A stretch of DNA of 64,000 bases. Source: Mobula hypostoma. Its lineage: Eukaryota. The stretch covers positions 2,170,001 through 2,234,000 of the forward strand of contig NC_086097.1 in assembly GCF_963921235.1 (NCBI RefSeq), read 5' to 3'. Below, piece by piece: positions 1 to 64,000 of the stretch; within the stretch, counting starts at the first letter, position 1, and every line of letters starts with the position of its first letter. The translations under genes and the position numbers were made by a program. Under the pieces are notes generated by a model that saw only the letters and a list, made by a program, of their open reading frames with translations, did not search any database and was not told the DNA's origin.

Positions 1-779
1 CCTTAGCAACACGGGTGTGCTGCTCTCACATCTGAGGTGCAATGTAGCAGAGGCATGAATCTGTAAATGTGCTTTATTTATGACTGAAGAGGCCAAGTCA
101 TTGGGTATATCTAAAGCAGAGATTGGTAAGCTCGTGATTAGTCCGAGTGTCAAAGGATACAGGGACAAGGCAGGAGAGTGGGATTGAGAGGGATAATGAA
201 TCAGCCGTGATGGAATGGCAGAGCAGACCCAATGGGCCAAATGGACTAATTTGCTCCTATGTCTTATTTTCATCTCATTAGTCATCAGGAAAAAGGTGCA
301 TGGACTCTTGTATTGGGGTTTAGTATATTTTGCTAATTGACCCCCCCCCCCCACCCCTCGGAGACTCGTATTGTTCTGGAATCCATTCCCCACTTGGTGC
401 GGCTAAAGTTCAGGGCTCACTGAGTGACCAGGTCAGGAAACCCCGGACTTAACCCACTGTGGTTTACATATTTTACCAACATAATTATTAACCTGCCTTT
501 TTAAGTTGTTTTTAAACTTTGGTAATCCAAAAAATCACGATATCCTTTGCAGCCCTGGTACATTACTCTGGGCTAGACGACACAATGAAGCATTTAGTGC
601 AGATCCATTTGAAACTGAGAGCAGAGCTTAAATGGGGCACTGTGGAGTCACCTTGAAAATAAACTGTACGAATGGCTGAAGCACAGAATTGTCAAATTAA
701 AACCACTGCTGTGTACGTACATCTACTGATGCCTCTGGACACATCTTCAGTGATGTTCCTGGAACCATCAAGTGTTTTG

Positions 780-1345
780 GGTCTTTCAACATCATACAAC
801 CTCCTCCAGGTGACCCAGCCGGGGCTGATCAGACCCCAGCTTGTGTCCAGATGGCAAGCTACTTATGACTCCATGGCTCCCCTCTTTTGAGCCACAGCCA
901 TCTTGAAGCCATCTTGAGGCCCTCTCTGCCGCATCCACACATCTGATGAACCCAAAGGAGTTGCCATTCAGCATTCAGCTCGATGTAGAACTGCCTTAGG
1001 GACTCCAGCTCCAGATTTTTCCACTGGATTTACTCCCGAATCCTTCCCCATGAGTGGGTGTAGCCACAAGGCAGCAGAGGTTTGAGATCAGAGTTTTCCT
1101 TCTAGATGAGCTGCTGACTACAGCTAATGAGCCCCATCTGCCCAAAGCGACTGATCTTATAGTGTCAGTAACCAGCCTTTGCTCCTTTTCTTGTCAGTAG
1201 AAATGGTTCTGCCACACTTAGTAGCTAAGCCACACACGAAGGCCAGGAGCTGGACTTGGTTGTCAGAGGCTATTTGAGGTGACGCCATTGAGAGCATTTA
1301 ATTGGAGCTTGTCCCCATTATCACCCCCGGCTATAACGACCTTAA
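780..1345 (-). mobile_element. Non-autonomous repeat resembling an RTE 5' UTR (related copy at about 43700-44060, +)
   Basis: Both loci share TAGAAGGAAAACTCTGAT..AAACCTC.GCTGCCTTG.GGC...ACCCACT..CGGGAGTAAA in opposite orientations. RTE assignment is from memory. Confidence 0.5.
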
Positions 1346-1886
1346 GAAACCTTAACAATATCTCACAAAATGTAGAATATGTATTGTCTATATTGAAGAG
1401 CCTTGACCTGAAATGTCGACTGTTTATTCCTTTCCATAGATGCTGTCTGACCTGCTGAGTTCCTCCAGCATTTTGTGTGTGTTACTCTAGAATATTATTT
1501 TTGCATTCAACTCCCATTACAATACGACTTTATAGATCAATTACGTTTTTATAATTTATTTAAAAATAGTTTTATTCTGGTTGAACCATCATAGAGCTTT
1601 GATTATTTGTAACCTGCTTTTAGGAGACAAGGATCAATCTGGGTCTTGGAAGTTCCCTCAAACTATTCAAACTGCAATTTTCGTGACAGTACAAATGCTT
1701 AGTGAAGGGAAAAACTGTCAATATTCAGTCTTAAGTATAGCAATCACTCTTTCCATTAGTCATTCATTTCCAATTTTGGTAACATTTTTAATTTCAAAGT
1801 GCCCGTTTTCTTGGTCTGAGAGTGTATTTAAATAACTTTAATAATATTAATAATTAATAATATCTAAATACTTTATATTTTCCCAG

Positions 1887-1970
1887 GATCACGAAGTGGA
1901 GAGCTTGGAAGAGATCGAAAGTGAACTTGAAGCAATGGCGAGGAGGTTACACCAGATGCGTAGTCGTTAA
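1887..1970 (+). CDS. CHGA: Chromogranin A, terminal coding exon (serpinin region)
   Basis: The acceptor ctttatattttcccAG is followed by DHEVESLEEIESELEAMARRLHQMRSR*. This 27-aa peptide aligns without gaps to the recalled human C-terminus DQELESLSAIEAELEKVAHQLQALRRG. It is convergent with ITPK1, as in mammals. Too short for the ORF track. Confidence 0.88.
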   Translation, partial: DHEVESLEEIESELEAMARRLHQMRSR

Positions 1971-2306
1971 ATGTGGTGCTACAAAGATTAATAATGAAGT
2001 GACTATTAGCACCTTCAAAGTACACTTTGTTTGACAAGTAATATTTTATCAAATTCATCATGAGCGCCCAAACCATCTTCTTTTTTCCCTTTGAGGTGCT
2101 ATCATATTGCTTGCTAAAATCATTTTGCTCCTTTTTATTTAGGGCAACTCTCTTTGTGCAGTAGCTGAATGAACTTTCAATATTTTACTTATGGATTAAA
2201 ATGCAATGGCTTTCTAGAACTTTATGGAACAATATGAAATTAGTATTGTGCTTGGTCACTGCCTGTACCAAGCCAAACTAATTGTACTGTATATCCAATT
2301 TATGTA

Positions 2307-2312
2307 ATTAAA
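2307..2312 (+). promoter_or_regulatory. Candidate CHGA polyadenylation signal (ATTAAA)
   Basis: ATTAAA about 340 nt after the CHGA stop, followed by T/GT-rich sequence. An alternative ATTAAA lies at 2195-2200. Confidence 0.4.
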
Positions 2313-2599
2313 ATAACTTAGCCCATGATCTCTGTATCATCTTTTCATTTTGGTGGGGGACAAAAAGAAGTTTAACATTTGGATGCTGATTGAGGAATAA
2401 CAGGAAGGCCTTGAGGGGAGGTGGTTTACTAGGCTGTTACAGGCAGTTATAAGGAAGGCTAGAATAATTATAACAAGAAAACCTGCAGATGCTGGAAATC
2501 CAGAGCAACACACACAAAATGGTGGAGGAACTCAGCAGGTCAGGCAGCATTGGTGGCCATTTTGGGCTGAGACTCCTCCTCGGGCTGAGACTCCTCCTC

Positions 2600-3035
2600 A
2601 GGCTGAGGGTAGCAGACACCAACAGAATCAACAAACTCATTCGTAAGGCCAGTGATGTTGTGGGGATGGAACTGGACTCTCTCACGGTTGTGTCTGAAAA
2701 GAGGATGCTGTCTAAGTTGCATGCCATCTTGGTCAATGTCTCCCATCCACTACCTAATGGACTGGTTGGGCACAGGAGTACATTCAGCCAGAGACTCATT
2801 CCACCGAGATGCAACACAGAGCATCATAGGAAGTCATTCCTGCCTGTGGCCATCAAACTTTACAACCCCTCCCTTGGAGGGTCAGACACCCTGAGCCAAT
2901 AGGCTGGTCCTGGACTTATTTCCTGGCATAATTTACAAATTACTATTTAATTATTTATGGTTTTATTACTATTTATGGTGCAACTGTAACGAAAACTAAT
3001 TTCCCCTGGGATCAATTAACTATGACTATGACTAT
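2600..3035 (+). mobile_element. Young Rex1/Babar-like LINE 3' fragment with (TATGAC)n tail
   Basis: Nearly identical to 25565-26088. Encodes RINKLIRKASDVVG...RKSFLPVAIKLYN. Confidence 0.85.
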
Positions 3036-3399
3036 GTGGAATCAAAAATAAAAGAGAAGGGTGAGGGGGGTACAATTTTGATCAATTAATCTTCCCTTGA
3101 ACTAGAATGAAAAGAGAGGTTAGATACAGACTGCCTTCAGGAGTTCAGAATGGGAGAGGTTGTGGCGTTCAGGCGTATCATCTGCAAGAACTCTGAACAG
3201 ATTTTCAGATACAGCATTATTTACTGCTGAGCTCTGCAGTTCTATGTTAAATGCCCCAGAGGCAGTGACTGGCAGCAGTTAATGATTACAGATGCAGGAA
3301 ATCTGATGCTTAAAGACAAGCTGCAGGAGAATATTTCCAGATGCAGGATGCATCAGCGGAGGACAGACAGAGCTCACGGAACAGAAACGCGAGGGGGTC

Positions 3400-4178
3400 T
3401 GAGATGCTGGAAATCCAGAGCAATGCACATACAATGCTGGAGGAACTCAACAGGTCAGGCAGAATCTGTGGAAATCATTTTGGGCTGAGACCCTTCTTCA
3501 AGACTGAGAAGGAAGGGGGATGATGTCGGAATAAAAAGGTGGTGGGAGGGGAAGGAGGCTAGCTAGACGGAAATAGGTGAGGCCAGGTGGGCAGGAACGG
3601 TCAAGGCTGGAGAGGGAGGAATCTGATGGGAGAGGACAGTGGACTGTAGGAGAAAGGGGAGAAGGAGGAGAGCCGGGGAAGTGATAGGCAGGTGAGAAGA
3701 CGTAAAAGGTCAGTGTGGGGAATAGAGGATGGGTCGGGGGAGAGGAATTTGTTCACCGGAAAAATAAATCAATATTCATGCCATTGGGTTGGAGGCTACC
3801 CAGATGGAATATGAGGTGTTGCTCCTCCATCCTGAGTGTGGCCTCATCTTGGCACAAGAGGCCGGGGCAGACATGTCCGAACTGGTTTGGGAATGGGAAT
3901 TAAAACATTTGGCCACCGGGAACTCCCACTTGTGGCAGATGGAGCAGAAGTGCTCGGCAAAGTGGTTCCCAATTTACCATCAGGTCTCAGCACTGTAGAG
4001 GCCACGTCAGGAGGACCAGACACAATAAACAACCCCAGCAGATTCGCAGGTGAAGTGTGGCCTCACCTGGAAGGTCTGTTTGGACGTGAGGGAGGAGGTG
4101 TATGGGCAGGTTACCACCTCGGCCGTTTGCAGTGAGAAGTGCCTGGACAGAGAGTAGTGGCGAGGGATGAATGGACAG
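3400..4178 (-). mobile_element. Degenerate Penelope-like element fragment
   Basis: Collinear with the 30454-31629 copy over the GIY-YIG region and 3' repeat, with frameshifts. Confidence 0.85.
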
Positions 4179-5669
4179 AGTTTCATCTGTGAAGGAAGAA
4201 ACAGAGCTAACCGTTCAGGCTGACTAACATTAAGCAGAACTCAATTTGTCAGGGACTGAAGGTTCACATTTTGATACCACCATCGGGCGCTCATTTACAC
4301 ACCCCCACTGGGCGATCGCCCGGACACCTCCTTCAGACGTTCGCCTGGGTTCCTGAGATGATGACTGGCCCAAATGTTCTCTTGGAAAATGAAGCTGGTG
4401 TAAGATTTGGCAATTTGGAGAACATTACAGTGCAGAGTGTCACTTACGTTGCTGGGTGCCATGATGGTTTAGCAGTTAGCGCCACGCAGATGTAAAACCG
4501 ATCAGAGTTCATTTTCTGCACAGCCTGTAAGGAGTTTGTACATCATGGGTTTCCTCCCGCTGGTCCAGTTCCCTCCCAAGTTCCAAAGGTAGACATTTAG
4601 CATTAGTGAGTTGTGGGCACTGGAGGTGTGAGAACATTTGAAGGCAGCCCAGAACAATCCTTACTGATTTGATTTGATGAAACTGCACTGTATGTTTTGA
4701 TGAGCATGTGACCAACAAAACTGATCTTTAAAATTCTCTTTAAGGGCTGCAAATCACTTTATGAGTAGCATCGATCCCATTCCTAGAAGGGATCAGTGGT
4801 TTAAGATCATAAGACAAAGGAGCAGAATTAGGCCATTTGGCCCATCGAGTCTGCTCCACCATTCTATCAAGGCTAATTTATTATCCCACTCAATCCCATT
4901 CTCCTGTTTTCTCTAATGTAACCATTAACTCCCTGATTAATCAAGAACCTATCAACCTCTGCTTTAAATATACTCAATGACTTGAGTATGTGGCAATGAA
5001 TTCCACAGATTCACCTTTCTCGAGCTGAAGAAATTCCTCCACATCTCTGTTCTATTTGTCAAACTTCCTCTTGAAAGCCAAAATGGAACCTTAAAGCTCT
5101 ACACCTGCAGGCAGCATATCCCCCCTCACTCTGCAACAATTCCAGGTTGTTTTGCACCGGAATACTGGATGTAACAAAGACCTTGGGAGCTGATTATAGT
5201 TGAGGTGATGATCTTTCCGACGAACTGGGAAGACCCGAATTGACTGCCAGGGTTCAGGAATAGTCACACAGTGTTCAGTCTCACATCACATCCCAGTTTG
5301 CTGAACTGCACTGAGGAAGAGGAGAGTTTACTTGGGGATCTCTGGGAAGAGGAGAGGATTTGAAATCCAGTGGTGAAAAATCTTCAAGAGGTTCAAGGGA
5401 TATCAGGTTTATTCAGGAGGAAATCTCAAATTTAAAGGAACAGATGGATCAAAAAGACAGAATACAATGCAGACAGAAAACAGATGCGTTGATCCTACAC
5501 ACAATATTTACAAATGGCAGCAAACCATTTTTTCACCTGACTGTTGATGCAGCTATTCGAGTCCCAAAACTGGACTTCCACAACTTCAGTACATCACAGA
5601 CAGAATGCAATCTTCTCTGAAATTATTTACTCTGATCGTAACACAGAGCTGCTGATTGTGTCCTTAATT

Positions 5670-6613
5670 ACCACATTGTTCCACAAGGGTCGGTGTTGGG
5701 ACCACTTCTTTTTATTCTGTTAATCAATGAATTTGATGATGGAATAGATGGCTTTGTTACAGATTAGGGAAAGGGACAAGCAAGTGGCAAATGAAATTCA
5801 ATGTTGGAAAATGCATGGTCATGCACTTTGGCAGTAGAAATAAATGTGCAGACTATTTTATAAACAGGGAGAAAATCCAAAGATCTGTGATGCAAAGGGA
5901 CGTGGGAGCCCGTGTGCAGAACACCCGAAAGGTTAACTTGCAGGTTGAGTCAGTGGTGAGAAAGGCAAATGCAATGTTAGCATTCATTTCAAGAGGTCTG
6001 GAATACAAGAGCAGGGATGTGATGCTGAGGCTTTATAAGGCACTGGTGAGGCCTTACCTTGAGAACTGTGAACAGTTTTGGGTTCCTCATCTCAGAAAAG
6101 ATGTGCTGGCATTGGAGAGGGTCCAGAGGAGTTTCACAAGGATGATTCCAGGAATGAAAGGGGTATCATACAAGGAATGTTTGATGGCTCTGGGTCTGTA
6201 CTTACTGGAATTTAGAAGGATGGGGGGAATCTCATTGAAATCTTTCAAATGTTGAAAGGACTAGACAGAGAAGATGTGGAAAGGATGTTTCCCAATGTGG
6301 TGCGGTGGGGGGGGGGGTGGTCTAGGACAAGTGCTCACAGCCTCAGAACAGAGGGGTAAGTCCACTTAAAACAGAGGTGCGGAGAAATTTCTTTAGCCAG
6401 AGGGTGGTGAAGTTGCGAAATTTATTACCACAGGCAGCTGTGGAGGCCAGGTAATTGGGTATATTTAAGGCAGAGACTGATAGGTTCTTGATTGGACACA
6501 GGTCAAAGGTTATAGGGAGAAGGCCGAGGAGGGGGAAAAGGATCAGCCCATGATGGAATGGTGGAGCAGACTCGATGGGCCAAATGGCCTAATTCTGCTT
6601 CCATGTCTTATGG
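5670..6613 (+). mobile_element. CR1-clade (HER1-like) LINE 3' fragment
   Basis: ORF 5791-6255 (MKFNVGKCMVMHFG...LYKALVRPYLENC...LERVQRSFTRMIPG) and the CR1 3' UTR. Confidence 0.92.
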
Positions 6614-7598
6614 AAAAATGTTTTATGTTGCAGAGATGGGAAGGGTGGAAACTGTGAGTGAGGGGTCACTGATAGGGTGATAGGATGCTGCTCTGTCTAA
6701 TCCCCTTGTTCTTCACATACTTTGCACATCATGTCTCTCTCTCCCAGCAAGATACCTTTCACCAAGCACTCTCTGATCGCGAGTGACTTTGTAACGTGTG
6801 CAATAAAGTAGGAATTCTCAGAAAATTTCTCATGTGAATATTGAGTGTTGGTGAAGAGTGAGTGTTTTGAAAGCTCTAGCAGTAAGTGTATGGAAGGATG
6901 TGCCCGTGTATGGGTGATCTGTCTAGATGGCCTGCAAACACTGTATCCTGCTACGTATGTCAATGATCAACCAGTCACCATGTCAACATAGAAAGATACC
7001 AGTGGCCCTGTGCTTGGTATCTGGAAGAATCCTATCCACTCTGTCCAGCCTTTTAACATCGTTTCACAGTCTCAGGGTAGAGGGACATCCATTCAGAACA
7101 GAGATGAGGAGGAATTTCTTCAACCAGAGACTGGTGAATCTGTGGAACTCATTGCTACGGGCGGCTGTGGAGACCAAGTCATTGAGTATATTTAAAGCAG
7201 AAGTTGATAGGTTCTTGATTAATCAGGGGGTCTAAGACTGCAGGAAAAATAAATCAGCCATGATAGAATAGCAGAGTAGACTCAATGGGCCAAATGGCTT
7301 TATTCTGCTCCTATATCTTATGGTTTAAGTACAAATGCTACAGAGAAGATACAATAGGGTTTTTTGGATACAATAGGTATTTTAAGAGGCTCCTGGATAG
7401 GTACATGGAGCTTAGAAAAATAGAGGGCTATGGGCAACCCTAGGTAATTTCTAAAGTAAGTACGTGTTTGGCACAGCATTGCGGGCCAAAGGGCCTGTAT
7501 TGTGCTGTAGGTTTTCTATGTTTCTAGTGATGGAACTGGAGAGACGTCCAGGCAGAGTGTTGTGCAGACTTAGTGGGTTGAATCTGTTGTATTTATTT

Positions 7599-8865
7599 CA
7601 GACTTCCCACGCGGCAAAAACTCATTTCAGGAAGGCAGCACCACCACCCCCCGCAACCCCATTTGACTATGAAAGAACACAACAATTTATTTGATCACAT
7701 ATTGAATCTATTTACACACATGTTTATTCCTTGTTGAGTATTTTGTTGGCAGTCTCAATGCTAATAGCTAAATGCTAATGCAAATAGCTTTTCTATTTCT
7801 TTTGCAAACTTTCCTTGTATTGTGATGTGGCTTGCTTGGGAGATTTGAGCATTTTGCCGGAAGTCTCAACCTCATTGCAGTCTGCATCAATGAATTTGTT
7901 AATTTTGCAAGACATCAGATTCACAAGTGTTTTGTGAGACAGCTGACTTCTGAATTCTGTCTTAATGTGACGCACCATGCTGAATGCCCTCTCTACATTA
8001 CAATTAGAATTTGGCAGCACCAAAAGCAGCTTCATCGACTGGCAGAGCTCTTTGAATCTCAACTGCCCTGTGCTCACAGATTTTACTTTGGACAGCTTCC
8101 CCCAGAACTCAACTGGCAAACCTTTGTAGTTTGGCACCAGTCCTTCAAGGTTAGTTGAGACATAATCCAGGACTTCCAAGTGGAGTTGTTCTCTTGTACC
8201 TGCCTGGATCACATTTGGAAATCTCTCTGTCAAAGTCAAAATCTGCTCTGGATTCACCTCATCTTAGCTCTCTGTATTGACCACTGACAGATTTTTCAAG
8301 ATTTGGTCTCTCATTGGTAATTATATATAGTCAAATAACATTAGCTATGCTAATGAATGAATGACACCTGTTAAAACTCACCTCAACTTGTCTTTTACAG
8401 TCATTTAACCCACCATGGGCAATAGAAAAGTCACTGTTGCAAACAGTGCAGCGAGCAACACTGTCATTATTTTTCACCCGTATTAGGCAGGGGTACACTT
8501 TAGTGCAGTGTGGGGTGAAGCACGTTTTATATATTTTTTTGGAACACTCTGCCATGGTGCTGCAGGACACTAAGCTGGAGGGAGGGAGGGAGAGGGAGAG
8601 GGATATCGACTATAAAGCCTGCCCACAGAGAAAACTGATAGGTCTACTTAGCACAAAGAGAGACCAACCAGGATGCTCTCTCTGTCACTCTCTCGCTACG
8701 TCTGTCACTCGCTCTCTGTGTGAGTGTGTCTCTCTCTCTCCCCCCTCGCTCGCTCTCTCTCAAAAAAATCAATTTCCGGGATATAGTATATAATTTGCGG
8801 GCGTCAGGGAGCTGATATCAATATTCAGGAGACTCCCGGAACTTCTGGGAGAGGTGGGATGTCTG
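7599..8865 (-). mobile_element. Internally deleted hAT DNA transposon
   Basis: Terminal inverted repeats CAGAC(T/A)TCCCAC (7599-7610, 8854-8865). BED-finger-like ORF 8570-8331 (ARCTVCNSDFSIAHGGLNDCKRQ). hAT C-terminal dimerisation region 8257-7793 (LLVLPNSNCNVERAFSMVRHIKTEFRSQL). Confidence 0.88.
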
Positions 8866-9555
8866 TTGTTTATTTATTTAGTGATTACAGAGTGGAACAG
8901 GCCCTTCTGGCCCTCGAAGCCACGCTACCCAGCAATCCCCGAGTTCACCTCGCTTAATTATGGGACAATTTACAATGGCCAATTAACCTACTAACTGGTA
9001 CATCTTTGAGCCGTGGGAGGAAACCGCAGCACCCGGAGGAAACCTACACATTCCACAGGATGCCCCTACACGCTCCTTAGGGATGACGTCAGAATTGAAC
9101 TCTGAACTCCGATGCCCAGAGCTGCAATAGTATTGCGCTAATCATGATGTTACCATGGCGCCCAAAAGGCCTTGTTTTGCTGTGACCACCAATGAATGAC
9201 CATTTCAGTATTTCAGCATTTAAACAGGGTTTTTAATGGATTATTAAGGACAATAAATTATGCCATATGACTCTACAAACCATCTGCTGGAAGTGCTCAG
9301 CAGCAAGTCCAGCAGTGACTGCGAGAGGAAAGTAATCATTGACGTTTCAGGTTGAAACCCTGCATCACAACTGAAGGCTGAGGTGGCTGTATAAAGAGGA
9401 AAGATGTTAACCTCGTGAGAAATCTGTACAAACACAAATCCTTAGAGTGATAGAACAATCCAGCTCAGTAGCAGGCCCTTCAGCCCATCTGGTCCATGCC
9501 TATCTAGTAACTTACCTGGTCCCATCAACCTGCACCCGATCCACATAAACCATAA

Positions 9556-10700
9556 AATATAGAAATAGGCATTTGGCCCATCGAATCTACCCCACCAATC
9601 ATGGCTGATCCTTTTTGCCCCATCCTCAGCCCCACTGCCCGTAACCTTTGATGCCGTGTCCAATCAAGAACCTATCAAGCTCTGCCTTAAATACACCCAA
9701 TGACCTGGCTGCCTATGGTAATAAAATTCCACAAATTCACCCACACTCTGGCTAAAGAAATTTCTTCGCATCTCTGTTTTAAATTTATGCCCCTCTATCC
9801 TGAGGCTGTACCCTCTTGCCCTCTTGCCCTAGATTCCCCACCATAGGAGACATCCTTTCTACATCTACGCTGTCTAGGCCTTTCAACATTTAAAAGGTTT
9901 CAATGATATCCCCTCTCATCCTTCTGAATTCCAGCAAGTACAGACCCAGAGCCATCAAACGTACCTCGTACAATAACCCTTTCATTCCTGGAATCATTCT
10001 TGTGAACCTCCTCTGGACCCTCTCCAATGCCAGCACATTTTTTCTAAGATGAGGGGCCCAAAACTGTCCACAATACTCAAGGTGAGGCCTCACCAGTGCC
10101 TTATAAAGACTCAGCATCACACCCCTGCCTTTGTATTCTAGACCTCTTGAAATGAATGCTAACCTCTAGTGTGTTCTGCACGAGGACTCCCAAGTCCCTT
10201 TGCATTTTCAGATTTTCTCCCTGTTTAGAAAATAGTCCATTCATTTATTTTTAGTACCAAAGTTCATGACCATGCGTTTTCCAGCATTGTATTTTATTTG
10301 TCATTTTCTTGTCCATCCTCCTAATCTGTCTAAGTCCTTCTGCATCCTACCTGTTTCCTCAACATTATCTACCCCTCCACCAATCTCCGTATCATCTGCA
10401 AACTTGGCAACAAAGCCATCTATTCCATCATCTAAATCATTTATATACAGCATAAAAAGAAGTTGTCCCAACGCCATCCCCTGCGGAACACCGCTAGTCA
10501 CTGGCAGCCAACCAGAAATGGATCCTCTTATTCCCATTCGCTGCCTCCTACCAATCAGCCAATGCTCTAACCTGTAACTTAGTAACTTTCCTGCAATACC
10601 ATGGGCTCTTAACTTGGTAAGCAGCCCCATGGGTGGCACCTTGTCAAAGGCCTTCTGAAAGTCCAAATATACAACATCCACTGCATCCCCTTTATCTATC
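9556..10700 (-). mobile_element. CR1-clade LINE fragment
   Basis: VVYLDFQKAFDKV, SGVPQG, KFADDT and LYKALVRPHLEYC motifs. Confidence 0.93.
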
Positions 10701-10933
10701 TAATCTGCTCAATGTACCCATCCACACTTCTCTTAAACATTGAAATTGACCTTGCATCCACCACTAGCTCTGGCAGCTCTCACCACCCTCTAAGTTTCCT
10801 TTGTGATCCCCTAAAACATTTCACCTTTCACCCTTTACCTATGACCTTTAGTTCTAGTCTCACACAACCTCAATGGAAAAAGCCTGTTGCATTTACTCTA
10901 CCTATACCCCTCATAATGTTGTACACAATTATC

Positions 10934-11019
10934 AAAGTTGCTGCCTGGCCTGCTGCGTTCACCAGCAACTTTGATGTGTGTTGCTTGAATTTCCAGCATC
11001 TGCAGAATTCCTGTTGTTT
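10934..11019 (+). mobile_element. Very short Penelope-derived insertion with a short inverted arm
   Basis: 15-bp TSD TTGTACACAATTATC (10919-10933, 11020-11034). Starts with (ATC)AAAGTTGCTG, the reverse complement of internal CAGCAACTTTGAT. Confidence 0.8.
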
Positions 11020-14000
11020 TTGTACACAATTATCTTCCTTTCAATGAGTCTCGATTTCAGAAGGTTCAGTACAGTGCCTCTTCTTGGAGTCCCCAGAATA
11101 TCAGAATGCACATCAAATTATTCATAGTTTTTTTTTAACAAGTTGAGCTTTGAGACATCATGAGGTGAAAAGCAGCGAGTTAAACCTCTCTGGCAGTGGC
11201 CCCCAGTCAGCCATTCAAAACAACCCGAGTCCTAGATGAACTGAAGATTGAAAGAATTGAGGGAGAGGCCACTGAAAATGTTATGATTTATTTTTTAGTA
11301 TTTTGATGACAGTACGATCATGCACACAGTGAGAAGGAGCACAGTTAGTTTCAAGGCACATGTGAGGGAATTGGTCAAACCTAAGTGATTTCACTGTAGA
11401 GTAGAGCCAGATCTGCAGTTGGTACAGGCTTCACCACAATACAGACTTGACTTCAACACAAGACTTCACTTCAGCCAGCTTCAAACATCTCAGGTAATAC
11501 AAACAGAAAGCCACTATTCACTAACACACAAGTCACTGGCTATGTGCAATTATTTCATTCTCCTTTACACTTGTGTACTGGAAATGACATTAAACAATCT
11601 TGAATTGGTTGAAGTAAATAAGAGGTAGTGTATCCTGTTAACATGCAGCCATGGTCAGTTACATATACAGTTCTATAGGTTACACCAGACATAGGCAACA
11701 GCAGCAAATTATACAGGCTGAATAAAACATCAGGGATCATTTCAAAAATTATGCATGAAACAGAAAATATGCAATAACATAGGTATAATGTACTGGCCAT
11801 GATTATAACAGGATGGTTCACAATAGTTTCTGGATATTGCAAGCACTCTTTGTAAGCCATTGCTCATCAGTATGAACTGAAACTACATCTGAGACCCGAT
11901 TGTGATGAGTGTCTGCTGAACGTAACTTTTACATTACCAAACCAAAGGTCCATTGCATCCAGAGTTGACAATGTGAACGGCAACTCAGTCAGTGTAACTC
12001 CCGTTTGTCTTACATTCCCACGTTAAGACATCTCAATTGTGACCCACGGACTGCTCCCTGTTCACACCAGACGTGAATGGCCATCAGTCCAGATGAACCC
12101 AGGGTGACGGGATCTTGTTTCAATCCCTCTTGCTGTTTAAATTATGGAATCAAGATCTTTGAAATTTCAAACAATTTGTCAGCATGTACAGATTCAGTGG
12201 AACAATTTTTGCACCGGCTGGGGTAAAATACAAGCCCAAGTGGAAATTCTGTTGCTTACTCCCTATAACAATTGGGTAAAAGTGGTAGGCAAGTCAATCT
12301 GTAAGCTTTAGTGTTGATTATCCATGAAACTCTTTAATTCTAATGTCCAAAAGAAGCAGAACAAATGGGAATTGATGACAAGCCTCCATACTGAACAAAA
12401 AGATGGCACCATTAAAGGCGACTGTTTGTGTAAAGCTCTGAAGGGAATCATCAGATAGATCCGTTCAGGACGTCTACAGCTGAAATCCAGTCACAGACAT
12501 GGTACTTCCATAAACAACATTCCAGGAACAGCTTCTTCCCCTCCACTATCAGATTTCTGAATGGACAATGAATCCATCTATATTACCTCACTATTCTTCC
12601 CTCTATTTTTCCACTACTTATTTAATTTTATTTTATTTTTCTATATATATTTCTTATTGCAATTTATAATTTTTATTATGTATTGTAATGTACTGCTACT
12701 ACAAAAGAAAACAAATTTCACAACATATGCCAGTGATACTAAACCCGTTTCTGACTCTGAAAAATCTACAGGACCTGGAGGAAAAGTCAAAGACGTGGTG
12801 AAAAGTTGCTCAAGCCCTCTGACCTGAAACTGAAGCACTATTCTAAAACTTGACAAACATTCATACTGTGGCCCCCATTAGAAAGAGCCAGCATTCGGGG
12901 ACAGCACGTTGTCCATGGAGAGGGTTTGCTGATATTTGTGCAGGAGTCAGTATCCCTCTAGGCTGGGGCAGAGGTCACTGGACAGGCCCTGAGGAGCTGA
13001 TTCCTCTAGCTCACCTGCCCGTTCAATGCTTTTCCTCACTGACCAAGGATTTAGAAATTTCACTCAAGGCGCCATTTGAAATTTGGTTTTGATAATGCAA
13101 CAAGTTGGCATGCTCTGGCTCCATCTCGACATGTTTTCCTCAAAGTCTGCCTCTAAACATTCCAAAACAATACATTTTAAGGGTTACAGTTTAGCATTCC
13201 AAATGCAATATGATAGGATGATTCGTATGGCAACAGTGCCAATGGTCAGTGAGAATGGAGCTTTAATGCCACCCTTAGGAATACAACAGATTACTGATTG
13301 CGTTTGCCTATTGTGCGATTACAGTTTTATCTACAGAAGGTCACAATCACATCTGGGTGAATTTGCACCCCTCACAAAGCTGGGCTAGCTCATTGGGATG
13401 CAGGGTCAGATGTGCATAGAATGAAGTCAGTCACTGAGCCTGCCTCCCGTGTTGGGAGAATAATCAATTCGTGACAGTCACAAAGGAAAAAAAAACAGAA
13501 CACAAAGAAATCCATGTGGGTGTTGAATTAAAGGCTGTCCATTCTGATTTTGAGCCTAACATCTGAAGGGTTTATAGTCAATGATCAAAATGGCCCTGGC
13601 ATCATGTTTCATTGCCCACCATTATCTGCAGCCTTGTACCTCAATACATCACACTGCAACCCTTACCTCAGTGATCACCCTGCAGATCAAAATGGCATCA
13701 AACCACTCATATCCTGGCTCTCCATTAGGGCAGTGAGTCTCATGGGGGGGGGGGGATGTTAGTGAAGGGCACATTGCTACCCCCAACCCCCATCTGCATA
13801 GCTAGTTCCTGGTTGCCATGGTGATGGGTTCTTTAAGGCCTGGAGACTTTATTTGCACCCAGTTCAGCCAAACTATGGGAATGACAATGATTCTGCGTGG
13901 CTCCCATCAGGAAATGCCTGGGTCTCTTACTTCTCTTTCTAGGTGAAAACAGCATTGCTGCTGCCTGATTTTCCAATGGGAAAGATGACTTAATGCTAAT

Positions 14001-14111
14001 GCCAAAAGCAATGATGTTTTACAGCATCAAACACATGTGAAGCCCAGTTTCTAAGGAACAATTATTTTAAATCTATGACAACAAAAAACACAATTCATTT
14101 ATAAACTGCCT

Positions 14112-14117
14112 TTTAAT
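14112..14117 (-). promoter_or_regulatory. Candidate distal ITPK1 poly(A) signal (ATTAAA)
   Basis: Minus strand reads ATTAAA followed about 20 nt later by TGTGTTTTTTGTTGTC, a GU-rich downstream element. A proximal AATAAA lies at about 18773-18778. Confidence 0.3.
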
Positions 14118-15831
14118 CCAATCAACTAACAAAACCATGGTACCCCATGGTGACACAGGAGGGTGCAGATACTGGAGCCTACACCAACCCAATGACAACT
14201 TGAGCTGTTCTGCCACTGTGACTTTGCACGTTGCCTGATGTGCAGTACAGAGCGCTCCGTTGACTGATGCTATCAACTGCTCTGCCAAGAGTAAAACAGA
14301 AAGCATGAAAAACAAAAAAAAACTCAACTAGTGCCATTCAATTAATATTTTACCCTTAATATAACTAGGTGAAATTGCAAATTAAAGTTAAAAATTGATC
14401 ATTTTGAAGGGGGCATATCTGTCTCCTTCCCAGGTCCTCACTATGGCATTCCCCCTCTCCTCTTGGTCACATAGGAAGACTTTGCATGAAAATCAGTTTG
14501 CACTCTCTGCTTTTGCCTTGTTCCATTTTTCAAATGTCTTTGTTCTCCGCTACGTTTAGACTCTTGATTTCTCTTCATCTTTGTCTGCCACCCCCTCTAA
14601 TCAAAATCTGCCCACCGTCACTGTTCACTGCAGAAGTTTTTACATTGGTAATAAATGGTCATTCACTGATACTCTCCTGAACATTGCAACATCTACAAAA
14701 GAAAATATGCTATAAAGCAATCTTTAAGACTCATATCATCTACACATTCTCTATGTCGATTATCTGCATCAAACTGAAACAACTGCTTTTGGGCGAAGGA
14801 CATCCCTTATGCTTCAAGTCAAGGCTGAGCAGTACACAAAGCTCCATTTCTTTTAATCCAAAAAGCAATGGACAGATAAAGCTGCAAAATCTGAACTGGT
14901 CCGATCCGAGTCACCAAACCTATCTGAATCAACCCTCAGAATGAGATTCAAAAGTCTTTCTCTATGGATCAACCAACGAATGTTCTTAAGTAATACTCAG
15001 TTAAACAAGACAAAGTTCTTCATGCCATAAAATTAGCAGAACAAACATAAAATATTTTTGGTTTTATATAAGCAGCAGTTATTAAAATTAGAAAGGTATA
15101 AATAAAAAATGAATACATCCTGGTGTGTAGACTATTAACAATGATGCCACAAAATATATATCACATTTAATACACACTCCAGTCACTATCACACAGCTTA
15201 AAATATTGTGCAATATTATCAGAAAGCTTTAGGCAACGTAATAACAACAGCTGAATGGATGCAATACATTAAATTTAGCTTAATCCTGAACTGCTGAGTT
15301 TCAGATAAGCCAGGAATTTGTTAAAATAGAACAGGTGTATGCTTCCGTACGTGGAAGATACCAGCTTAGGATATTGCCTTTTGCGACAACTGAACACATG
15401 AAGGGAAATAGAATGTGTGTCACAATCTATGCAAAAGTAGATCTTTATAACTGTTGGATTAGACCAGGAGTTCCCAACATGTGGTCCATGAACCCCTTGG
15501 TTAATGGTGAGGCTCATTGGCATAAAAAAAAAAGAGGTTGGGAACCCCCCCTCCCCCCCCCGGATCAGACTGTACAATTGTTATTTTGTTTTGCAGTTTA
15601 ATAATTAATTACCTGCTTGTATTTTTATAACTACTTATATATATATATATGTAACTGTTTAGTATACTTACTAGTGGTTACAGTATGTATATGCAATTGA
15701 TCAGTCTGTCCTCTAATGGTCACAGTGTGTATATACAGTTGTTCAGTCTGTCCTCCAGTGGTTACACTTCTTTGAAAATTCTGGAAGCTTCTCTAGTGCT
15801 GCATGATTTGAATAGGGCTTTCTGATTGGTT

Positions 15832-16067
15832 TAATCTGAAACAAGAGAAAATCTGCAGATGCTGGAAATCCAAGCAACAGACACAAAATGCTGGAGGAAT
15901 TCAGCAGGCCAGGTAGCATCTATGGAAAAAAGTACAGTTGACATTTCAGGCCGAGACCCTTCATCAGGACTCCTAGTAAAGGGTCTTGGCCTGAAACGTT
16001 GATTGTACTGTTTTCCATAGATGCTGCTTGGCCTGCTGAGTTCCTTCAGCATTTTGTGTCTGTGTTG
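15832..16067. mobile_element. Palindromic Penelope-derived insertion
   Basis: Inverted arms meeting at a hammerhead motif; TSD TCTGATTGGTT (15821-15831, 16068-16078). Confidence 0.85.
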
Positions 16068-16766
16068 TCTGATTGGTTGGCTCTTATCTGCAAATTTGAA
16101 TGGAATGTTTGTTTTCTATGGTATAATAAGAGCTAACTATGTGACCACACCATCTTTGCCTCTTCTCTCCCTTTCCCTACTAGACCTCTACAATTACCGC
16201 TTAATAAAACCATGGTGAAGCAACACATTTTGAGCCTCTTTCCTGACTTCCGATAGAACCTTGGACAAAAACCATCAGAATCCAACATCTCTCAACTGAA
16301 CATGTTCCATGTTGCAGCATACACGTTATTCTTCCACAAACCCAGACACCGATGAAAGTTTGATGGACTGCCTGCTGTTATAGAGAAAAGGCTGCTGAGA
16401 GAAGAACACGGTGTAAAGTACAAGGCTATAAATGTCCCATTTCAGTTCTACTTAACCAAACCACAGGCTTAATTTTCCAACTACCCTGCCAAGTTCCTCC
16501 TCACCATGAACCCCTCCCATTCAAAAGGATCTCAGCAAAATAATAACGAAACCTCTCCTCCCCATGTATGAACACAGAATAACCGGCAGTAGTACTGAAA
16601 CCTCCCCTCCCAAACACTCTTCCCACCCCCACCCCACGTACCAACACAAATTAACTAGCAAGGGAAGGGGAAAACACAGTTTTAGTACTGATCTTCCACA
16701 AGGTGCCAGCAACTGGGAAACATGGACTGAAGGAAAATGAGTAATATATTTTGAGAGAGTTTACAT

Positions 16767-17020
16767 CAGTGGTCCCCAACCACCGGGCCGCAGACCAATA
16801 CATTGCTGCAAAGAATGCAATGGTAGTTGGAACGCACCCGGCACATCTTTAAGAAAAAAGCTGAAATAAACGAGTTAATTAATTACATGCCAGCTGGCAC
16901 CTAATTAATTAGCTTGTTTATTTTGGCTTTTTTCTTAAAGATGTGCCGGGTGCGTCCCGACTACCACTGCATTCTTCGCGGCAATGTATCGGTCCGCGGC
17001 CTGGAGGTTGGGGACCACTG
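16767..17020. mobile_element. hAT-type palindromic MITE
   Basis: Ends CAGTGGTCCCCAACC...GGTTGGGGACCACTG; the whole 254 bp is an imperfect inverted repeat. Perfect 8-bp TSD GTTTACAT (16759-16766, 17021-17028). Confidence 0.93.
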
Positions 17021-19310
17021 GTTTACATTATCGAACGTGACCTTATAAAAAATCTGCCAACAATGTGATACAATGAATTTGTTCTGTTATCCATGACTTC
17101 CTTATTTTGGCCTTGTTCAACGGTCAGACAAACTTAAGGATGTTAAACTCCCTAAATTTCTTCTAACAAAATTACTGAGTGAAATTTACTTTGTTCTGAA
17201 TTCCATGAGTGGAATGTGGCAGATTAGATACGACTGTAGGACATAGGAGCAGCACTGGCCTATCCAGTCTGCTCCGCCATTCCAACCTGACTGATACATT
17301 TTCCCTCTCCTGCCTCCTCCTTGTAACCATCAACACCCTGACTAATAAAGATCCTATCAACTTCCACTTTAAATATACTCAATGACTTGGCTTCCACTGC
17401 CGTCTGTGGAAATGAATTCCACAGATTCATCATCCTCTGGATAAAGAAATTCCCCCTCATCTCTGTTCTAAATGGAACTGTACCCTTTAAATGTTGAATT
17501 ATCCATTTATGCCTTTAAGCTGTTGGTGCCAAGGATGGATTGTTAGGGTGGTTTAAAAGTGCCACCTCCTGGTAATATTGCACATTGACATATGATTGTG
17601 AAGCTCCAATTCAATAGAAAACAAAGTAATTAAGTTCCAATGTTCAATGTTTAAATGCTAAATTGCCTTTCAGTAGTCAGACGGAAGACTGAAGCAGTGT
17701 GACTGAGCCTTGCCAATGCTGACAGGACAGTGGGGATATGGGCAGAAAGCCAGCCAACCCTCACTAACTTTCATCCAACAAGGCAAGACAGGAAAAGCAC
17801 TAACATGTCAAATATCCACTGCACTAAGCTATTTACTGTAATCATATTTGGACCTGGTTTCCACGAGGAGGAACAAATACAAATCAATCCCAGGCCAGAA
17901 TCATAGTTAAGAGTTGCCCGAAGATTAGGGTGGTGCAAAGGTGTAGCTTTTCAGCATAATCTCAATAACATATTCCTTCTGCAAATAAATCAAATGAGCT
18001 AGTGCGATTATTAAACCAAAAATATGATGCAGATTTTAACCTGGATGCATTGTCCATTCAGCCTGCAATGTTCGTACACAATGACTTTGGATTTGATTCA
18101 GAAAAGTATAAGTTTTTGATTCATGGTAGTCTGAGGAGCAGTGGATGGAATCCATAAAATAAACATGCCCACTTACCTTTGGTTAAAATCTCCCCCTACT
18201 GTTTCTTTCATATATCAAATGCTCAGAGAAGGAGTTCCAACAACTCCCTTCTGCTTCTTCATCTAAAATTAGCCAAAGACAGGTTCAATGTCGAATGCAA
18301 CAGAAACTCAAAAACGCCCATCAAATACTGAAGCCCTCTCATCCTGGAAAGAACTCGAGACCCCCTACCTATCCTCTGTTTGTAAATGGCAAGTCTGGGA
18401 AACAAACAAAAACATCCAGCAGATTGTACAAAGGAAATTTCCTCATTTCTTCTTCAAGAGAAGACTAGAGTAAAAGTAATGCTGATTTATAACACTGCAT
18501 TGTAAACATCACAAACAGATGAGGCTCTACAGCTATTTTCACTGAGCTTTGTTGAGACTTCGTTTCAAATCAGGAGATGGATGGAAGTATATTGTTAACA
18601 TCTATGAAATTTAATAATAATAAGACCATGAACGATATTACATCATACCTCTTCTTAGAATCTATGTTGTGCATTTTCAGAAGCTATTTATCTTACAAGT
18701 AAATATGCTGCAATCCCCACTTTACCACACTTCAACAGTCACCTCAATTTTACCCTTCTGAAGAGGAGAGCTTTTATTTACCGAGAACTTCTTTTGTCAG
18801 ATAAAGCCCACAGCAAAGTCTTGTCCCAAAACTCAATCAGATTCTTGCAACCTGACAGAACAGATCTCACTGGAGTTTAACCAACCATGGATTTCACAGA
18901 ACTCTCGGAATAGTGTGCAGCTCCTGACAGGACACTGCACAGTAATTTAAAGAGGTTCCTGTGCGCTGACTGAGGTGAACTCATGGGGGAGAGAAATGAA
19001 GTGCCCAAATTAATTGGATGAAAATAAAGGGGTTCCTGTTGAACTGAATTAGCCAATTAAGGTTGACTCCCGTTCCGGTATGGTAAATCCCTAACAAAGC
19101 AATTGTTGCTAATATCAATGCTTCAGAAGAACTAGGTTGAGTATCCAAACTTTGACGTAAACTGATCCTCAAGAAACCTTTCCATACTGTGCTCCAGTCC
19201 CTGCACCAACCTGTGAAGTCATTCAAACATAAGTTGGTCTATTGATTTAAGAAATTGGATCGTGTTGATCCCCAATAATGATTTTTTTTGCGCTTGGATT
19301 TAGTCAGTAG

Positions 19311-19627
19311 TTATTGCGAGGAAGCTTTAGTTGCCATTGGGGCAACACAGTTCTGAAAGTTGGGTGGCAAAGCTGAATTGCAGGTTAGCCTCTGGTGCTG
19401 CATCTTCTTGCCGTTGCCCGGGTCATCCTCCATAAGCCACGCCTCCTTTGTCGTCATGGTCACAAAGCCCGAGGCGGCAGGACAGGCCCGGTCCCCACAG
19501 ATGCTTGCGGCCTGCTCAGGCGCAGTATTGTTCAGGCCACACGGAGACGACTCTGGGTTTTGATCTTGCAGTACAACTTGAATGTGGTTTATCAGTTCAG
19601 TGAAGAACTCTGGAACGCCTTCATATC
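19311..19627 (-). CDS. ITPK1: ITPK1 terminal coding exon
   Basis: Acceptor ttgttgcAG. Translates (G)YEGVPEFFTELINHIQVVLQ...QHQRLTCNSALPPNFQNCVAPMATKASSQ*; the ATKASSQ end matches human ITPK1. TAA at 19313-19311. Confidence 0.97.
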
Positions 19628-20854
19628 CTGCAACAAACACAAGGTACGTGATTTGTTTTCCTGACACTAGTATTCTTTGCTGCTTATTTTAGGAAATTGA
19701 ATCAATATTTAGAAGGGATCACGCTTCCTTGAGAAAATTTCTATTGAGTGATTAGGATTGGCCTGATGGACATACTGGCCTGGACAGTCCCTTTCAGTGC
19801 AGGTGAGTGCCAGCCTCATTTTAAGCTGAGGCATCCACATCTCTGGATTCAAAACAGTGCCCAGAAATCAAAACTAAAGCCACTTTCAGGTGTAACAGTT
19901 AGGGTAACCAACAAACATCACCCCAGTCAGGGCCCATCTTGGCCTGACATGGCGGGATCAAAGAACATGGCAGGCATGGTGGGGATGTGGGTAGAAGGTG
20001 ACAATGGTTAGAGATGGTGGGGGAGCTGGTGAAGGACGAATATTTTCAGCATTTTCTGTTTTCATTGGAGGTTTCCAGCATCTACATTTTTGTTTTGGAT
20101 TTTCAAGGAAGAACTCTGCACTGTGGTGAGGGGATAATCAGACTGGGGCCTGTGGGTTGGGCTGACAACATGGATCGGTACACTGGTAACTGGCCTGGAG
20201 CAGGTCAAGGGGCAGTTGGTGAATCTAGCACCAGAGGGCACAGCCTCAGAATAGAGGAACAGTGATGAGAAGGAATTTCTTTACCCAGAGGATGGTGAAT
20301 CTGTGGAATTTATTGCCATAGACAGCTATGGAAGCCAAGTCATTGGGTATATTTAATGCAGAGGTTGATAGGTTCTTGATTAGTCAGGGCGTTAAAGGTT
20401 ACGGGGAGAAGGCAGAAGAATGGGGTTGAGAGGGATAATAAATCAGCCATGATGGAATGGCAGAGCAGACTCGATGGGCTGAATGGCCTGATTCTGCTCC
20501 TATGTCTGATGGTCTATTACATCGTACCAGGGGACGAAAGCACGGTGTTTACCCGATGAGGATCACAAGCTAACACTGCACTGGGAATACTGAGCTGATC
20601 CAAAAGCAAGAAACAATAGCTTCTCCTGGGAAAATTTTGTCCTAGTTTTCCCAAAATGGCCCAAACAGGAATGGGTTCAGCTGTGTGCAAACGATGAAGG
20701 AACTGTTTCAGGGTCAAAGAGCAACTCCCACCAGAAAGAGTCAGTCAGGGGTGATGATAAACTGCCCTGCAATGTTTACTTGCCCCATTCAACCTATCAC
20801 ACTGGAATAAGAAAATAATTCAAGTCTTTTATTTTATTTTAGCTAACTCCACCA

Positions 20855-21085
20855 TGGACCATCCCAAGCCCAACCGCAAAAGAAGGGTTGGGCATTGGTC
20901 AAGCAACCCTATCACATAAAAACCCAGTGCTTTAGAAATGCCAACAGAGGCTGCAGAGATTTCATCCCGGGGAGGAGGAGGATTCGAAAGAAGGACTACA
21001 CCTGGGCCAACTTGAAAGACCGGCCAGGACAGAGGACTCCGGTGACCTGCTATTGGCAACCATGCCCCAGTAGTGGTGACAGCTC
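20855..21085 (+). mobile_element. Short RTE-derived non-autonomous element
   Basis: CCAAGCCC...GGGTTGGGC...GCAACCC...TAAAAACC head and an RTE-like 3' end (CAGGACAGAGGACTC...ATGCCCCAGTAG). Confidence 0.45.
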
Positions 21086-21089
21086 AACC

Positions 21090-21843
21090 GTTCACACCCC
21101 TCTCTACATCAGTGGCACAGCAGTGGGCATTGCATGCAGTTTCAAACTCCTATAAGGGCACATCTTAAACACCCTCTCATGGTGTCAGAACACAGTGTAC
21201 ACAATCAGGAAAGCTCACCAACATCTCTACTTTCTGAGGAGGCTGAGGAGAGCTGGACTTTGTACATCTGTACTCAAGTTATTCTACAGAACATCCTAAC
21301 GAGCTGTGTCACTGCATGATATGGAAACTGCACTGCGATGAACAAGGCGGCTCCACAACGGATCGTGAACACTGTCCAACGCATCACTGTCACCGGCCTA
21401 CCAGCCATCAAGGACAAAGGGACAAGGAAAGGTGCCAGAAAAGGACCAGTAACATCATGAAGGATCCCACCCACCCTGCTCATGGACTGTTTACTCCACT
21501 CCCATCAGGGAGGAGGCTACATAGCGTCCACGACAGGACCACCAGACTCAAAAACAGTGACTTTCCCCAAGCAGTAAGGCCGATCAACACCTCCACCCAG
21601 TAACCCACCCTCCACACCCCCAACCACCACTACTTTATCATTTCCTTTCAGTCACCTTATGTACAGACACTCCTGTGCCTAGTGTCACTTTATGAACACA
21701 CAGTCAATTTATATTTATTGTGTTTTTTATTATTGTGCTCTTTATCTTATTGTGCTTTTTTTGTGCTGCATTTGATCTGGACTAACAATTATTTTGTTCC
21801 CCTTTACACTTGTGTGCTGGAAATGACATTAAGCAATCTTGAA
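21090..21843 (+). mobile_element. Rex1/Babar-like 3' fragment (related: 22443-22870 -, 60930-61165 +, 61970-62255 -)
   Basis: IMKDPTHPAHGLFTPLPSGRR...RLKNSDFPQAVR; shared 3' end GGAAATGACATTAAACAATCTTGAA. Confidence 0.8.
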
Positions 21844-23426
21844 GGAAGTAAGTAGAGTATTTTAGCTAATAGAAAAATGTTCACTTCTAAGCATTCATCA
21901 ACGATATTCTACACCATGAAATCTGTCTGCTCATCACCATCAGTCCGAGTTAGTCCCAGCATGATCAACTGAAGTACAAATTAGTCCTAAACATTTCTTT
22001 CCAAATTTGCCACAGCTGCAGTAAACATTCGCACAAGTTTTTAAAGAGTTCCAGTTATTTCTGCACATCATCATGCAGGGAGAGGAAGATATACTGCATC
22101 TCCTTCCTTTCCCTGAGCTAAGCATTTCTAAATTTCGTTTTAACTTGGGGATAAAGGAAGAAAGGTTTCTCTGTTCACACATGAGATACAATTAGAAGTT
22201 GGCTCTGATTTTTGAAAGTGTTTCTCATGATTTGGTTCCAGGTCCCATGAGAAACATTCTTTACTGTTCAAATTGAATCCAGTCTTCAATTTCAGTGATT
22301 GTAGTAAGAATCATTCCTGAAATCAGTCAAATTAAAATCACACTCTCTTTTGGACTTGGTCCAACACATCTCCGATCCAGACACATCAGTATTCCACTGA
22401 AATTTTTCGAAGGTGTTCCTATAAATAATTTTTATTATGAATTCAAGATTCAAGATTGTTTAATACCATTTCCTGGACACAAGTGTAAAGTAGGACAAAA
22501 GAATCTCCAGACCTGATGAAGCTTAAAATAAACACAATAAGATAAAGAACATAATAATAATACAAAATAAATATTAAATACATAAGGTAGCTTATATACA
22601 TAGATTGATTAAACGTCCATAACATGAAGTTAGGTACAGGAGTGTCTGTACATAAGGTGACTCTGACAGGAATTGATAAAGTAGTGGTGGTTGGGGATGT
22701 GGAGGGGTGGGTTAGTGGGTGGAGGTGTTGATCAGCCTTGTGCTTGGGGAAAGTAACTGCTTTTGAGTCTGGTTGTCCTGGTTTGGATGCTATGTAGCCT
22801 CCTCCCTGATGGGAGTGGGACAAACAGTCCATGAGCAGGGTGGGTGGAATCCTTCATGATGTTATTGTGCAGTAGTATTAAGGTAGGCTGAAATATCCCA
22901 TTGTCACTGAAGTTTCTTTCTCATGCAGGAGAAACATAATGAGAGGTTGTTTCCATCAGTTACCATCCAGAATCAACTGACACACACAAGGTCACAACTT
23001 CAATGAGATACAGCACTTGCCTAAAAGACCCATCTTCCAATTCAATGTAGATGGATTTGTGGTAGGATTACTTACACCTTGTACACCTGCATCACAACCA
23101 GTCACTTCCTTACATAGGACAATGCACATGAGAATGCACAGGTTCTCTCAGCTGCATGGCTCCTCGATCTGCCCTCTCATGATCCTCCTCTGCCTCTTTT
23201 CTACTATAAATTGCAGATATCCTTGGGGCATTTTGCAGATGGTTTGCATTGGAGTTACAGTACACGAGTGTGACAGAGGATAGTGGAGTGACTGCAAATC
23301 AGGCCACACAGGCTGAAGAGATCAATATCCTGCTCTGGTTCCTACGTTGACATTGATAGTGCAGCTCGAATAGACAGTCCATGACAGCAAACATTCATTG
23401 CATTAGTCCCAAAGCATCAGACATAC

Positions 23427-24247
23427 TGTTACAAACCCACAGGTTTCGTTTACTGTGGACTGTCACTTCAAAAGAGCACTTCAGTGAGGCAGGACTGTGA
23501 TGTTGTTCACTGACTGAGTTGCAGCTTGTTTACCTTTAAAGCAAGGACACAGACAGTCACGGTCAGAAGTCAGAAGAAGTGAGAGAGAACGATAGAGAGA
23601 GGAGCGAACCTGAAAAAGGGCAGCAACTCCAGCGTGTCGAAGCTGGGGATTTGGAACTCTGCTATACCCTCAAGGGTGGGTTGATCATCGATCCAGTGCA
23701 CATCAAACGTGTGGCTGTCACTTCGTATAATCCATAGGAGTGGATTAAGGAATGTCCCGTGGGACCACTCAAAATTAACCCTTGCCTGGGTACGTTATGT
23801 GGTAACCCCTTTGAAGACGACATCCCTGTGACAGATCATTCTGGTGGTAGTTGGTATGTGGATTTGGAACAGCTCGATGGAAGATCTTCGACAACTGATA
23901 TTTATTAATTACCATCGTGGAACCTGTGGAATTCGACGTAATTGCCTTTTCTCTACGTTTCACCCTGGATTACAAATATCTCTCTCCCATCACTCCTTCC
24001 GTGGATGAACCGAACTTTCCTACTTTACCATCTCAAGACTCTAAGCTTTGTTTCTCCAAGCTCAACATAGTTTGGGAGCTATATTGCACACATATATACA
24101 CATAACGCTGTTAACATTTGTTTATCTTGGTTAAGTTACGATATTATAAGTAGATAATAATAAAGATAGTGGTTTTAACATTAAAACCCGACTCAGTGTG
24201 AAATCTTTTGCTGCTGGTTTATTTCTAAAACGTTACAGTACGTAACA
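23427..24247 (+). mobile_element. Solo LTR, probably Gypsy-type
   Basis: TGTTAC...GTAACA ends, 4-bp TSD ATAC (23423-23426, 24248-24251), AATAAA at 24159-24164. Confidence 0.8.
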
Positions 24248-24264
24248 ATACAAATATGCCCTTT

Positions 24265-24880
24265 AAGACCATAAGACATAGAAACAGAATAAAGCAATTC
24301 AGCCCATCATATCTGCTCCACCATTCTATCATGGCTGATTAATTATCCTTCTCAACCCCTATCTCCTGCCTTCTCCCTGTATCCTTTGATGCCCTGACTA
24401 ATCAAGAACCTGTAGACCTCTGCTTTAAAAATACCCAATAACTTGGCTTCCACAGCCTTCTGCGACAACAAATTCTAGATTCACCACCCTCTGGCTAAAG
24501 AAATTCCTCCTAATCTCTGTTCTAAATGGATATCGCTCTATTCTGAGGCTGTGCCCTTTTGTCCGAAACTCACCCACTATTGGAAACATCCTCTCCACAT
24601 TCATTCTATCTCAGCCTTTCAATATTCAATAGGTTTCAATGAGATCACCCTTCATTCTTCTGAACTCCAGCAAGTACAGGGTCACAGCCATCAACCAATC
24701 CTCATACGTTAACCCTTTCAATCACGGGATCATTCTTGTGAACCTCCTCTGGACCCTCTCCAATGCCAGTACATCTTTTCTTAGATAAGGGGCCCAAAAC
24801 TGGTCACAATACTCCAATGACTCATAAAGCCCCAGCATCACATCTTTGCTTTTATATTCCAGTCCTCTCAAAATGAATTC
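24265..24880 (-). mobile_element. CR1-clade LINE 3' fragment
   Basis: RGLEYKSKDVML...FWAPYLRKDVLALERVQRRFTRMIP. Confidence 0.9.
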
Positions 24881-25564
24881 TCTCTCCCTTGGTACACTTT
24901 TGCTCTTAATATATTTATGGAACATTGATATGCTCTTGATGAGTCAGGAGAGAGGCAGGAGAATGGGGTTGAGGTATAATAAATCAGCCATGATGGAATG
25001 GTGGAGCAGACCCAATGGGCTGAATGGCCTAATTTTGCTGCTATGTCTTATGGTCCTATGGAGCTGTGCAGGCAGCTTCTCTAACAGCTCCCAGATGCTG
25101 CCCTCACAACTCCACAATGAACAGTGACAAGGTGACGTACAAGAGCCAGATAGATCAGCCAGCTGAGTGCTGTCACAGCAACAACTTTGCTCTCAATGTC
25201 AGTAAGACCAAAGAGCTTGATTGTGGACTTCAGGAAGGGTAAGACGAGGGAACTCACACTAGTCCTCATTGGAGATCAGCAATGGAAAGTGTGATCAATT
25301 TCAAGTTCCTGGGTGTCTACATCTCTGAGGTTCTATCCCAGGGCCCAATATATTGATGCAGCTACAAAGAAGGCACGCCAGCAGCTAGATTTCATTAGAA
25401 GTTTGAGGAAATTTACTATGCCACCAGAGACACTCGCATATTTCTATAGGTGCACTGTGGGGAGCATTCTAACTGGCTGGATCGCTGTCTGGTACGGGGT
25501 GGGGGGGTGGGAGGCTACTGCATAGGATCAAAATAAGCTGCAGAATGTTGTAAACTTAGTCATC

Positions 25565-26088
25565 CTAATGACTAAGAGGATGTTCTACGAGTCTGTGGTG
25601 GCCAGTGCGATCATGTTTGCTGTTGTGTGCTGGGGCAGCAGGCTGAGGGTGGCAGACACCAACAGAATCAACAAACTCATTCGTAAGGCCAGTGATGTTG
25701 TGGGGATGGAACTGGACTCTCTGACGGTGGTGTCTGAAAAGAGGATGCTGTCTAAGTTGCATGCCATCTTGGACAATGTCTCCCATCCACTACATAATGT
25801 ACTGGTTGGGCACAGGGGTACATTCAGCCAGAGACTCATTCCACCGAGATGCAACACAGAGCGTCATAGGAAGTCATTCCTGCCTGTGGCCATCAAACTT
25901 TACAACTCCTCCCTTGGAGGGTCAGACACCCTGAGCCAATAGGCTGGTCCTGGACTTATTTCCTGGCATAATTTACATATTACTATTTAACTATTTATGG
26001 TTTTATTACTATTTAATTATTTATGGTACAACTGTAACAAAAACCAATTTCCCCCGGGATCAATAAAGTATGACTATGACTATGACTA
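25565..26088 (+). mobile_element. Young Rex1/Babar-like LINE 3' fragment nested in an older Rex1/Babar copy (about 25050-26490)
   Basis: ORF 25568-25942 (MFYESVVASAIMFAVVCWG...). AATAAA plus (TATGAC)3 tail. The host element resumes at TCATCATGGGCACTAGCC. Confidence 0.88.
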
Positions 26089-26682
26089 TCTTCATCATGG
26101 GCACTAGCCTCTGTAGCCTCCAGGGCATCTTCAAGGAACAATGCCTCAGAAAGGCGGCAGCCATCGTTAAGGACCCCCACCATGCAGGTCGTGCCCTCTT
26201 CTCATTGCTACCTCCGGGGAGGAGGTACAGGAGCCTGCAGGCACACACTCAACACGTCAGGAACAGCTTCTTCCTCTCTGTCATCAGATTTCTGCACGGA
26301 TAATGACACCATGAGTACTACCAGACTATTTTTCTCTCTGTGTGCTTTTTACTTTAACCTTTTTTATACCCACACACACACACACACTTCTTACTGTAAT
26401 TTATAGTTTTTTATCCTATGTATTGTGATGTACTGTTGCCACAACAATAACTTTCACAACACGTGTCAGTGATATTGACCTGGAATCTGACTACTATGCT
26501 GCCCATATTCCAATCCCTTTCTTCCTTGTGCATCCCTAATGTGAGCCTGAAACTTGCTCCCAACGGACAGGAAAATTTTCCCGCTGCCTCAGAAAAGTTA
26601 GCCAACCTCTGAGAGGAGCAGCGATGCCTCAGTGCCCAGGCTTAGGGTGGGATCTGTCCCGAGGACTGAGTAAGCAGCTTAC

Positions 26683-26845
26683 CTGGGAATGCGTTGATGT
26701 CAATGACCGCGTGCTGGCCGGTCTGGTTATTAATGATTACGTCAATGCCAAAGAGGGAAATTCCAAGAGCTTCACGCAGGTTCCTGGATATTTTCCTGAT
26801 GACTTCGTCACTCGGGGGCCTGCAGACACCTTCCACCATGTCCAG
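26683..26845 (-). CDS. ITPK1: ITPK1 coding exon (163 nt)
   Basis: Acceptor ctttctgtAG, donor GTAAGC. Translates LDMVEGVCRPPSDEVIRKISRNLREALGISLFGIDVIINNQTGQHAVIDINAFP(G), with the metal-binding GID and IDIN motifs. Confidence 0.97.
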
Positions 26846-27574
26846 CTACAGAAAGCACAAACACTAGTCAGCAACAGAATGAAAGCACACGGCTAATCTC
26901 CATAGCTCCATGGAAACAAAGAAGGGTTCTGCATGGTATGGGCCCTTCAGCTCACAATCCTGTGTATTCCACAACCCGTAACCCACCAGTTTTCTATCAT
27001 CCATGTGTCTGTCTAAGAATCTCTTAAAAATCCCTAATATACCTGTCTCTCCCCACCACACCCAGCACTGTGTATCAGGGACTCATCAGTCTCTGTATCC
27101 AATAGCACAGCGCTATTATAAAGAATAGTTTCCTATGTGGGAGACACATGCTTCCATTGAGTTAACAACATTACAACAAAAATATGTCATAAATATCTGT
27201 AGATCAAACAATACAGTAAAATGCAGCGCTTGTTTTAGAACATGGGAACATTAACTGCCGATGGTGATTACAGTGAGCTGTGCATTTAATTTATTTTTTA
27301 CATGGCTTTGTCCAATATGTGATGCTTTTGATTTCCCACAGCTAAGATGTACACGAGAAATAGACGACTCAGCATCTTTTGAAAAAGTTTCAAAGCTCTT
27401 TGCCAACCACCTGATTGAATGCCATTGAAGGAGGACGATAGATTGATCAGTGCCAATGGCTTCCCGCGCAATACAGCGCACTTAGAATGAGAACGGTTAT
27501 CACCTTCAAAAGGTCAGCTAAAAACCGCCACGTCTTTCAAAGGAGAATTCTGTGTTACCCTATAGACCCTTGAG

Positions 27575-28815
27575 GGGAAATCTTGCCTGACAAATCTGTT
27601 GGAATTCCTTGAGGAAATAACAGGCAGAATAGACAAAGGAGAGTCAGTGGATGTTGTTTACCAGGACTTCCAGAAGGCCTGTGACAAGCTGCCACATATG
27701 AGGCGGTTTAACAAGAGCCCACTAATACAGAACAGATCCCAGCTTGCAGAGAAGACTGTCTGAATGGCAGGAGGCAAAGAGGGAATAAAGGGAGCCTATT
27801 CTGGTTGGCTGCTGGTGACTGGTGGTGTCCCACAGAAGCCAGTTTGGGATCCCTCCTGTCTGCATTATATGTCAATGATTTGGATGATGGAATTGATGGC
27901 TTTGTAGCCAAGTTTGTGGACGATGTGAGATAGGTGGAAGAACAGGTAGTACTGAGGAAGCAAGGAGTCTACAGAAGGATTAGACAGATTGGGAAAATAG
28001 GCAAAGAAGTGGCAGATAAAATATAGTGTAGGCAAGGGTATGGTCATGCACTTTGGTAGTGGGAATAAAGGCATCGACTACTTTCTCAATGGGGAGAAAA
28101 TTCAAAGGTCAGAGACGCAAAGGGAGTTGGGAGTCTTTGTGCAGGGTTCCCTAAAGGTTAACTTGCTGGTTGAGTAGATGGTAAGGAAGGCAAATGCAAT
28201 TTTAGCATTCATTCCGAGAGGACTAGAATACAAGAGCAAGGATGTGATGCTGAGGCTTTATAAGGCACTGGTCAGACTGCACGGTGTACTGTGAGCAATT
28301 CTGAGCCCCTTATCTAAGAAAAGATGTGCTGGCATTGGAGAGGATCCAGAGGAGATTCACAAAAATGATTCTAGGAATGAAAGGGTTAATGTACGAGGAG
28401 CACCTGATGGCTTTGGGTCTGTGCTTGCTGGAGCTTAGAAGAACGAGAGAGAATCTCAGTGAAGTCTATCGAATATTGAAGGGATTAAATAGAGTAGATG
28501 TGTAGAGGATGTTTCCAATAGTGAGTGGGTCTAGGACCAGAGGGAACACCCTCAGAATTCAGAGAGATGTCCCTGTAGAACAGAGATGAGGGAGAATTTC
28601 TTTAGCCAGACAGTGGTAAATCTGTGGAATTCATTGTCAGATACGGCTGTCGAAGCAAAGTCATTGCATATAATTAAGACAAGGTCGATAGGTTCTTGAT
28701 TAGACAGGGTGTCAAAGGTTACGGGGAGAAGGGATAATAAATCAACCATGATGGAATGGTACATCAAGCTTGAGGGCCAGATGGCCTAATTCTTCTCCCA
28801 TTTCTTATGGACCAT
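27575..28815 (+). mobile_element. Degenerate CR1-clade LINE fragment
   Basis: Collinear with the other CR1 copies from the RT region to the 3' UTR; many stops and frameshifts. Confidence 0.9.
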
Positions 28816-30453
28816 GGTGAGGTCTTAGCATCTAACAGCAGGAATAATATCTGGACAGGCTTCTCGAAAGCAGCAAAAGAGAAAACAGTACAAAAAAAAC
28901 TTTTCACCAGTTTCAAATGACTAGTTCTGGAGAAGATTAATGGCCAACAGTCTGTCATCCTGACTCAGGACTATCAATCTAACTAAAGGTCTTCAAGGGC
29001 CCAATGTTGGCAACAATCAGCTACAGAGCGGCGCAGGTTGGATAGGCCCATTAGTGACTGGAATATGCGACAGCTGCCTGACCTAGACCTAGAAACCATG
29101 TTTATCTGGCAAATTTTAAATGCCACTGGGTACGTGCTACTCATGAACATACGATACAGTACAAGAACAGGCCCTTTGGCTCATAAAATAGATGCACCAT
29201 AACTTCCTAACCTTTGAACTCAGTGCCTTGACTAACAAAGGTGATCATGCCATATAGTCATAGTCATACTTTATTGATCCCGGGGGAAATTGGTTAAATG
29301 CCTTCTCAACCCCCTATCAACCTGTGCAGTCACTTTCATGGAGCTCTCAATATCCCTGTTTATCAACACTGTTAAGGGTCTTGCCTTAACAATGAATGCA
29401 CTGTCTCTTTACCTTTAACCTGCCAAGCTGCAACACCTCTCATCTGGCTGGGTTAAAGTCCAGCGGCCATTTCTTTGCCCATATCTGCAAATGATCTTTA
29501 TCCCGATGTACTCTTTATCAGCCTTCCTCACTATCTATAGCACCACCAATCTTCATATCACTGCAAACTTACTAACCCACCCATCTCCGTTTTCATCCAG
29601 GTCATTTATATACACCACAAACAGCAGAGGTCCCAGTACAGATGCCTGCAGAACACCAGTAATCACAGACCTCCAGCCGTTCGACCACCACCCTCTGTCT
29701 TCTACAGGAAGCCAGTTCTGAATCCACATGGGCAATTCACCATGGATCCCATGCATCTTAACCTTCTTGAGCCTCCCATGAAGAACAATGTCAAACATCA
29801 AGAAAGGCACTAAAGCAAGGCCCACAGCCAATTCCCCACTGGCATATAGACACAGGTGTATCCAGCAGCTGTCTGGATCTATCACCCACAAGGCTAATCC
29901 TCGTAAGGGAAGCTCCCCGACAACACAGGCCATTCAACAGCAAGTGCAAGGCCAGCTGACGTGATATGCTTCTGGGCACTGGATCTGAAACCATCTGCGG
30001 GAAGAAGTAGAGTAGGGTGGACAGAGAGTACATCGTCCTTGGGTGCTGTCTAGTGGAGTTTGCACTTCCTTCCTGTCACCATACGGGCTGTTAATTGGCA
30101 GATGAATTGGGCACTGCATATTTATCTCGAGACTGTTAAAATCAGAAGGGAATTAAGGAGGATGTGGGGAGATAAAGTGGGGTTAATGGAGGATGAGTGT
30201 TAATAGGTGACTGAGGGATTTCACCGATGAAGGGCCTCTTCCTCTGAGTCAGAGGTATATCTGCCTCTGACTTTAGCCCTCAGCACTGGCTTTGGAATCC
30301 TGTCTCATGGATGAAAGAAAACATGGAGGCCTACGTGGGAGAGAGTTAGATTGATCTTGGGGTAGGTTAAAGGGTCAGCACAACATTGTGGGCCAAAGGG
30401 CCTGTACTGCACTGTTATGTTCTATGTTTTATGTTCATTAGGTCTTCCACAAA

Positions 30454-31629
30454 GCAACACTCACAACACGCTGGAGGAACTCAGCAGGTCGGGCAGCATC
30501 CGTGGAAACGACCAGTCGACGTTTCGGGCTGGAACCCTTCGTCAGGACTGTAGAGGGAAGGGGCAGAGGCCCTATAAAGAAGGTGGGGGGAGGGTGGGAA
30601 GGAGAAGGCTGGTAGGTTCCAGGTGAAAAACCAGTAAGGGGAAAGATAAAGAGGTAGGAGAAGGGAGGCAGGGAGCTGGTAGGCAGGAAAGGTGAAGAAG
30701 GAATAGGGGAAAACACAATGGGTAATAGAAGGAGGCGGAACCATGAGGGAGGTGGTCGGCAGCTGGGGGAGGGGGCAGAGTGAAATAGGGATAGGGGAAG
30801 GGAGGGGGAGGGAATTACCGGAAGTTGGAGAATTCTACGTTCATAGAAGCTGGAGACTACCTGGACGGTATATGAGGTGTTGCTCCTCCAACCTGAGTTT
30901 GGCCTCATCATGGCAGTAGAGGAGGCCATGTATGGACATATCTGAATGGGAATGGGAAGCTGAGTTGAAGTGGGTGGCTACCGGGAGATCCTGACTGTTG
31001 TGGTGGATGGAGTGGAGGTGCTCGACGAAGCGGTCCCCCAATCTGTGTCGGGTTTCACCGATGTAGAGGAGGCCGCACCGGGAGCACCGGATGCAATAGA
31101 TGATCCCAACAGACTCACAAGTGAAGTGTTGCCTCACCTGGAAGGACTGTTTGGGGCCCTGATTGGTGGCAAGAGCGGAGGTGTAGGGACAGGTGTAGCA
31201 CTTGCACTTACAGGGATAAGTGCCGGGTGGGAGATCCGTGGGGAGGGACGTGCGGATAAGTGAGTCGCGGAGGGACCGATCCCTGCGGAAAGCGGAGAGG
31301 GGTGGAGAGGGAAAGATGTGCTTAGTGGTGGGGTCCTGTTGAAGGTGGCGGAAGTTGCGGAGGATAATGTGCTGGATCCGGAGGCTGGTGGGGTGGTAGG
31401 TGAGGACAAGGGGAACTCTGTCCCTGTTGTGGTGGCGGGAGGATGGGGTGAGGGCCGAAGTGCGGGAAATGGAGGAGATGCGGGTGAGGGCATCATTGAT
31501 CACCGTAGAAGGGAAACCACGATCTTTAAAGAAAGAGGATATTTGAGATGTCCTGGAACAGAAAGCCTCATTCTCGGAGCAGATGCAGAGGAGACGGAGG
31601 AACTGGGAATAGGGAATGGCATTTCTGCA
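30454..31629 (-). mobile_element. 5'-truncated Penelope-like retroelement (RT C-terminus, GIY-YIG endonuclease, 3' repeat with hammerhead motif)
   Basis: ORF 31632-30841 contains AIPYSQFLRL and GIIYCIRCSRCGLLYIGETRHRLGDRFVEH (GIY-YIG). Followed by a pyrimidine-rich tail and a hammerhead motif at 30513-30550. Confidence 0.92.
30513..30550 (-). ncRNA. Minimal type I hammerhead ribozyme motif (Penelope-associated)
   Basis: Minus strand CAGTC-CTGACGA-A-GGG-TTCCAG-CCC-GAAAC-GTC-GACTG. Has 5-bp stem I, CUGANGA and GAAA cores, 3-bp stem II, palindromic ACGU in place of stem III, and a GUC cleavage triplet. Confidence 0.8.
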
Positions 31630-32076
31630 CATGCCCCAGCATTCTGCACTTCTCTCACTTCACAAGACTTTGCCAGTGCAGAAACATCATTAGGGTTAAA
31701 CCTATCCACATAGATGGTCTTTCACAAATTTGATGTAAGAGATCAAACCCCACAGGCAATCTTTGAAAGAATGCACATTTTTATCCTCATGGACTGTAAG
31801 CTCCATTCTAAGTACTTCAAAATCTCGCCAAAGGGCCGGATGCTTATAGCCAACTTTCTTTCACGGCCTACCACTGAAAATTCACATGACACAAGCACAC
31901 AGAGGTCCTGACAGCAACACCCAAAACTTCCATTAGCCACTCCACTTGTGAGCTTCGAAGTACAAATTATACAACCCTGAGATTCGTCTACTTACAGGCA
32001 GCCGTAAAAACAAGGAAGTTTATTAATTAGGTGGGGTTAGCCATGGAAAAGGAACAAACCACCCAGTTTATCCTAT

Positions 32077-32242
32077 GCAACACACATCAAAGTTGCTGGT
32101 GAACGCAGCAGGCCAGGCAGCATCTCTAGGAAGAGGTACAGTTGACATTTCGGGCCGAGATGCTGCCTAGCCTGCTGCATTCACCAGCAACTTTTATGTG
32201 TGTTGTTTGAAATTCCAGCATCTGCAGATTTCCTCGGGTTTG
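32077..32242. mobile_element. Palindromic Penelope-derived insertion
   Basis: Inverted arms; TSD CAGTTTATCCT (32064-32074, 32243-32253). Confidence 0.85.
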
Positions 32243-32650
32243 CAGTTTATCCTGTTTATTTGTTTATTTAGAGATACAGTATGGAACAGGTCTTTCTGGC
32301 CCACCAAGCCAAACTGCCCAGCAAACCTCCAATTTAACCCCAGCTTAATCACAGCACAATTTGTATTGACCAATTAACCTACTAACCAGCATGTCTTTGG
32401 ACTGTGGGAGCAAACTGGAGCACCTGGAGGAAACCCACGCAGTCACGGGGAGGATGTGCCATCTCTTTACTAGATACACTGGAATGGGACTGCGAACTCT
32501 GGAATTCCCTGAGCTGTAACAGTATTGCACTAACTGCTAAACACCAGTGGCACCCACAACCCTTCCCTACACACTGACGTGCTTTCTTACAGCAGAGCTC
32601 ACGAACACACGAGCTGAAAAGAAAAAGTTTTATCAGAAGTAACAACTTAC

Positions 32651-32718
32651 TGCTGTTAAATCAGATGAAGACTCTGGTTTTGACACGTTGTGGCTGTTGA
32701 AGAATATTGTTTTTCTGT
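32651..32718 (-). CDS. ITPK1: ITPK1 coding exon (68 nt)
   Basis: Acceptor gattacAG, donor GTAAGT. Translates (D)RKTIFFNSHNVSKPESSSDLTA, versus human DRESIFFNSHNVSKPESSSVLTE. Confidence 0.96.
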
Positions 32719-33637
32719 CTGTAATCAATGGAAATTTGACAAAATGTAAGTTAATTACCTGCACAAAGTTATCCATATATCTATGAACAAATTGGGTCTG
32801 CAACAGACTTCAGGGCACCTAAAGTATTCACTGCCAAAGGTTAAATACCAAGCAAGGATCAATTACTCCTGTTCAATCTCTTACTTTGGTGGAGTGGTTG
32901 CCACGGTAGAAGCATCACTCCTGATACTTCTCAGCAAACAAATGGATCGGACTTTGTCTACAAAGGGGGATGCAGAACAGGTGTACATTCCTCCATTTGA
33001 TAATCAGGGAAAGGAGACAACAGAATTCAAAATTGCATCTAAAACACAGCCCTCAATTCATGGCCTATAGGATCAGCCATTGAATTAATTCAGTCAGATT
33101 GCTAGCAAGCTGTAAACTCAGCTAGCTCCATCATGGGTACTAGCCTCCCCAAAATCGAGGACATCGTCACAAGGTGATGCCTTAAAAAGGCAGCATCCAT
33201 CATTAAAGACTCCCATCACCCAGGATGTGCCCTCTTCTCATTGTTATCCCAGGGTCCAGTGAGTGTTGGGAGTGTCACCCCCTCGGGAACTACCCCAGAG
33301 TATGTGCCCTCTTCTCATTGCTACCATCAGGGAGGAGGTACAGGAGCCTGAGTACACACACTCAACATTTCAGGAACAGCTTCTTCGCTCCACCATCAGA
33401 TTTCTGAATGGACAATCAACCCGTGAATACCACCTCACTGTTTTGTTCTTCCTTTGCTCTTTTTGCACTGGTATTAAATTTATTAAATATACGTTGTGTT
33501 ATTGTAATTTATAGGGTTTTAAAATGTACTGCTGCCACGGAACAACAAATTTCACGGTGTACATCGTGACACTAAAGCTGGTTCCGATTGTGAAGTGACA
33601 TCTGGTGTTAGCCCAGCAGGGTAACCCCACAACTAAC

Positions 33638-33803
33638 CTGAAACGCCAGAGGAGAAGTTCTTCAGTGATGGCCGCTCCACCACACTGTACGACTCGCCCA
33701 CAACAAACACTTTGTGCAGAACAGCATTGTGGTTTATAAAGCTCTGGATAACACACTGGGGTTTTATGTCTTTCAGACCATCCTCACTGAAAATTATCGC
33801 CAT
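33638..33803 (-). CDS. ITPK1: ITPK1 coding exon (166 nt)
   Basis: Acceptor tttttacAG, donor GTTAGT. Translates MAIIFSEDGLKDIKPQCVIQSFINHNAVLHKVFVVGESYSVVERPSLKNFSSGVS, including the ATP-grasp motifs Q-x-FINH and RPSL. Confidence 0.97.
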
Positions 33804-34861
33804 CTGTAAAAACAATTTGACTCTGTCATTAAGTACTACAATTACAGCCATTCCCTCATTCTTTCTCCAGGATCCATAGACACCTGATCCTTTTAACACA
33901 AGTAGTACAGTTATTGTGGAGCTGCAGTGGCCCGCATTCAATCCCAGCTTCAGCAGGTGCCTTTGTGGATGAGTACATTCTCTCTGTGCCTACACGAGTT
34001 TCTCCTCCAAGGCCCCTGTTTGATCTGACTGTTTTACTTGTTATTTTCTTTGCAGTTTAACAATTAATTTCCTGCTTGTATTCTAAGTAGTCTTTATATA
34101 CAAGTAACTGTTCAGTATGCTTCCTAGTGGTCACAACATGTATGTGCCATCATTTTGCTTCTAAATTCCTTTGCTTAGCAGGCCTCTATCACTGACTGTT
34201 TCAATTTTCCTTTGTTCTATTGATGCTAAATGAAACAACCATGAAGTATCAAGTTTTATGCCTCTTTTCTGATTGCTGAAAGAATCTTAGAATCATCAGA
34301 ACACAGCACCCCACATGCCCAGAACATGTAGGTTAGTTGGCCACTGTAACTTGCCCCTCCTGCAAGTTGGTACAGAACTGATTGGAATTTGGGGGAGTAA
34401 TTAGTAGTGGATTGATCTGTGAGCTAGCATAGTTTCAGTGGGCTGAAAGGCCTCCTCCTGTAAGGAAGTATGGAAAGATTTTCAGTTTTATTCAGTTCTT
34501 ACAAGCTTTATAGTACTAATCACCCCAACACCATTTCTGGATGTGCCCTATCTGCCCTCAGTGTTGGCAGTGATTGGCAATGCAGGTTTCTGCCTCAGGG
34601 CAGAAAGAACTTCCACTGCCATTCTCACCTGCAGTTTGACACAGCTCGAGCAGTCATGAATAAAGACAGGCTAGTGTTAGAGCGACAGGGAAGTACCCTG
34701 TGGTTGTTTCCACAAGCAGCACAGGCCCTTGGAAAGGGGGCCTGCTCTTCTTTTAGCACTGCCAAGGTGTTCCTCAGGGCCAAGAGAAGAGCTGACAGGA
34801 GGCTTGATTTAACGGTACCAGTTCTGATGATGCTATATTTCTGCGGACAGTCAGTCTAGAT

Positions 34862-34944
34862 AAAGGGTTCCCAAGCTGGGGTCGACTGGCCCTCTGCTTA
34901 ATGGTATTGGTCCATGGTATATAAAACAAAATTGGAAACCCATG
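34862..34944. mobile_element. Small hAT/Charlie-like MITE (related copy at about 15465-15550)
   Basis: GGGTTCCCAA...TTGGAAACCC ends, flanked by GTCTAGAT/ATCTAGAT, an NTCTAGAN target typical of Charlie-type hATs. Confidence 0.65.
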
Positions 34945-35149
34945 ATCTAGATTGAGTGTTCATGTCTCAGTGCTGGTCTCGGACCAGCACACAAAAGTCA
35001 GCATGGTACCATTGTTCAAAACCTATACACAAACTGTCAACAGTATAGTATGGAGGAGCTTCTGCACAGGATTGTAAAACATTGTAAACTCAGCCAGCTC
35101 GCTTACGGGCCTATATCACGTGTCCCCAGACAGACCCTTTACTCCCAGC

Positions 35150-35505
35150 TTAAATATTAAAGGTGGTCACTGAGGAAATGCTTCAAAGATGACATCAAAA
35201 TCTGCCTGAAGATATTCAAATATTACAGCTAAAAACTGGGAAAACACAGCACTCAATAGATAGACCTGGAAGAAATTTGTTCAAGAGGGAGATGTGCGAC
35301 ACGAGAACGACGTTCACAGTGCCACAGAGAACAAGCAACCACTGTGAAAGGAGAGACTGAACAATCAAAAGACCCGACCAGTCACCAGAGACACCACTTA
35401 CTCGTGTCCACACTGCACCAGAGTGTGTGGATCCCAGATCAGCCTGTACAGACACCCGAGGACCCATAAATAGACAACACCATAGAACATCATACTCAAC
35501 TCAAA
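35150..35505 (+). mobile_element. 3' end of a second RTE-like LINE family with a C2H2 finger
   Basis: Translates ...TYSCPHCTRVCGSQISLYRHPRTHK*, preceded by remnants reading FKDDIK and WENTALNR. Confidence 0.65.
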
Positions 35506-35964
35506 TAATAGATAGAAGTTCTAAAGTTCAAAGTAAATTTTATTATCAAAGTACATATATGTCAACCCTGAGATTAATTTTCCTGCAGGTATAATAAACC
35601 TATAGAGCAGTAGCTATAATAGGATCAATGAAAGATCTAGAATGCAGAAGACAACTGTGCAAATGCAAATATAAATAAATAGCAATAAATAATGAGAACC
35701 TGGGATAATGAGATAAAGAGTCCTTAAAGAGAGATCATTAGCTGTGGGAACATCTCAAAGGATGGGCAAGTGAGTGTAATTATCCCCTTTTGTTCAAGAG
35801 CCTGATGGTTGTGGGGTAGTAACTGTTCATGAACCTGGTGGTGCGAATCCCGATGCTCTTGTACTTTCTACCTGATGGCAGCAGTGACAAGAGAGCGTGT
35901 CCTGGGCAGAGGCAGAGGAACACAGTGTGCACTTACTCCCAATAATGGTTGGTGATGACACTTA

Positions 35965-36760
35965 TCAGCTCCTGCCCGAGAAGCAATGTGGATCTGCTCC
36001 AGTTTACTTACCGTCACAACAGATCAACAGCACGTGCCATTTCATTGGCTCTTCACTCCACTTCGGAACATCTGGACAGTGAAGATGCATACCACATTTC
36101 ATTGACTATAGCACGGCATTCAATACTATCATCCTCTTAAAAACTAATCAAGAAGGTTCAAGACCTCAATACCTCCTTGTGCAAGTGGATCCTTGATTTC
36201 CTCACTTGCAGACCCCAGTGAGATCAGATTGGTGACAACATCTCCTCCACAGTCCTCCATCACCACAGCTGCACCATAAGGCTATGTGCTTAGCCCCCTG
36301 TTCTAATCGCTTTACACTTATGATGAGTGGCTAAGCACAGCTCCAATTCCATATTTAAATTTGCTGATGACACCACTGCTGTAGGCCGAATCAAAGGTGG
36401 TGATGAATCAGCATATGAGAGAAGATTGAAAGAAGGAACAAGCGTCTCAGGACCTAAACCACCAGGTTCAGAAACAGTTATTACTCCTCAACCATCAGGC
36501 TCTTGAACAGAGGGATAACTTCACTCAGTTTCACTCACCCCATAACTGAACTCTCCCCACAACCCATGGAGTCACTTTCAAGAACTCTTCATCTCATATT
36601 TTTAATATCTATTATTTCTTTTTTCTTTTTATTTTTGCAATTGCACAGTTTGTTGTATTTTGCACATTGATTGTCAGCTCTGTTGTTGTGGGCTTTTATT
36701 GATTGGATTCTGTTTCTTGTATTTACTGTGAATGCCCACAAGAAAACAAACCTCGGTTTA
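35965..36760 (+). mobile_element. Degenerate Rex1/Babar-like fragments (others at about 33090-33590 +, 38220-38535 -, 40060-40640 +, 50950-51345 -, 58500-58940 -)
   Basis: DLLQFTYRHNRST and FKFADDT motifs here; the HP...LFSLLPSGRRYRSL C-terminal motif in the other copies. Confidence 0.75.
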
Positions 36761-38992
36761 GATAGTGATACTGTGAACTACATTGTGTTGGGAATTCTGG
36801 TGCCATCTAGTGGCCTTGCCAAGAAGTACAAGTGCAACATATCAGATGACTTCTGCAAACTTATCCTGTTGCCGGGGGATTATCCTAAAAAATACATTGA
36901 TTGTATAATTTTCTTGATGAAGTCTCACATTTCCACATTAACCATTTGTCAGCAACAACAGCGAAACACTTGTGCAGGTCACAGAGACTGTTGCACAGAC
37001 TTCAGTGCAGACACAGGTGAGGAGGACTGTTAATCTACGATGGTGCATCATTTAATTCTACAGATCCCGCTTGATTTACAAAGAGCAAGAAATATCGACA
37101 GTTTAGTTTGTGGTGCACAGGAAAAATTTGAAGGAGAAGTGCTACAATAGGGAAAAGAGAAAAAAAAACTTTTGATGTGCAGGGATGCAGTGGCTTCTCT
37201 GACCCCCAATAATGGAGTTAGTTTTAAATTCTTAATGTTTCAAAGTTTCTAGTCATGGATTTCAGTACTTATTGTGTTTTCTTTCATTATTATCGTATTC
37301 TTTGTCTTATTGCGGTTATTTTTGTGCTGCATTAGATCCGGAGTGACAATGATTTTGTTCTCCTTTCCTTGTGTACTGGAAATGACCGGAAACAATCTTA
37401 AACTTGAATCACTAACTGCGAAAGGGATGGTACAATGGTGCAGCTTCGGTGACATTGGATACTGTCTGTGTGGAGTTTGCACCAACTTCCTCTCACATGC
37501 CAAAGACGTACAGATGAGAAGGGTAATCGGCCACTGCAAATAAACCCCTAGTGACAGCAGAATCAGGTAGGAGTTGATGGATGTGCGAGAGAGAATAGGT
37601 TGAATGGAAGTAAGGGAAGGATGGGATTGCTTTGTGCGCTGGGAGACAGACGGTGGGCAGAATACCCTCCTAGCAGAATCAGAATCAGGTTCATCATCAC
37701 TGACATACATCATGACATTTATTGTTTTGCGACAGCAGTATTTTACAATAATTATTTTTTTAAACTACCAGTTACAATAACTATATATATAGTTGAACTT
37801 TGCAACTTTTCTCCTTGGAGCGATGGAGGATGAGAGGTGACCTGATAGAGGTGTATAAGATGATGAGAGTCATTGATCGTGTGGATAGTCAGAGACTTTT
37901 TCCCAGGGCTGAATTGGCTGGCACGAGAGGGCACAGTTTTAAGGTGCTTGGAAGTAGGACAGAGGAGATGTCAGGGGTAAGTTGTTGTTGTTTTTCTGAC
38001 ACAGAAAGTGTTGAGTACGTGGAATGGGTTTCTGGCGATGGTGATGGAGACAGATACGATAGGGTCTTTTAAGAGACTCCTGGACAGGTACATGGAGCTC
38101 AGAAAAATAGAGGGCTATGGGTAACCCTAGGTAATTTCTAAAGTAAGGACCTATTCGGCAAAGCTTTGTGGGCCGAAGGGCCTGTATTGTGCTGTAAGTT
38201 TTCTGTTTCTATGTAAGTAAATTAAATAAATAGTACAAAAAGAGAATTAAAAAAAAACAATAGTGAGGTAGTGCTCATGGATTCATTGTCCATCCTGAAG
38301 TCTGTGGCAGAGGGGAAGAAGCAGTTCCTGAAACATTGAGAATGTGCCTCCAGGCTCCTATACCCTCCTCCGTAATGGTAGCTTGAGAAGAGGGCATATT
38401 CTGGGTAGCGGGGGTTCCTAATGACAGAGGCCACCTTTCGAAGGTGTCCTCGATGCTGAGGAGCCCATGTCCATGCTGAGGTTGCAACACACTGCGTCTT
38501 TCACCCATCCAGTGCAGTGGTCCCTCCATACCATGCAGGGATCCAACCAGATCTCCACCGGATCTGAGAAAAATATGAAACGTAAAAAAAACCACAAGGC
38601 CTTGATTTTTAATTTTTGCTTAGTTTGGAGTTTGCTTTTAGTATTTGTCAATAATTAGTTTATTCTAATCCTCACAGGAAGAAATGCAGAAAAAGGGTGC
38701 AGAGTGAAATTGGACATTCAATGTCCCATTAACATTAAAATTTACCACCATCCACAATGTCACCACATGCACATTCATGACAATGGAACCTCAGATATAT
38801 GAAGTAATAAATAATCTGGCAGAGGAACTCAGGTAGCCGAGTGGAATCTGGGAGGTGGGAATGCATGTTGTTCCAGATTCCAGCATCTTGTATCTCCACA
38901 GATACGAGGTTGATCAGTAAAAATATTTCAAAAGCCAAGTGCATCTTTCTTACAGCAGATTCTTAATGGTTGCAAATTCTACATGTCTGACA

Positions 38993-39122
38993 CAAAATAC
39001 TCTGCAGATGCTGGGGTCAAAGCAACACGCACAACACGCTGGAGGAACTCAGCAGGTCGGGAAGCATCCATGGAAACGATCAGTCACGGATGCTGCCCGA
39101 CTTGCTGAGTTCCTCCAGCGTG
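38993..39122. mobile_element. Palindromic Penelope-derived insertion
   Basis: Inverted arms; 16-bp TSD TTCTACATGT(C/T)TGACA with one mismatch (38977-38992, 39123-39138). Confidence 0.85.
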
Positions 39123-40644
39123 TTCTACATGTTTGACAGCATTTACTGCTATGGTATTTTATTGAGGTGCTTACTTTCATTACATAAACACAGGAGATTC
39201 TGCAGATGTTGGATGACTTGAGCAACATGCACACACAAAGTGCTGGAAGAACTGAGCACGTCAGGCAGCATCTACGGAGGGGAATAAACAGACGATAAAA
39301 TCTGAAATTTTCACCAGGAATTAAATGGAAGCCGCCAGAATAAGAAGATGGGGAGAAGGGAAGGAGGGCAAGCTGGCAGGTGATAGTTGAAGCCAGGTGA
39401 GGGGGAAGATAGGTGAATCGGGGAGGGGAGATGAATGTAGAAGCTTGGAGGAGATAGATGGAAGAGGAAAAAGGTTGAAGACAGAATCTTCTTCAGCCCT
39501 TCACCTCTTCCAACACAAAATCAACACAAAGAGTTTTGCATTTATTGATTTAAGTCCAGAAGATATGAAAAGCCACAGTTTAAGCACACTGCCTTGTACA
39601 GCTTCTTTAAATCAAAGGACAGGAGTTACCAAGGCTAAAACAAAGGCCAAACAGCACTGTTCTAGAGAAAAGTAGCCTTAAAAACTTTCTGTTAAATGTT
39701 TAGAAACATAGCCAGTTCAAATCCAGTACCAACAATGTTTATTCAAACAGCCAGAACTATTACAAAGCCTTTGCCTAACTGTTGCTTTTATTGCAGATTG
39801 GTATCTTTGGAGAGGATGTTAACACTGAAGAATGTGGATTAAAAAGATTGCAAGAAAAAAGCAGGTCAATAACCAAGATAGAGACAGCTCTGAGGCAATG
39901 ATTAAAATGGTAAGAGTAATAGATCTCACAAACAGAACACAGTGTAATACGAGTTATTAGATCAACACACAGCATGACTGGGAAAGGAGCTGATGACTAT
40001 ATGAACTCTCTGTTACATTGTTTAGAAACATAGCCAATCCAAACCTGATGCCACCTCGTACACAGAACTCACACCAGTCCTCATCGAGGAGTCGGGGTGG
40101 AAAAAGTGAGCAGCTTTAAGACCATGGTTGTTAACCTCTTAGTAGATTTATCCTGAGCACAAGACATTTATGCAATCACAAAGGTAGTATGCCAACTCTC
40201 TACTTCATTAGGAGTTTGTAGAGATTTGGTACATCACCAAAAACTCTTGTAAATTCCACAGACGTACCATGGAGAGCATTCTGACTAGTTACATCACGGG
40301 CAGGTAAGGAATCTCCACACTCTGACTGGTTACATCATGGGCAGGTAAGCAGTCTCCAGTGCTCAGGATCACAAGGAGGGCTGTCGACTCCGCCGGTTCC
40401 ATCATGGGCACAACCCTCCCTCCCTCCCTGCCATCGAGGCCATCTTCAAGAAGCAATGCCTCTAGAAGGTGGCCTACACTATTAAAGACAGTCACCAACT
40501 GGGACACATCATCTCCGCATTACTACCAGCAGCAGCCTGAAGACCCACACTCAGTTTCCTCCCCTTTGTCATCTGATTTCTTAATGGTCCATGAAGTATT
40601 TATTTTCTAACTCAGAGTAACTTTTATGCCTTGCATTGTACTGC

Positions 40645-42821
40645 AGACTGTAATAGTGACCATAACCCAGTAGTATGTCATGTAAAAGTAAAACTTAAAA
40701 AACTAAAGAAACAAAAACCTGAACAATCCCTTGACTACTTGCAATTAATTAAAGAAGAAAACTTACGACAAACATTTACAATTGAAATAAGGAATAGATT
40801 TCAAAGTCTAGAAATAGAATCTGTGAAGATGATAGCAAGCATGTAGAAATGAAATTTAACTCTCTAAAGGAAGCCTTGGTAGAATCAGCAAAGTCAGTAA
40901 TTCCTAAAAAAGAAAAAGCACAAAGAATAAATGGATGACAGATGAAATCAAAAATCTAACGGAAGAAAGGAGACGGAAGAAAGCAAATGCTATAGAATGT
41001 AAGTCCTTAGATAAAAAAGTTAGAAGCTTATGTCAAAAAGCCAAAGAAGAATGGTTAAACCAGGAATGTGAGCAAACAGAAAGAATCCCTATTACTGATC
41101 CAAAAAGGTTACATCAACAAATCAAGAATATCGCTGGTAAAAAGCTCCTCTGTTCTTCAGGTGGATGTTTGAAAGCAGAGGACGGTACCATTATCATGAA
41201 AAAAGATGAGATTATGAATAGATGGACTGAGTATATTCAGGAATTGTTTGAAGATGATCGAGGCAAAAAAACAGAAATTAAGAAAAACATTGAAGGTCCA
41301 AGTATTTTAAAATCTGAAGTTCGTAATGCAATAAATAAGATAAGGAAAGGAAAGGCAGCAGGTCCTGATGAATTAGTAATAGAACAAATTATCACCCTTG
41401 AAGATTATGGAATTGAAAAACTTACTGATTTAATCAATGACATTTATGAGACTGGAATAATACCAGAAGAGATGAAAAAATCAGTATTTATCACTCTTCC
41501 TAAGAAACCTGGAGCAACAGAATGTGAATTACATAGGACCATAAGTTTAATGAGACATATCACCAAGATACTTCTAAGAATTTTGATGACAAGAGCTAAA
41601 AGTAAGATACAAGCTGAAATAGGCAAAGAACAATGTGGTTTTGTGAAAGAGAAAGGTACAAGAAACGCGATATTGATGTTAAGGATACTATCAGAACGAG
41701 CTATTCAAGTGCAAAAAAGATTTGTTTGTTTTATCGACTACACAGAAGTATTTGTTAAAGTGAAGCACAATAAGTTATTTGAAATATTACAGAAAACTCT
41801 AGATCTAGATTCAAAAGACCTCCACCTAATCAGAAATCTGTACTGGGAACAAACTGCCGCTGTAAGAATAGATAGAGAAGTGAGTCAGTTTACAAAAATC
41901 AAGAGAGGCGTTAGACAAGGGTGTGTTTCCTCCCCTGATTTGTTTAATGTGCACAATGAAACAATATTACAAAAAATAAGAGACATCTTGGGAATCAAAG
42001 TTGGCGGTGAAAACATCAATAATTTCAGATATGCAGATGATACTGTGTTAATTGCAAGTACGGAGGAAGAACTACAAAACTTAATTGATATAATTGTTGA
42101 TGCAAGTGCAAAAATGGGTCTATCAACTGCAAAAAGACAGAATGTATGATACAGAATGTATGATGATATCCAAAAAGAAGGAGAATCCTATCTGCAGGCT
42201 GAGAATAAACGGGGAAGACATAAAACAAGTAAAGAAGTTTTGCTACTTAGGAAGCTGGGTGACATCAGATAGCAAGTGTGACATGGACATCAAGAGAAGA
42301 ATAGAGATGGCAAAAGACGAGAATGAAGAGTATACTGACCAATACTAAATTAGGCATGACAACCCGCCTCAGAGTACTGAAACGTTACGTTTATCCAGTT
42401 ATGTTATATGGCTCAGAATGTAGGGCAATATCTAGTAAAATGAGGAAACGAATTGTAGCAGCAGAGATGTGGTTTTGAGGAGGATGCAAAGAATATCATG
42501 GATGAAACAAATATCTAACGAGGATGTCATGAACAGAGTAAACACAGAAAGAGAAATAATGTATGAGACCATGAAAAGGCAACGTAACTTCATTGGACAT
42601 GAAGTTAGAAGGAGGAGTTAGAAAGAGGAGTTAGAATGCACAGTAATTATGGGAAAGATTGAAGGGAAGAAAGCAAGAGGAAGACAAAGACAAATGATGA
42701 TGGAGACAGCAGCCAGAGAACTGGAAATGAATTCCAATGAATTGATCCACTTGACCCGAAACAGGAGTGTGTGGTCCATGGCAGTCAAAGCTCAAACTGG
42801 GCACGGCACCTGATGATGATG
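40645..42821 (+). mobile_element. 5'-truncated RTE-clade LINE (end of endonuclease, reverse transcriptase, (TGA)n tail)
   Basis: 404-aa ORF 40935-42149 with KAAGPD, RTISL, EQCGF, GVRQG and FRYADD; SDHNPV endonuclease motif upstream. Tail TGATGATGATGA. ATTGTACTGC duplicated at 40635-40644 and 42822-42831. A few frameshifts. Confidence 0.93.
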
Positions 42822-44599
42822 ATTGTACTGCTGCCGCAAAACAACAAATTTCACTGCACACCTGTGATAATAAATAATTCTGATTTCTGTTAATGCAAGA
42901 TAATGGAACATTTCTTTGATTGATGTTTGTGAGTAAGTGTTTCTGATTAACAGAATTCCATGCATTGGCCTTGAACCAACCAACACGTCTCCTGTATGAC
43001 TTCTCATAAAGTATCCCTGCACGTACCCTAGAATACACAGGAGTGTCAACTGAGAGCTCACAGAAAGGTACGAACAGCAGCAAAAACTGTCTTCTAAAGC
43101 ACCGGGTGCTGACAGAAAACCTGACACAATCATTTTTGCCAGCTGATTGCAAGCACGTCCTTACCAGAAAGACATTGTACATAACAGCTGGATAGCTGGA
43201 CGCACAGGGCGCTTGGCACATAGCACCTGGACAGATGACTGTAGTACACTCTCTTGCAAGAGAGCAGCTAAGGAAAAAAGCTATTCCTTCAACTGCTGGC
43301 AAACTTTCTAATTGTGCACTGGAAATTTACTTCCTGTTGTGTACCATATGACCCATGTCAGTCTTTGACTTCGGTTCACGCTGGACAAGGAGAGTGGTAA
43401 ACAATAATTCTGACCAAGTCTACGATGTCTGGGGAAGCCAATCCATCACAGGAGTTCACGGCTGAAGAATGTATGTCCACTGACATCTGAGCTAAAGCCT
43501 GGGATGTCACAACAATGGGCTCAGTCCAGGAGTTGATATTATTGGTAGTAGCGTCACCTCAGTAAAATCTGGTCCAAGAGGCTCCATTCTGCAGGAGAGT
43601 CCACCGTGAAACTGCTCTCGACCCCCGGTGCCTGCCATCTCTCAAAGCACAAGGTGCCTTTTTAAATTATTTGTTATTCACTTGGAGACATAGCACGTTT
43701 TCGGGCACGTGGCGCTCATCAGCCAGCCTAGAAGGAAAACTCTGATTTTAAACCTCCGCTGCCTTGCGGCCATACCCACTTCGGGAGTAAACCCCGAGGA
43801 AGAAATCCGGAGCCAGGGTCCCGAAGGCAGTTTGATGTTGTTTATAACTTCACTCTGGCACTCTGCGACAACACTGGTGCCGAGCTATATCCGCACTTGC
43901 CCTTCCCTTGGACTACATCAGTGACGCGGAGACAGGGAGTCCACTCCATGGGCAACAGCCGGTCCTTCAAATCTTCCCGCCCAGGCCTGCACCCTGGAGA
44001 GGACACAGTCCAGCAGAGGCGCAAACCCGTGATCCCCTGGGGTCGACGGCTGCCGACTACTACAGCACATTATCAGGCCCTTCCAGCCCAATGAGCTCGC
44101 ACCGCCCAACTGCACCCATGGGACCATTAACCTGCTAATTGTACGTCTTTGGGCTGTGGGAGGGACCTGCAGAACACGGAGGAAACCTACGCAGTCGCGG
44201 GGAGAACGTACAGACTCCTTACAGACAGCGGTGAGAACAGAACCCGGTCTCCTGGTGCTGTGATAGCGTTACTTTACCCACGGTGTTACCGCGTCACCCC
44301 GAAGAGTTCCATCGCTATTGTTTTATTCATCTTGCTTTACACCTAACTGTAAATGAATCATCTCCACACAACAATAGACATCCCAAGGCAACAGGGGCCA
44401 AAACAGAGATCATTAGTCCTAATACTGGAACCTAAACCTATTGTTAGTTTTGATACCATCAGCAAAGCATCTTAACACAGCATGAAGATCCAATATTATG
44501 TCTAGTATTTAATGTGTATAGTTCATCAGTGACTACAATTCCCACCAAGTGTTAGCATTTTAAACAGTGACAACTAGCTCTAGATTATTTCACAAAGGC

Positions 44600-44890
44600 A
44601 GGATGATAGTGCAGTGGTTAGCACAATGTTTTACAGTACCAGTGACCATTGGGTTCGATTCCCATCATCACCTGTTAGGAGTTACTACTTTCTCCCTGTG
44701 ACCGTGTGGGTTTCCTCCAGGTGCTCCAGTTTCCTCCCACAGTCCAAAGACTTACTGGTTAGTAGGTTAATTGGTCGTTGTAAATTGTCCGATATTAGGC
44801 TAGGGCTGAATTGAGGTTGCTGGCGGGCGCGGCTCAAAGGGGCGAGAGGGTCTATTCTGTGCTGTATCCCAATAAGTAAGTATATAAACA
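44600..44890 (+). mobile_element. tRNA-derived SINE, HE1/V-SINE-like (others at about 4460-4730 +, 8866-9163 -, 32258-32555 -, 44080-44300 -, 46130-46315 -)
   Basis: Box A/B-like head (AGTGCAGTGG, GGTTCGATTCC) and V-domain-like core GTGGGTTTCCTCCAGGTGCTCCAGTTTCCTCCCACAGTCCAAAGAC. Confidence 0.8.
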
Positions 44891-47865
44891 AGGAACTTCC
44901 TCTCCGTCTCCATCCCGTCAAGAACTTCAGGCTTTCAATAAGTCACACTCCAGTGATGACAGAGTGAGCCCATCCCACCTTTTGCCAGCAGTTAACCTAC
45001 TATTCTATGCACTGGTCCAGGAAACCGCCACCAGCTACTCGCAAAGTAAGTGTGAAGGTGGACTTGAAGCATCGAACTGAGAGTCAGCTAGACTCAAGGG
45101 TCCAAAAATCCTCCTCCTGCTTTTGTTCCAAATATACTTATCACATTAATGACACCAATAAAAGAATGTTTCTCAGCAAGTCGGGAAGCACTGATGGAAG
45201 AGAATAAGCAGTTGATGTTTCTCAGAATGAAGGGTCCTGGCTCAAAACAGCAACTGTTTATTCCCCTCCATGGATGCAACTTGAATTTCTGAGTTCTTCC
45301 AGCATTTTGTGTGTTACTCCGGATTTCCAGCATCTGCAAAATCTCCTATGTTTAAGAGTGCCTCTCTGTCCTTTAGTTTATTCAGTGTCAAGCCGAATGT
45401 TGCCTAGGCACAATACTTACTTATTTATGTTGCCTTTTCATCTTTTGGACTGTGCATTCTGTGCTAACTTTACAAAGAGACCCATATTTGGAACTTCCGC
45501 AGCCAAGTCAGAGAACAGACACTGAGCTGTAACTGGCTCCAAAATGCTTCATCCACCCATCCAGAAGACTTGCAGAATTGGCATGTTTAGTCAGCCTGAA
45601 CAGATCTTCACTGCTGACGAAGGACAGCGTGGACCGGGTGTCTGGGTACTTCAAGCCTGACTGGAGTTGTAAGAACAAGCCACGGATTTCAAGCTGGACA
45701 GCATCCAATTAGCTACAGACGGAGGCTGCATTTTGGCCACGATCTCACTACAGCTACAGAACTAGCAGAATTTTGAGAAGTATCTCTGTAACAGTCCCGA
45801 ATTCTGACGTTCCTGGAGTCCTGCCGAAAAAATTCACAAAGGGCCATGATCTCAGTGACTCTGAGGAACTGGAGTCCCTAAAGGGCAAACAGCTTTGAAG
45901 CAACTCTCAAGTCTAAAAACAGAATGCCAGTGCCATAACAAGATGCACTTATACAGAAATTCTAACCAAGCAAAGAGCAGTTGTCATTGATAGCAAGGGG
46001 CCATGAGTGGAAGAGAAGTAACTTGTTGTTCTAATTATGTCGAGTCCCAGTAAGGCTGTATGTAGAATAACATGCACTGATCTTGACTTCCTAAGCCAAA
46101 GAAGGGCACATGTATATTTGTGGGATCACAATGACCAATTAACCTACTAACAGGTATGTCTGTGGACTGTGCTGGGAAAACTGAACACTCAGAGGGACCC
46201 CACAAGCTCACAGGGAGAATGTACGAACTCCTTGAAGACCGCAGAACTGTACTCTGAACTCCTACGCCCCAAGCTGTAACAGTGTCGTGCGAACCACCAT
46301 GCTACCGTGGCGCCCTCAATTAGGGCATTCAAAAGGGTAGAGATGGAGCTGCCATTTTTCCTGCCATTGGTGCCTAACATCAAGGGTCAGAGGTTCAAAA
46401 TAAAGAGTGAGTCATTCAAAAAGAAGGAAACAAAATTTCTTCTTCTCGAACATAGGAATTCTCGACTCAAGAGGACTGAGAAGATTCAGTCAACCATCTA
46501 TATCCAAGATGGAGGTCCTGAAGAAGAGTCTCGGCCTGAAACATCGACTGTTTATTCATCTCAGTAGATGCTGCCTGACCTGCTGAGTTTCTCCAGCATT
46601 TTGTTTGTGTTGCTTGGGATTTCCAGCATCTGCAGAATCTCATGTCCAGGATAGAGATTATTGTACATTGAGGGAGTTAAAGCTCAGTGCAGGAAAGTAG
46701 CACCAGTGTAGGTCAGCTAAATCTTGCTGAGCATGAACAAGGGCAGCAAGGCTGTCAGCTGTCTCGCATTCACTGTTCAGAAGCTGCAGGTGTCATTAGC
46801 TCTGTGAATGTTTCTGTTACTTGGGTTAATAAAGGGAGCAGTAGCAATTTGTGGACAGTTCTGTTGGGAGACAATGCGCCTGATGACTTAGTCCAGTGAT
46901 GGAGAAATATTCAGTACTCCCTAAGTTGCAAGGGTTGATGGGTAACCATCAAATAAGGCACATGCTGAGGACAATATTGTGAATCAGACTACATCAGACC
47001 TGCCACATGCTGCAAATCTCTCCCAATTTTCACTTCCACTGCCTTCAGTGAAGAGACCTCCAGTTGGCTCATTCGACAGTGGAAGAGTTACCTCACTAGT
47101 GACGTGAGGAACGTGAGGTTTGCTTGCGACTGTCAATGGTTAAATGCAAATTTCTAACAGTCTATTCCTCTATGAATCAACACTCTCTTCACTTGTCTCT
47201 GCAATTATCCATCCCGTGACTAATGCTGAAAGATAATTCACCAGTTTAAAGTTGTCGGAGACGCTGACATGAGACATGAATACCTGCCTCTCAAGTGAGG
47301 GCACTGCAGCTCGGCAGTTTGACACTGGGAATAGTGGATCAAAGGAAACATTGTTAACCCAGACATGAGATGATTTACTGTCTAGATACCTATGCAAGAT
47401 TATTATGCAGAGAATTATGGCTTTAATTTAAATGGACAATGAAAAGGTTTCAATATCTCATGGTCCATGTTGGATTCACTAGAGGGTAAAATTGTCACTT
47501 TCCTTGAACTTTAGCTTTCCTATGCTAGCTAGTATTCGTATATAATCAGAAGAATGAGGGGTGACCTCATTGAAAAGCATTGAATAGTGAAAGGCCTTGG
47601 TAGAGTGGATGTGGAGAGGATCTTTTCTATGGTGGGAGAGTCTGAGGACACAGCCTCAGAATAGAGGGGCTTCCCTTTATAACAGAGATGAAGAGGAATT
47701 CCTTCATCCAGAGAGTGGTGAATCTGTGGAATTCATTGTCACAGGCAGCTGTGGAGACCAAGTCTTTATGTATATTTAAGGCAGAAGTTGATAAGATTTT
47801 TAATTGTTCAGGGATACAGGGAGAAGGCAGAAGAATGGGGCTGAAAGGAAAATTGGATCAGCCAT

Positions 47866-49140
47866 GATGGCTCTTCACACAGCCTGAGACCACCTGGACA
47901 ATACAAACACCTACGTCAGGATGCTGATCATAGACTAGAGCTCAGCATTTAACACCATCATTCCCACAATCCTGATTGAGAAGCTGCAGAACCTGGGCCT
48001 CTGTACCTCCCTCTGCAGAACCTGGGCCTCTGTACCTCCCTCTGCAGAACCTGGGCCTCTGTACCTCCCTCTGCAGTCAGATCCTCGACTTCCTAACTGG
48101 AAGACCACAGTCTGTGTGGATTGGTGATAACATCTCCTCCTCGCTCACAATCAACACTGGTGCACCTCAGGGGTGTGTGCTTAGCCCACTGCTCTACTCT
48201 CTATATCCCCATGACTGTGTGGCTAGGCATAACTCAAATACCATCTATAAACTTGCTGATGATACAACCATTGTTGGTAGAATCTCAGGTGGTGACAAGA
48301 GGGCTACAGGAGTGAGATATGCCAACTAGTGGAGTGGTGCTGCAGCAACAACCTGGCACTCAACGTCAGTAAGACAAAAGAGCTGATTGTGGACTTCAGG
48401 AAGGGTAAGATGAAGGAACACATACCAATCCTCATAGAGGGATCAGAAGTGGAGAGAGTGAGCAGTTTCAAGTTCCTGGGTGTCAAGATCTCTGACGATC
48501 TAACCTGTTCCCAACATATCGATGTAGTTATAAAGAAAGCAAGACAGTGACTATTATTTCATTAGGAGTTTGAAGAGATTTGGTATGTCAACAAATACAC
48601 TCAAAAACTTCTATAGATGTACTGTGGAGAGCCTACTGACAGGTTGCATCACTGACTGGTACGGAGGGGATCCTGCACAGGACCGAAAGAAGCTGCAGAA
48701 GGTTGTAAATCTAGTCAGCTCCATCTTGGGTACTAGCCCACAAAGTACCCAGGCCATCTTCAGGGAGCGGTGTCTCAGAAAGGCATATCCATTATTAAGG
48801 ACCTCCAGCACCCAGGGCATGCCCTTTTCTCACTGTTATCATCAGGTAGGAGATACAGAAGCCTGAAGGCACACACTCAGCGATTCAGAAACAACTTCTT
48901 CCCCTCTGCCATCTGATTCCAAAATGGACATTGAACCCATGAACACTACCTCACTTTTTAAAATATATATTACTTCTGTTTTTGCACTATTTTAAGCTAT
49001 TCAATATACGTATACTGTAACTGGTTTACTTATTTATTTGTTTTTACTTTTTTTTCTTCTATATTATGCATTGCATTGAACTGCTGCTGCTAAGTTAACA
49101 AATTTTGTGATACATGCTGGTGATAATAAACCTGATTCTA
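47866..49140 (+). mobile_element. Rex1/Babar-like LINE fragment inserted into a CR1 3' end (47548-47865 / 49141-49200)
   Basis: [24 protein letters not shown] and LNVSKTKELIVDFRK motifs. The CR1 tail GGATCAGCCATGAT|AAATGGTGGAGCAGAC is split around it. Confidence 0.85.
47984..48076 (+). repeat. 29-bp tandem triplication inside a LINE
   Basis: CTGCAGAACCTGGGCCTCTGTACCTCCCT x3 plus CTGCAG. Confidence 0.95.
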
Positions 49141-49365
49141 AAATGGTGGAGCAGACTTGATGGGCAATATGGCCTAATTCTGCTCCTATATCTTATGACC
49201 TTACAATCACCGATATACATATAATTGCTAGGAGATTTTTTCCAGTAATTGTAGTATTTTTCTAGAAGTTTCTTAGGTTTTTTTTGTAGCCGGTGTCATG
49301 CCTTGAGTCTGGCTACTTTAAAGGTTGATTGTTATCACCGATGTCTCGTTATTATTTTAGTATTA

Positions 49366-50410
49366 TTATCTCACTCCATCCTCCTGCCACCCCACTAGGA
49401 ATAGGGTTCCCCTGGTCCTCACCTACCACCCCACCAGCCTCCGGGTCCAACATATTATTCTCCGTAATTTCCGCCACCTCCAATGGGATCCCACCACTAA
49501 GCACATCTTTCCCTCATCCCCCTCTGCTTTCCGCAGGGATCACTCCCTACGTGACTCCCTTGTCCATTCGTACCCCCCATCCCTCCCCACTGATCTCCCT
49601 CCTGGCACTTATCCGTGTAAGCGGAACAAGTGCTACACATACCCTTACACTTCCTCCCTTACCACCATTCAGGGCCCCAGACAGTCCTTCCAGGTGAGGC
49701 GACACTTCACCTGTGAGTTGGCTGGGGTGATATACTGTGTCTGGTGCTCCCGATGTGGCCTTCTATATATTGGCGAGACCCGACGCAGACTGGGAGACCG
49801 CTTTGCTGAACATCTACGCTCTGTCCGCCACAGAAAGCAGGATCTCCCAGTGGCCACACATTTTAATTCCACATCCCATTCTGACATGTCTATCCACAGC
49901 CTCCTCTACTGTAAAGATGAAGCCACACTCAGGTTGGAGGAACAACACCTTATATTCTGTCTGGGTAGCCTCCAACCTGATGGAATGAACATTGACTTCT
50001 CAAACTTCAGCTAATGCCCCACCTCCCCCTCTTACCCCATCTGTTATTTATTTATATACACACATTCTTTCTCTCTCTCTCTCTCCTTTTTCTCCTTCTG
50101 TCCCTCTCACCATACCCCTTGCCCATCCTCTGGTTTCCCCCCCACTTGTCTTTCTCCCTGGGCCTCCTGTCCCATGATCCTCTTGTATCCCTTTTGCCAA
50201 TCACCTGTCCAGCTCTTGGCTCCATCCCTCCCCCTCCTGTCTTCTCCTATCATTTTGGATCTCCCCCTCTCCCTCCCACTTTCAAATCTCTTACTAACTC
50301 TTCCTTCAGTTAGTCCTGACGAAGGGTCTCGGCCCGAAACGTCGACTGTACCTCTTCCTAGAGATGCTGCCTGGCCTGCTGCGTTCACCAGCAACTTTGA
50401 TGTGTGTTGC
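49366..50410 (+). mobile_element. 5'-truncated Penelope-like retroelement with 17-bp TSD
   Basis: Encodes GVIYCVWCSRCGLLYIGETRRRLGDRFAEH. Flanked by TTATTATTTTAGTATTA at 49349-49365 and 50411-50427. Confidence 0.93.
50312..50347 (+). ncRNA. Minimal type I hammerhead ribozyme motif (Penelope-associated)
   Basis: AGTC-CTGACGA-A-GGG-TCTCGG-CCC-GAAAC-GTC-GACT. Predicted cleavage after C50343. Confidence 0.8.
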
Positions 50411-50849
50411 TTATTATTTTAGTATTAGTTTTGGACTAGACCATCACAGCTTCTTTGTTCTTTGTCCTTTTCTTTGTTTATTGTTTGTAACACTTAAGAA
50501 ACAGCAGTAAGCAACAAGCTTTTTTTTTTACTCATTTATGATTTCTGAAGCAGCTCTGGATCACAAAATCACTTGGATCCAACGCTCACTTATAACAGAT
50601 AGTCCCACCTCCAAACTAATGGATACCACTAGGTTTGTTCATTCTTTCATACACAAATCTCACCTTGGAAGAAATAAATTCAATACTTTCATATAAGCGG
50701 ATGATACAAACATTATCAAGATTCATTTGAATATAATTAGTCACTTTCAACTTGAAAATGGTGCATTCAATAGAATGGGATTTCGTCCAAATAAATAGTT
50801 TTTCACAGTGGTTGACTGACGATATACAAAGCCTTGTTTTATTGCTTAC

Positions 50850-50890
50850 CTCATGAGAGTTGGTACCATGTGCCACTCTGGTTTTGCAAA
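50850..50890 (-). CDS. ITPK1: ITPK1 coding exon (41 nt)
   Basis: Acceptor tttctAG, donor GTAAGC. Translates (I)CKTRVAHGTNSHE, identical to the recalled vertebrate motif. Phase fits both neighbouring exons. Confidence 0.96.
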
Positions 50891-51632
50891 CTAGAAAGAG
50901 AAAGAAGATCATTAAAATGTATGTAGTGATCACAAGAACACCCTTCAAAGTTCAAAGTCAATTTATTATTAGAAGGACATATATGTCATCATATACAACC
51001 CTGGTATTCATTCATGGTAAATACAAAGAAACACAATAGGATCCATGAAAACCGGCACACAAGATGGACAAACAACCAGCGTGCAAAAGACAACAAACTG
51101 TAAATACGAAAAGAAAAAGAAACAAAGCAATAATAACAATAAATAATAAATATTAAGAGCTCGTGGGATTTGTTCAGTGATGGGGTGAGGGAAGTTTAGT
51201 GAAGTTATCCCCTCTGGTCCAAGAGCCTGATGGTTGAGGGGTGATAACTGTTCCTGAACCTGGTGGGTGAGTCCTGAGGCCACTGTACCTGCTTCCAGAT
51301 GGCAGCAGCAAGAATAGAGTATGGCCTGGATGGTGGGGGACCTTGGCAACCTTTCCCAATTTTCCCATGTGGAGTCGTCTACCCTAGAAATGGTAGTGGT
51401 GTTTAGTACAGTACCTATGAGCAAATTTTGGTCCAATGTTGCTTGGCCAAGAAGAGATAGACTGCAAGACCATGCAAGTAAAAATATCTGAAGGAGCCCT
51501 CCACTTCCCTACCCAATCAACCCAGGGCTTTCTGCTCTCTCAAGTTTTCCAAAAGGTAGGGAATGAATCTCTGAAGGAACAGAGCTGCCTAGTTATAACC
51601 AAAACCACAAAGACCGTAAAACCAAAAGACAT

Positions 51633-52040
51633 ACATTCAATGGCCACCTGTACACCAGCTTGTTAATACAAATATTTAATCAGCCAATCATATGACAGCA
51701 ACTCAATGCATAAAAGCATGAAGATATGGTCAAGAGGTTCAGTTCTTCAGACCAAACATCAGCACAGGAAAGAAATGTGATCTAAGTGACTTCGACTATG
51801 GAATGATTGTTGGTGCCAGACAGGATGGTTTGAGTATCTCAAAAACTGCTGACCTTTTGGGATATTCACACAGAACAGTCTCTAGAGTTTACAGAGAATG
51901 GTGTGAAAAACAAAAAAATCCAGGGAACAATTTTGAGAGTAAAAATGCATTATTAACGAGAGAGATTAGAGGAGAATAGCTAGACAGGTTCTAGCTGACA
52001 CAAATAACCACGCATTGTAACAGAGGTGTGCAGAAGAGCA
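51633..52040 (+). mobile_element. Tc1/mariner remnant (left end and N-terminal HTH region of the transposase)
   Basis: From 51767 translates GKKCDLSDFDYGMIVGARQDGLSISKTADLLGYSHRTVSRVYREWCEKQK, the typical N-terminus of fish Tc1 transposases. No start codon at the expected position; truncated at a CR1. Confidence 0.85.
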
Positions 52041-52044
52041 CGCG

Positions 52045-52710
52045 ATATGAAGATAGGTGGAGGGGAAGTTAGTTTTGAGGAAGTAGAGAGACTAACAAAA
52101 GGACTTTGACGGATTTGGAGAATGGGCAAAGAAGTGGCATTTGCTGTACAGTGGCAGGAAGTGTATGGCCATGCATTTTAGTAGAAGCAATCCTTATCTT
52201 ATAAAGGATGTGCTGAAACTGGAGAGGGTTCAAAGAAGGTTCACGAAAATCATTCCAGGATTGAACAGATTGTCAGATGAAGAGCGTTTGATGGCTCTGG
52301 GCCTGTATTCACTAGAATTCAGAAGAATAAGGGGTGACCTCATTGAAACCTGTTGAATGGTGAAAGGTGTTGATAGAGTGAATGGGGAGAGAATGTTTCC
52401 TATAGTGGGAGTGTCTAAGACTAGAGGACACAGACTTCAAGCGTCCTTTTAGAATGGAGATGAGGAATTTCTTTGGCCGGAGAGTGGTGAGTCTGTGGAA
52501 TTCATTGCCACAGGCAGCCGTGGAGGCCAAGTCTTTATGTATATTAAAGGCAGTGGTTAATAGATTCTTGATTGGTCAGAGTATGAAGGGATATGGGGCG
52601 GAAGGTAGAAGATTGGGCCTGAGAGAAAAAATGAATCAGACATGATGAAATGGTGGAGCAGACTTGCTGGGCCAGATGGCCTAATTCTGCTCCCCAATCT
52701 TATGGTCTAT
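52045..52710 (+). mobile_element. CR1-clade LINE fragment (further pieces at about 82-270 +, 4803-5055 -, 7065-7525 +, 17235-17480 -, 20215-20516 +, 29200-29790 -, 37795-38215 +, 53465-53870 -, 61310-61650 -)
   Basis: LERVQRRFTKIIPG...LGLYSLEFRRIRGDLIE and RNFF..RVV.LWNSLP motifs, and the shared 3' UTR GATGG(G)CCAAATGGCCTAATTCTGCTCC. Confidence 0.88.
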
Positions 52711-53873
52711 GGTGTATAGTAAAATGGGACTCTGATGGTTTCACAGTGAATCAGGGGACAGGTTGCGACTGGCAAAGAACAATCAATAGTCATTGTGTAT
52801 AGTAAACCAAAGCTAGCTGCTTGCTCTGCAGAACCTACTCTCTCATTGGCATAATGGGGGCTGCTCAACGAGATGGCTATGGATCAAGAGGTGTGATCAG
52901 TGGACCAGTGCTGCTGGGACAGAAGCCAGGGCCTAATCAATCCTGGCTGGGTCGCCTGGGTGAGGTTGTTTGATATTGAAAAGACTAGATGACCCCAGCT
53001 TACATCACGAATGACATGTCCCAGTGTATCCCAGGATGCATCTCAGCATCACATTTAAAATATCCGTACATTGAGTCTTGGTGTGCTGTTACAGCTCTGG
53101 TATGGCCTGGGCACACCTCAAAGTTCAAAGCAAATTTATTATTAAAGTACATATATGTCACCATATACAACTCCGACATTTATTTTCTTGTCGACATTTG
53201 CAATAAATACAAGAAACACAATACAGTCAATGAAAAACCATGCCTAACAGAATGGACAAACTGTGCAAATACAAAAAGAAAGAAAAAAATAAAAATAATA
53301 AAAAAGTAAGCAATAAATATTGAGATCATAAGATGACGAGTCTTTGAAAGTGATCTATAGATGTGGGATCAGTTTGGTTTTGGGGTGAGTGACTGGTTTG
53401 AGAGCCTGATGGTTGAGGGGTGATAACTGTTCCTGAACCTTTCTGCCTCTCATAGTCAAGTCATACACTACAGCATGGGAACAGGCCTCCTGGCCACACT
53501 ATTAACCTACCTCGTCACAGACCACAGCCCTCCATTCCCGTTTATCCATGTACCCATCTAAACTTCACTGAGATGTTGAAATCCAGCTTGCATGCACCAC
53601 TGTGCTGGCAACTCATTCCACACTCTCACGACCCTCTGAATGAAGAAAATCTCCCTCACGTTCCCCTTAAACATTTCACCCTTTACCCATAACGTCTTTC
53701 TTGTTCTAGTCTCAGCCAACCGCAGTGCAAAAAGACGGCTTACATTTTCCCTATCTATACCTCTCTCAATCTTATGTACCTCTGTCAAATCTCCTCTCAC
53801 TCTTCTACATTCTAGGGAATAAAGTCTGAACGTGTTCAACTTTTCCCTACAAGTCAGCTCTTCCAGTCCCCTG

Positions 53874-54058
53874 TAAACTGCATTTCCCGTCAGGAATCAA
53901 CGCAACACGCCTATCCCCGCAGTGTGGAAAGCTGGAACTAAACTGCATTTCCCGTCAGGAATCAACGCAACACGCCTATCCCCGCAGTGTGGAAAGCTGG
54001 AACTAAACTGCATTTCCCGTCAGGAATCAACGCAACACGCCTATCCCCGCAGTGTGGA
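53874..54058 (+). repeat. Perfect 65-bp tandem repeat, about 2.85 copies
   Basis: TAAACTGCATTTCCCGTCAGGAATCAACGCAACACGCCTATCCCCGCAGTGTGGAAAGCTGGAAC starting at 53874, 53939 and 54004. Confidence 0.97.
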
Positions 54059-54427
54059 GAAATAAGAAGAACAAAAATGACAGAGTCTGATCACCTTGTT
54101 TCAGATGAGGCAGGCGGTCGAGAGGTGGGCTGAGGGTTTGTGTTTGGGGTAGCTTAGCACAGTGATGTAAGTGTACATAATGAACTGCATCATCGTTTCC
54201 CCAAGACCAACTTATTTATATGTTTATTGGATAGTTTACTAAGTTGGATAATGAATCCTTACAGGCAGAATCACCTCATCTTTCAACATTAAAGTAACAG
54301 TACATACTCGCCCTGAATACAAAGAGTAAGAGTGTTGGAAGAAATGCTGGAATATTAAACAGCACATGGGAACATGGGACATTGGCAGTTGTCCCAGGGT
54401 TTTGATTTTTGCATCCCAATCACTTAC

Positions 54428-54526
54428 TCAATGGGAATGTCAGCTTGTGCTTCTTCAGCTCTGCCATCATGTCCTCACCACACTGGTTAGCGAGCTCCAT
54501 AAATGGAGGTGAACAAATACGGTCAT
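54428..54526 (-). CDS. ITPK1: ITPK1 coding exon (99 nt)
   Basis: Acceptor ttgttgcAG, donor GTAAGT. Translates (D)DRICSPPFMELANQCGEDMMAELKKHKLTFPL(I), versus recalled human DDRICSPPFMELTSLCGDDTMRLLEKNGLTFPFI. Confidence 0.95.
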
Positions 54527-55026
54527 CTGCAACAAGAGATGAATACAGCAAGAGTTAGCAAACGTTGTATAGAGCCTGCCCTTCAATAAACATAGACAGA
54601 GAATAGTACAGCACAGCAACACGCCCTCCAGATCACAATGTTGTGCTGAACCAAATAAATTAGTAATCAAATGGCAACTCATCTCTTCGAATGCCCATAT
54701 CTTTCCATTTTCCTCACATTCATGTGCCTATCTAATGTCTCTTAAAAGTCCCTATTATACCTGCCTCTACCACCACTCCAGGCAGCACATTACACCTCTT
54801 GTGCAGCCTTTCCAAAACCTCAACAACCTTCTTATAATGGGGTGACCATACTGTATGTAATACTCCAGATGTGGCCTAACTAGAGTTTTATTAAGCTCAG
54901 TATGGCGGCCCACTAGGTTAGTAGACAAGCATAACAATACAAGCAAGCATAAGAAATTTATATACAAGGAAAAATGACTATTATACAGTCGAATAGTTAC
55001 TCAAAACCACCACATATTATGTTCCA

Positions 55027-55300
55027 GCAACACACATCAAAGTTGCTGGTGAACGCAGCAGGCCAGGCAGCAGCTCTAGGAAGAGGTACAGTCGACGTTT
55101 CAGGCCGAGACCCTTCGTCAGGACTAGATGAAGGGTCTCGGCCTGAAACGTCGACTGTATTCAGTTAATCCTGACGAAGGGTCTCAGCCTGAAACATCGA
55201 CTGTACCTCTTCCTAGAGATGCTGCCTAGCCTGCTGCGTTCACCAGCAACTTTGATGTGTGTTGCTTGAATTTCCAGCATCTGCAGAATTCCTGCTGTTT
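55027..55300. mobile_element. Palindromic Penelope-derived insertion with three hammerhead-like motifs
   Basis: Inverted arms; 15-bp TSD ACATATTATGTTCCA (55012-55026, 55301-55315). One motif on - (55090-55125) and two in tandem on + (about 55127-55157 and 55167-55203). Confidence 0.88.
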
Positions 55301-55454
55301 ACATATTATGTTCCACTCAAAATGTTGACCTCAGGCAGGTGTGACTATAAAACTGAGAGTCAATAGAAAAAGATTGATCTGTAAAGGGAATAGCAAAGGC
55401 ACTTATATATCCTTAAAGTAAAATAATCATTTAAAAAATTAGAGAAGAATTGAG

Positions 55455-56485
55455 TGATCACCATTTCAATTCCACTTCCCATTCCCATTCCGACATGTCA
55501 ACCTACGGCCTTCTCTACTGCCACGATGAGGACACACTCAGCTCGGAGGAGTGACACCTTATATTCCGTCTGGGTAACCTCCAAGCTGATGGCTGAACAT
55601 ATAATAATTACAGCACGGAAACAGGCCATCTCAGCCCTTCTAGTCCGTGCCGAACGCTTACTCTCACCTAGTCCCACCGACCTGCACTCGGCCCATAACC
55701 CTCCATTCCTTTCCTGTCCATATACCTATCCAATTTTTCTTTAAATGACAATATCGAACCGGCCTCTACCACTTCTGCTGGAAGCTCGTTCCACACAGCT
55801 ACCACTCTCTGAGTAAAGAAGTTCCCCCTCATGTTACCCCTAAACTTTTGCCCTTTAACTCTCAACTCATGTCCTCTTGTTTGAATCTCCCCCACTCTCA
55901 ATGGAAAAAGCCTATCCACGTCAACTCTATCTATCCCCCTCATAATTTTAAATACCTCTATTAAGTCCCCTTCAACCTTCTACATTCCAAAGAATAAAGA
56001 CCTAACTTGTTCAACCTTTCTCTGTAACTTAGTTGAGGAAACCCAGGTAACATTCTGTTAACATCCAGTGAACATTGATTTATCAAACTTCCAGTATTTG
56101 CCCTCTCCTTGGCTATTCCCCATTCCCTTCTCTCACCTCATCTCCTTCCCTGCCCATCGCCTCCCTCTGGTGCTCCTCCTCCTTCCTTTTCTTCCATGGT
56201 CTTCTGTCCTCTAACATCAGATTCCCCCTTCTTCAGCCTTTCTTCTCTTTCACCAACCAATTTCTCTGCTCTTTACTTCACCCCCGCTCTCTCTCCCCCC
56301 CCAGTTTAACCTATCACCTACGACCTTGTACTACTTCCTCCCATTCCCCCCCTCCTTCTTACACTGATTTCTCATCTTCCTTTCCAGTCCTGATGAAAGG
56401 TCTCAGAACTGAAACATCCACTGTTTACCCTTTTCTATAGGTGCTGCCTGGCCTGCTGAGTTCCACCAACATTTGTGTGTGTTGG
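55455..56485 (+). mobile_element. Penelope-like 3' fragment interrupted by a CR1 fragment (55601-56068, - strand)
   Basis: Penelope sequence resumes after the CR1. TGAACAT is duplicated at 55594-55600 and 56069-56075. Confidence 0.8.
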
Positions 56486-57584
56486 TGAGGAAGTAATGTA
56501 CATTTAAACTTAAGCAATCTCCCTTATCAGGCCAGCTTTTTAGAACTACGCTCCTAAACATAGGAATTCAATACCTAAGGCTATAAGGAATGTACACTCA
56601 GCTGACACTTCTAAACACCAGCTCAAAACCTATTTATGTGTTTGTTATAGTCTGATATATAGTATGACATTGGCGATCATGGCCTTCCATGACCATGAGT
56701 ATTTTCAGCAAATTTTTCTACAGAAGTAGTTTTTCACGGTCTTCTCCTGGGCAGTGGTGACAAAACTAGGACTTGTGATATGCACTCAGCTGCTTCCATG
56801 GCTTGTGATATGCACCAGCTACTCAGAGCCCAGACAACCGTCCACCTCCTGCTCCCATGGCAATAGTTAGAGGAGGAGATAGTCCATACTTCTCCCATAC
56901 CAGTCCTTAGCATTCTATAACAATGCAAGTGACTTGAAGCCAATAAAAGGCATTCAGAAATGCACATTTATTGATGTCAAGCAGCCAGAGCTGGCTGGCA
57001 ACACCTGTCATTGCAACGTTACTTTTATATCAGTTTCTTGGCCTTTTCCTTTGGAGAGATTTTAAACCACTCAGTGAGTGAAATCCTGCACTTCAAGTGG
57101 AAACCTGTCAGCGTCCAAATAAGCTATCATGAGGAATCTTAGAACGGGGCCAAAAACTTGAACATACAATCTGTGGTTAGAACAAACACTGCCCTTTATG
57201 ACAATACAAGTCCAGAATGTGCTGTGACTGTATCCATCTCCATAGTGATTTACTGCACACTCTGAAACTCCTACATAACATTAGCACATGAAAGAATCTT
57301 GGCAAATGAAGGGAAGTGCCAGAAGACTACGGAGCAGTCAGTAGTTGAAAAGAGACAGACTGGGATGCACATATTCCAGTGGCATTGGAAATGACATGCA
57401 CGTTTCGACAGGATCAGATCCTGGCTTCACTTTCCATCAACAATACAAGTGCTATCTTCTTATCTGCGACCTTAATTTAAACAGAATATTTAATCATGGT
57501 GAACTGCAAGACCCAAGTTCCAGAGAAAGACTGCAGTCCCAATGGCTGTGGAAGCCTCACTTTCCCTACTGTCTCCCCACTCCT

Positions 57585-58216
57585 TAGCAAGAGGATTCGA
57601 GTACAGGAGCAGGGAGGTACTACTGCAGTTGTACAAGGCCTTGGTGAGACCACACCTGGAGTATTGTGTGCAGTTTTGGTCCCCTAATCTGAGGAAAGAC
57701 ATCCTTGCCATAGAGGGAGTACAAAGAAGGTTCACCAGATTGATTCCTGGGATGGCAGGACTTTCATATGATGAAAGACTGGATCAACTCTAGGCTTATA
57801 CTTGTTGGAATTTAGAAGATTGAGGGGGGATCTGATTGAAACGTATAAAATCCTAAAGGGATTGGACAGGCTAGATGCAGGAAGATTGTTCCCGATGTTG
57901 GGGAAGTCCAGAACGAGGAGTCACAGTTTGAGGATAGAGGGGAAGCCTTTTAGGACTGAGATTAGGAAAAACTTCTTCACACAGAGAGTGGTGAATCTGT
58001 GGAATTCTCTGCCATAGGAAACAGTTGAGGCCAGTTCATTGGCTATATTTAAGAGGGAGTTAGATATGGCCCTTGTGGCTAAAGGGATCAGGGGGTATGG
58101 AGGGAAGGCTGGTACAGGGTTCTGAGTTGGATGATCAGCCATGATCATACTGAATGGTGGTGCAGTCTCGAAGGGCCGAATGGCCTACTCCTGCACCTAT
58201 TTTCTATGTTTCTATG
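57585..58216 (+). mobile_element. CR1-clade LINE 3' fragment, relatively intact
   Basis: RGFEYRSREVLLQLYKALVRPHLEYCVQFWSP; tail TTTCTATGTTTCTATG. Confidence 0.93.
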
Positions 58217-59121
58217 CATTACTCTTCCCACTACTTATTGAATGAATAACAACAGCATGAAATGATTTATTCATGTGCCAATGTCTATCTTTAACAGACT
58301 CATCTCATCTACTTCTCTCCTTCCTCCTTTCCGTGCCTTGCAGCATATCAGGCAGCAACCTTACCGCTTCCTTCGCAACTTTGTCCATTTTTTTCATAAG
58401 GCCGGGTTGCTAGATCGACACTCAATCCTGTACAGGTGGAAGTCATGCAATGAGCCGGCCGGATTGAGAAAAACAACTGAGAAGGTGAGGCGAAGAGTCC
58501 TTGAAAGGACACCCATAGTTGTGTTCATTTCAGTGTTGGGGTGAGTGAAGTTGCGGGGTAATAACCGTTCCTGAACCTGCTGGTGTGGGTCCTGAGGCTC
58601 CTGTACCTCCTTCCTGATGACAGCAGCAAGAAAAGAGCAAGCGCTGGATGGTGAGGGTCCCAAATCATTGATGGTGCTCTCTTGCGACTAGTCACTGCAC
58701 ATCTATAGAAGTTTGTCAAAGTTTCAGATGACATGCTTCTACACAAACTTCTAAGGAAGTAGAGATGCTGCCATGCTTTCTTTGTGATGACACTCACGTG
58801 CTGGGGCAGGCCAGCTCCTCTGAAATGATAGCCCCAAGCAATTTAATGTTGCTGATCCTCTCCACATCTGATCCTCTGATGTGGGCTGACTCCTGGACCT
58901 CTGCTTTCCTCCTACAGTGATCAATAATCAGCTCCTTGACTGAAGAAATCAGTCAATTTCTTCATACAGTAGTGGTCCCAAATAATTACAATTACTTATT
59001 TCTGATTGTAATGGCTAGCTGTGTGTGAATGTGTGTCTGCATCGACGTGACGGACTGCAGAAAGTTTCTGTCTTCAAAAGCGAGGCTTAAAGAGGGCTCT
59101 AACTAAAGCATTAAATATCAT

Positions 59122-59304
59122 CAAAGTTGCTGGTGAACGCAGCAGGCCAGGCAGCATCTCTAGGAAGAGGTACAGTCACGAAGGGTCTCGGCCCGAAACA
59201 TCGACTGTACCTCTTCCTAGAGATGCTGCCTGCCCTGCTGCGTTCACCAGCAACTTTGATGTGTGTTGCTTGAATTTCCAGCATCTGCAGAATTCCTGTT
59301 GTTT
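59122..59304. mobile_element. Palindromic Penelope-derived insertion
   Basis: Inverted arms; 14-bp TSD GCATTAAATATCAT (59108-59121, 59305-59318). Confidence 0.88.
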
Positions 59305-59464
59305 GCATTAAATATCATGAAAGAATTTCGGAAGATAAATAATGAAATACTGTTTCCTCAGGTTGATTAATCATTAAGACAACAGTGTGAGTGCAGGGAT
59401 ATGAAGGTTAAAGAAATAGTCTAAACGCAATCCCGATTCAGAACATTTTAGATAACAGGTAGGA

Positions 59465-59754
59465 TTAAAGATTAAAGTCTGTCACGAGCCTTGTGGCCCA
59501 TCAGGCCGGTGCTTATGCCGGTTTCCGTGGCGTGAAGCGACTGAGAGTACGAGACTCCCCCCTGGATAGGGCGCCAGTCTATCGCGAGGTTAACCCCCAG
59601 CATTTTTGCCGGTACCCATTCTCAGCTGGGTAGACTGGACATTGTGTGGTTAAGTGCCTTGCTCAAGGACACAAACGCTGCCTTGGCCAAGGCTTGAACC
59701 CACAACCTTCATATCACTAGTCCAATGCCCTAACCACTTGGCCACGCGCCACAC
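59465..59754 (-). mobile_element. Young full-length tRNA-derived SINE with 12-bp TSD
   Basis: Minus strand box A TGGCCAAGTGG, box B GGTTCAAGCC and (TCTTTAA)2 tail. TAACAGGTAGGA at 59453-59464 and 59755-59766. Confidence 0.9.
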
Positions 59755-60030
59755 TAACAGGTAGGACTTTTAACTAAATTGGCTCTATGTCTCACAGGAG
59801 CTGATCAAAATTGATGGAAGAGCTGACAGCATAAGTTGATAGCTCCATAATTCAATAGGCCAGCTCAGTGAACGACCACCTGACATTTTCAATATGATTT
59901 TACGGGTTGTTGCAGTGAGGATTCTTTTGATGACTGTTCCCAATTAAAATATGCCTTTAGCATTGAGAATAATTTAGCATGGAGGATTCTGATCAAGCTT
60001 TTACAAAGATCGGTGAATACTCAAAACCAA

Positions 60031-60658
60031 TGAAACACCCTGGTTTCCTTGGCTGCGTAAGTCCAGGGAAGACACTCGCAAGTCCCACCAAACTCGTGAG
60101 ATTGAGTCCCACACCAAATCCCAGTTTGTGTGGATGCTGTGTAATTTGTTACCGTTACTAATTGGTGCCACGAACTAACAGGCAGCACACTGCATACGAC
60201 TAAAAGAATTATATTTGTGAAGCTTAACATAACTAAAGGATTAATAAATAACAAAGAGAAAAGGGCCCATTCTAATTAAATAGACAAATGAGCACAAATT
60301 GGAGGTCATCTTGAACTTCTCTGTCACTCAGGAGCTGGGCCCTCGGTCAGCGTGAATGTCCACACCACCTTCCGAACGTCGCTCGCAATCCATCTTGAAC
60401 AAACGGGGCTCCCACCGGATCGTATGCTACGACCGGTTCTCCCCGGTGTCTTCTCTCTCTATCTCCTCTCGAACAAAAGCCCCAATTTAGTGTCCCTCAC
60501 CAGAGAAACTTCCCCTTAATTCGACCATCCTAACTGGATGGCACACATTTCTCCTCATCTCTCATCTTCAACAATAACCCAAACAAGTTGAAAACAGAAC
60601 AGACTGCTAAATGAAAAACATACAGCACAAGAGTAAAAATCTGAACCGGGGCATTACA
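60031..60658. mobile_element. Possible solo LTR
   Basis: TG...CA ends with imperfect inverted termini (TGAAACACCCTGG / CCGGGGCATTACA) and more CpG than the flanks. No clear TSD. Confidence 0.4.
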
Positions 60659-62349
60659 CGTGGTTGAAGACCAGCAGTGCTGCTTTCAGACATGGTGACA
60701 CCGATGAAGAGCCAAGCTTCAGTTAACCTGGTCACACTTTAACAATCTCAGCAGTGGCTGATATCAACTTTACATGTGGCAGGTTTCACATGAAAAACCT
60801 TCACACCAGGGGATTTGAAACACTGACAAGGAATTGGGAAAAGATTCATTTCACAAAAACGTGTCAGGTTTGATTTTTCTCTCAAAATCCTTTAAAAATT
60901 TGACTCTTCTGGTTTCATTCTTTATCCCAAATTTAACTACGACTTTATCATTTTTTGCCAGTCACCTTATGTACAGACAATCCAGTGCCTAGCGTCACTT
61001 TATGGACATACAATCAATGTGTATAAGCTGTCTGTATGCATTTATATTTATTAATGCTATGTTCTTTATCTTTTGTGTTTTTTTGCTGTGTTGGATCTGA
61101 AATAACAGTTATTTTGTTCTCTTTTACACTTGTGTACTGGAAATGACATTAAACAATCTTGAAACCCAAAACCGAACCCTTATATTTATCAAGAGTAACA
61201 CATACAAAATGTTGGAGGAACTCAGCAGGCCAGTCAGAATCTATGGAGAAGAATAAACAGTGAAGGTTTCGCTGAGACCCTCCATCAGTCCTCCCAAGTA
61301 GCTTTGCCCCTCAGATTTTTGAATTTGCTCTCCATTTAGAAAATAATCTACGTTTTTATTTCCTCTACCAAACTGCACGATCATACACTTCTCCATACTA
61401 TCTGCCATTTCTCCCAATCTGTCAAAGAATTCTGCAGACTCCCTGCTTCCTCAACACCACCCACTCCTCCACCCATCTTCATATTGTCCACAAAGCCATC
61501 AGTTCTTTCATCTTAATCAAAGGTATACAATATGAAGCAAAGCGATCCCAACACCAATTCCCGCGGCTGAGGAACATCACTGGTCACCAGCAGCCAACCA
61601 GAAAAGGCCCTTTTTATTCCCGCTCTTCGCCTCCTGCCAGTCAGCCATATCTCTGGAGGGAAATGGAGCCTTTATCCGGACTGAAATAGCAGAGTGGTAA
61701 CCAATACAAAGTGAAAATCTGAAATAAAAACAAGAGGCTGGGCAGTATCTGTGCACAGAGAAGCCCAGTTAACATGACAGGCTGATAATCTTCATCAGGA
61801 GTTGAAATGCAAGGAAACAGGTGCACTTTTAAGTTGCAGAGATGGAGGGAAGTCCATGATAGAGTGGAGAACACAGTTGTCCAGGTAACACAATAGTACT
61901 AGAACTGATTATGCAAAGGTGATGAACACAGAATAATCACAGCTGACCTGTCCCGTGTACTGCTCAACATTCAGGATTGCTTCAATACAAAGTGTAAAGG
62001 AAAACAAATTCATTGTTACTCTGGATCCAATACAGCACAAAAAACACAATAAATATCAATACACAAGATAGCTTATACAGATAGATTCATTGTATGTCCA
62101 TAAAGTGACAATAGGCCCAGGACTGTCTGTACGCCAGGTGACCGACAGGAAATAATAAAGTAGTGGTGGTGGGGCTGTGTTAAGATGGGTTCGTGGGTGG
62201 AGGTGTTGATCAGCCTTACTCCTAGGGGAAAGTAACTGTGTTTGAGTTGGGTGAACCCCAGACCGCACTTTGGCAAGTTGTACAATTCCTACTGCCTGCA
62301 TACGGATAGAGCCTAAAGAACTAAAGCAGAGATAAAGACAACCAGAGGT

Positions 62350-63094
62350 AGTCACAGGAGGCAGAGGAACGGTTACAGGATCGCCTCGAGTCAGTGGGTT
62401 GGGGCATGTTCAAGAACTCCTCTGAGGATCTGATTGACTACACCAGCATCATAATGGACTTCATTAAAAAAGCAGTGGACGAGTGTGTCTCCACGAAATC
62501 GTTCAGGGTTTACCTCAGTCAGAAGCCCTGGATAAACAATGAAATCCAGAATTTGCTGAGATCCTATCAGAGGCATTTGAGTCCCGAGATCAAGAATGCT
62601 ACAAGAGGTTCAGGTATGATCTCCAGAAAGCCATCTCTCCAGTGAAGTGGATATTCCAGACTAGACTGGAATCAATGAGGGATGCTATAACCTCCTACAA
62701 AGTTAAATCTTGCAACATAGAGCAGTGCAGAGCTTTGCTTCCACATGAGCTCAATGCCTTCTTTGCTCGCTTTGACAACGAGAATAGGGAAAAACCATCG
62801 CACACCCCAATGATCCTTTGGTCTTAATATATTGAAGTTGACGTTTGTACTGCCTTCCAGAGAGTGAATCCAAGGACAGCATCCGATCGGAACGGAGTAC
62901 TGGACGAGTAAAGACCTGTGCTGACCAACTGGCTGGTGTGTTCACTGATATCTTCAACCTCTCGTTCCAGCAGTCAGTGGTACCCACCTGCTTCAATCAC
63001 TCTGGTGCCCAAGAAGGGCGAGGAAACCTGCCTCAATGACTGTTGCCCATTGGCACTTACATCCACCGTGATGCAGTGTTCTGAGAGGCTGGTA
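62350..63094 (+). mobile_element. Degenerate Rex1/Babar-like RT fragment running into a minisatellite
   Basis: [25 protein letters not shown] and [22 protein letters not shown] (family consensus recalled as CLNDYRPVALTSxVMKCFERLV). Confidence 0.85.
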
Positions 63095-64000
63095 GTGATG
63101 GAGTGTTCTGAGAGGCTGGTAGTGACGCGGCGTTCTGAGAGGCTGGTAGTGATGGAAGTGACGCGGCATTCTGAGAGGCTGGTAGTGACGCGGCGTTCTG
63201 AGAGGCTGGTAGTGATGCAGTGTTCTGAGAGGCTGGTAGTGATGCGGCGTTCTGAGAGGCTGGTAGTGATGCAGTGTTCTGAGAGGCTGGTAGTGACGCG
63301 GCGTTCTGAGAGGCTGGTAGTGATGGAAGTGACGCGGCGTTCTGAGAGGCTGGTAGTGACGCGGCGTTCTGAGAGGCTGGTAGTGATGCAGTGTTCTGAG
63401 AGGCTGGTAGTGATGCGGCGTTCTGAGAGGCTGGTAGTGATGCAGTGTTCTGAGAGGCTGGTAGTGACGCGGCGTTCTGAGAGGCTGGTAGTGATGGAAG
63501 TGACGTGGCGTTCTGAGAGGCTGGTAGTGACGCGGCGTTCTGAGAGGCTGGTAGTGATGCAGTGTTCTGAGAGGCTGGTAGTGACGTGGCGTTCTGAGAG
63601 GCTGGTAGTGACGCGGCGTTCTGAGAGGCTGGTAGTGACGCGGTGTTCTGAGAGGCTGGTAGTGATGCGGTGTTCTGAGAGGCTGGTGGCGACGCGGCGT
63701 TCTGAGAGGCTGGTAGTGATGCAGTGTTCTGAGAGGCTGGTAGTGACGCGGCGTTCTGAGAGGCTGGTAGTGATGCAGTGTTCTGAGAGGCTGGTAGTGA
63801 CGCGGTGTTCTGAGAGGCTGGTAGTGATGCGGTGTTCTGAGAGGCTGGTGGCGACGCGGCGTTCTGAGAGGCTGGTAGTGACGCGGCGTTCTGAGAGGCT
63901 GGTAGTGATGCAGTGTTCTGAGAGGCTGGTAGTGACGCGGCGTTCTGAGAGGCTGGTAGTGATGGAAGTGACGCGGCGTTCTGAGAGGCTGGTAGTGACG
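63068..64000 (+). repeat. 27-bp minisatellite running off the window end
   Basis: Unit GTGAYGCRGYGTTCTGAGAGGCTGGTA, over 30 copies, with 9-bp GTGATGGAA inserts at 63149, 63320, 63491 and 63959. Confidence 0.98.

What the first reader, a model, noticed from the sequence alone, without database searches (positions are those of the whole stretch)
10934..59304. Family of short head-to-head palindromic Penelope-derived insertions, each with its own long TSD
Seen: six loci (10934-11019, 15832-16067, 32077-32242, 38993-39122, 55027-55300, 59122-59304; an older one near 45170-45350). Each consists only of the Penelope 3' repeat present twice in inverted orientation, with both 3' ends pointing outward. 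Each is bounded by a different 11-16 bp direct repeat, so each palindrome inserted as one event. Arm lengths and central junctions differ at every locus, and the arms match two Penelope subfamilies present in this window (49366-50410 and 30454-31629). Known: Penelope-like elements carry hammerhead motifs and can show inverted terminal repeats. Inference: these are not copies of one fixed MITE. They look like repeated products of reverse transcription primed from both nicked target strands on short 3'-repeat RNAs, leaving a hairpin-forming insertion roughly every 10 kb here.
Basis: partly seen in the sequence, partly recalled or inferred. Interest (0 to 1): 0.75.

Follow-up and report, generated by a model that had tools for sequence, protein, structure and literature searches.

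The report
Penelope retroelement head-to-head insertion scars
The short palindromes are real, each made in a single insertion event by a Penelope-like jumping gene, but this inverted-pair layout with an extra tail on one side is already a described hallmark of that family.

Summary
All six loci, and the older seventh, are two inverted copies of a Penelope-like element (PLE) 3' end with the 3' ends pointing outward. Each is flanked by its own 11-16 bp direct repeat.

In the wider sample, 16 of 20 such units have a direct repeat of at least 13 bp; 7 of 400 shifted controls reach 11 bp. A contig from a related organism skips one unit plus one repeat copy, which is an empty site.

These are not a fixed MITE. 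Arm lengths run from about 10 nt to over 700 nt, and the central junctions differ.

The layout is already in print: an inverted 5'-truncated copy with a 30-40 bp "tail" at one end (Arkhipova 2013; Craig 2021). A PLE protein also cleaves and extends both target strands in vitro (Frangieh 2024). This scan noted similar shark elements before, in other genomes.

What I add:
- 17 of 18 units not selected for a tail carry the 35-nt tail on exactly one arm.
- Where TSD overlap was measured (16 units), the tail end shows only chance-level homology to the target.
- The other arm starts at or upstream of the second start site, often with 1-8 nt of microhomology.
- Either arm can reach further 5'.

Best reading: one integration primed from both nicks. 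Fold-back self-priming is the main rival. Verdict: new members of a known kind, modest interest.

The parts
10934..11019 (.). Unit 1. A 6-11 nt inverted, tail-less mini-arm (10934-~10943) joined through shared TGCTG to a sense arm that ends in the 35-nt tail. TSD 10919-10933 and 11020-11034, 15/15.
15832..16067 (.). Unit 2, third subfamily (B). The left arm carries the tail. Both arms end near the 5' edge of the hammerhead. TSD TCTGATTGGTT at 15821-15831 and 16068-16078.
32077..32242 (.). Unit 3, subfamily A. The left arm has no tail and the right arm has the tail. A 4-nt GAGA overlap lies at the centre. TSD 32064-32076 and 32243-32255, 13 bp with 1 mismatch.
38993..39122. Unit 4, subfamily C (matches 30450-30660). 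The left arm has the tail, and its inner end lies at the predicted hammerhead cut site (read by eye; the aligner stopped 8 nt short). The right arm has no tail. TSD 38977-38992 and 39123-39138, 16 bp with 1 mismatch.
45171..45347 (.). Old, decayed head-to-head unit (about 73% identity to subfamily B). The right arm has the tail. TSD doubtful.
55027..55300 (.). Unit 5, subfamily A. Tail-less left arm, then a 33-nt fold-back copy of that arm's inner end (55127-55159), then a right arm with the tail. TSD 55012-55026 and 55301-55315, 15/15.
59122..59304 (.). Unit 6, subfamily A, arms 58/59 identical. The tail-less left arm ends exactly at the predicted hammerhead cut site. The right arm has the tail. 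TSD 59108-59121 and 59305-59318, 14/14. A contig of a related organism skips 59108-59305.
49361..50412 (+). 5'-truncated Penelope-like copy, subfamily A: GIY-YIG ORF end, 3' UTR and minimal hammerhead. It ends at the proximal start site, with no tail.
30450..31659 (-). 5'-truncated Penelope-like copy, subfamily C: GIY-YIG ORF end, 3' UTR and minimal hammerhead, no tail.

Best explanation
Each unit is the scar of one integration by a Penelope-like retroelement (PLE).

Proposed steps:
1. The element's GIY-YIG nuclease makes nicks on the two strands that are staggered by 11-17 bp (13-17 bp outside the window).
2. One 3'-OH primes reverse transcription at the distal start site of the RNA. This arm carries the 35-nt tail. 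Its end is precise and shows no homology to the target.
3. The other strand's 3'-OH primes at or upstream of the proximal start site, 35 nt further in. This arm has no tail and often shows 1-8 nt of microhomology to the target.
4. Both cDNAs copy the same source sequence and stop at variable points. Many stop near the 5' edge of the hammerhead, and a few stop at its cut site.
5. The two cDNAs are joined head to head by template jumping or short self-complementary microhomology.
6. Repair then duplicates the target site.

Shown: single-event origin, the one-tail rule, the end precision, the variable junctions.
Inferred: two primed cDNAs, the joining step, the identity of the template.
For: - One TSD of 13 bp or more brackets the whole unit in 16 of 20 units; 7 of 400 shifted controls reach 11 bp. 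All six extra units also have TSDs (read by eye).
- Empty site: X11 record 14 lies on 58890-59107 and on 59766-59942. Its 149 middle letters fit ~59306-59455. It therefore skips unit 6 plus one TSD copy, and also a neighbouring SINE.
- One-tail rule: 17 of 18 units not selected for a tail have exactly one tail (7 in the window, 4 of 5 random, 6 of 6 in L051-L056). None has two tails and one has none. In addition, 16 of 16 visible partners of tail-selected copies lack the tail. With independent arms the chance of this is at most about 1e-4.
- Tail ends lie at r=99-101 in subfamily A. They overlap the TSD by 1 nt or more in 4 of 16 units, which is the chance level.
- Tail-less ends lie at r=46-69. 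They overlap the TSD in 10 of 15 units.
- The tail-less arm reaches further 5' than the tail arm in 9 of 23 units. The tail arm reaches further in about 8, and they are equal in 6. A copy made by folding back the tail cDNA cannot contain sequence that the tail arm lacks.
- Both arms share rare variants in 3 of 12 pairs, against 2.8% of 1810 control comparisons.
- Published in vitro work: a PLE protein cleaves and extends both strands and uses two start sites that bracket the tail (PMC11167929, main text read).
Against: - No molecule was observed; the two cDNAs are inferred from scars.
- Frangieh et al. saw no difference in start site between the strands, so the strict one-tail rule is not predicted by the published data.
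- The inner ends of the two arms lie within 15 nt of each other in about half of the units. Several centres hold small fold-back copies (33 nt in unit 5, CCCTTCG in L043). This is what self-priming predicts.
- Some complex centres recur (CTAACGAAGGG in 4 of the first 50 loci), which hints that some pre-formed palindromes were copied again.
- L039 has inverted flanks and no TSD, so DNA-level palindrome formation also happens.
- The junction analysis rests on 22-26 units.
Confidence: 0.62

Rival explanations
1. Self-priming (fold-back). One cDNA is primed at one nick. Its 3' end snaps back on itself and copies the first arm. The end is then joined to the other side of the break by microhomology.
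For: - Proposed for PLE inverted repeats with palindromic junctions in PMC3846280 (discussion passage read).
- The inner ends of the two arms lie within 15 nt in about 8 of 16 units.
- Fold-back fillers occur at centres.
- Centres often sit at self-complementary sites such as GTAC (17 of the first 50 loci).
- It would explain microhomology at the tail-less end and the one-tail rule.
- L039 has inverted flanks.
Against: - In 9 of 23 units the tail-less arm contains sequence 5' of where the tail arm ends, by up to 131 nt. A copy of the tail arm cannot hold that sequence.
- Many centres are blunt or have only 0-1 nt between the arms, which leaves no hairpin loop.
Confidence: 0.2
2. Re-copying of ready-made palindromes. 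A few palindromic master copies are transcribed and retrotransposed in one pass. The tail-less outer end is then ordinary 5' truncation.
For: - Variable tail-less ends with microhomology look like 5' junctions.
- Some complex centres recur: CTAACGAAGGG x4 and CTCAGTTAG x3 among the first 50 loci.
- A local cluster on C40 shares one junction.
Against: - More than 30 different centres occur among the first 50 loci of one class.
- All 16 analysed junctions differ.
- Tail-less ends cluster at r=64-69, the start site also used by solo copies, rather than being spread like truncations.
Confidence: 0.08
3. Two independent insertions, the second landing next to or inside the first, or later DNA-level inversion and duplication.
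For: Nested PLE-into-PLE insertions do occur (L007, and the L043 host copy). L039 shows a palindrome that extends into its flanks.
Against: - One TSD brackets the whole unit in 16 of 20, and there are no internal TSDs.
- The empty site lacks the whole unit.
- 12 head-to-head against 0 tail-to-tail pairs.
- The one-tail rule.
Confidence: 0.04

Closest known systems
Typical Penelope-like element insertion structure: pLTR, adjacent inverted 5'-truncated copy, one-sided 30-40 bp tail, TSD (Arkhipova et al. 2013, PMC3846280; Craig et al. 2021, PMC8557442)
   Same: Head-to-head inverted copy, a tail at one end only, one TSD around the whole insert, palindromes or microhomology at the inverted junction, a minimal hammerhead in the repeated part.
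   Different: Here both copies are often cut down to 10-150 nt, so nothing but two 3' ends remains. TSDs are longer (11-17 bp, against 8-10 bp in the rotifer examples). The host is a probable cartilaginous fish.
In-vitro mechanism of the Anolis Poseidon PLE (Frangieh et al. 2024, PMC11167929)
   Same: Both target strands are cleaved and extended. Two internal start sites bracket the tail. Initiation occurs without homology to the target, as at the tail ends here.
   Different: The paper reports no strand difference in start-site use and, in the main text I read, does not link the two sites to inverted pairs. The scars here show strict one-tail asymmetry and microhomology at the tail-less end.
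L1 twin priming (Ostertag and Kazazian 2001; recalled, not read here)
   Same: The second nick's 3' end primes on the RNA through microhomology, giving an inverted segment within a single TSD.
   Different: In L1 the two segments come from adjacent, non-overlapping parts of one RNA. Here both arms cover the same 3' region.
MITEs
   Same: Short, hairpin-forming, dispersed, flanked by direct repeats.
   Different: No fixed termini, no fixed junction, arms unequal and asymmetric (tail), TSD length varies, and the sequence derives from a retroelement 3' end.
Animal non-LTR retrozymes and dual minimal hammerheads on opposite strands (Cervera and de la Pena 2014, PMC4209133; Li et al. 2026 preprint, passages read)
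   Same: Non-autonomous pLTR-derived units with minimal hammerheads. Schistosoma also has paired motifs 100-700 bp apart on opposite strands.
   Different: Retrozymes are head-to-tail tandems. These units are head-to-head single insertions.

Membership tests
Penelope-like elements (endonuclease-containing) | C-terminal GIY-YIG endonuclease in the single ORF | tested here: met
   Pfam PF01541 scores 23.6 bits (cut-off 22.6) for 49361-50011 and 21.0 bits, just under the cut-off, for 30844-31659. The nearest Atlas clusters carry GIY-YIG.
Penelope-like elements (endonuclease-containing) | PLE-type (telomerase-like) reverse transcriptase | not tested
   The window copies are 5'-truncated upstream of the endonuclease. 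No full-length copy was fetched.
Penelope-like elements (endonuclease-containing) | Minimal type I hammerhead in the repeated 3'/pLTR part | tested here: inconclusive
   By eye, all three subfamilies have the CUGAYGA core, a 4-bp helix II with an unpaired A, GAAAC, palindromic ACGU, and a 4-5 bp helix I. Rfam gave no hammerhead hit. Cleavage was not tested.
Penelope-like elements (endonuclease-containing) | Optional 30-40 bp tail at one end of the insert | tested here: met
   A 35-nt tail is on exactly one arm in 17 of 18 units not selected for a tail.
Penelope-like elements (endonuclease-containing) | Adjacent inverted 5'-truncated copy, with the whole insert flanked by one TSD | tested here: met
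MITE (DNA-transposon derivative) | Fixed terminal inverted repeats, constant internal sequence, fixed-length TSD | tested here: not met
   Arm lengths run from about 10 nt to over 700 nt. All 16 analysed junctions differ. The outer ends are asymmetric. TSDs are 11-17 bp.
L1-type twin-priming inversion | Inverted and direct segments come from non-overlapping parts of one RNA | tested here: not met
   The arms overlap over 50-110 nt of the same 3' region.
Animal retrozymes | Head-to-tail tandem repeats, each with a hammerhead | tested here: not met
   Tandem adjacency occurs once against 10 head-to-head in 264 kb.

The most novel reading that the evidence does not exclude
The strict one-tail rule records how PLEs integrate. 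The two 3'-OH ends of one staggered break are extended on the same RNA, each from one of its two initiation sites 35 nt apart. That is why exactly one arm gets the tail.

Many templates would be short RNAs that begin at the 5' edge of the hammerhead. These could come from an internal pLTR promoter, as shown for Drosophila Penelope (PMC2377424, passages read). About 1% would begin at the ribozyme cut site.

In the main text of PMC11167929 and in searches I found no paper linking the two start sites to inverted pairs.
Probability: 0.3. Interest if true: 0.6.

Novelty: new member of a known kind. Interest (0 to 1): 0.33.

Why it matters
PLE integration is still poorly understood. The authors of the 2021 and 2024 papers call the tandem and inverted structures unexplained.

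This genome holds a very large natural record of single integration events. A rough estimate is 28,000-200,000 units, extrapolated from 5 in 200 kb. The record shows a simple rule (one tail per unit) together with readable junctions, and this could discriminate between integration models without any bench work.

On the practical side, these scars look like MITEs or miRNA hairpins to annotation tools; Rfam's miRNA models score them below threshold. They may also break short-read assemblies.

Tried and rejected
- **Rfam.** At gathering and at E-value thresholds it found no hammerhead, only sub-threshold miRNA-like hairpin matches.
- **Hammerhead cut site as the usual 5' end of templates.** Two window arms end exactly there, but genome-wide the class is small.
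  - After the 18-mer ending at the cut site, a non-consensus pyrimidine follows in 764 copies, against 40,580 intact copies.
  - A control position 3 nt away gives 456.
  - Most of the 4,816 "+A" cases are CpG decay; only 117 are not followed by A.
  - I keep this as a minor class, not a rule.
- **Arm-to-arm identity against other copies.** This was uninformative.
- **Cluster of inner ends at the hammerhead's 5' edge.** There are 973 symmetric loci there, against 372 and 67 in two control windows. This is an enrichment, but partly explained by local dyad symmetry. An RNA 5' end there is not shown.
- **X10 record 4.** It stops 1 nt before the left TSD of unit 5, but its remaining 188 letters were not listed. 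This is suggestive only.
- **Laid contigs in general.** Most were swamped by repeats.
- **More random genome stretches.** These could not be had.
- **Earlier notes by sequence.** No look-alike was found.
Full report
**What is there.**
Each consists of two inverted copies of one repeat with the 3' ends pointing outward (repeat finder; blastn).

The repeat is the 3' end of 5'-truncated Penelope-like copies at 49361-50412 (+) and 30450-31659 (-). Their ORF ends carry a GIY-YIG domain, scoring 23.6 and 21.0 bits against a Pfam cut-off of 22.6 (Atlas neighbours).

By eye the repeat holds a minimal type I hammerhead: CUGAYGA, a 4-bp helix II with an unpaired A, GAAAC, a palindromic ACGU, and a 4-5 bp helix I. 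It matches the description in Cervera and de la Pena 2014 (PMC4209133, first part of the text read). Rfam does not recognise it.

Positions are counted as r, where r=0 is the first base after the predicted cut (GTC|GAC).

Unit 2 belongs to a third subfamily that has no long copy in the window.

**More than chance, and genome-wide.**
The assembly is 3.48 Gb. Earlier notes of this scan call it a cartilaginous fish; I did not check this.

I had three samples:
- 29 loci around the best matches to a tail-bearing arm;
- 20 random 10-kb stretches;
- six short pairs picked from a 19-mer list.

Further stretches were not available, so junction-level statistics rest on 22-26 units.

Orientation counts:
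- In window plus random DNA (264 kb), head-to-head adjacency with a gap of 60 nt or less occurs 10 times, tail-to-tail once, tandem once.
- Among the first 100 hits of a 19-mer there are 12 head-to-head pairs within 3 kb, 0 tail-to-tail and 1 same-strand.
- That 18-mer occurs about 46,000 times in the genome.

The random sample holds 5 units per 200 kb. This gives very roughly 28,000-200,000 units genome-wide, so the window (about 1 per 10 kb) is richer than average.

**One event per unit.**
A direct repeat of 13-17 bp with at most 1 mismatch brackets the whole unit in 16 of 20 units. Of 400 shifted controls, 7 reach 11 bp. The four units without a repeat are old, truncated, or have inverted flanks (L039).

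A contig of a related organism provides an empty site. X11 record 14 (567 nt) lies on 58890-59107 and on 59766-59942. Differences at the same depth lie at 59381-59432, and the 149 middle letters fit ~59306-59455. The contig therefore skips 59108-59305, which is unit 6 plus one TSD copy. It also skips a tRNA-derived SINE that has its own TSD, AACAGGTAGGA. The middle piece was not listed explicitly, so this is a strong inference rather than a read-out.

**Not a MITE.**
- Arms range from about 10 nt (unit 1) to more than 700 nt (L003, L006, L030).
- All 16 analysed centres differ: 9 have 0-4 nt of overlap (one has a single extra base) and 7 have 2-25 nt of filler, often small fold-back copies.
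- Of 973 loci in which both arms reach r=-30, the first 50 show more than 30 different centres.

**Already known.**
Arkhipova et al. 2013 describe the "typical Penelope structure". It has an adjacent inverted pLTR, one TSD around everything, and a 31-bp tail on one of the inverted repeats. They propose self-priming as the cause (PMC3846280, passages read). Craig et al. [quoted passage not shown]

Frangieh et al. 2024 show that an Anolis PLE protein cleaves and extends both strands. It starts reverse transcription at two internal sites that bracket the tail, without homology to the target (PMC11167929, main text read).

Cervera and de la Pena noted paired minimal hammerheads on opposite strands in Schistosoma. 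This scan flagged similar shark elements before, in other genomes, and judged them a known kind.

**What the scars add.**
1. **One-tail rule.** 17 of 18 units not selected for a tail have exactly one tail, none has two, and one has none. In addition, 16 of 16 visible partners of tail-selected copies lack the tail. Independent use of the two start sites would give this with probability of at most about 1e-4.
2. **Tail ends.** They lie at r=99-101 in subfamily A and overlap the TSD at the chance rate (4 of 16).
3. **Tail-less ends.** They lie at r=46-69, mostly at 64-69, the site that solo copies also use. They overlap the TSD by 1-8 nt in 10 of 15 units.
4. **Which arm is longer.** The tail-less arm reaches further 5' in 9 of 23 units, the tail arm in about 8, and they are equal in 6.
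5. **Shared rare variants.** Both arms share rare variants in 3 of 12 pairs, against 2.8% of 1810 control comparisons.
6. **Where inner ends cluster.** They cluster at the 5' edge of the hammerhead: 973 symmetric loci, against 372 and 67 in two control windows. They also cluster at self-complementary sites such as GTAC.
7. **Cut-site ends.** Ends exactly at the ribozyme cut site exist but are a minor class, about 1% of copies.

**Mechanism.**
Point 4 excludes simple fold-back of the tail cDNA for about 40% of units. Points 1, 2 and 5 fit two primed cDNAs that copy one source, one from each start site. This is my best reading (0.62).

Fold-back self-priming remains a serious rival for the symmetric units (0.2). 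Re-copying of ready-made palindromes may add a few, since some complex centres recur. Two independent insertions are excluded by the TSDs and the empty site.

**Verdict.**
These are new members of a known kind. Interest is modest, raised a little by the one-tail rule and by the size of this natural record.

Noticed in passing
window 16755-17032: An unrelated palindromic element with 139-nt arms (86% complementary), termini CAGTGGTCCCC...GGGGACCACTG, and an 8-bp direct repeat GTTTACAT on both sides. It looks like a hAT-type MITE.
   Followed up: partly
window 59456-59765: A tRNA-derived SINE on the minus strand, flanked by the direct repeat AACAGGTAGGA. A contig of a related organism (X11 record 14) lacks it.
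   Followed up: partly
L007 ~1490-1640; L043 3011-3266; L006 ~2240: Independent PLE insertions, or arm junctions, at one site of the PLE's own ORF (antisense caggtgaagtRtcacctcacctgg). The site contains a 6-bp inverted repeat and may be a target or pausing hot spot.
   Followed up: no
L039 8860-9296: A head-to-head pair in which neither arm has a tail. At least 30 nt of its flanks are inverted repeats rather than a TSD. This is a palindrome that extends into host DNA, as from DNA-level fold-back.
   Followed up: no
G000:C9:189969008-189969368: A tandem array, spaced 37-111 nt apart, of an internally deleted antisense piece of the same repeat (GTACAGTC joined to AGCAGGCCAGGCAGCAT). It is satellite-like amplification.
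   Followed up: no
G000:C40:1.55-4.73 Mb: Seven copies share one junction, in which the arm ends at the hammerhead cut site and joins to CAGTTRGTCCTGACG. This suggests local amplification of one unit.
   Followed up: no
window 47976-48866: A LINE-type reverse transcriptase fragment (..[11 protein letters not shown]..) lies just upstream of the PLE copy. It is not part of the PLE.
   Followed up: no
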